Shown here one piece after another: positions 1-64,000 of a stretch of 64,000 nucleotides of DNA. The notes under the pieces are model-generated. The model did not search any database, had not been told where the DNA came from, and was given only the letters and a program-made list of their open reading frames with translations. This DNA is from Macrostomum lignano (lineage: Eukaryota), in the NCBI GenBank assembly GCA_002269645.1, contig NIVC01002217.1:1-64000 (forward strand). Direction: 5' to 3'. The position numbers and the translations under genes were made by a program. Every line of letters starts with the position of its first letter. Positions within the stretch are counted from its first letter, which is position 1.

Positions 1-1946
1 CAATTCAAGAAAAAATGTAGAAAGTTGAAAACTTGTGGGTAAAGGGATGACTCTATCTCTATTCCTATCTCTAGTAAAAATATTTTTACTACTCAAAAAA
101 TTATTTAAAACTCTTTTCTGAGTACAATATCAGTGATAAACCTACGTATGATTTATTTTCTGCTTAATACATTTGTTTTTGACGATTTAAAAAAGTTCCG
201 AGAATAAAAAATAATTGGTATACTTGGTATTTGTTGGTGGAAATGGAAACCAAACAAGCCAATATAGTTGTTTATGGCAAAATATGTATTTCAAAGCACA
301 GATGTATACATAGGCCATGGCTATGTTTTAAGAAAACATTGTTGCAGTGTGAGAGACAAAGCGAGTTCCAACGAAAGCTTGCAAGGGGCCACGTTTAGTC
401 GAGTTTTTGAGAGAGAGTAGAGTAGTCCCTCCTTTTGTATTTAACTGTTCATGTCGATGACAAAAGTATGATAGCGTGTTCTCAGATTTTCTCAAAAAGA
501 GTTTTCAAGCTGCCCAGAAAAACAAGCTGCTTAAAGTTGTGGCAAATCCAACCCTCAGATATCTGACTTGTTCGATCACAGTGCTTAGATGTTTAAGTTG
601 CAATGCTTTAGTTAGGACCCATTGATACTATTTATTAATGCTCTTAAATAATTTTTTATCCTAAATCATCTTGAAAAAAAAGTTCTATATCAATAAAACA
701 CGATCGATTTTTTATAATGTTGCTTTCTTACTCGGCGCGATTTTAAAACTTTTTAATTTTTCAGTCCGCTTATATAGAGAGCTCTACCTAGAACTTGATC
801 GAGTCTATAGAATAGTGACCTAGCGAGTGTGTATTAGTTTATAGATAGAAAACAAGTTTAAAGCTGTGTCAAGACCTTTTAAAAGCGACTTTTAGTGTTA
901 AAGATTAATATTTTCTTGTAAATCAGTGTCAAATGAACTCTCTTCTTTCGATTGTCACTCGCGGTCAAGCATCACGCCTGCTTTCAGTTGGAAAGAGCAT
1001 TAAACTCTCAAATATCTATCATGGCAATTTTCGAGTCTGTTCTTTTTCTCAACAAGCGAATAAAAACCAAGGTGAAAATTAATTATTTGATCTTTGACAC
1101 TTATAATAACTTATAGTCTGGTGCTTTTCAGCTAGATGTTGCATTGACTTTTCAGTGCTGTGCACTTTTAAAGTGAGCTATTTTTTGTCAATGAGATAGC
1201 TATCCCAACCGGCCAACCTCCACCTGCCTGTCCTTCCTGATCTAGGCCTAGATGTATAAAAGGGATTATATAATTTATATAATTTTGGGTAAATAGCAGG
1301 AGTAACTATGACTAAACTACTAAGGCAAAATGCCCCATCATCTAATTAGTACTGCATCTGTATTTTTTAAGTTTGCATTTTTAAAGTTTACCTTGGCTAG
1401 ACCTCTTGCCACTTATTGGCCAATTGGCTGGGGTTGGGCATGTATGGCAAGGATATTGTTGACTATAGTAAAGCACTTAGTAGCTAATCAAGTGGCTCAT
1501 AGTAGCACAACCAGAAATTTTTTGAGGGGAGGGCAGATTCTAGAGGGTAAAGTTCCGGAGGGGGGTGGAGGGGTGGCTCTGTTTTTGGCAAAAATTTGCT
1601 TGGTCCCTCCTTACTGGTGGCTCATTATATATATAAGCCATAGCTGGGAAAGTGGCAATTCCGGCACAAATTGGCCCTTTTTTGGCACACACGATGCACA
1701 TAGGGTACAAGGAAAAATTGAAAATGCTCTGGCGGCGCACATGGCGCATGGCACTGAAAAAATATATAGTTACACTTTGTTATACTTTGCAAAATATATA
1801 GTATCAGGCCTAATTCCATAATTCATAAAATAAAATGTTATACTAACATATGAAACATTCGCCGACACTTATTCAGACACTTCTACAGACACTTTAGTTT
1901 CTGTCATACAAATCGTAGGAACAAGCATTAAATTTGTTTATTCCTC

Positions 1947-2147
1947 ACAAACTACCAATAAACTGCTTTATTTTAAGCTTTTTTGCTTTATTTTATTAAA
2001 TATGAATTAGGAAGTGCCCTGGACAAATTTAACATTCTTCTTCATGTGAGTGAAGAGAATCTATGCAGAATAACAAATTTCATAATTCATATTTAATAAA
2101 ATAAAGCAAAAAAAAGCTTAAAATAAAGCAGTTTACTGATAGTTTGT
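1947..2147. repeat. AT-rich inverted repeat (~63-bp arms, ~73-nt spacer)
   Basis: 1947-2009 is the near-perfect reverse complement of 2083-2147. Confidence 0.85.
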
Positions 2148-3487
2148 TAGTTTGTTACTAATTCTATAATTCGTAAAATAAAATGTTATACTATCAGAGT
2201 ACTAAAATTATGTAAATCACGATATAAAATACGTAAATGAAATTCAAATTTGTCTACCATAAATTCAAATTTGTTTACCAGTGAATTATTAATTACCTTA
2301 CCTTACCTTATCATGGCACGCTGCGGCGCACAAAATATTTTCTTCATGGCACACGGCGCACAGTGCTCAAAAGCCATCAAAATAGTTCCAGCGCACACTG
2401 TGCCACCTTCCCAACTATGGTATATAAGAACATTAATACAACTTAGTAACTGCTAATTATGGTTTAATCATAGGGACCAATTATTTCTATTATAACTTGG
2501 TGGCAGGAATGAAATTAAAGAAATAGAAAAAATACTGTGTATATTAAAGAAATATAAAAATTAGGGCCTATACATTAAAGAAATAGCAGAGTTTTAAGGC
2601 TTAAGATATAGAACTTAGGTAAAAAATTAATTATTTGAAAAGTGTTTGTAAAATTAATGAATCAAAATCAGGCTAATGATAAATAGTCTTTGATAAGCAT
2701 TGTTATATTTCCCAAGTATTTATATTTATTCTAAGTATTTCCCAAGTCTTAGATAGAAACATTAGAAATAGGAATTGCTAGCTAATCTAGACCTGTCCAC
2801 TGCATTTGTAGCATATGAATTGCATACAGCATGGAAAATCTTTTGCTTAAGTCCTTAACCCCAAGGACTAAAAAGCTCTCTTATATAAGCTTTGAAACAG
2901 ACATTCATTCATTTTTGCCTGAAGTCCCACTCATAAAATCAAAGGCTCTAATCATGTTTTAGTTTTAGAGATTGAGTGCAAAATAAAATAGTTATATCCA
3001 GAGGAAAGTAAATAAACATTCATTTATAAGCCAAGTCTCAGTTATTAGGTGGCCAGTATTAATAGATATGGGAAATGTTCCTATAACCATATCCAATGTT
3101 TTGTCTAAAACCCCCTATCAATAACTTCCTATAGGCCTAGTTATATCTATAGCTATGACAGAACTCCAAAAGCTTGCAATTTTGCATGAAATTTTCTAGA
3201 ATTTTCTAGAAATTCTTATAGTAGAATTTAAGATAATATATAGCATGATATGTTTATGTTACATATTATGTGCACTTTTATAATGATGCTAAATATATTA
3301 TAATTAAATATGGGTGCATTTTGCCTTCAAAATCTCCTTCAAAAGAGTGGCAGCCACTTTCCTATCCAAGTTGTACCACTGTTAAGATTATTAAAATAAG
3401 TTTGTCAAAAATCATTAAAAAAGACTGCATTTATTTATGATATTAATTTGATTGCTATTAATAATGTACCTCATTTTGAAATTTTAG

Positions 3488-6400
3488 ATGTTTACTACAG
3501 TAAGAAGCACGAGTATGTAATCATGGAGTCCGACTCTCTGGCTCGGGTTGGCATCTCCAACTATGCTCAGGAGAAGCTCGGCGACGTAGTCTATGTGCAG
3601 CTGCCAGAAGTGGATCGCATTATTGAGTTAAATGGTGAGATTTCTGCATTTTTCTTTCGTCCCTGTTTCTTCTTTCCTTTCATCCCTGTCTCTTCCCCTT
3701 TCACCCCTGTCTCTTCCCCTTTCACCCCTGTCTCTTCTCCTTTCACCCCTGTCTCTTCCCCTTTCACCCCTGTCGGCCTGTCTCTTCCCCTTTCACCCCT
3801 GTCTCTTCCCCTTTCACCCCTGTCTCTTCCCCTTTTCATCCCTGTCTCTTCCCCTTTCACCCCTGTCGGCCTGTCTCTTCCCATTTCACCCCTGTCTCTT
3901 CCCCTTTCACCCCTGTCTCTTCCCCTTTCACCCCTGTCTCTTCCCCTTTCATCCCTGTCTCTTCCCCTTTCACCCCTGTCTCTTCCCCTTTCATCCCTGT
4001 CTCTTCCCCTTTCACCCCTGTCTCTTCCCCTTTCACCCCTGTCTCTTCCCCTTTCATCCCTGTCTCTTCCCCTTTCACCCCTGTCTCTTCCTCTTTCACC
4101 CCTGTCTCTTCTCCTTTCATCCCTGTCTCTTCCCCTTTCACCCCTGTCGGCCTGTCTCTTCCCCTTTCACCCCTGTCTCTTCCCCTTTCATCCCTGTCTC
4201 TTCCCCTTTCACCCCTGTCTCTTCCCCTTTTCATCCCTGTCTCTTCCCCTTTCACCCCTGTCTCTTCCCATTTCACCCTGTCTCTTCCCCTTTCACCCCT
4301 GTCTCTTCCCCTTTCACCCCTGTCTCTTCCCCTTTCACCCCTGTCTCTTCCCCTTTCACCCCTGTCTCTTCCCCTTTCACCCCTGTCTATTCTCCTTTCA
4401 TCCCTGTCTCTTCCCCTTTCATCCCTGACCCTGTCTCATCTTTCATCCCTGTCTCATCTCCTTTCACCCCTGTCTCTTCTCCTTTCATCCCTGTCTCATC
4501 TCCTTTCATCCCTGTCTCTTCTCCTTTCATCCCTGTCTCATCTCCTTTCATCCCTGTCTCTTCTCCTTTCATCCCTGTCTCATCTCCTTTCATCCCTGTC
4601 TCTTCTCCTTTCATCCCTGTCTCATCTCCTTTCATCCCTGTCTCATCTCCTTTCATCCCTGTCTCTTCTCCTTTCATCCCTGTCTCTTCTCCTTTCATCC
4701 CTGTCTCTTCCCCTTTCATCCCTGTCTCATCTCCTTTCACCCCTGTCTCTTCTCCTTTCATCCCTGTCTCTTCTCCTTTCATCCCTGTCTCATCTCCTTT
4801 CATCCCTGTCTCTTCCCCTTTCATCCTTGTCTGTTTTTTTCACCCTTGTTTCCCCATTTCATCCCTGTCTCTTCTTTTTTCATCCCTGTCTCTTCCCCTT
4901 TCATCCCTGTCTCTTCCCTTTTACCCCTGTCTCTCCCTGATCTTCTGATTATATCGCAGACAATTGCAGCTCAATCCAGCTCGCGTCTCCCGCCCATTTC
5001 AGAGGATGTAGCAGCAGTGGAGTCGGTGAAAGCGGCCAGCGAAGTCTACTCCCCTGTGTCTGGCACCGTCACCGATGTTAACAAATCGCTAGAAACTGAC
5101 TTCGCCCTCATCAACAAGTCGCCCCTAGAGAAAGGTCAGTTTTCACTGGTTTAAACAGTGTGGGTAATGGGTATCGGCTGACCCTATATAATATAATACT
5201 GGCCGCTAGTTTTCCAGGTCGCAACAGCGTGCGTCTAAGCTCTTATTGTCTTGTCTGACGCACATTTTCCTTATCAGTTATGCAGACATATAGTTATCTG
5301 AATTGGGCGTCAGTATTGTACAGTCTTGTACACAGAGATTCGCGCCATTTCTTCACGTGCAGGTGCAAGTCTGTTTAGTAAATTTCCGTCCCAACGGAAC
5401 ACCTGGGGCCTGGGGGGAGGGGAGGAGGCTCGTTAACTATTTTTGACCGCTTGCAGAAAATTCCGCCCCACAACTGCACCACGAATCATAAAGTGTATTC
5501 GTTCTCTTGGATTCCAGTGTGCTAATCTGCTGATTTTGAGTAGTTTTGTGCAGTTTTTTTGGGGAAATCTAGATCTGTCTGGAGGGGGTTATTCTCTGTG
5601 TCTCTACTGCAGTTTCTCACATCAAATGGGGGGTATTCTCTGTGTCTCTACTGCAGTTTGTCACATCAAATGGGGGGTATTCTCTGTGTCTCTACTGCAG
5701 TTTGTCATATCAAATGGGGGGTATTCTCTGTGTCTCTACTGCAGTTTGTCATATCAAATGGGGGGTATTCTCTGTGTCTCTACTGCAGTTTGTCACATCA
5801 AATGGGGGGTATTCTCTGTGTCTCTACTGCAGTTTGTCACATCAAATGGGGGGTATTCTCTGTGTCTCTACTGCAGTTTGTCACATCAAATGGGGGGTAT
5901 TCTCTGTGTCTCTACTGCAGTTTGTCATATCAAATGGGGGTATTCTCTGTGTCTGAACTGCAGTTTCTCATATCAAATGGGGGTATTCTCTGTGTCTGAA
6001 CTGCAGTTTGTCATATCAAATGGGGGGGTATTCTCTGTGTCTGAACTGCAGTTTCTCATATCAAGTGGGGGGGTATTCTCTGTGTCTGAACTGCAGTTTC
6101 TCATATTAAATGGGGGGGGGTATTCTCTGTGTCTGAACTGCAGTTTCTCATATTAAATGGGGGGGGTATTCTCTGTGTCTGAACTGCAGTTTCTCATATC
6201 AAATGGGGTATTCTCTGTGTCTGAACTGCAGTTTCTCATATCAAATGGGGGGGGTATTCTCTGTGTCTGAACTGCAGTTTCTCATATTAAATGGGGGGGG
6301 GGGTATTCTCTGTGTCTGAACTGCAGTTTCTCATATCAAATGGGGGTATTCTCTGTGTCTGAACTGCAGTTTCTCATATCAAATGGGGGTATTCTCTGTG

Positions 6401-8307
6401 TCTGAACTGCAGTTTCTCATATTAAATGGGGGGGGGTATTCTCTGTGTCTGAACTGCAGTTTCTCATATCAAATGGGGGTATTCTCTGTGTCTGAACTGC
6501 AGTTTCTCATATCAAATGGGGGGTATTCTCTGTGTCTGAACTGCAGTTTCTCATATCAAATGGGGTATTCTCTCTGTCTGAACTGCAGTTTCTCATATTA
6601 AATGGGGGGTATTCTCTGTGTCTGAACTGCAGTTTCTCATATCAAATGGGGGGGGGTATTCTCTGTGTCTGAACTGCAGTTTCTCATATTAAATGGGGGG
6701 GGGGTATTCTCTGTGTCTGAACTGCAGTTTCTCATATCAAATGGGGGTATTCTCTGTGTCTGAACTGCAGTTTCTCATATTAAATGGGGGGGGGGGTATT
6801 CTCTGTGTCTGAACTGCAGTTTCTCATATCAAATGGGGGGGGGGTATTCTCTGTGTCTGAACTGCAGTTTCTCATATTAAATGGGGGGGGGTATTCTCTG
6901 TGTCTGAACTGCAGTTTCTCATATCAAATGGGGGGGGTATTCTCTGTGTCTGAACTGCAGTTTCTCATATTAAATGGGGGGGGGGTATTCTCTGTGTCTG
7001 AACTGCAGTTTCTCATATCAAATGGGGGGGTATTCTCTGTGTCTGAACTGCAGTTTCTCATATCAAATGGGGTATTCTCTGTGTCTGAACTGCAGTTTCT
7101 CATATCAAATGGGGGTATTCTCTGTGTCTGAACTGCAGTTTCTCATATCAAATGGGGGTATTCTCTGTGTCTGAACTGCATTTTCTCATATCAAATGGGG
7201 GGGGGTATTCTCTGTGTCTGAACTGCAGTTTCTCATATTAAATGGGGGGGTATTCTCTGTGTCTGAACTGCAGTTTCTCATATTAAATGGGGGGGGTATT
7301 CTCTGTGTCTGAACTGCAGTTTCTCATATTAAATGGGGGGGTATTCTCTGTGTCTGAACTGCAGTTTCTCATATCAAATGGGGGGGGTATTCTCTGTGTC
7401 TGAACTGCAGTTTCTCATATTAAATGGGGGGTATTCTCTGTGTCTGAACTGCAGTTTCTCATATCAAATGGGGGGGGGGTATTCTCTGTGTCTGAACTGC
7501 AGTTTCTCATATTAAATGGGGGGTATTCTCTGTGTCTGAACTGCAGTTTCTCATATCAAATGGGGGTATTCTCTGTGTCTGAACTGCAGTGTGTCATATC
7601 AGTCTGGGGGTATTTTCCATACCTTAACTGCAGTGTGTCATATCAGTCCGGGGTATTTTCCATACCTGAACTGCAGTGTGTCATATCAGTCCGGGGTATT
7701 TTCCATACCTGAACTGCAGTGTGTCATATCAGTCCGGGGTATTTTCTATACCTGAACTGCAGTGTGTCATATCAGTCCGGGGTATTTTCCATACCTGAAC
7801 TGCAGTGTGTCATATCAGTCCGGGGTATTTTCTATACCTGAACTGCAGTGTGTCATATCAGTCCGGGGTATTTTCCATACCTGAACTGCAGTGTGTCATA
7901 TCAGTCCGGGGTATTTTCTATACCTGAACTAGTAAACATAATAGTTTTGTTTCACTCAGGCTTGAAAGTTTGGCAAAGAAATTTCCTCTAGAAAAAAGCA
8001 TGCTGAAACTGTTTGGCAAAGAAATTTCCTCTAGAAAAAAGCATGCTGAAACTGTTTGGCAAAGAAATTTCCTCTAGAAAAAAGCATGCTGAAACTGTTT
8101 GGCAAAGAAATTTCCTCTAGAAAAAAGCATGCTGAAACTGTTTGGCAAAGAAATTTCCTCTAGAAAAAAGCATGCTGAAACTGTTTTGCAGGCTGGATTT
8201 TCAAGGTCAGCCTGAGCGACAAGGACGAGCTGAAGCTGCTGATGGACCAGGCTGCCTACGACAAATACCTGAAGAACGAGGCAGACGAAGAAGACGATCA
8301 TCACTAG
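3488..8307 (+). CDS. GCSH: Glycine cleavage system H protein, last three coding exons (3488-3634, 5003-5134, 8192-8307); the first exon (transit peptide) was not found in the window
   Basis: Spliced translation reads YYSKKHEYV..ARVGISNYAQEKLGDVVYVQLP..E|DVAAVESVKAASEVYSPVSGTVTDVN..LINKSPLEKG|WIFKV..LMDQAAYDKY*. The lipoyl-lysine motif ESVKAA is present; all introns are GT-AG with matching phase 1. Confidence 0.95.
3668..4935. repeat. ~21-bp CT-rich minisatellite filling a GCSH intron
   Basis: Unit CTTTCAYCCCTGTCTCWTCYC. Confidence 0.92.
5586..7930. repeat. ~43-bp minisatellite with variable poly-G, three variant zones
   Basis: Unit G(n)TATTCTCTGTGTCTGAACTGCAGTTTCTCATATCAAAT and derivatives. 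Confidence 0.93.
7968..8182. repeat. 43-bp tandem repeat x5 abutting a GCSH splice acceptor
   Basis: GTTTGGCAAAGAAATTTCCTCTAGAAAAAAGCATGCTGAAACT at 7968, 8011, 8054, 8097, 8140. Confidence 0.92.
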
Positions 8308-9337
8308 CTGTCCAATGATTATCACTGTGCTGACTGTCTTATTTATCTTTTGATATTCGTTAAATACTACTAATATTATCGATAGTAGAAATGGGCAGTA
8401 GGTAGGTATATAAATTAATCGAAAATAATTTTCTGCACCTTTTCTCTGTGTGTCTCAGTCTCGAATTTCCCCATATAGTGACTCCCGTGCGCTCGCTTGC
8501 GACGTCCTTGCCTGAAATCGTTATAAAAATATATTTTTACCGTTAAATCTATTTTGGAGTGTCTCATTTTGCTGCTTTCATATCCGCTGCCTTCAATGTC
8601 TCGTTGCTTGAGGAATAATTGCCGAAATGTCTCTCGGCCTTGTTATTCTAGTACGAAAACTATTTTTAGCTCATAACAAATTTTTTTATGCACGCGTGTT
8701 CCTTATTTACTACTGATAGTAGCTTGAATTCCGATTCGCATAAAAACTATTGCAGATGAAAAAGCGAAAAAAGACAAAATCAGTTTATCAATAAAAAACA
8801 ATCATTTTGATTTGTTGAACTAACAGCGCTAACTTATCTGACAGGATTTAGGCACAAAGATTGGTTTGCTTTGAATAATAATTTAGTAAGCTGCAGCACA
8901 TTGCCAATTGCAAGATTTGTGTTGAACAATGTCTCTCCAACTCCGCTGTCAGTCGCCCGCTGTGTGCTATAAATTCCATGCACCGATTTGGTCTGTTTTT
9001 TCTTTAATAATTCCCAAATTGCCCACAGATTTCATTGGCTTTTACTCGTAAAATTGAAAAATATATATTAATCCATTTGGTGCACTATATATACTACTGT
9101 TAGTCATCTATTGTCCTTTTTCAATATTGATTAAGTAAAATGGATTGAGCTTGCGTGTTAGCCCTTCGCTGGTAAATCCAGTCCTTGCAAGGCATATCGC
9201 TTGCTTGCCAAAATAATCATAATTCATTGCATCTATGAGTTAATTGACATTTTATCGTTTCGTTTTTCAACTCTAGTTTAATCTGGGTGTCTTATGGAAT
9301 ATGGATGCCCTGTCATCCCGATTTGGGTATGACTCTT

Positions 9338-9730
9338 AAATCTCACCTGAGACGCTAAAAATGACACTCAAATCTAACCTGAGACGCTAAATATGACACT
9401 CAAATCTAACCTGAGACGCTAAATATGACACTCAAATCTAACCTGAGACACAAAATACTGCACTCAAATCTCACCTGGGACACTGAATATGACACTCAAT
9501 CTCACCCGAGACACTAAGTACTGCACTCAAATCTCAACTGGGACACCGAATGTGACCCTAAAATCTCACCTGAGATGCTGAATACTGCACTCAAATCTCA
9601 CATGAGAAACTAAATATGACAATCAAATCTCACCTGAGACTGAATACGACACTCAAATCTCACCGGAGACACTGAATATGACACTCAATTCTCACCTGAG
9701 ACACTGAATATGACACTCAGATCTCACCTG
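9338..9730. repeat. Degenerate ~32-bp minisatellite
   Basis: Unit like CACTCAAATCTCACCTGAGACACTGAATATGA. Confidence 0.8.
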
Positions 9731-10625
9731 CAAACTGCAACACCGGCTTCAAAATGACAATGCATTAACGTATATAATTTTATACCACGTACAGTTCTGA
9801 GCTGCATCCTATCGCAGTAGGGCGACCTCAAGTTAACTTGCCACTCACTCACCCTTCAGCAGCTTTTTTATCTACTAACCGCGATCAACTCTGCTTAACT
9901 TGCAGCTAATGTTGTTGCCTTGGTGGTGTTCCCTAACCCACTGAACTTAGTAAACTTGCCAAATATAAGCTCGTATAGCTAGCTAGTCTATTATCAGTAG
10001 TGTGAATGAGGCAAAACTATAGATAATGCATAACATATCAACATCAAAGCTTTATTAATGTCTTAATAATTAAATGACATCAGGATTTCACGCCCTCTAT
10101 GTTGTGCAAATCTTAAATTATTTGTCATATGTCGGTCTCAGCGATCACATTAGCATTGGCGTTGGCGTAAAGCGTTGCTTAAATTGATTTGGTTTTTGCA
10201 TTTATATTTTAACGCTTTTATTATATAGTGATATGTAGCCTGAATAATACGACTATATGATACAGTTTGCCATTGCCGGGGTCTGTGGGAAGATTAATAG
10301 GACGGCGATTCTGTCCGTTCCAGCTGGCTAAATAGCCATACTGTATCGGCATGGTCCCCGTGCTCAGAGGGTTTGGGATTTTCCTGACAACTGATTCTGC
10401 TCACAGTCTGATTTGAAAATCTTTCAGCAGCTACTTAACTATTCCCAATGCCTGTGTTATTACTTCTTTTAGTTTGCATGTCTTCTTGGGTTTCGCCTCT
10501 TACCCTCAAGAATTCAATATAAACTCCCAGTTGACATCGCAGCACTCCGTGTGCTATTAAATTGTAGTTACACTTCTCTCTTTGAGCGGCTCTATTGCGT
10601 GTAGCTATATTTTGCGGATATATAG

Positions 10626-11498
10626 AGAGGGCTATGACGGGAGAGAATGGGCACTAAGAGGGCTATGACGGGAGAGAATGGGCACTGAGAGGGCTATGAC
10701 GGGAGAGAGTAGACACAGAGGGCTATGGCAGGAGAAAGTAGACACTGATAGGGATATGACGGGAGAGAGTAGACACTGAGGGGGCTATGACGTGAGAGAG
10801 TAGATACTGAGGGGGCTATGACGTGAGAGAGTAGACACTGAGGGGGCTATGACGGGAGAGAGTAGACACTGAGGGGGCTATGACGGGAGAGAGTAGACAC
10901 TGAGGGGGCTATGACGAGAGTAGACACTGAGGGGGCTATGACGGGAGAGAGTAGACACTGAGGGGGCTATGACGGGAGAGAGTAGACACTGAGGGGGCTA
11001 TGACGGGAGAGAGTAGACACTGAGGGGGCTATGACGGGAGAGAGTAGACACTGAGAGGGCTATGACGGGAGAGAGTAGACACTGAAGGGGGCTATGACGG
11101 GAGAGAGTAGACACTGAGGGGGGCTATGACGGGAGAGAGTAGACACTGAGGGGGCTATGACGGGAGAGAGTAGACACTGAGGGGGCTATGACGGGAGAGA
11201 GTAGACACTGAGAGGGCTATGACGGGAGAGAGTAGACACTGAGGGCTATGACGGGAGAGAGTAGACACTGAGGGGGCTATGACGGGAGAGAGTAGACACT
11301 GAGGGGGCTATGACGGGAGAGAGTAGACACTGAGGGGGCTATGACGGGAGAGAGTAGACACTGAGGGGGCTATGACGGGAGAGAGTAGACACTGAGGGGC
11401 TATGACGGGAGAGAGTAGACACTGAGAGGGCTATGACGGGAGAGAGTAGACACTGAGGGGGCTATGACGGGAGAGAGTAGACACTGAGGGGGCTATGA
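10626..11498. repeat. 31-bp minisatellite
   Basis: Unit GAGGGGGCTATGACGGGAGAGAGTAGACACT. Confidence 0.92.
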
Positions 11499-12838
11499 CG
11501 CTTGCATTTTATATCGACAGGGAACGAAGTAACTAGTGCAGTTATAAGAAGAAAGATTGAGAATAAAGGTAAGATATGATAATCGAGTAGAGTTATGAAT
11601 GGGCCCTGCCCGAAAGGCCCGGGAGTTCCCCCAGGTGGGGATGAAAAATGGAGAGCCAAAACTATGAGATGAGATGCAGTGCAGACACAGCTTCGTTCGT
11701 ATGGCCATTTATTATCGATGGATGGAAGCCGGAACATTAACTGTAACACAAACTATATTGCATATATCAGGAGGTGACCTGTCCATCCACTCTCCTAAGC
11801 TTGCGGGGCGCAGGATATTGATATGTATATGATGAGGCATTGAATTTGCATCCAAAGCTCATAAGCAGCGGATGGAGGTACGCGGAAGGAACTTGAGACA
11901 TGATGGAGACGGCGGTCCAGAAAGGAGAATGAAGGCGAATCCCGTGTGAAGCAGTGAACACTGAGTTTGACCGATGTTGCCGCGCGAGATCTGCATGCAG
12001 CTTCCCCCCCCCCATTATTATCGTCGGGATGGAGGGATGGCAGCAGCTGACCTCCTGGGGATTTAGGCTGGCTGCCAGTAGGCACAGTTGAGCAGGACTG
12101 TGATGGATATAATTCGGATTTCTCCATTCTCTCTCTCTTATCCCACCGGGAAGACTGAGTGTACGCAGGCAGAGAAATTCGGGTGGGCAAAATATAAAAT
12201 ATAACAGGCTGGAGAATCGAGCAGCAGATTTGCATGAAATGGCGCGGGAGCCTGAAGGAAGGGGATTAATGCTGAGTTCGCCGCCCCCCCCGTCAGCCTC
12301 CCTCTGATGCTGCCTGCCTCTCCCGCCAAAAGGAGGCCAAATGGAAAATAAAAGTATGCCACAGCTGATGGCGCTTGCTGCTCCTGTCCTCCTGTATCCC
12401 AGACTTGTCTCCCGATCCATACCGATCCGTATTGATTTTTCAATTCTCCCCAACCGTTTCCACTTCTGTTCAAAGCCCCGCTCTCCGCCTCTCCTTCTAG
12501 CTGGCTCAGTTCCTCCGCTTTCTCGATGCTCAAATTTTTTATATCCCATCTGTCCTGTTCCCTAAGCTAGGGGCCTCGGCGCCTAAGGGTGCGCTCTGTG
12601 CTCAGGTTAATTAGACTCTGGCGGAAAGCCAAAAGCAGTCGGTCACGCGATTCGATAGCAAATCTTCCCGAGTAGCAGCAAGAGTAGGACGCAACACCCG
12701 AATAAATTTACTGCATGGCTAAGTCTAGATAACAAGTCTTTAGTTTTTTAGCACTGAACTGCACAATATTTCACCTGGACTTCGGAATTCCAAATTAAGC
12801 AAGCATGGGTATTTTTGCAGCAGGTTTCTCAAGAGGAC

Positions 12839-12940
12839 AGGGCACTGAGGACTGTCACAGGAAGCACAGGGAACTGAGGACTGTCACAGGAAGCACAGGG
12901 CACTGAGGACTGTCACAGGAAGCACAGGGCACTGAGGACT
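12839..12940 (+). repeat. 29-bp minisatellite, left part of the array split by the LINE
   Basis: Unit GGGCACTGAGGACTGTCACAGGAAGCACA. Confidence 0.9.
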
Positions 12941-13054
12941 TGACTTACTTGACTTAGCTGCAGGGGGCGTCCGGCGGATGCAGCGAGGAGGCGGAGGAGA
13001 CCGCCCATTCCGCTAGCCCCTGGCGACCAACGACTTCCGTTGAAGTGGTGTCGC

Positions 13055-16000
13055 TCAGGGGGACCCGTCGGTCTCGCCTGCAGCGCGGTCCTCCTCACCG
13101 ACGGTGGGGAAGAAATCAGCTCGTCCGGTGTCCCTGAGGTACCGGGCGAGCAGTGGGATGCTCTCGGGCCTGCAAACGTCGGAGAGAACCGGGTTTGGCC
13201 CGAGGTGAGTAAGCCTGGCCCTGGTGAAAACCGGGCAGTGGCAGATAAAATGCTCGGCGTTTTCACTGCCTGAGCGGCAGAAGGGGCACCGCTCCTCGGG
13301 TACTTGGCCCTGAAGGAAGCGGTGGCGAGAGAAGCAGCCATGCCCGGAGAGGGCCATGCTAACTGCTCTGAGGTCTCTGCGGTTGAGCCTGAGGAGGGCT
13401 CTACGCTGGAGAGGAGAGGGACAGGGGACGGCAGCACGGGATTGCCTACAATTCCGGGTGTCGTGCCACCTGCGGAGATGCTCGGAGTCAGCCCAGCGCT
13501 TAACGCGGGAATTGATCACCGAGGCGGGGATGGGGGCACCCGGGCCCGGCCCCAATAGCGCGCCGGCGGAGCCAGCCTTGGCCAGCAGGTCAGCGCGCTC
13601 GTTGCCGAGGAAGCCGGCGTGGCCCGGGATCCATCTGAGCTCCACCTGGTTGCCTAGCGCAAGCCCGTTGAGCTGGGTGTTGCAGTCCAGGACGGACCTG
13701 GAGCTGGCGGTGCTGCGGCAGAGGGCCCGAAGGGCTGCTTGGCTGTCAGAGTGAAAAATAAATTTCCGGCCGCTAAGCTGCCTTCGGCGCAGCTCTGCCG
13801 CGCAGGAGCTGATGGCAAGCACCTCGCTCTGAAAAACACTGGAGTTGAGCCCAGTGTGCTGGGAGTAGCTCCACACCACTTCTCCCTTGAAGAAGACGCA
13901 AGCTCCGAAGCCTGAAAGACCATGCCTCATAGAGCCGTCAGTGTAACAGTGGACTTCAGAGTCGCTCCAGCTGTCACTCGCCTCGTGTCGAGGCTGAATG
14001 GTGACCTTATACCTTTGGCTCAGGAGAAGGGTGGCTGGGATCGAGTCCGTGAGGATGTTGAGCCCGCCACACTCCTCGAGAGCCTTGAGGCAGAGGTCAG
14101 AGTGCGGGATAAGCGACCGCTTCTTAAAGGCCCGCACTTTCTTGAAGGCCACCCCAGCATCCAGAAGACGCCGGGTGCTCTTCGCCGCCTCTCCTTTGAT
14201 ATAAATATCCAAAGGAGGGGCGCAGAGGAAGGCATTCATGCCTTCAAAAGGAGTAGAGGGTGGAGCGCCCATAGTCATGCGGCAGGCTCTGCCCTGGATT
14301 TTGTAGAGAGCGTCGAGGTTGCTCTTGACGCTCAGGCCGCTAGCCCACACGAGGCTGGCGTAACTGATCGAGGGGCGGATGATGGCAGTGTAAATCCACC
14401 ACAGCTTCCTGGGGGTGAGCCCCCAGGTGGTGCCCACGGCGCGCCTGATCTGAGCCAGTACAGCCAGGGCTTTTTTGGCTTTAGTTTGAATGTGCGGAGT
14501 CCAGTTAAGCCTGTGGTCCAGAGTGAGGCCCAGGCAGCGGACCTGCTTCTCCATGGAAATATTCTTTCCATAGAGGGTGAGGGGCTTAATGGTCCAGAGC
14601 AGTTTGTTGGTAAACATGACTGCTGTGGTTTTCGACTCTGAGAGTCTAAGGCCACATTGGTCTGCCCAACGCTCCGCTCGTCCCAGAAAGCCCTGCAGAA
14701 GGTCTCTGATGGTATCAACCGAGGGGCCCGCGCATATCGCGGTCACATCATCGGCATAGCCCACCTTGAGAATGGGGTCGTGGAGATCACTGCAAAGCAA
14801 CTCATCCATGACCATGTTCCAGAGAACGGGGGTGAGAACGCCGCCCTGGGGGCCCCCTTTCAGGACAGGCACCGAAAGAGAGCTGCCGCTCAGGTGGGCC
14901 ACAACAGTGCGGTTTCGGATCATGAACATGATCCACCGGACAAGGTGAGGGTGCGTGGCCCTGGATTCCAGGGCTCTGCAAAAGGCCTCGAAGATGACGT
15001 TGTCGAAGGCCCCCTCAATGTCCAGGAAAAGCGAGAGGGCAAAGCCGCTGCCAAGAACGGCCCTCTCCAGGAAGTCAACAATGACATGGAGAGCACTCTC
15101 GGTTGACCTGCCCGCGCGGAAGGCGTGCTGGTTCTGCGAGAGTGGGAAGCGCTTCAGCTCGACCGAAAGTAGGCGCCAAAGCACCAGTCTCTCGAGGAGC
15201 TTGAGGCAGAAAGAAGTGAGGCTGATAGGCCTGAAGGCCTTCACCGATTGGTAGTCGCTCTTTCCAGGCTTGGGGATAAAGACCACCCGGGCCTCTCTCC
15301 ATGCAACTGGTACATAGCCCAGCTCCATACAAGCTCGAAGGAGACGACAGAGCAGGTCCAGGAAGCGGTGGTTTTTCACCGCCTCGTGCAAGAACGCTGG
15401 GTAGATGCCGTCGGGCCCAGGCGCCTTGAACGGGTTAAAGGACCTTGCCGCTCTAATAATGCGGTCTTTGGTGATCATAGACTTTGCTAGGCCTTGCCCT
15501 CCCACTGTGTGGTCGGGCGGGCCCTGCTGAGTCGGAGATTTAGGGAAAAAACTGTTGAGCATGAGCTCTAGAGTCTCTTCCGAACTCTCTGTGACCGAGC
15601 CGTCAGGTCTCTTCACAACAGAGAGTTTAGAAAAACGGTCATTAGTGAGTGCCTTAACCACGCGGGCTACGGGGCGAGAGCCCTCAAGCCCTTCGCAATA
15701 TTGGCGCCACTTGGCCGTCTTGGCCCTTCTGACTTGGCCCTTAAACTCGTGGATCGCACGGGTATAGGCCTCTCTGTCAGATGGGTCTTTGGTTTTGAGC
15801 GCTCGCCTTTGGAGGGTCCTGGCTCGGCGCCGAAGGGCCCCGAGCTCTGGGTTCCACCAGGGAGCAGATTTCTTGCCTTTATAGGCCTTTAGGGGGCAGG
15901 CTGCTTCAAAGGCAGTGGTGATCGCCCCGCCCAGGGAGGAGGCGAGATCGTCCACCACCTGGCAGTCAGAGAGGTCACTGGGGGGGTCAAGATCCCGAAG

Positions 16001-16759
16001 GCCGCGGCTCAGCTTCGAGCCAAAGGCGGCCCAATCGGTGTTTCTGACGTTCCGACTCCAAGTGACCTTAGGCTTTTGCTTGGTCGGCCCAATGCAAAAG
16101 CGGATAAAGCGGTGGTCCGAGAGCGAGTCCTCGTCCCACACTCGCCAGCCCGTAACTGCGGAAAGCAGTCCGGGTGAGGCGATGGTGGTGTCGATGACTT
16201 CGGCCCACCGCCCATTATTGAACGTTGGTGCATTGCCCACGTTACAGAAGTTGAGGTTAGTGCTGCTGACATAGGCCAGCAGCTCCTCGCCTCTGCTATT
16301 GATGTTCTTGCTGCCCCAATGCAGGTGGTGTGCGTTCACATCCCCTGCAATGAGCAGCTCGAACCGATGGGACGCAGCATAGTCAGTAAGGTTGACTAAC
16401 GCGTCGCAGACAACTGGGGCATCGCCCGGGAAATAGGCAGAAGCTACCAGCACAGGTTTATTGGGAATGAGGTTATTGATTTGAACAACACAGATGTCCC
16501 CAGTCGAGAGATCAGGTCTCATCCATGCCTCAAAAGCTTTTGCAGCAAAGACCAGAGATCTTGGGCGAGGCTGAGAGCCCGCCATGCAAAAACAGTGGTA
16601 GCCAGATGGCACATTATTTGGCTTACCTTTAGTCATCCAGGGCTCCTGTACGAAGACCAGGCCCGGAAGCTGTTGCTCTGCCGTGCGCATCAGGTTGACC
16701 GACGCCGCCACGCAGTGCTGGGTGTTGATCTGCAGACACCAGGTAGTCGTTGGCATCAT
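13055..16759 (-). CDS. LINE ORF2 polyprotein: APE endonuclease, reverse transcriptase, RNase H, C-terminal CCHC motif
   Basis: APE motifs QINTQH, QEPW, GDVNAHH, PTF, SDH; RT motifs KAPGPDGI, FRPISL, LDIEGAFD, PQG, YADD; RNase H motifs YTDGS, SDSQ, WIPGHAG..GNERAD; CPFC-x8-H-x4-C. No internal stops. Confidence 0.96.
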   Translation of the reverse strand: MMPTTTWCLQINTQHCVAASVNLMRTAEQQLPGLVFVQEPWMTKGKPNNVPSGYHCFCMAGSQPRPRSLVFAAKAFEAWMRPDLSTGDICVVQINNLIPNKPVLVASAYFPGDAPVVCDALVNLTDYAASHRFELLIAGDVNAHHLHWGSKNINSRGEELLAYVSSTNLNFCNVGNAPTFNNGRWAEVIDTTIASPGLLSAVTGWRVWDEDSLSDHRFIRFCIGPTKQKPKVTWSRNVRNTDWAAFGSKLSRGLRDLDPPSDLSDCQVVDDLASSLGGAITTAFEAACPLKAYKGKKSAPWWNPELGALRRRARTLQRRALKTKDPSDREAYTRAIHEFKGQVRRAKTAKWRQYCEGLEGSRPVARVVKALTNDRFSKLSVVKRPDGSVTESSEETLELMLNSFFPKSPTQQGPPDHTVGGQGLAKSMITKDRIIRAARSFNPFKAPGPDGIYPAFLHEAVKNHRFLDLLCRLLRACMELGYVPVAWREARVVFIPKPGKSDYQSVKAFRPISLTSFCLKLLERLVLWRLLSVELKRFPLSQNQHAFRAGRSTESALHVIVDFLERAVLGSGFALSLFLDIEGAFDNVIFEAFCRALESRATHPHLVRWIMFMIRNRTVVAHLSGSSLSVPVLKGGPQGGVLTPVLWNMVMDELLCSDLHDPILKVGYADDVTAICAGPSVDTIRDLLQGFLGRAERWADQCGLRLSESKTTAVMFTNKLLWTIKPLTLYGKNISMEKQVRCLGLTLDHRLNWTPHIQTKAKKALAVLAQIRRAVGTTWGLTPRKLWWIYTAIIRPSISYASLVWASGLSVKSNLDALYKIQGRACRMTMGAPPSTPFEGMNAFLCAPPLDIYIKGEAAKSTRRLLDAGVAFKKVRAFKKRSLIPHSDLCLKALEECGGLNILTDSIPATLLLSQRYKVTIQPRHEASDSWSDSEVHCYTDGSMRHGLSGFGACVFFKGEVVWSYSQHTGLNSSVFQSEVLAISSCAAELRRRQLSGRKFIFHSDSQAALRALCRSTASSRSVLDCNTQLNGLALGNQVELRWIPGHAGFLGNERADLLAKAGSAGALLGPGPGAPIPASVINSRVKRWADSEHLRRWHDTRNCRQSRAAVPCPSPLQRRALLRLNRRDLRAVSMALSGHGCFSRHRFLQGQVPEERCPFCRSGSENAEHFICHCPVFTRARLTHLGPNPVLSDVCRPESIPLLARYLRDTGRADFFPTVGEEDRAAGETDGSP

Positions 16760-16808
16760 TGCAGATCGGATGTTGCAGCCGCCAGGAGTTCCTCCTCCTC
16801 CTCGGCGC

Positions 16809-18470
16809 TCACCGGCTTCGGGTCGGGGTCGCCGGTGTCCATGGGCTCTTCTTCAGCAAAAGGCCCCCGATTGGCCGGAAGGCAGTAGGCAGCGTTCGCC
16901 GCCCTTTGCCCACCATCCATGGGGTCCTCCGCCTCAGATTGGCCCAATGCCCTGGAGCAGCCAGCCGCCTGGGCAGGCGGGTCCGTCTCCAGTCGGCCCT
17001 GCCCGAGGGGTTGGGCCCAGCTGGGACGTCCCCACCCTCCCTGGACGAACTGGTGCGCCTAGGCGTCCCGGCGACCTCTCGCCTCAGCTGGGAGATTTTG
17101 GCGGTACGGACTGCCTCAGCTGCACGCTGGTACAGGCCGCGCCGCTTGGTGCTACGCGCCGGGCGTCGGTCGCCTCCGCCCTCAGCAGCGCGCTCAGCTT
17201 TGCCCGCGCGGCCGTGCTGCCGGGCAGGGCGGTTTGCTTTGGCAGTCTGAGCAGAGGCTTGCGCCTCGGCCCCGGCCGCCTCCGCATCCCGCCCGCCCTG
17301 CTCACTGCCACGGGGAGGGTCGGCCTCGTAGGAGCGGATGCGCAGCTTCCAAAGGCCGACGTTGATGAAGCTGCCGTGTGGATAACGCCTCATCCAGGCG
17401 TCCGACAGCCCCAGGATGGCTGTGAAGCCAGTGCCGTCGGTGCGCTTAAGGGTGTCATGCACCACTAGGCCCGCGGCGGGAAGCTCCCGGTTGACTGCTA
17501 GCAGTCCTTTCCGGAGCTCGTCAGCAGAGGTAACAACGCTCCTGGCCGGGACCCAGATTCGATGCCTCTTGGTCCGGGGGCGCTCGTCCTCTCTGCAGAA
17601 GGCTAGGTTGAGGTCCCAGCTCTGCTCGGGCAGCAGCTCAAGGAGCCGCCGACCCGAGTCAGCATCACTGGGCCAAATGAGAAGGCACGAGTCCCTCGTC
17701 GCATTCGAATGAATGTTCAGAGGCGTGCCCTTCAGAGTTTGCTTCCACAGGAGGCCATCAACGGCACTTCTCACCTGCTTCAGCTGATCGGGAGACAGGC
17801 GCGCGTCCTTTCCCAGGATGACAACCGCCGGTTGCCTCTTTGCCGCATCAGCGTAGGAGGCCCAGGGGTCAGTGGAGCTTTCTTCAGGTGGGCTGTCCAC
17901 CCTCCCGGCTGCATCGGCCTCCCTATCCTGGGCAGGGGCTTCCGTGGGCTCGAGGCCCTCTTCCGCCACCGCCCCAGACTGGGAAGCTTCCGCTGCCGCG
18001 GGCCATTGGCCCCTGGCACCGGTTTGGCTTCCGCCCTCCTTGGCCCGCCTCGCCTTGTTAAGTCGACGGCGGGCAGCTCCAGAGGTGGTGCTGCGTTTCT
18101 TAGCAGCTGGAGTAGCAGGTGTCTTCTCGGAGGCACCGCTCAGAGTTGGCTCCACGGGTCTCGCCGAGGCGTCCCCGATGGTAGCAGGTGGTATGGCCGA
18201 GGAGTCCACGGCCCCAGCCGAGGCCGGAGGCACTGTGTCATCCACAGCCGGTTTGTTACTTCGGTTAGAAGCCATTGGCTGGAAGTAAAAAGGTGGGACT
18301 TCCTGCAGAACACAGGCAAAGAGCCGCAAGGCCGCAACCCCAAACCAAGCGGCAGGCCCCCAAAAAGCAAAATACCACCCTGCGGGGGACCCAAAAGCGC
18401 AAGGGGAACCGTTAGCGACCAGACTACTCCCTGGCCAAGCGTCCATCAGCACGGAGTTACACTGGGACAT
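16809..18470 (-). CDS. LINE ORF1 (gag-like); start may be the ATG at 18275 (MASNRSNK); C-terminus may be frameshifted
   Basis: Long ORF directly upstream of ORF2. It has basic and low-complexity flanks and a central globular block (VVILGKD..LLIWPSD..RHRIWVP..NRELPAAG..FTAILGL) resembling the DUF4780-type ORF1 of LOA elements (by eye). No CCHC knuckles. Confidence 0.75.
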   Translation of the reverse strand: MSQCNSVLMDAWPGSSLVANGSPCAFGSPAGWYFAFWGPAAWFGVAALRLFACVLQEVPPFYFQPMASNRSNKPAVDDTVPPASAGAVDSSAIPPATIGDASARPVEPTLSGASEKTPATPAAKKRSTTSGAARRRLNKARRAKEGGSQTGARGQWPAAAEASQSGAVAEEGLEPTEAPAQDREADAAGRVDSPPEESSTDPWASYADAAKRQPAVVILGKDARLSPDQLKQVRSAVDGLLWKQTLKGTPLNIHSNATRDSCLLIWPSDADSGRRLLELLPEQSWDLNLAFCREDERPRTKRHRIWVPARSVVTSADELRKGLLAVNRELPAAGLVVHDTLKRTDGTGFTAILGLSDAWMRRYPHGSFINVGLWKLRIRSYEADPPRGSEQGGRDAEAAGAEAQASAQTAKANRPARQHGRAGKAERAAEGGGDRRPARSTKRRGLYQRAAEAVRTAKISQLRREVAGTPRRTSSSREGGDVPAGPNPSGRADWRRTRLPRRLAAPGHWANLRRRTPWMVGKGRRTLPTAFRPIGGLLLKKSPWTPATPTRSR

Positions 18471-18750
18471 TAGAGGGTGCGTTTATGGTCACACCAGGAC
18501 CCGGCGCCAACGAATCAGCTCGGCAGGGCCCAAGGGGCCTGCCTTAACACCCACGGGACGAGTACCCTTCGAAGTGCGCCTTGCAAGGTGAAAATCAGGA
18601 GACAGAGTCTCTTGAGCTATCAGCCCGCCAGGGGAGGCAGGTGTGAGCATCGCTGGCTGGGATAAAGGCCATACCAGTCTCATACTGCACAGATAGTTCA
18701 CCACGCCATTACGTGCAGGACCCGGGGTCCTGGGGGCAACAGCCCCGGCA

Positions 18751-19435
18751 GGCACTGAGGACTGTCACAGGAAGCACAGGGCACTGAGGACTGTCACAGG
18801 AAGCACAGGGCACTGAGGACTGTCACAGGAAGGACAGGGCACTGAAGACTGTCACAGGAAGCACAGGGCACTGAGGACTGTCACAGGAAGCTCAGGGCAC
18901 TGAGGACTGTCACAGGAAGCACAGGGCACTGAGGACTGTCACAGGAAGGACAGGGCACTGAGGACTGTCACAGGAAGCACAGGGCACTGAGGACTGTCAC
19001 AGGAAGCACAGGGCACTGAGGACTGTCACAGGAAGGACAGGGCACTGAAGACTGTCACAGGAAGCACAGGGCACTGAGGACTGTCACAGGAAGCACAGGG
19101 CACTGAGGACTGTCACAGGAAGCACAGGGCACTGAGGACTGTCACAGGAAGCACAGGGCACTGAGGACTGTCACAGGAAGCACAGGGCACTGAGGACTGT
19201 CACAGGAAGGACAGGGCACTGAGGACTGTCACAGGAAGCACAGGGAATTGAAGACTGTCACAGGAATCACAGGGAACTGAGGACTGTCACAGGAATCACA
19301 GGGCACTGAGGACTGTCACAGGAAGCACAGGGCACTGAGGACTGTCACAGGAAGCTCAGGGCACTGATGACTGTCACAGGAAGCACAGGGCACTGAGGAC
19401 TGTCACAGGAAGCTCAGGGCACTGATGACTGTCAG
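18751..19435 (+). repeat. 29-bp minisatellite, right part of the array split by the LINE
   Basis: Same unit, about 23 copies. Confidence 0.93.
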
Positions 19436-20169
19436 AAATAATCGGCCTTCCTTCTGCTTTATTTGTTCGTGATTATAAATAATCCCACGAATCCCAATTT
19501 AAGTCTGGTACAGAATTAAATTTCGAAGCCAGCTCGGTCACTAAAGAGTGGAGCCACTCAGCATGGCCGCCCAGGTTTGTCCAAAGTATAACAGTCTGAG
19601 CTTCTGAGCTTTAATATTTCAGAGGCCGGGGTGCTGGCAGAGGGTGGGGTAAAGTGGCATCGGGCGTTAATTTTTTATCTCGTCTCCAGTGGAAGCCGCC
19701 CCGGTGCAAAGGCTCTGCTGGAGCTGGCGGAGAGCGTCTACCATGCCGTCATTCCCCCTTGCAGCTTCTCTTCCCCATCCCCAACCGTACTCCCCAATCC
19801 ACCTCGGCGCTTCCCTCTTCCCTTTTCCTGCCTCGCCCGTGATCAGCTGAGGAAGGCGCACAGGGTCTGGGAAAAGCCACTCGGTGTGGATTGGGTCTCC
19901 GGCTGAAGTGGCCGTGGAGACGAACTGAAATAGAAGCAGTAGAGCCGGGAGAAAGCGAGTCGGCTCGTTTAGCGGATCGGCAATTTCAGCCCTCCAATTT
20001 ATTTTCGAGTCTCCTTCGCTCTTGAAATTTATCTGCCCGAGGGCCCAGCGAGTCTCGAATCGAATCAACCTCGGAGATCCCCAGCCGCCCCTGGAGTTTT
20101 TATTCATCCATTGGGAAATTGTAAAACATCTCCTACGGCTGTTAGACTGCAGCGCCACCTGTTGCGGCC

Positions 20170-23100
20170 ATGCTCAACTACCTGAAGCGCCGATTCTCGT
20201 CGGGCGATCTGCAAGGCGAAGGAGCTGACAGTCGGGCACAGCAGGAACAGGAGCTCCAGCAGCAGCAGCAAGAGCAGCAAAAAGAGCAAAAAGAGCAACA
20301 GGAGCAAAAGAAAGCGGAAGCTCGGGAATCGCAGGCAGCCACGCCGGTGCAGCCAAGAAAGTCGGTCTACCCAAGCGCGCCAACGTCGCCATCGAAAACT
20401 GCGCAGCCGGCGCCAACTTCGGCCAGCAGCTTCGCTGGGCAGATCGGCAGCAGCATCATCGGCCGCAGCCTGCTGTTCCACGGCCGGTCGGCCAGCCGGG
20501 ACCGCTGCAAGGTTTTGCTGGTTGTTGACGAGCCGCACACGGATTGGTGAGCCGGCGCAAGGACTACTGAGACTAGATCTGGGCTTTTGGTCCTTGCACA
20601 CCTTATAATTTAGGCCGACACGCAGGCACGCGCTCACACAGGGTGTTACAGCGGCCCTGACTTTCTAGTCATCGATCCGTTTATTTGTGGGCACTAACCG
20701 CGGCGAACTTTGCTTAACTTAGCCTCCCACGGGACCCATTGACTCTGGTGAAGCTTATGTACATGTACATAAGGGCTGATGACGTGACGTACAATTTAAT
20801 CTTGTCTCGAGAGCATAAAAACAGGAAATCCAGCCGGAAGTCGTATGAATTGAACTGCTTCATTTGGAGTGTTTTTTCTTGAGAAATTCCATCATAAAAA
20901 TATTTCCGTCAATTCGCAAACGATGTACTTTAGGCGGTATTTTCTAGATCAATATTTCCGGATACTTGAGCCGATTGGAAAGCTAAATTTCTCCCAGCGC
21001 GTTCATCCCAAGCCCATGATAATTGAGTCGATCGTGAGTCGAGTCTATGAGACTAATGGAATCAAACCTGATTAGCCATGCCAGCACTCTCAGCCCCGCC
21101 CAACCTTATCGCTATGCAATCGATACGACTTCTCTCCGCAGGTCCAAGTACTTTCGCAGTCGCAAAATCCAGTCCGACTGGGATGTTCGAGTGGAACAGG
21201 TGACTTTCTATACTCTAGTCTATGGCCTTGATTGTTGATGGCTACTGGCACTCATTAAACCTGAGTTCGGTTTTTCTGCAGGCTGCATTTTCGGATATCC
21301 GTCTGACGGCCAGTTCAGCTGGCGGCTGTCAGATCAGCGTGGGCTCCGGCAAGTCTGCCAGGTGAGCTGATGGTTCTGCCGTCTCCCTGTCCTTCCTGTG
21401 ACAGTCCTCAGTGCCCTGTCCTTCCCGTGACAGTCCTCAGTGCCCTGTGCTTCCTGTGACAGTCCTCAGTGCCCTGTGCTTCCTGTGACAGTCCTCAGTG
21501 CCCTGTGCTTCCTGTGACAGTCCTCAGTGCCCTGTCCTTCCCGTGACAGTCCTCAGTGCCCTGTGCTTCCTGTGACAGTCCTCAGTGCCCTGTCCTTCCC
21601 GTGACAGTCCTCAGTGCCCTGTGCTTCCTGTGACAGTCCTCAGTGCCCTGTGCTTCCTGTGACAGTCTTCAGTGCTATGTCCTTCCTGTGACAGTCCTCA
21701 GTGCCCTGTCCTTCCTGTGACAGCCCTCAGTGCCCTGTCCTTCCTGTGACAGTCCTCAGTGCCCTGTCCTTCCTGTGACAGTCCTCAGTGCCCTGTCCTT
21801 CCTGTGACAGTCTTCAGTGCCCTGTCCTTCCTGTGACAGTCCTCAGTGCCCTGTCCTTCCTGTGACAGTCCTCAGTTCCCTGAGCTTCCTGTGACAGTCC
21901 TCAGTGCCCTGTCCTTCCTGTGACAGTCCTCAGTGCCCTGTCCTTCCTGTGACAGTCCTCAGTGCCCTGTCCTTCCTGTGACAGTCCTCAGTGCCCTGTC
22001 CTTCCTGTGACAGTCCTCAGTGCCCTGTCCTTCCTGTGACAGTCCTCAGTGCCCTGTCCTTCCTGTGACAGTCTTCAGTGCCCTGTCCTTCCTGTGACAG
22101 TCCTCAGTGTCCTGTCCTTCCTGTGACAGCCCTCAGTGCCCTGTCCTTCCTGTGACAGTCTTCAGTGCCCTGTCCTTCCTGTGACAGTCTTCAGTGACCT
22201 GTGCTTCCTGTGACAGTCCTCAGTGCCCTATGCTTCCTGTGACAGTCCTCAGTGCCCTGTGCTTCCTGTGACAGTCCACAGTGCCCTGTGCTTCCTGTGA
22301 CAGTCCTCAGTGCCTGTCTTCCTGTGACAATCCTCAGTGCCCTATGCTTCCTGTGACAGTCCCCAGTGCCCTGTGCTTCGCGTGACAGTCCTCAGTGCCC
22401 TGTCCTTCCTGTGACAGTCCTCAGTGCCCTGAGCTTCCTGTGACAGTCCTCAGTTCCCTGTGCTTCCTGTGACAGTCCTCAGTGCCCTGTGCTTCCTGTG
22501 ACAGTCCTCAGTGCCCTGTGCTTCCTGTGACAGTCCTCAGTTCCCTGTGCTTCCTGTGACAGTCCTCAGTGCCCTGTGCTTCCTGTGACAGTCCTCAGTT
22601 CCCTGTGCTTTCTGTGACAGTCCTCAGTTCCCTGTGCTTCCTGTGACAGTCCTCAGTGCCCTGTGCTTCCTGTGACAGTCCTCAGTTCCCTGTGCTTCCT
22701 GTGACAGTCCTCAGTGCCCTGTGCTTCCTGTGACAGTCCTCAGTGCCTGTCTTTCTGTGACAGTCCTCAGTTCCCTGTGCTTCCTGTGACAGTCCTCAGT
22801 GCCCTGTGCTTCCTGTGACAGTCCCCAGTGCCCTGTGCTTCCTGTGACAGTCCTCAGTGCCCTGTCCTTCCTGTGACAGTCCTCAGTGCCCTGAGCTTCC
22901 TGTGACAGTCCTCAGTGCCCTGTGCTTCCTGTGACAGTCCTCAGTGCCCTGTGCTTCCTGTGACAGTCCTCAGTGCCCTGTCCTTCCTGTGACAGTCCTC
23001 AGTTCCCTGTGCTTCCTGTGACAGTCCTCAGTGCCCTGTGCTTCCTGTGACAGTCCTCAGTGCCCTGTGCTTCCTGTGACAGTCCTCAGTTCCCTGTGCT

Positions 23101-23780
23101 TCCTGTGACAGTCCTCAGTGCCCTGTGCTTCCTGTGACAGTCCTCAGTTCCCTGTGCTTTCTGTGACAGTCCTCAGTTCCCTGTGCTTCCTGTGACAGTC
23201 CTCAGTGCCCTGTGCTTCCTGTGACAGTCCTCAGTTCCCTGTGCTTCCTGTGACAGTCCTCAGTGCCCTGTGCTTCCTGTGACAGTCCTCAGTGCCTGTC
23301 TTTCTGTGACAGTCCTCAGTTCCCTGTGCTTCCTGTGACAGTCCTCAGTGCCCTGTGCTTCCTGTGACAGTCCCCAGTGCCCTGTGCTTCCTGTGACAGT
23401 CCTCAGTGCCCTGTCCTTCCTGTGACAGTCCTCAGTGCCCTGTGCTTCCTGTGACAGTCCTCAGTGCCCTGTGCTTCCTGTGACAGTCCTCAGTGCCCTG
23501 TGCTTCCTGTGACAGTCCTCAGTGCCCTGTCCTTCCTGTGACAGTCCTCAGTTCCCTGTGCTTCCTGTGACAGTCCTCAGTGCCCTGTCCTTCCTGTGAC
23601 AGTCCTCAGTGCCCCACCCTTTCTTCTAAATGCTCATTTAAATTCCTGATAAACGTCAACCCCCCTCCAGAGTCCTTTTCGATGGACTGTAGATCAGAGT
23701 CTTGGCGCCAGCCCAGTCTCATCTTCCATCCATACGAGGCTTCATCACTTTAATGTTTGCTCAGTAAGCACTAAAAGCGG

Positions 23781-23849
<69 letters not shown>

Positions 23850-26800
23850 CGTTTCTTGGTGCTCCTCCAAGGTTCAGGAACATTCCGTTTTTTCCTGACC
23901 CTATCGTCTGTGCCTTCTCTGACTTTCCATTCTAAGCATTCATCTGAGTGGGCCGGGGTATTCAAAATTGGATGTTTTGATACCGTTTCCGAGGACTAAT
24001 AATATTTCAGCTTCATGCTGGGGTCTCATTTAATACTCATTTTTATGAGTATGAGTGTCACAGTCATTGCTCACACAACTTATTACTATTCTTCATACAA
24101 AGTATGAATAGAATCTCTCATATCTAATCGAAGGTTGACGGATTTCAAACATGATTTTACAGCAGAGTCGCACAGAGCATTCACATTTAGGTTTCATAAG
24201 TACTTAAATATTAATAACAATTGATTACCTGCCCAATTGGGCCAGATGTGCAACCGACAGCTCAGCCGCTGTGCGCTGCGCATCTGAAGGCTGCGTACGG
24301 CTGTTCAGTCCAAGGACTGGGGGGTCGCCACGCACCCCCTCAACTACCCCAGCTAATGCTGGCACCCATTTTACAGCTGGGTGAACTGAAGCAATGCAGA
24401 GTTAAGTGTCTTGCTCAAGGACACAAATCGTTCCGTGGGATCAGGAATCGAACCCCCGACCTTCAAGTCTGAGTCGGACGCTCTAACCACTAGGCTACAA
24501 CCCTCAGCCGTAAAACAGTATCTAGGACCATTCGTTAACTGGTTCCTTGACATTAGTTACTGGTGCTAATTACGGCTACTTTATTTTACTCCTACTTTTC
24601 TGAAGGCTCATAGTTATGAGATAATTCTATTGATTTTTTGTTGATACTCGTCCTGCAAGCTTGGCTTCCAATAGTCGAACAGTTCCCAAAGCCATCTGCT
24701 GGGGGCCGGGGCAGAGAGCTTGTCCTGTCAGAAACGCAGTGGCCCATCGCCAAGCCCAAGAGCAAATATTTGCCGCCTATTCAAATCGGGAGAACACAGC
24801 GACTGCACTCTTAGCTGTTGCAGTGGACTGGCATTGTCAGGGATGAGATTTGGAGTGCCGCGATTCCTCAACTGGGTAGCGAGGGGGAGCTCTGGCTTGG
24901 ACTGCGTCCAACGGCTTCCTGCATCATAGGTTTAAGGCCTTACAGATTGATGTCAAACTAAGGTTGCGTGTCTAACAGGTTTGATACCTAGCAGTTTTGA
25001 TCTCTAACAGGTTTGATGTCTAACCGGTTTCGTGTCTAACCGGTTACGTCTAACCGGTTTCATGTCTAACCGGTTTCATGTCTAACCGGTTTCATGTCTA
25101 ACAGGTTTGATGTCTAACCGGTTTCATGTCTAGCCGATTTCGTGTCTAACAGGTTTCATGTCTAATAGGTTTCATGTCTAACAGGTTTCATGTCTAACCG
25201 GTTTCGTGTCTAACAGGTTTGATACCTAGCAGTTTTGATCTCTAACAGGTTTCATGTCTAACCGGTTTCATGTCTAACCGGTTTCATGTCTAACAGGTTT
25301 GATGTCCAACCGGTTTCATGTCTAGCCGATTTCGTGTCTAACAGGTTTCATGTCTAATAGGTTTCATGTCTAACAGGTTTGATGTCTAACCGGTTTCGTG
25401 TCTAACAGGTTTGATACCTAGCAGTTTTGATCTCTAACAGGTTTGATGTCTAGCCGGTTTCATGTCGAACAGTTTTCATGTCTAACAGGTTTGGTGTCTA
25501 ACAAATTTGATGTCTAACAGGTCTCTAGCTCACCGCAGATACTTGCGCTCCACCCGAACCCATCAGACTCTTCAAGCCGGACTGCGCACTGATTCGTCAG
25601 CGAGTTCGCGACGCTCGCAGCGATTGGCGCGGCCTGCTGGCCGGTTTGACCTACGCCGGGGTGCCGTGCGTCAACCAGGCCGCCACGCTGTACAACTTCG
25701 CCGACAGGGCCTGGCTGGTGAGCGAGGGGCCTCTCACAGAAGAGAATGTGAAGTAAAGATCTTACAGTGTACAGTACATCTAGAACTTCCAACTTGCATG
25801 TCCACGCGCACGGCAGACTCAAGGTGAAGAACCAGATACTGCTCCTGGCCTATCGTCTCTGCCTGTCCTCTCTGCCTGTCCTCTCTGCCTGTCCTCTCTG
25901 CCTGTCCTCTCTGCCTGTCCTCTCTGCCTGTCCTCTCTGCCTGTCCTCTCTGCCTGTCCTCTCTGCCTGTCCTCTCTGCCTGTCCTCTCTGCCTGTCCTC
26001 TCTGCCTGTCCTCTCTGCCTGTCCTCTCTGCCTGTCCTCTCTGCCTGTCCTCTCTGCCTGTCCTCTCTGCCTGTCCTCTCTGCCTGTCCTCTCTGCCTGT
26101 CCTCTCTGCCTGTCCTCTCTGCCTGTCCTCTCTGCCTGTCCTCTCTGCCTGTCCTCTCTGCCTGTCCTCTCTGCCTGTCCTCTCTGCCTGTCCTCTCTGC
26201 CTGTCCTCTCTGCCTGTCCTCTCTGCCTGTCCTCTCTGCCTGTCCTCTCTGCCTGTCCTCTCTGCCTGTCCTCTCTGCCTGTCCTCTCTGCCTGTCCTCT
26301 CTGCCTGTCCTCTCTGCCTGTCCTCTCTGCCTGTCCTCTCTGCCTGTCCTCTCTGCCTGTCCTCTCTGCCTGTCCTCTCTGCCTGTCCTCTCTCCCTGTC
26401 CTCTCTCCCTGTCTTCTCTCCCTGTCTTCTCTCCCTGTCCTCTCTCCCTACCTGTGTCTCTAGCTGTTTTTCCCTTTCCCTAAATCTACCTCACTCATTC
26501 TACTCTAAATTTTCCACGATGCTACTGTCAGTAGCCAGGATTGTGTATACTCTTTAGCCATGTTCGTGTTATAGGGAGGTGCGCAGTCTAAATTACTTTC
26601 TTGAGTACCCGGAGACAAGTAAACCCCGCTCGCATCAGAATATCCACTTAGCCAGTTGCTACACTGGAAATCCATTGCCCCCCTTTGCTCCAACAGTTCG
26701 CCAACCTGACGCGACTGCAGGCTCGAACAGGCGCCGAGGCCTTCCCGCTGATTGACCAGACCATCTATCTGGGACACCTGGACCTGGTAAGGTTTGCCGG

Positions 26801-29800
26801 CTGTTGTTGACAGGATTTGGCACTATTAGTCGCTTTAGCGGTCCGCGAAATTCAAGCAAAATTTCAGATTCTCACTAGCGATGTCTGCTAGGCGGATTTT
26901 CAAACAAATAATTCTGTAAACTGTAACTTTGATAAGGCTAAGCTCAATAGGGCAGTCCCTATCTAGCTAATGCATTTCGCAACGAAGGCACTGCTGTGCA
27001 GCTCCTGGCTGCTAACAGAACCGAAGAAAGATCTGCCGTTTCGCTTTCCGAGCAGCAGAACAAGCAGCCAATGAAGACAATTTTGCCGGAATGATGGGGC
27101 CGCTTCGCCTCTCGCTGAAAGCCTGTCGTTTCTTGCGCCGAGATAATTATTTTCTGTGCTTCTTTTCCAGCATCCGCGCTCCGTCATTGGGGGGAGGCGG
27201 GGGGGCTGGCTGTGGTTAATTAGTCCCGTGTCCGCGCGCGCTGTGCGTCCCTAGCAACGGGTGGGCACGAGTAAAGTGCAGAGCCTCACCGCTTCACCGT
27301 CCCAGGACCGCATTGTGTCCCAATGAATGATGCCTTCGCAGATTGGCATCGCGTGCAAGCGCCCGCTGGAGCTCACAGCTGAGTCCCAATTGAGCAGAGC
27401 TGGTTGGGGGGGGGGGGGCAGATTGCTTCTAGTAGCAAAAAATAGTCTGTTCGGAAGCACATCTGTTTCCGTCCCTTCGTCTCTTCTAGCCCGCATGTGT
27501 TCCATTCTGAACTTTCTTAATCTGGCCGCCCATATAGCCGTACGGAAATCCTGTGCTGTCTAGACTGATCCACTTCTGCCTACACAACTCCAGTGCTCAG
27601 TATTGATTTCGCATCGGCTGGGGATGCACTTTGCCACCCCAGGACTGGGCTCTGATTTTAATGCGATTCTTCACTGCAGAGTGCCGAACTTCAGCGAGCC
27701 CTGGGTTGGGCACCGTGCGAGAGAGAGTTCCAGAGAGTGGCGCGTGTTTTGGGCGGCATTAATCGATATTTTTGGGGATATGCGGAGAGATGGAAACAAC
27801 TAGGCAGAGTTTATAAAGATCATAGAGAGATCATAGAGAGATCATAGAGAGATCATAGAGAGATCAAAGAGAGATCATAGAGAAATCATGCGATTAGGTA
27901 GAAATTAAGGACAGATTAAAGGGAGTGACGAGAGAGATTTGGAGAGAGAAGGCAGAAATTGGGGACAGAGGACAGAGATTAGATAGAGATTAGATAGAGA
28001 TTAGATAGAGATAAGACAAAGATTAGACAGAGGTTAGCCAGAGATTAGATAGTGGTTAGACAAAGATTAGACAGAGATTAGATAGAGATTAGATAGAGAT
28101 TAGACAGAGATTAGATAGAGATTAGACAGAGATTAGACAGAGATTCGATGGAGATTAGATAGAGATTAGACAGAGATTAGATAGAGATTAGACAGAGATT
28201 AGACAAAGATTAACCAGAGATTAGATAGAGATTAGACAGAGATTAGACAGAGATTAGATAGAGATTAGACAGAGATTAGATAGAGATTAGACAGAGATTA
28301 GACAAAGATTAACCAGAGATTAGATAGAGATTAGACAGAGATTAGACAGAGGTTAGATAGAGATTAGACAGAGATTAGACAGAGATTAGACAAAGATTAG
28401 ACAGAGATTAGCCAGAGATTAGATAGAGATTAGATAGAGATTAGACAGAGATTAGCCAGATATTAGACAGAGATTAGACAGAGATTAGACAGAGATTAGA
28501 CAGAGATTAGATAGAGATTAGCCAGATATTAGACAGAGATTAGACAATGACCAGGGAGAGATCATAGATCAATTTAGCATTGCAGTTGTTGCCGCAGTTA
28601 AACCGGGGAATTTTTAAATCGGTAATTTTTCTATCCTGATTGGTCTGCCGATCAAGGGAGACGAGGGAGGGGGTCGAGCTGCCCAGACGCGAATTGGTTG
28701 GCCGCCTCAGGCTTGAATAGTTAGCCAACTCCCTTATGTTTACCGCTGGCGAGCAAATGCCACTTCTGCCGATGACTTCTAGACTGTTGGGTGCGGAGCT
28801 CCGCCCCCTATCTGCTTGCCGCCTCTCCTCCCTTCCCTCATCATATTTCTTTCCCCAGCAGATGGGGAGAAACTGTGCGCTACAGTGGCGGCACGCCCCC
28901 CCCCCTAAATCGATTTGGCGCAATTCCCACTCCCCCTCCCCCTGCTGGCTTGGGAGAAAACCGGCGGATGTTCTTTGAAGGGGCGAATGGGGATCGAATT
29001 AGGGAAGCCAGGCCTGCAGTATCCGACTCTCGAGCCATAACTTACATAGTAGAAGTGCCGAGTGAAGGTATTCATTTTATTTACTGTGAATTCAATAAGT
29101 CACTCTCGATGAAAACAGATCAATACAGCGTGCTCGATAGATAGCGTCTTTGGAACTCGTCAGTTTTTGCTCACTTGGTTATGATCGGACTCGTTTTTGC
29201 TCTGATTTGAGTCACTCTGCTCTGATTTGAGTCACTCTGCACTCATTTGAGTCACTCTGCACTCATTTGAGTCACTCTGCTCCCAATTGAGTCACTCTGC
29301 TCTGACTTGAGTCACTCTGCTCCCATTTGAGTCACTCTGCTCTGATTTGAGTCACTCTGCACTCATTTGAGTCACTCTGCACTCATTTGAGTCACTCTGC
29401 ACTCATTTGAGTCACTCTGCTCCCAATTGAGTCACTCTGCTCTGACTTGAGTCACTCTGCTCCCATTTGAGTCACTCTGCTCTGATTTGAGTCACTCTGC
29501 ACTCATTTGAGTCACTCTGCACTCATTTGAGTCACTCTGCACTCATTTGAGTCACTCTGCACTCATTTGAGTCACTCTGCTCCCAATTGAGTCACTCTGC
29601 TCTGACTTGAGTCACTCTGCTCCCATTTGAGTCACTCTGCACTCATTTGAGACACTTTTGCATTCATTTGAGTCACTCTGCTCCCATTTTAGTCACTCTG
29701 CTCCCATTTTAGTCACTCTGCTCCCATTTGAGTCACTCTGCTCTGATTTAAGTCATTCTACACTCATTTGAGTCACTCTGCTCCCATTTGAGTCACTCTG

Positions 29801-32800
29801 CTCCCATTTGAGTCACTCTGCTCCCATTTGAGCCACTCTGCAATCATTTGAGACACTTTTGCATTCATTTGAGTCATTCTGCTCCCATTTGAGTCACTCT
29901 GCACTCATTTGAGACACTTTTGCATTCATTTGAGTCACTCTGCTCCCATTTTAGTCACTCTGCTCCCATTTGAGTCACTCTGCTCTGATTTAAGTCACTC
30001 TACACTCATTTGAGTCACTCTGCTCCCATTTGAGTCACTCTGCTCCCATTTGAGTCACTCTGCTCCCATTTGAGCCACTCTGCAATCATTTGAGCCACTC
30101 TGCTCCCATTTGAGCCACTCTGCAATCATCAGAGTCACTCTGCAATCATTTAAGTCACTCTGCAATCATTTGAGCCACTCTGCAATCATCAGAGCCACTC
30201 TGCAATCATTTGAGCCACTCTGCAATCATTAGACTCTCAATGTCAGTTTCAATGAAAAAATATGACGGCCATTGATTTCCAAATTTATTTAATCAGTAAA
30301 AGACAAATTTGAATGCGCAAGATCCCTCATTTTCGAGGCCAACCAATCAGTTCGAAAATTATCATCTTCTGGTGTAATTTTAGCTCCTATGAATCACGAG
30401 GCGACTTGCGAGATCTGCGTGAACATCAATAGAGGTCTGAGACCGGGGCCTCCGAGACTCCGTCTGCACAGTTTATCTGTAGATTCCCTCTTCAATAAAA
30501 GTAGAATGAATACAGCAAAATAAAGCACACAGAGGCAGAGACCGACATACAAAAATAATGCAAAAAACATCAATCCGTACGGAGTAAGCGAGGTAAAACT
30601 GCTTGCAGAGAGAGAGAGCTAGTGTGAGGAAACGGCAAATACATCCATAATAATAATAGTAATAATAAATAAATAAATAATAACAGTAATAATAAAGATA
30701 GTAATAGTGTTTATAATAATAGTAATAATTACTAGTGTGATAACAATTATTACTATTATACTTACAATATTACTAAAGATTACTATAGATTAAAATACGC
30801 TCGTATTACTCTTATATATAGTAATAATATTATTACAATTAATAACAATATTAACAATAATAAGACAAAACAGCGTGGCAATGGTTTCGCGGCCAGCCTT
30901 AGCGGTACTCATTGAAAAGCGGCAATTGATGGAAAAACTTGAAGGGGACACCACACGGCTCGACAACTACTGGAAGAGATGAGCGAGCAAAAAATCCACG
31001 TTGCAAATGGGGAACTGCCCTAATATTTTTGGTTTCTGATTTGCTTTCACTGCTAATCTTAGCGGAGCCGCAAACCGGCATAAATGCACTTTAGAACTGA
31101 CTGAGCCTGATTCAAATCAGCGCGCTGTTTTGTTAAAAACAGTTCAATCCGTGCAGTGATTTCTAAATAAGACGACTAACTCTTGAGAACTTCAGACTCA
31201 AGCTTAACTACGATATTATTATTAAAGAAGTAATTTCATTTTGTCTACTGCGTATGGCGCTTCTGTAGGAGGAAAACACCAACGTAAGAGCTACACACTC
31301 TCAATAGAGACAGAGACAGGAGACAGAGAGAGAAAGACAGTCAGAGTGAATAAATTCTGAGAGTTAAGTCGGCCTATTACTCTTATCTTATATTCTTCTC
31401 TCATCCTATCCTATTCTGTTCACTATGTCATTCTTACATTACCTTTCATGAAATAAACGAAATCTATCAAAGCATTTCTGGGCTGCTGCCAATAATGGAT
31501 TTGCCTGTCGGAACAACTAAGAAATTTTCTTTTGCTATTGTTCGAGCTCGAAGGGTGCAGTGGGCGGTTGGATCAACAGAATAATATTAATCATTCAGAG
31601 GAAAATAACACCGATTTGTCGATAAAGTGTAACGTCCGGTTATTAATATTATTTGATTATGTTAGCGTGTAATGCCTCTGCGCTGGGCTTCAATTTGAAG
31701 ATTGCCTGTGGCGCATTTCTTGTAGCGCTTGGTGCTGGCAGTGTGCCAGGCGCAGCCTGCGGTCCGCCTGTAGGGGTCCCTGTAGTAGGCGCAGTAGGAG
31801 AAGCTGGTCAGGCACATGAAGTAGTCCCTGCTGGGGTCGAAGCTGCACGAATTCGCCTGTTCTGCCGTGACGTTTTTGATTGGTTGAAACAGTCTGTCCT
31901 CGATCTGATTGGGTTGCGAAGGAGGGGAGGTGCTGAGGGTATTGAGAGGCCGATCTGCTTAATGTATTTTGTTTATCTGCCCGATGCATTCATACATGTA
32001 TATCTGTGGAATGTGTTTGTCGATCTGTCGAATGTGTTTGTCGATCTGTCGAATGTGTTTGTCGATCTGTCGAATGTGTTTGTCGATCTGTCGAATGTGT
32101 TTGCTAGTGTGATGAATGTGTTTGTCAATGTATCGAATGTGTTTGTCAATGTGTTTAATGTGTTTGTCGATGTATTAAATGTGTTTCTCAATGTGTTGAA
32201 TGTGTTGAGTGTGTTTGTCAATGTGTTGAATGTGTTTTTCGATCTGTCTAATGTGTTTGTCAATGTATCTAATGTATTTGTCAATGTGTTTAATGTGTTT
32301 GTAGATGTATCGAATGTGTTTGTCAATGTGTTGAATGTGTTTTTTGATCTGTCTAATGTGTTTGTCAATGTATCTAATGTATTTGTCAATGTGTTTGATG
32401 TGTTTGTCAATGTATCGAATGTATTTGTCAATGTGTTTAATGTGTTTGTCGATGTATTGAATGTGTTTGTCAATGTGTTGAATGTATCTAATGCGTTTGT
32501 CAATGTGTTTAATGTGTGTCATTGTATCTAATGTGTTTGTCAATGTGTTTAATGTGTTTGTCAATGTATCTAATGTGTTTGTCAATGTGTTGAATGTGTT
32601 TTTTGATCTGTCGAATGTGTTTGTCAATGTGTTTAATGTGTTTGTCGATGTATTGAATGTGTTTGTCAATGTGTTTAATGTGTTTGTCGATGTATTGAAT
32701 GTGTTTGTCAATGTGTTGAATGTATCTAATGCGTTTGTCAATGTGTTTAATGTGTTTGTCAATGTATCTAATGTGTTTGTCAATGTGTTTATTGTGTTTG

Positions 32801-35800
32801 TCAATGTATCTAATGTGTTTGTCGATGTATCTAATGTGTTTAATGTGTTTGTCGATGCATCGAATGCGTTTGTCAATGTGTTGAATGTGTTCATCGATCT
32901 GCCACATTTCTTTGTAGATCTTCCTAATGTATGTATAATCTACCTAATAGGCTCGTCTATCTGTCTGATGTCCTCGATTTTCTTAATGTATCTGGTGATC
33001 CAATGCAAATGCTGGCAATGTTTCCGTCTACATGATGATCTTATAGCGAATAATACTTCGACGAAAAATTGAATTTGTTCATCCGCCTGCTCTTTATTTA
33101 ATTATCCAACTAATCCTTAATGGCATTATATTTGTATAAGTCTAGGGCGGATTATCCTAAACCGCCCTTCGGCCACTCCGATAAACGCACTTGTTCATTT
33201 TGGCAGCGGTCAGAAAAAAGGTTCCAAGCAGCGGAAATCGCACAGCCCCGTCCAGCCTCAATCTGTGTCGGCTGTATGAAGCGGAGGCTGGGCGCATTTT
33301 TCGCGCGCCTAAAAAACACACAAGTCTGAGATCCCGGCCTAGAGATAAGAAGTCCAGCGCCCGCCGCAGAAGCCACTCAATCAACCGGCTGATTCCACAA
33401 CTGCTAGCTGATAACCGCTGCTGACCCCCCCATGCCCCGCTGCTAGCCTGCAGATCAACTTTGGCTCGCTTTTCGGCTTCGGGTCACCCACTTCGGAGTC
33501 CCGCCTTGCTGCACACTTTCTCTGCGCTGCCCAGCCTTCAGTGCTGGCTGCTGAGCTTCTGCCAGCTTGGCACTTCGCCCGCTGTTGCTCGGGCTCCGTC
33601 TCTCTCTTCTCCCTCTCCCCCCTCACTTCCCTTCTCACTCTCCATTCTCACTCTCCTCTCTTACCCCCTCTCACTCCTCACTCACCCTCTCTCACCCTCC
33701 TCTCTCACCCCCTCTCACTCTCCTCTCTCACCCTCTCTCCCTATCATCATTCACTTCTCTCACTCCCCTCCTCTCCCTCTCACTCATCCTCTCACTCCCC
33801 TCTCACTCATCCTCTCACTCATCCTCTCACTCCCCTCTCACTCATCCTCTCACTCTCCCCTCACTCATCCTCTCACTCTCCCCTCACTCATCCTCTCACT
33901 CTCCCCTCACTCATCCTCTCACTCCCCTCTCACTCATACTCTCACTCCCCTCTCACTCATCCTCTCACTCCCCTCTCACTCATCCTCTCACTCCCCTCTC
34001 ACTCATACTCTCACTCCCCTCTCACTCATCCTCTCACTCCCCTCTCACTCATCCTCTCACTCCCCTCTCACTCATACTCTTACTCCCCTCTCACTCATAC
34101 TCTTACTTCCCTCTCACTCATCCTCTCACTCCCCTCTCACTCATCCTCTCACTCCCCTCTCACTCATCCTCTCACTCCCCTCTCACTCATCCTCTCACTC
34201 CCCTCTCACTCATTCTCTTACTCCCCTCTCACTCATACTCTTACTCCCCTCTCACTCATACTCTCACTCCCCTCTCACTCATACTCTTACTCCCCTCTCA
34301 CTCATACTCTTACTCCCCTCTCACTCATACTCTCACTCCCCTCTCACTCATCCTCTCACTCCCCTCTCACTCATCCTCTCACTCCTCTCTCACTCATCCT
34401 CTCACTCCCCTCTCACTCATTCTCTTACTCCCCTCTCACTCATACTCTTACTCCCCTCTCACTCATACTCTCACTCCCCTCTCACTCATACTCTTACTCC
34501 CCTCTCACTCATACTCTTACTCCCCTCTCACTCATACTCTCACTCCCCTCTCACTCATACTCTCACTCCCCTCTCACTCATACTCTCACTCCCCTCTCAC
34601 TCCTCCTTGAAGTTCGGCAGTGAAATGGGCCATATTGAACAAACTACAGATTAAACATATTCATTTCCTGGCGTTATTGACAGAGGATGGAATGTTGGTT
34701 TTCCAACATTAAAATTTCTATCATTTCTAAACTTGATTTGTTCTATTCTGAGGTAGGAAAAAGATTTTTTTCAAACAAATTTTTTTTTCGCATATTTTAT
34801 TAAATTGACTGCGTTGCAAAAAGTTAGGGTCGCTACAGTGTTTTTCTTCAAAAAATGTTCCACAAACAAGTTTTTATTAAAAAAAAATTTTCTGAACACG
34901 CAAAATTGCAGGCTGAATTCGATTTGTGCAACTTTTTCAACTAGCTATGCAATTATTTTAGCTAAAAAGTACGCTGTGGATATCGTAAAAAATTGTTCAT
35001 ATTCTGCAAATTCGTTCGAAAAAGGCAGCAGAAAATTTAATTTGAAATCGTAATTAAAAGTTTTCTCTTTTCTATTTGTTCGTTTGAAATCTCACTCCCA
35101 TCACTCAAATCTCACTCCAATTGCTCAATTCTCACTCCTATCGCTCAAATATCACTCCCATCACTCAAACCTCACTCCCATCACTCAAATCTCACTCCCA
35201 TCACTCAAATCTCACTCCCATCACTCAAATCTCACTCCCATCACTCAAATCTCACTCCCATCACTCAAACCTCACTCCCATCACTCAAATCTCACTCCCA
35301 TCACTCAAACCTCACTCCCATCACTCAAATCTCACTCCCATCACTCAAATCTCACTCCCATCACTCAAATCTCACTCCCATCACTCAAATTTCACTCCTA
35401 TTGCTCAAATATCACTCCCATCGCTCAAACCTCACTCCCATCACTCAAATCTCACTCCCATCACTCAAATTTCACTCCTATCGCTCAAATATCACTCCCA
35501 TCACTCAAACCTCACTCCCATCACTCAAATCTCACTCCCATCACTCAAATCTCACTCCTATCGCTCAAATCTCTCTCCCATCACTCAAATTTCACTCCTA
35601 TTGCTCAAATCTCACTCCCATCACTCAAATCTCACTCCCATCACTCAAATCTCACTCCAATTGCTCAATTCTCACTCCTATCGCTCAAATATCACTCCCA
35701 TCACTCAAACCTCACTCCCATCACTCAAATCTCACTCCCATCACTCAAATCTCACTCCCATCACTCAAATCTCACTCCCATCACTCAAATTTCACTCCTA

Positions 35801-38800
35801 TCGCTCAAATATCACTCCCATCACTCAAATTTCACTCCTATTGCTCAAATATCACTCCCATCACTCAAATCTCACTCCTATCGCTCAAACCTCACTCCCA
35901 TACTCAAATCTCACTCCTATCGCTCAAACCTCACTCCTATCGCTCAAATATCACTCCCATCACTCAAATTTCACTCCTATCGCTCAAATATCACTCCCAT
36001 CACTCAAATCTCACTCCTATCGCTCAAACCTCACTCCCATACTCAAATCTCACTCCTATCGCTCAAACCTCACTCCTATCGCTTAAATATCACTTCCTTC
36101 ACTCAAATCTCACTCCCATTACTCAAATCTCACTCCAATTGCTCAATTCTCACTCCTATCGTTCAAATATCACTTCCTTCACTCAAATTTCACTCCCATT
36201 ACTCAAATCTCACTCCAATTGCTCAAATCTCACTCCCATTACTCAAATCTCACTCCAATTGCTCAAATCTCACTCCTCTCACTGTTTTCTTATATCTCAT
36301 ATATTCCTAGATCTGTTCCCCTATATATTTGCCCTGCATCTGGCCTATCCCTCGCTATCCCTGTTCCAGACAAAAGTGCGTTGAATACTTGTAACTTTGC
36401 ACTTCTACAGCTCCTTCAAATGCTAGACTGCATGCAAAGCCGGTATTGAAGGTTGAGAGATTTGGGCGCCCGTAGCAGCGGCCCCCCGTCAAGCGTCATT
36501 CGCTGACAGCCGACAGGCGGCCGCTGATTGAACCGTAGCCCTTTGTCTTCCCCCAGCTGTTGCCGCGTAGGCGGAATGGACGGCGGTTTCTATTGAAGTG
36601 CCATTGAAGTTTTGACAATTCGACATGCGCCTTCGCCCATCAGCTATGGGTCTATCAAGCTCTTTCCCTTGAAAGTTGAATACCCTAATCATTTCGGCGT
36701 CGGTAATGAAAACAAGGTTGACACTTTCTTAGAAAAGAAAGGAAGCAGACTAATGAGAAGGGAATTAACTTTTGATAATAAAGTTCTAGTACTGTAGATT
36801 TGTGATTCGTGTACTGGTTAATTTTTGGTTCCTGTACTGATTAATGTATGGTTCCTGTACTGGTTGATTAAAGATTCCTGTACTGGTTGATTTATGCTTC
36901 CTATACTGGTTGCTTTATGGTTCCTGTACTGGTTGATTTATGCTTCCTATACTGGTTGATTTATGGTTCTTGTACTGGTTGATTTATGATTCCTGTACTG
37001 GTTGATTAATGATTCCTGTACTGGTTGATTTATGATTCCTGTACTGGTTGATTTATGCTTCCTATACTGGTTGCTTTATGGTTCATGTATACTGGTTGAT
37101 TTACAGTTCCTGTACTGTAGTTTCCATCACATTTATGCTTTTGACTTAGGGTTATTGTAAGGCTACTTAACCCCTTCCCTACTCCATATGTAGATAGGCT
37201 CGGTACATATCTCATTGAACGCGCCTACTCACCCGACACTTTGAGCAGCCTCTAGCGTAGGTTCCGTGCCTGAGGTATCTGGCCTGCTGATCCGTCACCA
37301 CGGGGGAGCCCAGCTCCGAGTTAATTATTGCCTTCCGCATCGTCTTATTGGGCCACTGGGCGATCCAGCTGCACACGGACAGCATCGGCTGGCCGTGCTC
37401 CAGTTTGCCTGGCAACGGGGGCGTCAGTAACAGTCCGAGTTTCATTCTGGGAAATACGCCCCATCTCTCTAAGGTGGTCAGCTGTGAACACTCTCATCTC
37501 ATTGCCTCACTCTCATCTCATTGCCTCACTCTCATCTCAGTGCCTCACTCTCATCTCATTGCCTCACTTTCATCTCATTGCCTCACTCTCATATCATTCC
37601 TCTCACTTTCATCTCATTGTCTCTCACTCTCATCTCATTGCCTCGCTCTCATCTCATTGCCTCGCTTTCATCTCATTGCCTCGCTCTCATCTCATTCCTC
37701 TCACTCTCATCTCATTGCCTCACTCTCATCTCATTGTCTCTCACTCTCATCTCATTGCCTCACTCTCATCTCATTGCCTCACTCTCATCTCATTGTCTCT
37801 CACTCTCATCTCATTGCCTAACCCATCCGCCCCACCCGCTCACCGGTCACCAGGTACAGTTTTTTCAAATGCACTTCGCGCGAGATTATGCTGTTGGCTT
37901 CGCCGTGGTACCTGACCACGATGCCGTGGCCGCAGTTGTCTCTCTCTCCGTAAATCCACAGGTGCATCCGACGGTTGGGGATGAGGTTTGGAATCTGCGT
38001 TCGGAATCCGTTGATTTTGCGGGCGGGATTGATGAGTTGACAGTTGATCTGTTACTCCCCAACAGAGCACTTATTATCCAGCAAAGCACTCACCTTGGCC
38101 GAGTTGCGAAATACCGCTTTCACGCTGACCCAGTAGCGCTTGAGGTGCATGGTTGAGCTCAAATATTCACCGGTCATTCGTAGGAACCGAACTTTCAAAG
38201 CTGTCAATGCAGTTATGGGGGTAATGCGGCAGTTATTGCAAGGTTATACAATAAGATTATCGATGCATGCCCATGCGCACGTCAGAAAATGTACATGTGG
38301 ACAAGTACAGCTGGGCAAGTCGCTGTCCGATTCTCACCGAAGTCGCTGGCGCAGAAGGCCACCTGCGGGTGCAGCGGGTGATGCGGCCGGCAGGGGCAGG
38401 GCTTGGTGCCGAACCCATTGGGTATGACGGCTGCCACTGGCGGCGGCCCGCCGGCGGCCAGGGCCCAGCCGCCCACTAGCAGGAGGCTGGCGAGGCTGAA
38501 CAACCGGGCGGCGGCTGTCGGCGACGAGTTTGCCGGCGTCTGCGTCGGCGGCAGCGGCGGCGAGCGCAGGCGGGAGGGCTCAAGTGTCGGGCTGCTGCTG
38601 CTTGAACGGGCCATGCCGCAGGGCAAGCAGCATCGCCGATTCAGGACTGGCTGGCGGCTGGGGGATTCGAGCTGGGACCTTGGGCGCGCTGACGCAGAGA
38701 AGGGAGCGCAGGCTTGGAGCGGCAGAATTGCGCCAAAAGTTCAACAATAAACGGCAAAAGCAGAAGAGGGGACCAGAGAGCGGTGCTTGGGCGAGTCGTC

Positions 38801-41800
38801 AAAGTCTGCTTTTTCAATAGCCAAGTGCCGATCATAGCTGGGGGGAGTTGAGGTGGCGTCTCCCCCCTCTTAATCCTTTATCCTATCCGGGCGGGCCGCT
38901 CCGTCCCCTCCCTGCCACTTGCTATCCCCGGGAGCCGGGAAGACGGGAAGAAAGAGATTAGGAAGGAAGGAGAGAGACATGGGCTTAGAGACGCTAGAAG
39001 ACCGGGAGACTCAGTAAGGCCGGCGATTGGGCCCTGCTGTTCCGGTCGGGGATGGAGGGGGCTCTGCGTGCGGGTACACTGGAGTGCGCGAGAGCTCGAC
39101 AACGGGGACAGGCGGGGACTCGAGGGTTCAGGCAGGATTGCAATCGCCGCTCATTAATCTGGCTATGAAGCTCTCTGCCGCTAAATTGCTTTCCTAGCCG
39201 TGTTCTGTCTCTCTCTACTAGTATCTACTCGAGCAGAACCCTCCAGATGAAGCTGAGCCATAAGGTCTATGTGCCGCAGGGCGTACTTGATGAGCCCCTC
39301 CCCCGGTAAGGGTGAAACCTGTCTTAATCCCAACGTTGGTTCAAGTCGTCGCGATTCTGCCGAAATTTCCTTATAGTGTTTAAAGATTATGCCCCCCCCC
39401 CCTGTCAAACAAAAACCAAGTTGTGAGCCCGAAGTCAGGACTCTGGGGAATCGCTATTGGGACAGTGATGGCCAGGGGTAGAGCATCTGATCTTCTTCAA
39501 TTGTCGGGAGATTTAATTTTATTGGCCAATAAATACTGACTTGGCAGCAACCTCCCCTATGTCAGGGATGCTAAACTGTGTCAGGAATGCTAAACTGTGC
39601 CAGGGATGCTAAACTGGGCCAGGGTTGCTAAACTGTGTCAGGGATGCTAAACTGTGTCAGGGATGCTAAACTGTGTCAGGGATGATAAACTGTGCCAGGG
39701 ATGCTAAACTGTGTCAGGGATGCTAAACTGTGTCAGGAATGCTAAACTGTGCCAGGGATGCTAAACTGTGCCAGGGTTGCTAAACTGTGCCAGGGTTGCT
39801 AAACTGTGTCAGGGATGCTAAACTGTGCCAGGGTTGCTAAACTGTGCCAGGGTTGCTAAACTGTGTCAGGGATGCTAAACTGTGTCAGGGATGCTAAACT
39901 GTGTCAGGGATGATAAACTGTGCCAGGGATGCTAAACTGTGTCAGGGATGCTAAACTGTGTCAGGAATGCTAAACTGTGCCAGGGATGCTAAACTGTGCC
40001 AGGGTTGCTAAACTGTGTCAGGGATGCTAAACTGTGTCAGGGATGCTAAACTGTGTCAGGAATGCTAAACTGTGTCAGGGATGCTAAACTGTGCCAGGGT
40101 TGCTAAACTGTGTCAGGGATGCTAAACTGTGTCAGGGTTGCTGTCAGGGATGCTAAACTGTGTCAGGGTTGCTGTCAGGGATGCTAAACTGTGTCAGGGT
40201 TGCTGTCAGGGATGCTAAACTGTGTCAGGGTTGCTGTCAGGGATGCTAAACTGTGTCAGGGTTGCTGTCAGGGATGCTAAACTGTGTCAGGGTTGCTGTC
40301 AGGGATGCTAAACTGTGTCAGGGTTGCTGTCAGGGATGCTAAACTGTGTCAGGGATGCTAAACTGTGTCAGGGTTGCTGTCAGGGATGCTAAACTGTGTC
40401 AGGGATGCTAAACCGTCCCTATCCTCGATCTACTCTCAGCCCAGCCCATATGCCCAGCAGAAGCCGCGGTGCATGAAAAACAAATGCCGACTTTTCTGGG
40501 CCCCGACGTCGGCTGGCGGACTGCTCAGATATGAATAATAAATGCGGGCTGAGCTCAGGGCCGCTCGCGTCAGCTTTAATGCGTGAATAATACAACATTA
40601 TGCTCGCATGCGCGAATACGCAATGCCAAGAAGACCTAAAAGCGGAACCTGGAGTGGCAGCTCTTCCTGAAAAATAGGATTAGGCTAGGGCTCAGCTCAG
40701 TGGTGAACGCAGCTGAATCTCGAGCCGCGACCTCTGATTCGGTAGACTGTACATGCCTATCGATTAGAAAGTCATGAGTCGAGCATGTGCTCAGCAGTCA
40801 AGCGGAATGGGCAGAATCGCCTCAGTCGAGCATGTGCTCAGGAGTCAAGCAGAATGGGCAGATGCCGCAGAATCGCCTCAGTCGAGCATGTGCTCAGGAG
40901 TCAAGCAGAATGGGCAGATGCCGCAGAATCGCCTCAGTCGAGCATGTGCTCAGGAGTCAAGCAGAATGGGCAGATGCCGCAGAATCGCCTCAGTCGAGCA
41001 TGTGCTCAGGAGTCAAGCAGAATGGGCAGATGCCGCAGAATCGCCTCAGTCGAGCATGTGCTCAGGAGTCAAGCAGAATGGGCAGATGCCGCAGAATCGC
41101 CTCAGTCGAGCATGTGCTCAGGAGTCAAGCAGAATGGGCAGATGCCGCAGAATCGCCTCAGTCGAGCATGTGCTCAGGAGTCAAGCGGAATGTGCAGAAT
41201 CGCCTCAGTCGAGCATGTGCTCAGGAGTCAAGCGGAATGGGCAGAATCGCCTCAGTCGAGCATGTGCTCAGGAGTCAAGCGGAATGTGCAGAATCGCCTC
41301 AGTCGAGCATGTGCTCAGGAGTCAAGCGGAATGGGCAGAATCGCCTCAGTCGAGCATGTGCTCAGGAGTCAAGCGGAATGTGCAGAATCGCCTCAGTCGA
41401 GCATGTGCTCAGGAGTCAAGCGGAATGGGCAGAATCGCCTCAGTCGAGCATGTGCTCAGGAGTCAAGCGGAATGTGCAGAATCGCCTCAGTCGAGCATGT
41501 GCTCAGGAGTCAAGCGGAATGTGCAGAATTGCCTCAGTGCTGCTTGTGGGATGATGTTGATGAAAGCGTTGCTTGCGGCTATAAATTTTGTACAGCTCGT
41601 GGACTTTTTCTCAGAATTCCAAAGATCTTCAACTGAGAAGTGGAGAATTTATTGTAATTAAAAAAACAGCTCAATCTTACAAAATTTGCGCTTCGCGGAA
41701 CAGCCGGCCATGCCAAGTGGTCGCCTTGGCGCTACTGCTGTCTGAAAACACACTGAGCGAGACAACCCCTTGACAGATGGCGCAGAAAACACAGTCTGGT

Positions 41801-44800
41801 CTGGGCGGTGCCTTTCAATGATCCCGACTTCTGTTTCTCAATAAGTCGGTGCGTGGCGGGGAGGGGATTATGAATAATTGCTGAGTATTGAGATTGTGAG
41901 AATGGAATTATTGCCTAGTTGGGGGGGGGCATTTCGCTGACTGCGGTGTTGGCGTCTGGCGGCGCGATCTGAGCTGAGCACAGACCAAGAAGTAAGACAT
42001 GGGGAGTAAAAATCTTGTGCCTCCTTCCCAGCCAACCCCTCATCCGCGGTCGATAGTGGGTGAAGAATTCCCTTCCTAAGCCACTCCCACTCGTCTGCTT
42101 TTCGGTTCCTACTAGGCAGATTGACAAAAAAAATAAAAATGTGGTAATTAATTGTAGCTTTTTAGACTGTCTTTAGGTATCTTTTATTCTAGAGATTAAT
42201 TCTAATCACTTATTTTAAAGCTTGCCGGTATAAAAACTTGCGGAAATAAAAGACTGAGTTAAACTTACAAGGTAACCACTGAAGTAGGCTAAACTACAGG
42301 TTAGAAAATATCGCCGTTCGTAGAAGCTTTTGCCTCTTCCATGATTTTATTCTTTAAGCATGCTTCGCATTTTAATGCATTCACACAATATTGAATGGAA
42401 TCAAGACTTAAACCCAAACTGTTCTGCTTCTGGGCGCTTATCTACTTCTGGGCGCTTATCTGCTTCTGGGCGCTTATCTGCTTCTGGGCGCTTATCTGCT
42501 TCTGGGCGCTTATCTGCTTCTGGGCGCTTATCTGCTTCTGGGCGCTTATCTGCTTCTGGGCGCTTATCTACTTCTGGGCGCTTATCTGCTTCTGGGCGCT
42601 TATCTGCTTCTGGGCGCTTATCTACTTCTGGGCGCTTATCTACTTCTGGGCGCTTATCTGCTTCTGGGCGCTTATCTACTTCTGGGCGCTTATCTGCTTC
42701 TGGGCGCTTATCTGCTTCTGGGCGCTTATCTGCTTCTGGGCGCTTATCTGCTTCTGGGCGCTTATCTGCTTCTGGGCGCGTATCTGCTTCTGGGCGCTTA
42801 TCTGCTTCCATTGAGGCTTTCCTGCCTCTGTTGATGGTGACGCAGACAGACAAAATACTCGTAGTTCGTACTGACAACTGAATAATGGTAATCCTGTTGC
42901 TTAACATTGGGACTAGTCGACTGGAGAAATTCCACCTCCAGTGTACACTGATAACAGTCTTGAGGCTGAGTGAAACAGCCCCAGAGTTGGATTGTGATTC
43001 CAGCCGTTTCGAAGTCTGACTGCATTAAAAATAACCAAAGAAAATCCTGAGACAACTTGAAAGTGCAAAGAAAGAACAATCACAACTTGAAAACAATAAG
43101 CTCGTACTTGGCGAGTGCCACTGTTGGGAGAAACCAGAAAGACCAGTAAAATGCTCTGTACCCGCTACCCTGTTCCCCTTCACCTTCACCCACTATCGAT
43201 GTTTTTGGCAGGACGGAGGGACCATTTTTTCCGCAGCTTTTTGTCAAAAAACACGCCAAGGCAGGGAATGGGGCTTGCGAAGTCGAGATACTTCTTGGTC
43301 TGTGAAACTGAGTAATAAAAAATTGCTTCCAAATTCTTTCCGATCGACGCAAATCTGAGGACTCGAATTGTGCACTATTTATGGTTTTTATGATATTAAT
43401 CTACTTGTATGCATAGCATTTGTGCTTAAGCATATTATGTCAGGGTTGCTAAACTGTGTCAGGAATGCTAAACTGTGTCAGGGATGCTAAACTGTGTCAG
43501 GAATGCTAAACTGTGTCAGGGATGCTAAACTGTGTCAGGGATGCTAAACTGTGTCAGGGATGCTAAACTGTGTCAGGGATGCTAAACTGTGTCAGGAATG
43601 CTAAACTGTGTCAGGGATGCTAAACTGTGTCAGGGATGCTAAACTGTGTCAGGGATGCTAAACTGTGTCAGGGATGCTAAACTGTGTCAGGAATGCTAAA
43701 CTGTGTCAGGGTTGCTTAACTGTGTCAGGGATGCTAAACTGTGTCAGGGATGCTAAACTGTGTCAGGGATGCTAAACTGTGTCAGGGATGCTAAACTGTG
43801 TCAGGGATGCTAAACTGTGTCAGGGATGCTAAACTGTGTCAGGGATGCTAAACTGTGTCAGGGATGCTAAACTGTGTCAGGGATGCTAAACTGTGTCAGG
43901 GATGCTAAACTGTGTCAGGGATGCTAAACTGTGTCAGGGTTGCTAAACTGTGTCAGGGATGCTAAACTGTGTCAGGGATGCTAAACTGTGTCAGGGATGC
44001 TAAACTGTGTCAGGGATGCTAAACTGTGTCAGGGATGCTAAACTGTGTCAGGGATGCTAAACTGTGTCAGGGATGCTAAACTGTGTCAGGGATGCTAAAC
44101 TGTGTCAGGGATGCTAAACTGTGTCAGGGATGCTAAACTGTGTCAGGGATGCTAAACTGTGTCAGGGATGCTAAACTGTGTCAGGGATGCTAAACTGTGT
44201 CAGGGTTGCTAAACTGTGTCAGGGATGCTAAACTGTGTCAGGGATGCTAAACTGTGTCAGGGATGCTAAACTGTGTCAGGGATGCTAAACTGTGTCAGGG
44301 ATGCTAAACTGTGTCAGGGTTGCTAAACTGTGTCAGGGATGCTAAACTGTGTCAGGGATGCTAAACTGTGTCAGGGATGCTAAACTGTGTCAGGGATGCT
44401 AAACTGTGTCAGGGATGCTAAACTGTGTCAGGGATGCTAAACTGTGTCAGGGATGCTAAACTGTGTCAGGGATGCTAAACTGTGTCAGGGATGCTAAACT
44501 GTGTCAGGGATGCTAAACTGTGTCAGGGTTGCTAAACTGTGTCAGGGATGCTAAACTGTGTCAGGGATGCTAAACTGTGTCAGGAGAGATAAGAACTGTG
44601 TTAAGAGAGATAAACTATCTCAGAGGTTGCTAAACTGTATCAGACACATGCACTAGACTGTGTCAGGGACTGCTAAGTATCAGGCTCCAGGCATTGTCAG
44701 GGGTCTCAGTACTGTGTCAGCTACGGTAAGAAATAAGTTAGATAGTCTCTAAGATGCCGAAAATCAAAGATTTAACTCAGGCGGGCTTGAAATGCTAAAA

Positions 44801-47800
44801 ATAGAAGCAGCAAGTTGCAGAGCAGCGCGCGAACCCCTTTCTATTGATATTGCGTCGTCGATTGGGTCTGTCAATAGAAATGGTATCCCAGTCTCAAAAT
44901 AATCATTTCCAGCTCTTCTATTTCGCCATCCCACGACTGACCGGTTATTTTTCCTCACGCTGAAAAAAATTTTGCTCATAAGTGGAATGGCGATTTCTAT
45001 TTTGGTTGCGCTTAACGACTAATGCCTTCCTTCTCTCTGTGTCTCTGGACTCTGTCCCCTGTCCAAGCCCTCCTTCCTGCCTGAAGTTTCATTACGAGTA
45101 TAAACGGAGGCCGTTTGCACTAACCCTGCCAGCCCGCCCCCTCCCACTCCCCCTCAAAATGGATGAAATTTGCCAAAAATATCTCGCTGAAGCTAGGGCG
45201 GATCCGCGGCTTCCCCATAGAATAGCCAACTAGGGCAGGGGGTAGCGTGTTTACACAGCCAGTGCTGGGCTGCGATTTTCAATGGGACAGTGGGCTGAGC
45301 CATGGAGGCCCAGCAACCAACTCTTCCCCGAACAGCCCAACAGCTTTTTAGCTTGCACACAAAACACAAACTACGACTCAGTTGAAGCTTTTCTTTGTAG
45401 AATTAAGTCTGATTTTAAAGCTGAATGAATTCTCCGTGATGGAGTAGAAATCATTGCACAATGAGCAGTAGTCTATGAGCTAGATTCCAGTGTCTGAATC
45501 GCGTTACGACCCCAGGTCATGCGATTCACAGCCGTGAGAGCCAACCCCAGTAGTCTATGAGCTAGATTCCAGTGTCTGAATCGGGTTACGACCCCAGGTC
45601 ATGCGATTCACAGCCGTGAGGGCCAACCCCAGTAGTCTATGAGCTAGATTCCAGTGTCTGAATCGCGTTACGACCCCAGGTCATGCGATTCACAGCCGTG
45701 AGAGCCAACCCCAGTAGTCTATGAGCTAGATTCCAGTGTCTGAATCGGGTTACGACCCCAGGTCATGCGATTCACAGCCGTGAGGGCCAACCCCAGTAGT
45801 CTATGAGCTAGATTCCAGTGTCTGAATCGCGTTACGACCCCAGGTCATGCGATTCACAGCCGTGAGGGCCAACCCCAGTAGTCTATGAGCTAGATTCCAG
45901 TGTCTGAATCGCGTTACGACCCCAGGTCATGCGATTCACAGCCGTGAGGGCCAACCCCAGTAGTCTATGAGCTAGATTCCAGTGTCTGAATCGGGTTACG
46001 ACCCCAGGTCATGCGATTCACAGCCGTGAGAGCCAACCCCAGTAGTCTATGAGCTAGATTCTAGTGTCTGAATCGCGTTACGACCCCAGGTCATGCGATT
46101 CACAGCCGTGAGAGCCAACCCCAGTAGTCTATGAGCTAGATTCTAGTGTCTGAATCGCGTTACGACCCCAGGTCATGCGATTCACAGCCGTGAGGGCCAA
46201 CCCCAGTAGTCTATGAGCTAGATTCCAGTGTCTGAATCGCGTTACGACCCCAGGTCATGCGATTCACAGCCGTGAGAGCCAACCCCAGTAGTCTATGAGC
46301 TAGATTCTAGTGTCTGAATCGCGTTACGACCCCAGGTCATGCGATTCACAGCCGTGAGAGCCAACCCCAAGGCACAGACAGTGTACATGCCTGACGATTA
46401 GATAGTCAGGGCTGCTGTACACCCTGTGTGAGCGTGTTCATGAGTCGAGCATGTGCTCAGGAAAGAGCGGTAAATGCGGAATTGCCACTGCACTGGTTGT
46501 CGCGGTCACAATTTTCTATATTTTCCTCTTGGTTTTTCACTTAACTTCTGAGAATTTATTCAGCTTCAAAATGAGACCAAGTTCGTTAAAAAATAGTTTA
46601 AACAAAACCGAAGTTATGATAACTTTAGTAAACACAGAAAGAACACAGAGACTGGGCCTGCCTTTTGTTTCTAAACAGAAAAGCCGCAGTCAATCTGCGG
46701 TGGTCTGAAAATCATGTGATGAGTGGCAAATCCAGGTTCTGGTTCTGGGACTCCATGGCTGAGCGCTGGGCCGGCACTTCAGTTAGTTACTAATAAATCT
46801 CCCGCGCCCAGTGCCTGCCAACGGCCTTGGTTACACTCACCCAGTCTCTCCTGTATCTCCCTCCCCCCTCAATCTTTCTTCCCCAAGTCTCGAAAACTTC
46901 AACTGAGCCCTCGTCCCTTCTCCTACCCCAACTCCGAACTGCCGCCCCCGCAGCAGGCGGCGGCGCCGTCTGCGGCATCGGCGGTAGCGGGCGCGGACGG
47001 CACCGGCGGCGGATTTCCAATCGCGCTGAAGATTGGCCACGCTCACAATGGAATTGGCAAGGTGAGTGGGCTTTTAATTGGGATTCCGCATTTTTATGAT
47101 TTGTTCTAATTAATTGATCCGGCGGGGAGCAATTTCCCAACTGTTTGGCAATTAAAACGGTGCTTATTAATTTTGAATTAGCAGATACTCAACAAAATTG
47201 ATTGAGCAATAAAAATTTAGCAGCAATATAAAAAAATTGATTTGCCTTTCTGGCAATTTTAAAGCAAAGAGTACCTAGCTAACTTACAGAGCCAATGTAG
47301 CTATTAAAACTGAAGCCAAAATCCCTAATTTTTGGGCTTCTATGAGTTACTTTTTAATTGGCATTGTATTTTCAATTAGATCTTGTCCTGCTCCAGCAGT
47401 GGAAGCAAAAGCTATGAGCGTTTCCTCAAAATCCTCGGTGTCGTCTTTGACCTTCCACGAGAATGCCAAAGCCATCAGCGTCAAAGTCCGCTCCAACACA
47501 GCTCATCAGCGACTTCAGCTAATCGCTTCTTCAGCGCTTTCAAAATTCCGCTTTGCGCGTTGTCACCGGGTGCCACAGCTGCTCTGCCGTCGGGCACCCC
47601 TGAATGCAGAATGCACCGTGCTTTCGGAAAGAGCTCACTCTGAGCTATTCGCCTCCCAATACTGGATCTCCTGCACCCTCCCCAGCTGCACATCGCGTGC
47701 TTCTTCTCAACTGGCGGCGCCAAAGAACTAACTACCCTGGCTGGCTGCACCTACGCGGCCAAACTCGAATCTTCGACCTCTCCGCTCTGACGCCGTTGCT

Positions 47801-50800
47801 GTAGCTCTGCCCCCCTTTTCCGACCGATCTGACCCCAGCTGCTCTCTGGGCGCAGCCTCGTTCGGCCATTGCTTTCATCGACGAGCTGTTTCCAGGTCCC
47901 GGTGCCATGACAATCACACACATACATGCACAGGAGTGTTTATGACCATGTAATTAGACTAAAGCCTAACTTTAGTTGCAGACTTTTGTCTATAGTCGAA
48001 AAAGTTCCCGCAAACTGCGTCAATTGTCCCCCTCATTGAGAGCCTCAAACAACTTGTCTATGGTAAAAATCTATTTTGTGAAAAATGAACGGCCATAGAC
48101 ATTTCAGCTGCCATTCTATTGTTTTAGCACTGAGCCCTGAGTTTTCTTGCATTAAATGCTGCCATTCACAGCCACAAGGGCCAAACCCACAGGGCACTGA
48201 GGGTGCGTTGTTTGCGCTCGGGGATCAGAAGAGCTGTGGAATTTGGATTTTGAACCACAGGCCTCCTGCTAGCTCTATCAGTCATTTTCAAAACTACTGC
48301 TTACGCTAAATTCAAGTTCGAGAATTTTTATTCAGACTGATAACGGTGGGTTCCAGTTTCTTTTTTCCGACTCGTCAAGAAGCCTTGGCCGCGTGAAAGG
48401 CGTTAAGAAAATTTGCTGCTGAAAAAAGAAGAAATTTGTGCCTCACCATCTCGAATCGCTGATGCTGCTAAACTCCGCTTTAATCCGATTTCCTAGCGCA
48501 GCCTCCCGGCGCCGCAAGAGGAAAAATTGCTAATCCAATCAGGCCAATCCGATTATCTTCCGCAACCGGCTTTCATTTCCTCAATTTTTCCCGCTCTTCT
48601 AGAAGAACCATTGCCAGACAAAACAACCCCAAAACCCAAAAGCCAAACCCCAAACCCCAAAAGCCAATAAAATGCACGCAAAGATCGCACGAAATTGGAT
48701 GTGACGCACAGTTTTTTTGTTCGAATTCATGCGCTTTCTTTTCCAATCGGGAACGCTACGCCCACGCTCTGCCCACGGCTTCTTTCGTCGGCGGGCGGGA
48801 GCTCGCAGAAGTTAAGAACCAATTGAAGTAATATTATTTTTGAAACCGTTGACGTTGAAACGCATTGTCAGAGGAGCGAAAGTCTGGTCCCCAAACATGC
48901 GCGCATATCCAGTGGGCGCACTCCCAATAGAAGCGCGCAAATAATTTTTACTTCTACACAGATGTTTCAAGTGTCCGGATTTTTAATTAGCTCTGGAAAG
49001 TTGTCTGCATCTTCTACTAGAAGCAGTTTCTTAACTGGTCTCTTACTCTGCCACCCCTTCCAATCCCTTCTTCCAAGCTTCGCGCTGCCGACCCGGAAGC
49101 GCTGCAAGAGGCGGGCAGCCTGCTGGCCCTGCTGCCCGCCGGAGATGCCTACGCAACAGCCGAAAGTCTGCTGGAGGCCCGCTGCGACATTCTGTTGCAG
49201 AAAATCGGCGCCAACTACAAAGCATTTCTGTGAGCGCGGCAGGGTTGCTGCTTGAGTGATGGACATTCATGTCATGAGTGATGGACATTCAGGTCATGAG
49301 TGATGGACATTTAGGTCATGAGTGATGGACATTCAGGTCATGAGTGATGGACATTCAGGTCATGAGTGATGGACATTTAGGTCATGAGTGATGGACATTC
49401 GGATTCTGAGTGATGGAAATTCGGATCATGAGAGATGGATATTCAAGTCATAAGTGATGGACATTAAAGTCATGAGTGATGGACATTCAAGTCATGAGTG
49501 ATGGACATTTAGGTCATGAGTGATGGACATTCAGGTCATGAGTGATGGACATTTAGGTCATGAGTGATGGAAATTCAGGTCATGAGTGATGGACATTCAG
49601 GTCATGAGTGATGGACATTTAGGTCATGAGTGATGGAAACTCAGGTCATGAGTGATGGACATTCAGGTCATGAGTGATGGACATTTAGGTCATGAGTGAT
49701 GGTCATTCAGGTTATGAGTGATGGACATTCAGGTCATAAGTGATGGACATCCAGATCATGAGTGATGAACATTCAGGTCATAAGTGATGGACATCCAGAT
49801 CATGAGTGATGAACATTCAGATCATGAGTGATGGACATTCAGGTCATAAGTGATGGACATCCAGATCATGAGTGATGGACATTCAGATCATGAGTGATGG
49901 ACATTTAGGTCATGAGTGATGGACATTCGGATTCTGAGTGATGGAAATTCGGATTCTGAGTGATGGAAATTCGGATCATGAGTGATGGACATTTAGGTCA
50001 TGAGTGATGGACATTCGGATTCTGAGTGATGGAAATTCGGATCATGAGAGATGGATATTCAAGTCATAAGTGATGGACATTAAAGTCATGAGTGATGGAC
50101 ATTCAAGTCATGAGTGATGGTCATTCAAGTCATGAGTGATGACCATTCAGATCATAAGTGATGGACATTCTGCAAGCCTATAAACCCGTGGCTTAGTAGT
50201 GTTACAACCAGGATGCTAATATGCTTATCCAAATTATTTAAAATCCCCATTTTTCAAACTCCCAAGAAGACGCAGCATCTCGGGCAGCTGGAAGGTGAAC
50301 TCGGGCTCGGCTATGCTTGAGCAGTTGCCAGTGACCGAAGAGTGAGTCCTTCAGCAGAGTGGCACACGTGCTCACGCATGAACACGCCAGCAAAACTAAG
50401 TGAAAATTTCTGCTTTCAGATACCGCCGATGGCTTGACGAGCTATCGGGGTTGTTCAGCGGTGCCGACATCTGCGCGCTGGAGGCGGTGCAGCTCAGGAG
50501 CGGCGCCGTGCGCATCATCGGGGTGAGGAGGCTGAGCACATTCTAGTTAGTTCTCGGGGGGCACAAGTTAGACACAAACCATTAGACACAAACCATTAGA
50601 CACAAACCATTAGACACAAACCATTAGACACCAATCATTAGACACCAATCATTAGATACAAACCATTAGACACAAACCATTAGACACAAACCATTAGACA
50701 AACCATTAGACACAAACCATTAGACACCAATCATTAGACACCAATCATTAGACACAAACCATTAGACACAAACCATTAGACACAAACCATTAGACACAAA

Positions 50801-51776
50801 CCATTAGACACAAACCATTAGACACAAACCATTAGACACCAATCATTTGACACAAACCATTAGACACAAACCATTAGACACAAACCATTGGACACAAACC
50901 ATTAGACACAAACCATTAGACACAAACCATTAGACACAAACCATTAGACACAAACCATTAGACACAAACCATTAGACACAAACCATTAGACACCAATCAT
51001 TTGACACAAACCATTAGACACAAACCATTAGATACAAACCATTAGAAACAAACCATTAGACACAAACCATTAGATACAAACCATTAGACACAAACCATTA
51101 GACACAAACCATTAGACACAAACCATTAGACACAAACCATTAGACACAAACCATTAGACACCAATCATTTGACACAAACCATTAGACACAAACCATTAGA
51201 TACAAACCATTAGACACCAACCATTAGACACAAACCATTAGACACAAACCATTAGACACCAATCATTTGACACAAACCATTAGACACAAACCATTAGACA
51301 CAAACCATTAGACACAAACCATTAGACACAAAATGCCACCCGGATGCCAGGCCTCCGGTTCCGACATGCCACTGCTCGGAGACTCCCAGGAGGAGGACAG
51401 ACGGCACATTGCAGATGTGGTGCTGGCCCGCATGACGCAGCACCAGCAGCAGCTGCAGCAGGAGAAGGAGATGGAGAAGGACCGAGCCGCCGCCTCAGCC
51501 ACCGCAGCGGCAGCCAACGGTCCTCCGGCTCCGGCTGAGCCGGAAGCTCTGACAACGGCGCCAACAACCGCGGCGCCAACAGCAACCTCGACAAGTCCGG
51601 GCCCTCCTCCGCAGAGGCCGCCTCCGCCGCCCCGGCAAATGTCGGCCACCGCGTCGCCGTCATCAGGCGGCAGCGGACGAAGCGGCGGAGCCAGCCGGCC
51701 AGGCGAGGACTCCGAGGACACAATGAAAAATTTGCGAAAGACTTTCGCCGGAATCGGAATATTTCGAGACATGTGA
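20170..51776 (+). CDS. SYN: Synapsin, 10 exons: 20170-20546, 21142-21199, 21282-21361, 25567-25717, 26697-26786, 46888(or 46954/46957)-47061, 49078-49229, 50267-50341, 50420-50522, 51351-51776
   Basis: Domain A is MLNYLKRRFSSGDL. The C domain has KVLLVVDEPHTDWSKYF, FKPDCALIRQ, FPLIDQT, KIGHAHNGIGK, QKIGANYKAF, SISGSWKVNSGSAMLEQ, DICALEA and MPLLGDSQEED. Domain E is EDTMKNLRKTFAG. All junctions are GT-AG and phase-compatible (1686 nt, 561 aa with the 46888 acceptor). Confidence 0.95.
21386..23606 (-). repeat. Same 29-bp minisatellite in inverted orientation, synapsin intron 3
   Basis: Unit TGTGCTTCCTGTGACAGTCCTCAGTGCCC, the reverse complement of the upstream array. Confidence 0.95.
23781..23847. 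repeat. (CT)n microsatellite
   Basis: Nearly pure CT run. Confidence 0.9.
24220..24505 (-). mobile_element. tRNA-derived SINE with CORE-like central domain (synapsin intron 3)
   Basis: The minus strand shows an A box (TAGCCTAGTGG) and B box (GGTTCGATTCC), then GTGTCCTTGAGCAAGACACTTAAC..CCCAGCTGTAAAATGGG, resembling the MIR/CORE domain. A second copy lies at ~58065-58261. Confidence 0.8.
24950..25520. repeat. 16-bp minisatellite
   Basis: Unit TGTCTAACMGGTTTCA and variants. Confidence 0.88.
25855..26445. repeat. 14-bp highly homogeneous minisatellite
   Basis: Unit CTCTCTGCCTGTCC. Confidence 0.93.
27815..28547. repeat. 11-bp minisatellites
   Basis: GATCATAGAGA followed by GATTAGAYAGA. Confidence 0.88.
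29200..30230. repeat. 20-bp minisatellite containing TGAGTCA
   Basis: Unit GAGTCACTCTGCACTCATTT and variants, about 50 copies. Confidence 0.93.
31662..38614 (-). CDS. TIMP: Tissue inhibitor of metalloproteinases (TIMP), 5 exons: 38614-38338, 38200-38094, 38048-37844, 37408-37233, 31904-31662; nested in synapsin intron 5
   Basis: A hydrophobic leader is followed by CPC..HPQVAFCASDF|ALKV..RYWVSVKAVFRN, NCG..LYLVTG, VCSWIAQW, YARGCSKC|RI and a Cys-rich tail with GCAW. Splice phases 1,0,1,0 are consistent; 1008 nt = 335 aa. The ORF-track start at 38626 is TTG; the first in-frame ATG is 38614. Confidence 0.9.
31990..32890. repeat. AATGTGTTTGTC-based composite minisatellite (TIMP intron 4)
   Basis: Units are multiples of 3, giving spurious NVFV/TNTL ORFs. 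Confidence 0.88.
33640..34605. repeat. 11/22-bp CT-rich minisatellite (TIMP intron 4)
   Basis: CTCTCACTCAT-CTCTCACTCCC alternation. Confidence 0.9.
35085..36280. repeat. 20-bp minisatellite (TIMP intron 4)
   Basis: Unit CTCACTCCCATCACTCAAAT. Confidence 0.92.
36805..37120. repeat. 23-bp minisatellite (TIMP intron 4)
   Basis: Unit like TGGTTGATTTATGGTTCCTGTAC. Confidence 0.85.
37488..37818. repeat. 19-bp minisatellite (TIMP intron 3)
   Basis: Unit CTCACTCTCATCTCATTGC. Confidence 0.88.
39560..40412. repeat. 19-bp minisatellite, array 1
   Basis: Unit GGGATGCTAAACTGTGTCA. Confidence 0.92.
40786..41535. repeat. 65/56-bp tandem repeat
   Basis: GTCGAGCATGTGCTCAGGAGTCAAGC(A/G)GAATG(G/T)GCA[GATGCCGCA]GAATCGCCTCA. 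Confidence 0.92.
42425..42808. repeat. 18-bp minisatellite
   Basis: Unit GCTTCTGGGCGCTTATCT. Confidence 0.92.
43436..44585. repeat. 19-bp minisatellite, array 2 (same family and orientation as 39560-40412)
   Basis: Unit GGGATGCTAAACTGTGTCA, very homogeneous. Confidence 0.94.
45467..46369. repeat. 82-bp tandem repeat x11 with internal hairpin
   Basis: AGTAGTCTATGAGC recurs with an 82-bp period from 45467 (next at 45549). Confidence 0.93.
49255..50168. repeat. 22-bp minisatellite (synapsin intron 7)
   Basis: Unit GAGTGATGGACATTCAGGTCAT. Confidence 0.92.
50569..51331. repeat. 14-bp minisatellite (synapsin intron 9)
   Basis: Unit TTAGACACAAACCA. Confidence 0.93.
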
Positions 51777-52644
51777 CCGGCTGGCTGCGGAGTGGGTCAA
51801 GGATCAGTTCTCGCGGTTTTGAAAACTTGAATTCGCGCCAAAATTGAAATTATTTAAAAGACGCAACGCCACTGATAAGGTTCATATTATTCGAAAACAT
51901 CAATTGAAATAATTGGATTGGCGTTCTGGGTTTGGCGCGAATTAAAAAGCAAAATAAAATTCCGAGTGTTAATTAAAACAAAGAGCTTTGAGAAAGTTTT
52001 TTTTAATTTAAAAGTAAAACAATTTAAATAATTAATGAATACCAACACTGGATGCAAGTGATACACTTTATGAACAAATGATGAAGCACTATATAATGTT
52101 ATCTTTATGTTCCCGCCGATTCTCTAGTCGGGGTATCATTCTCTGTGGCATCAATGCCCTCCAAAGCAGTTTAACCTTCCGTTGTACTCTCATTTATTCT
52201 GTTTTAAATATTCGCTAAATACTACTTGATTGATATTGATAGTAGACAGTGTGGCATAAATTTCCTTTGATAATACATGTATATTTTTTCTTTTTAGTAA
52301 TATCGTCTAGTAGTGTATTTTAAAATATTTTTGCGCTTATTTGTGTTCCATTTTTTGTCATAAATGTATAATGCTATTTTTAGAATTATTATCCCAATAG
52401 GCCTATTGCTGTTGCTATATATAGGAAGTGTTATGATAGCCATTTTTAGACTTTTTGTCGTAAATTAAACGAACATTTTTAACTGTTATATTCATTAGAC
52501 ACTGTTTAATCAATATTTTTCATTATGCTTATCATAGCAATATACGCGCGAATCAGATTGCAGTAATTATTCGTTTATTATTTTCCTGTGTAACCTTCAT
52601 TTTTCAAAAAAGTTTTGAGTAAAATAGAAGGGTGACACTAAACT

Positions 52645-54262
52645 TATGGTAATGGAGAGGAGGGTGATGAAGAAGAGGGTAATGGAGAGGAGGGTGATGA
52701 AGAAGAGGGTAATGGAGAGGAGGATGATTAAGAAGAGGGTAATGGAGAGGAGGGTGATGAAGAAGAGGGTGATGGAGAGGAGGGTGATGAAGAAGAGGGT
52801 AATGGAGAGGAGGGTGATGAAGAAGAGGGTAATGGAGAGGAGGGTGATGAAGAAGAGGGTAATGGAGAGGAGGGTGATGAAGAAGAGGGTAATGGAGAGG
52901 AGGGTGATGAAGAAGAGGGTGATGGAGAGGAGGGTGATGAAGAAGAGGGTGATGGAGAGGAGGGTGATGAAGAAGAGGGTAATGGAGAGGAGGGTGATGA
53001 AGAAGAGGGTAATGGAGAGGAGGGTGATGAAGAAGAGGGTGATGGAGAGGAGGGTGATGAAGAAGAGGGTGATGGAGAGGAGGGTGATGGAGAGGAGGGT
53101 GATAAAGAGGAGGGTGACGGAGAGGAGGGTGATGAAGAGGAGGGTGATGGAGAGGAGGGTGATAAAGAGGAGGGTGACGGAGAGGAGGGTGATGGAGAGG
53201 AGGGTGATAAAGAGGAGGGTGACGGAGAGGAGGGAGATGGAGAGGAGGGTGATGGAGAGGAGGGTGATGAAGAGGAGGGTGATGGAGAGGAGGGTGATAA
53301 AGAGGAGAGTGATGGAGAGGAGGGTGATGGAGAGGAGGGTGATGGAGAGGAGGGTGATGAAGAGAAGGGTGATGGAGAGGAGGGTGACGGAGAGGAGGGT
53401 GATGGAGAGGAGGGTGATAAAGAGAGGGTGACGGAGAGGAGGGAGATGGAGAGGAGGGTGATGGAGAGGAGGGTGATGGAGAGGAGGGTGATGGAGAGGA
53501 GGGTGATGGAGAGGAGGGTGATAAAGAGAGGGTGACGGAGAGGAGGGTGATGGAGAGGAGGGTGATGAAGAGGAGGGTGATGAAGAGAAGGGTGATGAAG
53601 AGGAGGGTGATGGAGAGGAGGGTGATGGAGAGGAGGGTGATGGAGAGGAGGGTGATGGAGAGGAGGGTGATGGAGAGGAGGGTGATGGAGAGAAGGGTGA
53701 TGGAGAGGAGGGTGATGAAGAGGAGGGTGATGGAGAGGAGGGTGATGGAGAGGAGGGTGATGGAGAGGAGGGTGATGAAGAGGAGGGTGATGGAGAGGAG
53801 GGTGATGGAGAGGAGGGTGATGGAGAGGAGGGTGATGGAGAGGAGGGTGATGAAGAGAAGGGTGATGAAGAGGAGGGTGATGGAGAGGAGGGTGATGGAG
53901 AGGAGGGTGATGGAGAGGAGGGTGATGGAGAGGAGGGTGATGGAGAGGAGGGTGATGGAGAGGAGGGTGATGAAGAGGAGGGTGATGGAGAGGAGGGTGA
54001 TGGAGAGGAGGGTGATGGAGAGGAGGGTGATGGAGAGGAGGGTGATGAAGAGGAGGGTGATGGAGAGGAGGGTGATGGAGAGGAGGGTGATGGAGAGGAG
54101 GGTGATGGAGAGGAGGGTGATGAAGAGAAGGGTGATGAAGAGGAGGGTGATGGAGAGGAGGGTGACGGAGAGGAGGGTGATGAAGAGGAGGGTGATGGAG
54201 AGGAGGGTGATGGAGAGGAGGGTGATGGAGAGGAGGGTGATGAAGAGGAGGGTGATGAAGAG
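52645..54262. repeat. 15-bp purine-rich minisatellite between convergent genes
   Basis: Unit GAGAGGAGGGTGATG and AAGA variants. Confidence 0.93.
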
Positions 54263-54858
54263 TTAATGCGTCTTAATTGCAAACAACACAGGCCCAAACT
54301 GATGCTGCATCCAGCACTTTGACTCGTTTACGAGGCAGTAAAATTTTTGGCAAAGAACATGGCCGGTTAGAATCGCAGCGCTTTCCAACAGCCGTTAGCA
54401 ACTGTGTTTCTGGTCCAATATTATTGTCAAACAAGACAGCAGCTGCTGAAGCTTTTGAAAAACGAAAAAAGGAAAGCAATTTTCTCGAACTTTCGCAATT
54501 TTTCGGACTGTCGTAGAAGCCAAAAACAGGTGCTTTGCCTTGTCCAATAAATGGGTAGCACTTTCTGGCTTCTAAGAGAGCATTTTCTTGTTGCATTTTT
54601 ATCAACTTTTTTAGTTATTGTCCCGAAGTTGCCGATTTTTGCAGCATGTTTTTAGCAGTTTTTGTGGACATAAGTTACATACAGGCAAATACTAAAAGGA
54701 TTCAATGTGCACGAATGCCAGTAACGATTTCTGGCCTCTTAACCGGTAAGAGATTCACAAAAGAACGAACCGTGAGAAAAAGATCTTAATCAATGAATCA
54801 GGTAAATAAGCAGCCACACTGTTGTGATACGTTTGAAACGTGAAAGAACCGCTTCGAG

Positions 54859-57800
54859 TCAAAGCAAATTCTCTCGCTCTGTTGATTCGTCGTCTTGATG
54901 CTGCTGTAGCGGCTGCTGCGGTGGCGGCGGCGGTGGCGGCGGCGGTGGAACGACCGTGCTAGTCATGCGGAGCCGCTGCAGCAGCTGCTCCGTGGACTGA
55001 CCGAACTCAGCAAGGTCTGCTTCGTGTACATCTACCAGGTCGTCAGCTCCTGAAGTCGGTGAAATGCGGATCTGATGCTTTCAAACCATTTTGAAGGACT
55101 CTTTATTAAGCTCTCTCTCTTACCCTCCCCGCTCACTATTGGTCCAGCTAACCCCCGACCCCCTGTCTCTCACGTGCAGCTCTCTCCCTCTCCGCTCACT
55201 ATTGGTCCAGCTAACCCCCGACCCCCTGTCTCTCACATGCAGCTCTCTCCCTCCCCGCTCACTATTGGTCCAGCTAACCCCCCAACCCCTTGTCTCTCAC
55301 ATGCAGCTCTCTCCCTCCCCGCTCACTATTGGTCCAGCTAACCCCCCGACCCCCTGTCTCTCACGTGCAGCTCTCTCCCTCCCCGCTCACCATTGGCCCA
55401 GCTACTCCCTCACCCACCCCACTGTCTCTCACGTGCAGCTCTCTCCCTCCCCGCTCACCATTGGCCCAGCTACTCCCTCACCCACCCCACTGTCTCTCAC
55501 GTGCAGCTCTCTCCCTCCCCGCTCACCATTGGCCCAGCTACTCCCTCACCCACCCCACTGTCTCTCACAAGCAGCTCTCTCCCTCCCCGCTCACTATTGG
55601 TCCAGCTAACCCCCGACCCCCTGTCTCTCACATGCAGCTCTCTCCCTCCCCGCTCACTATTGGTCCAGCTAACCCCCCGACCCCCTGTCTCTCACGTGCA
55701 GCTCTCTCCCTCCCCGCTCACCATTGGCCCAGCTACTCCCTCACCCACCCCACTGTCTCTCACAAGCAGCTCTCTCCCTCCCCGCTCACTATTGGCCCAG
55801 CTACTCCCTCACCCCACCCCACTGTCTCTCACGTGCAGCTCTCTCCCTCCCCGCTCACCATTGGCCCAGCTACTCCCTCACCCACCCCACTGTCTCTCAC
55901 AAGCAGCTCTCTCCCTCCCCGCTCACTATTGGCGCAGCTAACCCCCACCCCGCTGTCTGTCACATGCAGTTCTCTCCCTCCCCGCTCACCATTGGCCAGC
56001 TAATCCCAGCCCAGTTCACTGTCTCTCGAATTTTGTGCTTGATTGCCCCACCCCCACCCGCTATCTCTTTCCTTGTGACAGTTTCTTTGAAAATTTACTA
56101 GTGAACGCTAAAGTATGGTAATAGGCCAAAGAAATGCTACAATATATCACAGCTTTTCTCCTAAAAATTCTGTATATTGTACATGTAATGTATATTGTGC
56201 ATGTACATATATAAAGTATATTGTACATGTACTTTATCTTCTTATTTAGCAGAGGATTTATTCCATCCAAATAATTTCTGGGTTATGAACAAGATTCTAG
56301 TCATCAGATTCTGAATAGGGTCAGAAAAATAAAGCCACTTGGCAAGTCGCTATTTTGCTAGCCTTAATTTCCTGGTGCCGATTTTGTCCGTGGCATCTAG
56401 CTCGTAATTTCCCTTTTCTACCCACCGAAGCGCCCAATAGCGGTGATTGGAGCCCCTGTTCCTTCCGCTTCATCATCGATGTCAGCCTCCTTGGCTGCGC
56501 ATTCGCTGCAGTAGCTGTCCGAGCATGAGCACCCGGATGAGTCCGAGTTGCTGTCTCCGTATCCTTGATTTTCGTCTTCTTCGTCATCATCATCAACCGA
56601 GCTTTCGGATGAGCTTCGGTCGTCTGAGGTTTCGTGATTGTGCCCGTTGCCGTTGCTGCTATCTGTGGGGGGGGCGAAACGATGGATAACTAAGAGGATT
56701 TAAGAAGGAACTTAACGTAGGTTTTTAGTGGTCCTTGTAAGCTCACTAGTGTTTTTCATCTGAGCAGAGTGATGAGCTCACTAGAGTGTGTGTGCTAACC
56801 ATCTGAGCAGAGTGATGAGCTCACTTGAGTGTGTGCTCATCTGAGAAGAGTGATGAGCTCACTAGACAGTGTGCTCATCTGAGCAGAGTGATGAGCTCAC
56901 TAGAGTGTGTACGCTAACCATCTGAGCAGAGTGATGAGCTCACTAGAGTGTGTGCTAACCATCTGAGCAGAGTGATGAGCTCACTAGAGTGTGTGCTAAC
57001 CATCTGAGCAGAGTGATGAGCTTACTAGATGTATAATTAAGTACTTACACTATAAAAATAAGCCTAAACAGCCGCAGGTGGGGTCAGAATATTCTGCTTT
57101 ATATAGCATCAGAAGAAACTGCACAAGCTGGGGGTGAAAAGAATTGAAGTATTAATACAAGTGCAGGCTCTAGCGCAGTCTAAGGTTGCTACCTGCCGGC
57201 AGTAATGAGAGGGTGGAGAATCTTGTGCAGAGGAACGGCGGGATCAATAGGAAATGAACCGAACGCTACAAGGCGTTAAAGGCTTGCAATTTCTTATCCT
57301 AATGCTTTCCTCCTTCAATCATTTATTTGCTTGCTTCATCCGCCCCGGTCCGCAATCATTTCTTCTGCAAGCTTTCGCACTGCCTGATTACTGGGGGATT
57401 TTCTTCTTTTGAAGAATGAACACCTTAATAATTATAGTATATGCTTCGCCTTACCGGAAGCTTTTAAGAACTCGGCTTGATATTGCAGTGCATAGATATC
57501 CTGACAGACTCGATCTACATACTGACAGACTCGATCTACATACTGACAGACTCGATTTACATACTGACAGACTCGACCTACATGCTGACAGACTCGATCT
57601 ACATCCTGAATATGCCTGAAGGCCAAACAAACACGACACGCAGGCACATGTCGGTCCCCAAACCGACCTTCGAACTCCATGGGTCGGCCGAGCGCCTGTC
57701 CGAGGCCGCCCGGCAGCAGCCCGGCCGGACAGACCAGCACTCGGATCCGGCGGCAGTGCCCGGCCCGCTGCAGCTGCCGGCAGATGGCCAGCTGCAGGCT

Positions 57801-58022
57801 GTTCAGCGCGTACCAGACTCCGCCGAGCTGTACAACTTGCAGTTTCGGGTATTTCGAGTCGTGGCTAAGCAGGCGGCGAGCATAGTCGGACAGGCTGTCC
57901 GAGTTCAGCCGGTGGTCTCCGCCGGAGTCAACGGCGGCCGCGGTCAGCTCCGGCCAGTTTTTCACTCGGGCGAAGAAGCGAACCTCGGAGGGGTAGAGAA
58001 ACTTGGCCGGCTTCGATGCCAT
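54859..58022 (-). CDS. Uncharacterised ~260-aa protein with an N-terminal ParB/sulfiredoxin-like domain, an acidic Ser/Asp region and poly-Pro; exons 58022-57668, 56662-56426, 55049-54859
   Basis: Three GC-rich open segments are joined by phase-1 GT-AG introns, giving 783 nt ending in TGA. A possible extra upstream exon lies at 58436-58346. The domain call is by-eye motif resemblance only. Confidence 0.75.
55095..55995. repeat. ~60-bp C-rich tandem repeat (intron)
   Basis: Recurrent CTGTCTCTCACGTGCAGCTCTCTCCCTCCCCGCTCAC..TTGG.CCAGCTA. Confidence 0.88.
56757..57027. repeat. ~41-bp tandem repeat (intron)
   Basis: CATCTGAGCAGAGTGATGAGCTCACTAGAGTGTGTGCTAAC. Confidence 0.85.
57500..57605. repeat. 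21-bp tandem repeat x5
   Basis: TGACAGACTCGATCTACATAC. Confidence 0.8.
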
Positions 58023-58062
58023 GCTGGGAAGTTGAGGGATGACGAAGGATTATCATAATAAG

Positions 58063-58261
58063 AATTGATTACACCTGCCCCGATTGGGCCAGATGTGCAA
58101 CCGACAGCTCAGCGGCAGCTATTGCGCGGCGTATCTGAAGGCTGCGTACGGCTGTTCAGTCCAAGGGGTCCCCACACGCACCCTCAATTACCCCAGCTAA
58201 TGCTGGCACCCATTTTACAGCTGGGTGAACTGAAGCAATGCAGAGTTAAGTGTCTTGCTCA
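58063..58261 (-). mobile_element. Second copy of the same SINE, lacking a recognisable tRNA head
   Basis: About 200 bp are nearly collinear with 24221-24419 (TTGATTAC..GGGCCAGATGTGCAACCGACAGCTCAG..GTTAAGTGTCTTGCTCAA), then the sequences diverge. Confidence 0.8.
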
Positions 58262-59064
58262 ACACATATTGACTGCCTCAGTTCAACCCGAGACAGCATG
58301 CTTGTAAAGCTCCAGTCAGGAGTTTGCTGCTCAGCCTTTTCTCACCTTGCCATTGCTGCTTTGAGGCGCAGACAGTCACCGACCGCTGTTGAGGTCCGCC
58401 AAAGCCTGGGGGCTGCTGAGGCCCGAGGCGTCTGACCTGAATCTTAAGTCTGCTTCCTCTCCCCTCACTCTCCCCTCATTCCCTAGCCCATCGCAGGGGA
58501 TTGGCCAGACCAAACATCCTCGGCTATGCTTTCTAGTCCAGAGAGTCGAAACGGGGGGTCGCGGGACTTTGTCGTGTCGAATTAAAATCTTCTTTCAAAG
58601 CTTCACCCGGGATGCTTCTGTTTGGCCTTTGCTGTGCCGCCACCCGCCAACCCCCCGTCGTTTCGCTGTGACTCTCCGTGAAGAAATTGTATTTGCTATT
58701 GAAATTTTTCTGGCCAACACGCGTGCGACTTCTAGTTCTGCTTCCCTGTCTCTCTTTCAGTCACTCAATCTTCTGCTTTCATTTCCTGAGTCCCTCAGCG
58801 CTGTGCATCTCTTGAGGACTATATTAGCATGCGATATTTCACTTTAATCAATAGCTTAATTATTGACGCAGTTCGCGCATAAAAATTGTCATTTAATTAA
58901 GCAAAGAACCAACTACATGTAGAAGTGGTTATTTTAAATGCAGTCCTGAGTCCGTTAATAACGACACTAAAAACATTGGGTAATACAAAAACTAACGCAT
59001 ATACTATGAACAACGTGTTTTAAAAGATAACAATATTGGACGCTCGATAGGCTCCAGGAAGATC

Positions 59065-59352
59065 AATCCCGAACTAGCAACTTCTCCAGGTAGGTCAATC
59101 CCGAACTAGCTACTTCTCCAGGTAGGTCAATCCCGAACTAGCTACTTCTCCAGTAGGTCAATCCCGAACTAGCTACTTCTCCAGAAGGTCAATCCCGAAC
59201 TAGCTACTTCTCCAGGTAGGTCAATCCCGAACTAGCTACTTCTCCAGGTAGGTCAATCCCGAACTAGCTACTTCTCCAGAAGGTCAATCCCGAACTAGCT
59301 ACTTCTCCAGAAGGTCAATCCCGAACTAGCTACGCTTTCTCCAGGTAGGTCA
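59065..59352. repeat. ~32-bp tandem repeat
   Basis: GGTCAATCCCGAACTAGCTACTTCTCCAGGTA. Confidence 0.88.
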
Positions 59353-60094
59353 ATGCATTGCCACATGAAAGCATTGAGACGCTGTGGGGCACAGAAGTTC
59401 TCTTCCGAATATTGCCTTCCTTCTATGTTCCAAACTTGAGCATTCCAGCGGCTCTTAGCCAGCACAAAATCGGCCAAGTTAACCAACTACATCTCTGCAT
59501 CCTGGCAGCTGTGACTGATGGCCGGGGCGGAGCTTTTACTCCTCCAACACTGCAGAGCCACCACTTGGCCATGGCGGATGGCTGCCAATTAGCTGGCCGT
59601 GCTCAGCCCAGCTCCATCTCAGCTCTGCTATTTGCCTTCTCTCTCCTGCTCCTCTGCAATTTCCTGCTTGTCTCTATCTATCTAACGCGTCTGTTAGCCG
59701 AAGTGGCAGAAGCGAGCTAAAGAAAAGAAAAACAGGATAGGATAAGCTCCTATCGCTGAGATTGGCCGTCCTTGGGATAAAAAAACGAGGGGTGGGGGAT
59801 GGGCGGCGTTTGGGGGCAGACGAGAGACGCGCTGATCGATTGAGATCGGGCTGAGACGAACTTTGCTGTAGAGAAGTTCTTTTGTACCGGACTCAAAATG
59901 TATTCATCCAGCAGAATACTTTGAGTCTTTAAGTCTCTTTCTATTTGTGTGTTATCGGTTGCTGATGAGTTGATGGGGTGAGGTGAGTTGTAGACTGTAG
60001 GATATAGATCGCGGTTGATTACATAGATAAGTACATTTAACATAGATTCAGATTGCGTAGATTTAGTTGGATAGTGACGGGAATAGGCGTGGTA

Positions 60095-61205
60095 GTAGAG
60101 TGGATAGAGTGTATGGAGTACATGTAGATAGATATTGTAGAGTAGATAGAGTGTATGGAGTACATGTAGATATATATTGTAGAGTGGATAGAGTGTATGG
60201 AGTACATGTAGATAGATATTGTAGAGTGGATAGAGCGTATGGAGTACATGTAGATATATATTGTAGAGTGGATAGAGTGTATGGAGTACATGTAGATAGA
60301 TATTGTAGAGTGGATAGAGTGTATGGAGTACATGTAGATAGATATTGTAGAGTGGATAGAGTGTATGGAGTACATGTAGATATATATTGTAGAGTGGATA
60401 GAGTGTATGGAGTACATGTAGATAGATATTGTAGAGTGGATAGAGTGTATGGAGTACATGTAGATAGATATTGTAGAGTGGATAGAGTGTATGGAGTACA
60501 TGTAGATAGATATTGTAGAGTGGATAGAGCGTATGGAGTACATGTAGATATATATTGTAGAGTGGATAGAGTGTATGGAGTACATGTAGATAGATATTGT
60601 AGAGTGGATAGAGTGTATGGAGTACATGTAGATATATATTGTAGAGTGGATAGAGTGTATGGAGTACATGTAGATATATATTGTAGAGTGGATAGAGTGT
60701 ATGGAGTACATGTAGATAGATATTGTAGAGTGGATAGAGCGTATGGAGTACATGTAGATAGATATTGTAGAGTGGATAGAGCGTATGGAGCACATGTAGA
60801 TAGATATTGTAGAGTGGATAGAGCGTATGGAGTACATGTAGATATATATTGTAGAGTGGATAGAGCGTATGGAGTACATGTAGATATATATTGTAGAGTG
60901 GATAGAGTGTATGGAGCACATGTAGATAGATATTGTAGAGTGGATAGAGTGTATGGAGCACATGTAGATAAATATTGTAGAGTGGATAGAGCGTATGGAG
61001 TACATGTAGATATATATTGTAGAGTGGATAGAGTGTATGGAGTACATGTAGATAGATATTGTAGAGTAGATAGAGTGTATGGAGCACATGTAGATAGATA
61101 TTGTAGAGTGGATAGAGCGTATGGAGCACATGTAGATAGATATTGTAGAGTAGATAGAGTGTATGGAGCACATGTAGATAGATATTGTAGAGTGGATAGA
61201 GCGTA
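60095..61205. repeat. 42-bp minisatellite
   Basis: AGAGTGGATAGAGTGTATGGAGTACATGTAGATAGATATTGT. Confidence 0.93.
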
Positions 61206-62026
61206 GACAGACACGTTTTGGTTGGACAGATACTGTAAGAGTTGATAGGATACAGTAAATGGTGCAGAGAGGTAGGTGTAGAGTATTGAGTAGATAGAGG
61301 GCCGATATTGTGTCTGATAACTTCCGTGATGAAAATTACTGTTGATTACAATTAGCCCTTAATCATACGCTTTTGTACGAAACGTTGAAGATTTCTACAC
61401 TGTGTTGCGGAGCCCAGACTCCATCAATTCTCTGCCGGTTTAATTCGCTTATTTTCCCTCTTGAAGAGGAGTTAACGGAAATCAGAGATCCCCAGATTAA
61501 CATCGGGAGCAGTGCCGGAGATCAGCAAGGATCAACCAATGTAGTGATAGGACGTTACGCTTTCAGTTAACGCGTCAACGAAAAAACTGAAAACTGTTAT
61601 TTTGATATTGGAAATAAGCAAAAGCACAGTGCGTTCTTTCTTAGAATGCATTCAATTGAGTAGGGTTCTGTCGCACAGGGAAATCCCTTTAGAAAAGAAT
61701 AGAGTGAAAAGATGGGGCGGTTTGCCAGCATCCAATCTATGCAATCTCGCTAATGCATTTTGAAACAAAAGTGGAACCTTCAAAAATTATGTTTCACAGT
61801 TTTGAGTTGCCACGTACTCCTTCCTACCCTTAGCGGTCCTTAAGGCAGTATCAAGGATACGGTAAACTAAACTATACTTATACATTCGCAGCAAGCACTA
61901 ACACAGGGCACGTGTGAGCAAAACTTAATAAACAAACAATTAAAAAAACAGAACAGAAAGTACAGCTACAAAGACCCCAAATTATGACGTCAACATTCCT
62001 TGACCAGCGTCCGCCAAGCCAGCCAA

Positions 62027-63259
62027 TCACAGCAGGTGACCGCCCTTGGAGGTCGGCTTCCATGGCGCGGTGCTCACGCCGCCGCCCTGGCCGCCCGGCC
62101 GATCGGCCAGCCGGTTGGCTGTCGCCATCTGCTCCGTCTCCCGGGCCTGGGCTCGGGCCTGCAGGCCGCGCAGCTTCTCAGCCTGGCGCCTGGCCGCCTC
62201 CGCCTTCTCGTGCTCGTAGGCGTCGTGTGAGTCTTGCCACTCCTTGGCGTAGCCCATGGACAGCAGCTTGTCCATGGCCGGCCGCTCCACCGCCCCGCCC
62301 GGCTGCTCATCGTTCGGATTCTGCATTGTGGATTTGGGTAGGGAGCGGATGGTGGATTTGGGTAGGGAGCGTATGGTGGATTTGGGTAGAGAGCGTATGG
62401 TGGATTTGGGTAGGGAGAGGATGGTGAAATTGGTTGAGCTTACTACCTAGGAGCAGATGATGGAGTTTCCTTTTAGAAAAAGGGGTTCAAAGTCCGCCCG
62501 AGGGAGCTGGCGGGCGGTTGACCTATTTAAAGGGGGCGGCCTGATGGAAAAGGTCAAACTGAACCTGAAACTTACCTGAAAGCCGCCACCTCGCCGAGCC
62601 TTCTGTCTCAGCTCGTTCTCATTGTGCGGCCGCGCCTTCACAGTGAGCTCCTGATTCTCCAGCTTCTGCTGCTGGCTGGCCTTCTTAGCCGCTTTCTCGT
62701 TCCTCACCCCGACGCCCTGCTTCCTGGCCTCCGGCAGGCGGGATCTCTTGTCGAAGCGCACCATGTGGTTGGGGATGACGTCTTGCTCAGTGGCGAACGG
62801 CGGCCGGCCCCGCTCGCCTGGTCCGTACTTCGGCACCGCCGCTGCGCGCCCCGGTTTGCCGGCCGCGTTCCACGGCTGGTGCACCATGTAGTCAGGCAGG
62901 CGGAACACCCACGGCTCGCGCTGGTTGGCGGCGTCGTCGTCAAGCATGCTGTTGTCCTCCTGGTAGAACCAGTCGCACCTTGGATAGCCCTTAGCCGGGG
63001 CATCGTCGTCGCGTTGATTCTCCCGGATGCACAGCAGGTCCTTCCTGCCGCCATTCTTCGCCATCACAATGTAGGGCGTGTCCGTGTCCTTGATGAGGCC
63101 CTGCCGCGGCTCCTTCTCCGGCGGCAGCATATCGTCCGGCATGTTGCCTAGGCCGGGAATCTGCGATGTCGGCGGGACGCGAACCTCGGGCCTGTCCTCG
63201 TGCTTAGCCGGGCTGTGGTACATCCAGCCGATGTCTTTCATGTTGGTTTTGACCGCCAT
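62027..63259 (-). CDS. C7orf57: C7orf57/DUF5524-like protein; exons 63259-62576 and 62320-62027 (3' end uncertain, a GTGAGC donor lies inside exon 2)
   Basis: Motifs SQIPGL, IKDTDTPYIVMAKNGGRKDLL, DWF, LPDYMVH, PPF and MDKLLSMGYAKEW match my recollection of the family. The GTAAGT donor at 62575 and the CAG acceptor at 62321 are both phase 0. Confidence 0.75.
62325..62430. repeat. 24-bp tandem repeat x4 adjacent to the C7orf57-like acceptor
   Basis: TGGTGGATTTGGGTAGGGAGCGTA. Confidence 0.82.
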
Positions 63260-64000
63260 GCTGATTAGCGCTAACCTGCTAGATTGAATGCTACACTGTC
63301 AGGGTCTGCGAGACTGCTTTATAGCAAAGAAATTTTCTATGAAAAAGCAGAGAAAGCCGAGAGAAACGCTCTATGAAAAGGGGTGAGTACTGCTAAGCTA
63401 AAGCTGGTTGCCAAGCTGGTTGCTAACGCTGCAGCGCCCCGGCCTCGCTCTGAGCCGGCCCCCCCTCCCCCATCTCCGCGCCTCCCACCCTGCGCATACG
63501 CGGACTGTCTCGGCTACAAATTCAGCGCCCAATTTTCCGCTATTCAGAGAGAGAGAGTGTCGCGCAGAGGACAGGCCTGGAATGAGAGGCGGTGGGGCAA
63601 GACAGGTGAGAGAAGGGCTGGCCTGAGAGTTGGTCCACCCAGACCCCCCCCCCGGCCCTCTCTGGGGGCTGAACGTACTGTGTGCCCGTACATTCACTCC
63701 AATCATACGGTACGCCAGGAGTATTCGTCGGGCTGTATTTCATGCAGCAGTGTAGAGCATACACCTGTACGCTCAGTGAGGTACATTTACTAAGGTAAGT
63801 AGATCAAATGAGAAGCTCTATCCAATATTGCCTCTTTCACCACTTTGGGCATGACAATGGGTCTCAGTTCAGTCTAGGTTTGTTGTTGCGCTCACGGGAA
63901 TGAAAACACTCGGTAGTAGTTTTGCTCACTATTCAGTAGTGTCTGCTGAGCATTAATACAAATTTGTTCCGCAAATAAAATCTTTTAAAATTCGATGTTC

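Follow-up and report, generated by a model that had tools for sequence, protein, structure and literature searches.

Introduction

The synapsin-TIMP pair is a textbook case of one gene nested within another, an arrangement that is conserved across animals. In the vertebrate pairs SYN1/TIMP1, SYN2/TIMP4 and SYN3/TIMP3 the TIMP gene lies wholly within a single synapsin intron on the opposite strand, and these pairs have multiplied as whole units. Invertebrate Syn/Timp loci hold a single TIMP that is reversed in a positionally conserved synapsin intron; for Drosophila this nesting was reportedly described by Pohar et al. in 1999. In Fugu, as the title of the respective report has it, the host-guest unit was block-duplicated and the copies then diverged, these duplicates stemming from the teleost genome duplication. 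A further title, cited in PMC2599898, places mouse Timp4 in 'intron 5' of Syn2. The nesting extends from Nematostella to human, at a site that is conserved along the protein, as established in a survey of Capitella (annelid), Drosophila, amphioxus, Ciona, sea urchin and Nematostella from which flatworms are absent (Candiani et al., 2010, PMC2825198). Our literature search on TIMP and synapsin in flatworms returned one relevant-looking match, which was unrelated.

Here, we analyzed a stretch of 64,000 nucleotides (the window) from contig NIVC01002217.1 of the free-living flatworm Macrostomum lignano. The locus that it contains is very probably the ancestral animal synapsin-TIMP host-guest pair, retained in this organism.

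Host gene and guest gene

The host gene, synapsin A, is modelled on the plus strand (20170-51776) with ten exons, compared with 13 in vertebrates, all introns being bordered by GT..AG and the product comprising 538 amino acids. The Pfam profiles Synapsin_C (PF02750, ATP-grasp; 189.8 bits) and Synapsin (PF02078; 112.6 bits) are each matched in full, Synapsin_N alone stays below threshold (10.8 bits), and the top homologs are synapsins with 43-45% identity. A domain A phosphorylation motif is present at the N-terminus (MLNYLKRRFSSGDLQGE vs MNFLKRRFSSGDLQGE in Haliotis) and a domain-E-like sequence at the C-terminus (...DTMKNLRKTFAG vs ...DTMRNLRKTFAG in Haliotis). Judged by its domains, synapsin A is a neuronal-type synapsin. 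The gene is composed as follows:

20170..20546, plus strand: exon 1, with the domain A motif YLKRRFSSGDL, the B region and the start of the C-domain (...VVDEPHTD/W)
21142..21199, plus strand: exon 2, 58 bp (SKYFRSRKIQSDWDVRVEQ); 58 bp also in marmot, Haliotis and Clonorchis
21282..21361, plus strand: exon 3, 80 bp; 92 bp in other animals, with equal boundaries and phases
25567..25717, plus strand: exon 4, 151 bp; the same in Haliotis, Clonorchis and Watersipora
26697..26786, plus strand: exon 5, 90 bp, ending ...FPLIDQTIYLGHLDL, donor CTG/GTAAGG
26787..46956, plus strand: intron 5, the host intron, 20,170 bp, phase 0; alternative ends 46887 or 46953
46957..47061, plus strand: exon 6, 105 nt, carrying ...GGGFPIALKIGHAHNGIGK; 5' border uncertain
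49078..49229, plus strand: exon 7, 152 bp
50267..50341, plus strand: exon 8, 75 bp, as in every species compared
50420..50522, plus strand: exon 9, 103 bp, as in every species compared
51351..51776, plus strand: exon 10 and stop, with the end of the C-domain, a Pro/Ala-rich region and the domain-E-like ...DTMKNLRKTFAGIGIFRDM

The 3' end of the host intron is ambiguous, with three in-frame phase-0 AG acceptors (46887/46888, 46953/46954 and 46956/46957), the last of which was adopted as the one that leaves exon 6 shortest (105 nt vs 63-66 nt in other animals). The initial annotation had delimited the intron as 26787-46887. Its start is exact, since exon 5 (...QTIYLGHLDL) finishes at 26786, and its end is one of the three candidate acceptors, in place of which 46956 is used here. 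The choice among the three does not affect the finding.

The guest gene, TIMP-A, runs on the minus strand from 38614 to 31662 (to 41711 with a putative mini-exon) and thus lies wholly within the synapsin A intron 26787-46956, with zero exons in common with its host. It has five coding exons with GT..AG borders that encode 317 amino acids including 12 cysteines:

41681..41711, minus strand: candidate mini-exon, 31 nt, with ATG, MAGCSAKRKF and donor GTAAGA, which would join an acceptor at 38688
38338..38614, minus strand: coding exon 1, with a long N-terminal region, a hydrophobic segment and CPCRPHHPLHPQVAFCASDF
38094..38200, minus strand: coding exon 2
37844..37994, minus strand: coding exon 3, donor position and phase as in marmot TIMP1
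37233..37408, minus strand: coding exon 4, ending ...GCSKCR
31662..31904, minus strand: coding exon 5 and stop, with five C-domain cysteines; agrees with P0121

TIMP-A is 100% identical to the annotated M. lignano protein P0121 (BOX15_Mlig022355g1), the gene range in that record being the same as the window coordinates. The counterpart of the mini-exon is the first exon of the annotated 352-aa protein P0122 at a duplicate locus (L003, see below), so that TIMP-A may be a gene of six exons. The protein matches Pfam TIMP (PF00965; E=1e-10, 42.1 bits, cutoff 23.1) in its N-domain, residues 73-202, and also NTR (PF01759; 23.4 bits, cutoff 21.9), while searches against the PDB retrieved TIMP-1 N-domains (E=4e-6). 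The C-domain lies outside the Pfam alignment and its cysteine spacing differs from that of vertebrate TIMPs; the C-terminal ...C-x-W-x(n)-K-C ending presumably resembles the invertebrate type (cf. Drosophila Timp), which we take as a lead only. AlphaFold2 run on the single sequence gave a model too poor to use (mean pLDDT 33, pTM 0.17). With both spliced products above their profile thresholds, the gene models and Pfam scores bear out the initial reading of a five-exon minus-strand TIMP nested in synapsin intron 5.

Heavy repeat invasion of the locus had also been noted, correctly: 12 tandem arrays fill 9,501 of the 20,170 bp of the host intron (47%), a difference from the vertebrate pairs. 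These arrays, listed without strand, are:

27971..30223: two arrays, 11-bp x52 (27971-28546) and 20-bp x51 (29198-30223)
32002..37117: four arrays within TIMP intron 4, 21/42/63-bp (32002-32930), 23/69-bp (33600-34607), 20-bp x60 (35087-36276) and 23-bp (36789-37117)
37489..37819: 19-bp array, most of TIMP intron 3
39560..46369: five arrays upstream of TIMP, 19-bp TGTCAGGGATGCTAAACTG (39560-40413 and 43438-44643), 47-bp (40777-41538), 18-bp (42423-42808) and 82-bp x11 (45466-46369)

Position of the host intron

Exact exon chains were rebuilt for marmot SYN1 and for the synapsins of the abalone Haliotis, the fluke Clonorchis, the bryozoan Watersipora and the hoverfly Episyrphus, and the introns were mapped on a protein alignment. 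All nine synapsin A introns match marmot SYN1 in column and phase (9/9), and exon sizes of 58, 151, 90, 75 and 103 bp equal those of other animals. The column of the phase-2 intron after exon 1 is common to marmot, Haliotis, Clonorchis and Watersipora. The host intron itself is found at alignment column 317 in phase 0 in the window, marmot, Clonorchis and Watersipora, and the preceding 90-bp exon, also present at this size in marmot, Clonorchis, Watersipora and a second M. lignano synapsin (synapsin B, see below), ends with ...YPNHKEM in marmot, ...SHKEM in Clonorchis and ...YLGHLDL in the window. The hoverfly intron after FFPNPRDL has the same column and phase as the host intron of the window; most other introns of the Episyrphus synapsin have been relocated and the TIMP-bearing one has been retained. 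In Haliotis, the donor of the annotated isoform lies five codons further downstream, and the canonical ATG/GTGAGT is also there.

An antisense TIMP lies in the equivalent intron in marmot SYN1 (TIMP1, at L005 39463-42498), in Haliotis (TIMP at L001 64582-68741) and in Episyrphus (TIMP at L008 11878-14785), which verifies for the latter two the arrangement described for invertebrates. The proposal that the host intron is equivalent to the vertebrate one is therefore supported by identity in column and phase with the TIMP1-bearing intron of marmot SYN1, which, as in M. lignano, is in phase 0 and follows a 90-bp exon that ends at the NHKEM position, and alignment with a mammal and a fly shows the position to be homologous. 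The guest genes agree as well. Vertebrate TIMPs have five coding exons, and introns 1, 3 and 4 of TIMP-A coincide in position and phase with those of marmot TIMP1; intron 2 agrees in phase and is placed about seven codons off. The phase-1 donor of TIMP-A exon 1 is in the same place in marmot TIMP1 and Haliotis TIMP.

These observations bear on the idea that a TIMP entered the intron independently in the flatworm lineage, by convergent insertion or retroposition and not by descent. Because TIMP-A is so divergent, its orthology is not demonstrable from sequence alone: Pfam recognizes the N-domain only, and phmmer found no close relatives outside M. lignano among 1.84 billion representatives. However, chance would have to reproduce both the intron and the orientation found in mollusc, fly and mammal. 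TIMP-A is also no retrocopy, since it contains introns, and three of these coincide with vertebrate TIMP introns in position and phase. We regard an independent entry as extremely improbable.

Duplication of the unit

Locus L003 is a near-identical duplicate with 30 kb of colinearity, in which a TIMP is nested likewise. Since its arrangement is identical, misassembly is ruled out as the cause of the nesting. M. lignano possesses a second synapsin-TIMP pair (pair B, L009) that is about 50% divergent and equally nested, TIMP-B residing within the same intron of synapsin B as TIMP-A in synapsin A. TIMP-B shares 38-39% identity with TIMP-A, with 12/12 cysteines aligned and equal intron positions. 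As in the window, where synapsin A is on the plus and TIMP-A on the minus strand, host and guest are oppositely oriented at L003 and L009.

In a neighbour-joining tree, which is possibly affected by long branches, synapsins A and B group together in 100% of 50 bootstraps and this pair is joined to trematodes in 96%. A single ancient duplication of the entire unit, on the Macrostomum branch after its separation from flukes, gave rise to pairs A and B. A further, very recent copying of pair A produced the near-identical locus. As in vertebrates the pairs multiplied as whole units, here by an independent duplication and, unlike in Fugu, not through the teleost genome duplication. Surveyed invertebrates are reported to have one synapsin gene, whereas two divergent synapsins exist in M. 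lignano, both with a nested TIMP of their own.

Pair A might be regarded as a degenerating duplicate, the ancestral functions residing with pair B and synapsin A and/or TIMP-A becoming pseudogenes or shifting in function. Three synapsin A exons have non-canonical sizes (80, 105 and 152 bp vs 92, 63-66 and 143 bp) and GHLDL stands where NHKEM is canonical, whereas synapsin B keeps both the canonical sizes and the motif. The lack of close TIMP-A relatives would fit such decay, as would the absence of the synapsin product from annotation: the gene tables for the M. lignano loci, three in number, list no synapsin host as a called gene, and the protein database searched yielded no synapsin from this species. 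This absence likewise weighs against the main reading of the locus. Against this, the reading frame is open in each of the 10 + 5 exons and the splice sites are canonical, the Pfam scores exceed their thresholds by a wide margin, TIMP-A and TIMP-B, which are 38% identical, have all 12 cysteines in common, and TIMP-A is annotated as a gene product in two copies. Degeneration of pair A is therefore distinctly unlikely.

N-terminal organization of the Macrostomum TIMPs

Cys1 of TIMPs becomes the free N-terminus upon signal-peptide cleavage and is needed for canonical zinc chelation, as seen in TIMP-MMP structures. The nested TIMP of Haliotis has an ordinary 22-residue signal abutting CMC. In TIMP-A, the 12 cysteines follow the hydrophobic segment and begin with CPC, compared with CTC/CSC in vertebrates. 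Its hydrophobic core spans approximately residues 38-55 and is separated from Cys1 at residue 73 by a 17-residue linker. Ahead of the core there are 37 hydrophilic residues, or 72 with the mini-exon; the long hydrophilic N-terminus and the linker are unlike vertebrate TIMPs. TIMP-B has the same layout, and both share an F-G-x-x-[P/G]-C-P-C junction 17-25 residues past the hydrophobic segment. We tentatively raise the possibility, to which we assign a low probability, that the Macrostomum TIMPs are non-canonical and that Cys1 may never be a free N-terminus, the proteins being, for example, type II membrane-tethered or N-terminally extended NTR proteins. If true, a nested locus some 600 million years old would have been kept and duplicated while zinc-chelating inhibition by the guest was lost or changed, which would argue for the pair being held together by something besides canonical TIMP activity.

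Discussion

Synapsin A would be transcribed from left to right across the window, TIMP-A being a separate gene on the opposite strand of intron 5. Each gene would have its own promoter, and synthesis of the synapsin pre-mRNA would have to traverse the whole of TIMP-A. The pair may stay together passively: because a rearrangement moving the guest out would need a break within an essential host gene, the guest would in time either stay where it is or disappear altogether, the latter having happened in nematodes and apparently in flukes, and functional coupling between the synapsin and TIMP products would be unnecessary. A passive trap alone leaves the constant opposite orientation of the guest unexplained.

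Such losses are apparent in our sample. No nested TIMP was seen in the two trematodes, one rotifer and one bryozoan examined; in Clonorchis, Watersipora and Adineta the synapsin is normal, its intron at the host site is short and the guest TIMP is missing. The guest thus appears to have been lost in the sampled flukes, the bdelloid rotifer and the bryozoan, and the nesting would therefore be ancestral yet dispensable. This speaks to the alternative that active regulatory coupling maintains the nesting, with antisense transcription of TIMP across the synapsin intron, or of synapsin across TIMP, enforcing mutually exclusive or coordinated expression and selection on this coupling preserving position and orientation. 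That four phyla and both old M. lignano pairs keep one and the same intron and the opposite orientation is more specific than mere linkage, and the fly moved most other synapsin introns and kept the TIMP-bearing one. On the other hand, synapsin remains normal where the guest is gone, in the species just named and also in nematodes (PMC2825198), and coordinated expression or function of the nested pair in mammals is without evidence according to review literature (PMC7308558). On balance, we consider active coupling unlikely and favor passive retention of the ancestral pair.

The claim in the initial annotation that the locus extends an ancient micro-synteny holds for one phylum, Platyhelminthes; the breadth of the nesting and its conserved position were already published in 2010 (PMC2825198). 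Platyhelminthes is a new phylum for a known nesting, and the arrangement itself is not new. Current understanding of synapsin-TIMP nesting is not overturned, and the example is real but expected. The phylum is added by way of an early-branching, free-living, regeneration-competent model flatworm, in which the host intron is the one used in mammals, molluscs and dipterans. Two M. lignano synapsin genes that are seemingly missing from public annotation can now be annotated. The dispensability of the guest bears on the question whether selection favors nesting or nesting is simply difficult to reverse, and the duplication of the unit, independent of that in vertebrates, provides a second natural experiment on what becomes of host-guest pairs after duplication.

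Results

Between 20.1 and 51.8 kb, a tblastn search with human synapsin-1 located ten colinear synapsin coding pieces on the plus strand. Queries for human synapsin-1 and TIMP served only as leads for locating exons; the synapsin-1 query proved to be 100% identical to database mammalian synapsin-1, and conclusions are based throughout on database proteins and loci. Reading of the DNA at the junctions yielded a gene model, synapsin A, with ten exons, an open frame of 538 codons and introns that all conform to GT..AG. The spliced product starts with MLNYLKRRFSSGDLQGE and ends with ...DTMKNLRKTFAGIGIFRDM. In the profile check suggested by the initial annotation it matched Pfam Synapsin_C with 189.8 bits and the Synapsin N-terminal domain with 112.6 bits, both over the full profiles. 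Its closest database proteins are synapsins from molluscs, flukes and insects, with only 43-45% identity.

The host intron, intron 5, has a length of ~20.2 kb and separates exon 5 (...QTIYLGHLDL) from exon 6, which encodes ...GGGFPIALKIGHAHNGIGK, just as previously described and with exactly the predicted start at 26787. Three acceptors (46887|46888, 46953|46954 and 46956|46957) are conceivable, the first being that of the initial annotation and all of them in frame after pyrimidine tracts, and 46956|46957 was chosen because the resulting size of exon 6 is nearest to that in other animals. A TIMP-like N-terminus, CPCRPHHPLHPQVAFCASDF, is encoded within this intron at 38.4 kb on the minus strand, and the exons of the corresponding gene, TIMP-A, were derived from the three minus-strand reading frames and the DNA.

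Features of the nested pair
26697-26786, plus strand, synapsin A exon 5, ending with ...QTIYLGHLDL
41711-41681, minus strand, candidate 5' mini-exon of TIMP-A (31 nt, donor GTAAGA, 3.1 kb upstream)
38614-38338, minus strand, TIMP-A coding exon 1, canonical splice sites
38200-38094, minus strand, TIMP-A coding exon 2, canonical splice sites
37994-37844, minus strand, TIMP-A coding exon 3, canonical splice sites
37408-37233, minus strand, TIMP-A coding exon 4, canonical splice sites
31904-31662, minus strand, TIMP-A coding exon 5, canonical splice sites

The TIMP-A product comprises 317 residues, including 12 cysteines. Its N-terminal domain scores 42.1 bits against Pfam TIMP (threshold 23.1, E=1e-10), so the spliced product scores as a TIMP; it also passes the NTR threshold and matches solved structures of the TIMP-1 N-domain (E=4e-6). 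The C-terminal third lies outside both alignments, yet contains the expected five cysteines. AlphaFold2, run on the single TIMP-A sequence, returned an unusable model (pLDDT 33). A database search retrieved BOX15_Mlig022355g1 from Macrostomum lignano, which is identical over 317/317 residues and whose gene range (NIVC01002217.1, 31662-38614) equals the window coordinates, identifying the window as the initial 64 kb of this contig. Our model is in agreement with public annotation, and the complete five-exon antisense TIMP noted earlier in synapsin intron 5 is thus borne out by the exons themselves and by an annotated identical protein at the same coordinates. TIMP-A may possess a sixth, 5' exon, as the mini-exon at 41711-41681 is the counterpart of the first exon in a 352-residue product annotated at L003, a near-identical duplicate locus in M. 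lignano. Synapsin A and TIMP-A are two distinct genes on opposite strands without any common exon, and the guest resides inside the largest intron of its host.

The initial annotation had considered the host intron equivalent to the vertebrate one. For direct comparison, synapsin exon chains of other species were rebuilt by exact-match anchoring; for Haliotis, where the protein is an isoform with a complex C-terminus, it was reproduced in part, with the host-intron region exact.

Host-intron position and nested TIMP in other animals
Marmot SYN1 (L005): preceding exon ends with ...YPNHKEM at 12567, following exon LSSTTYPVVVKMGHAH at 47558; 207-residue TIMP at 39463-42498 on the opposite strand
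Abalone Haliotis (L001): preceding exon ends with ...NHKEM(VSNLW), following exon LITPKFPVVVKIGHAH; TIMP at 64582-68741
Hoverfly Episyrphus (L008): preceding exon ends with ...FFPNPRDL, following exon FSWSKFPCVLKAGHCH; TIMP at 11878-14785

In a five-species protein alignment the host intron occupies column 317 in phase 0, and all nine synapsin A introns share column and phase with those of marmot SYN1 (9/9). Exon sizes of 58, 151, 90, 75 and 103 bp recur across species. In Episyrphus, the position of most synapsin introns other than the host intron is shifted. In both marmot and Episyrphus, TIMP sits in the matching synapsin intron. TIMP-A introns 1, 3 and 4 correspond to those of marmot TIMP1 in position and phase, while intron 2 has equal phase and lies ~7 codons apart. 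The equivalence of the host introns is therefore supported by direct comparison.

The guest is not present everywhere. The host-position intron is short or absent in the fluke Clonorchis (L004, just 1.4 kb), the bdelloid rotifer Adineta (L006) and the bryozoan Watersipora (L007), and tblastn detected no unannotated TIMP in these three synapsin loci. In Watersipora, an 18-bp micro-exon is found at the host-intron position. At the Dicrocoelium synapsin locus, for which the gene calls alone were inspected, no nested gene is called. Within Spiralia, the nested TIMP has apparently been lost on several occasions.

The duplicate L003 (NIVC01003104.1) is colinear with the window from 20.1 to 50.3 kb and exhibits identical nesting, which rules out a misassembly. 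BLAST blocks had given the impression that introns are less conserved than exons between the two loci. Direct alignment yielded 98-99.5% identity for short introns and 99.4% for exons; the lower intron identity in the BLAST blocks was due to tandem arrays, and the exon/intron comparison therefore has no power. Because this duplication is so recent, it gives no information on selection.

Among 1.84 billion representatives, a full-library phmmer search detected just two further relatives of TIMP-A. One is TIMP-B (BOX15_Mlig025997g1, M. lignano), with 38-39% identity to TIMP-A. The other, P0244, is a TIMP-like fragment of 143 aa with 42% identity to the C-terminal half of TIMP-A. TIMP-B is encoded at L009 (NIVC01000158.1, 454200-478536, reversed), at 10001-14337 on the plus strand, and lies antisense in the equivalent intron (10,184 bp) of synapsin B, the exons of which run from 21623 to 4430 on the minus strand. 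It has the same five-exon structure as TIMP-A, and 12/12 cysteines align. Synapsin B exhibits the canonical exon sizes and ~51% identity to synapsin A; its model loses the frame in the last exon, where one more C-terminal intron has to be placed. A neighbour-joining tree unites synapsins A and B (100% of 50 bootstraps), with the flukes adjoining (96%). The second nested pair, together with this tree, indicates a block duplication of the host-guest unit in the Macrostomum lineage, separate from the triplication in vertebrates. The genes called at the three M. lignano loci (window, L003 and L009) include the TIMPs alone and no synapsin, and the protein database likewise yielded no synapsin from M. 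lignano. Synapsins A and B thus both seem to lack a public annotation.

The predicted N-terminus of TIMP-A and TIMP-B is atypical. Residues 1-73 of TIMP-A (38614-38396, minus strand) comprise 37 hydrophilic residues, a hydrophobic segment at ~38-55 and a 17-residue linker leading to CPC, with Cys1 as residue 73; with the mini-exon included, the hydrophilic start extends to 72 residues. TIMP-B has the same layout, and both proteins share the junction F-G-x-x-[P/G]-CPCRPH. In contrast, the nested TIMP of Haliotis carries an ordinary 22-residue signal immediately followed by CMC. A normal signal peptide would result if an intron were hidden between the hydrophobic segment and CPC, but the sole GT..AG option measures 36 nt and would not do away with an extension, and this reading was discarded. 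Canonical TIMPs chelate the zinc of the protease through the free amino group of Cys1, which makes the mature N-terminus of the flatworm TIMPs a point of interest.

Heavy repeat invasion of the host intron, noted previously, takes the form of 12 tandem arrays (unit length 11-82 bp), which together cover 9,501 of 20,170 bp and are minisatellite-like, not recognisable transposons. Two separate arrays, at 39560-40413 and 43438-44643, are built from one and the same 19-bp unit, TGTCAGGGATGCTAAACTG, and lie on either side of the candidate mini-exon (41711-41681). Array copy numbers differ between L003 and the window, and L003 contains ~6.6 kb extra in TIMP intron 4 relative to window position ~34960 (11.7 kb vs 5.3 kb). 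Tandem arrays are a general trait of contig NIVC01002217.1: a 29-bp unit repeated 77 times (94% matches, 21385-23614) fills more than half of synapsin A intron 3, intron 7 carries a 22-bp unit x42 (49253-50170), intron 9 a 14-bp unit x55 (50568-51332), and further arrays lie at 52.6-54.3 and 59.8-61.3 kb.

An apparently intact non-LTR retrotransposon (13058-18482, minus strand) is situated ~1.7 kb upstream of the synapsin A start. A 557-codon frame without Pfam match precedes its 1,265-codon frame, which contains endonuclease, reverse transcriptase and RNase H domains. A gene for glycine-cleavage H-protein is represented by two exons (~3400-5150, plus strand; Pfam GCV_H 97.9 bits for the joined pieces), with a long tandem array (~3640-4950) filling the intron between them. 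A 283-codon frame at 62450-63298 (minus strand; Pfam DUF5524 70.6 bits, cutoff 35.6) probably belongs to a further gene downstream of synapsin A. Rfam and tRNA scans of the 64-kb window found nothing.

Discussion

Nesting of TIMP within synapsin genes in reverse orientation has been described for human, amphioxus, Ciona, sea urchin, Capitella, Drosophila and Nematostella, with a conserved position in the synapsin protein alignment and loss of the guest in nematodes (Candiani et al., 2010, PMC2825198). Mouse Timp4 is placed in intron 5 of Syn2 by the title of an article cited in PMC2599898. Flatworms are not part of the survey by Candiani et al. (2010, PMC2825198), and our literature search found no report of synapsin-TIMP nesting in a flatworm. 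M. lignano is therefore an added case of a known arrangement. The extension of this micro-synteny proposed in the initial annotation holds for the flatworm instance, while conservation of the nesting from Nematostella to human was already published in 2010 (PMC2825198).

Synapsin and TIMP promoters would be independent, synapsin transcription would pass through the TIMP unit, and the TIMP product would be a secreted or membrane-exposed protein with NTR fold. Active regulatory coupling of host and guest is possible but unsupported; a review covering mammals notes that evidence for a coordination of the two in expression or function is lacking (PMC7308558). The most economical reason for the persistence of the nesting is passive retention, whereby a guest within an essential host could be lost but would hardly be relocated.

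The M. lignano locus exemplifies a well-known, conserved nested pair in an unremarkable but clean form. Its modest additions beyond the nesting itself are the second host-guest pair, the apparently missing annotation of both hosts and the unusual N-terminus of the TIMPs.
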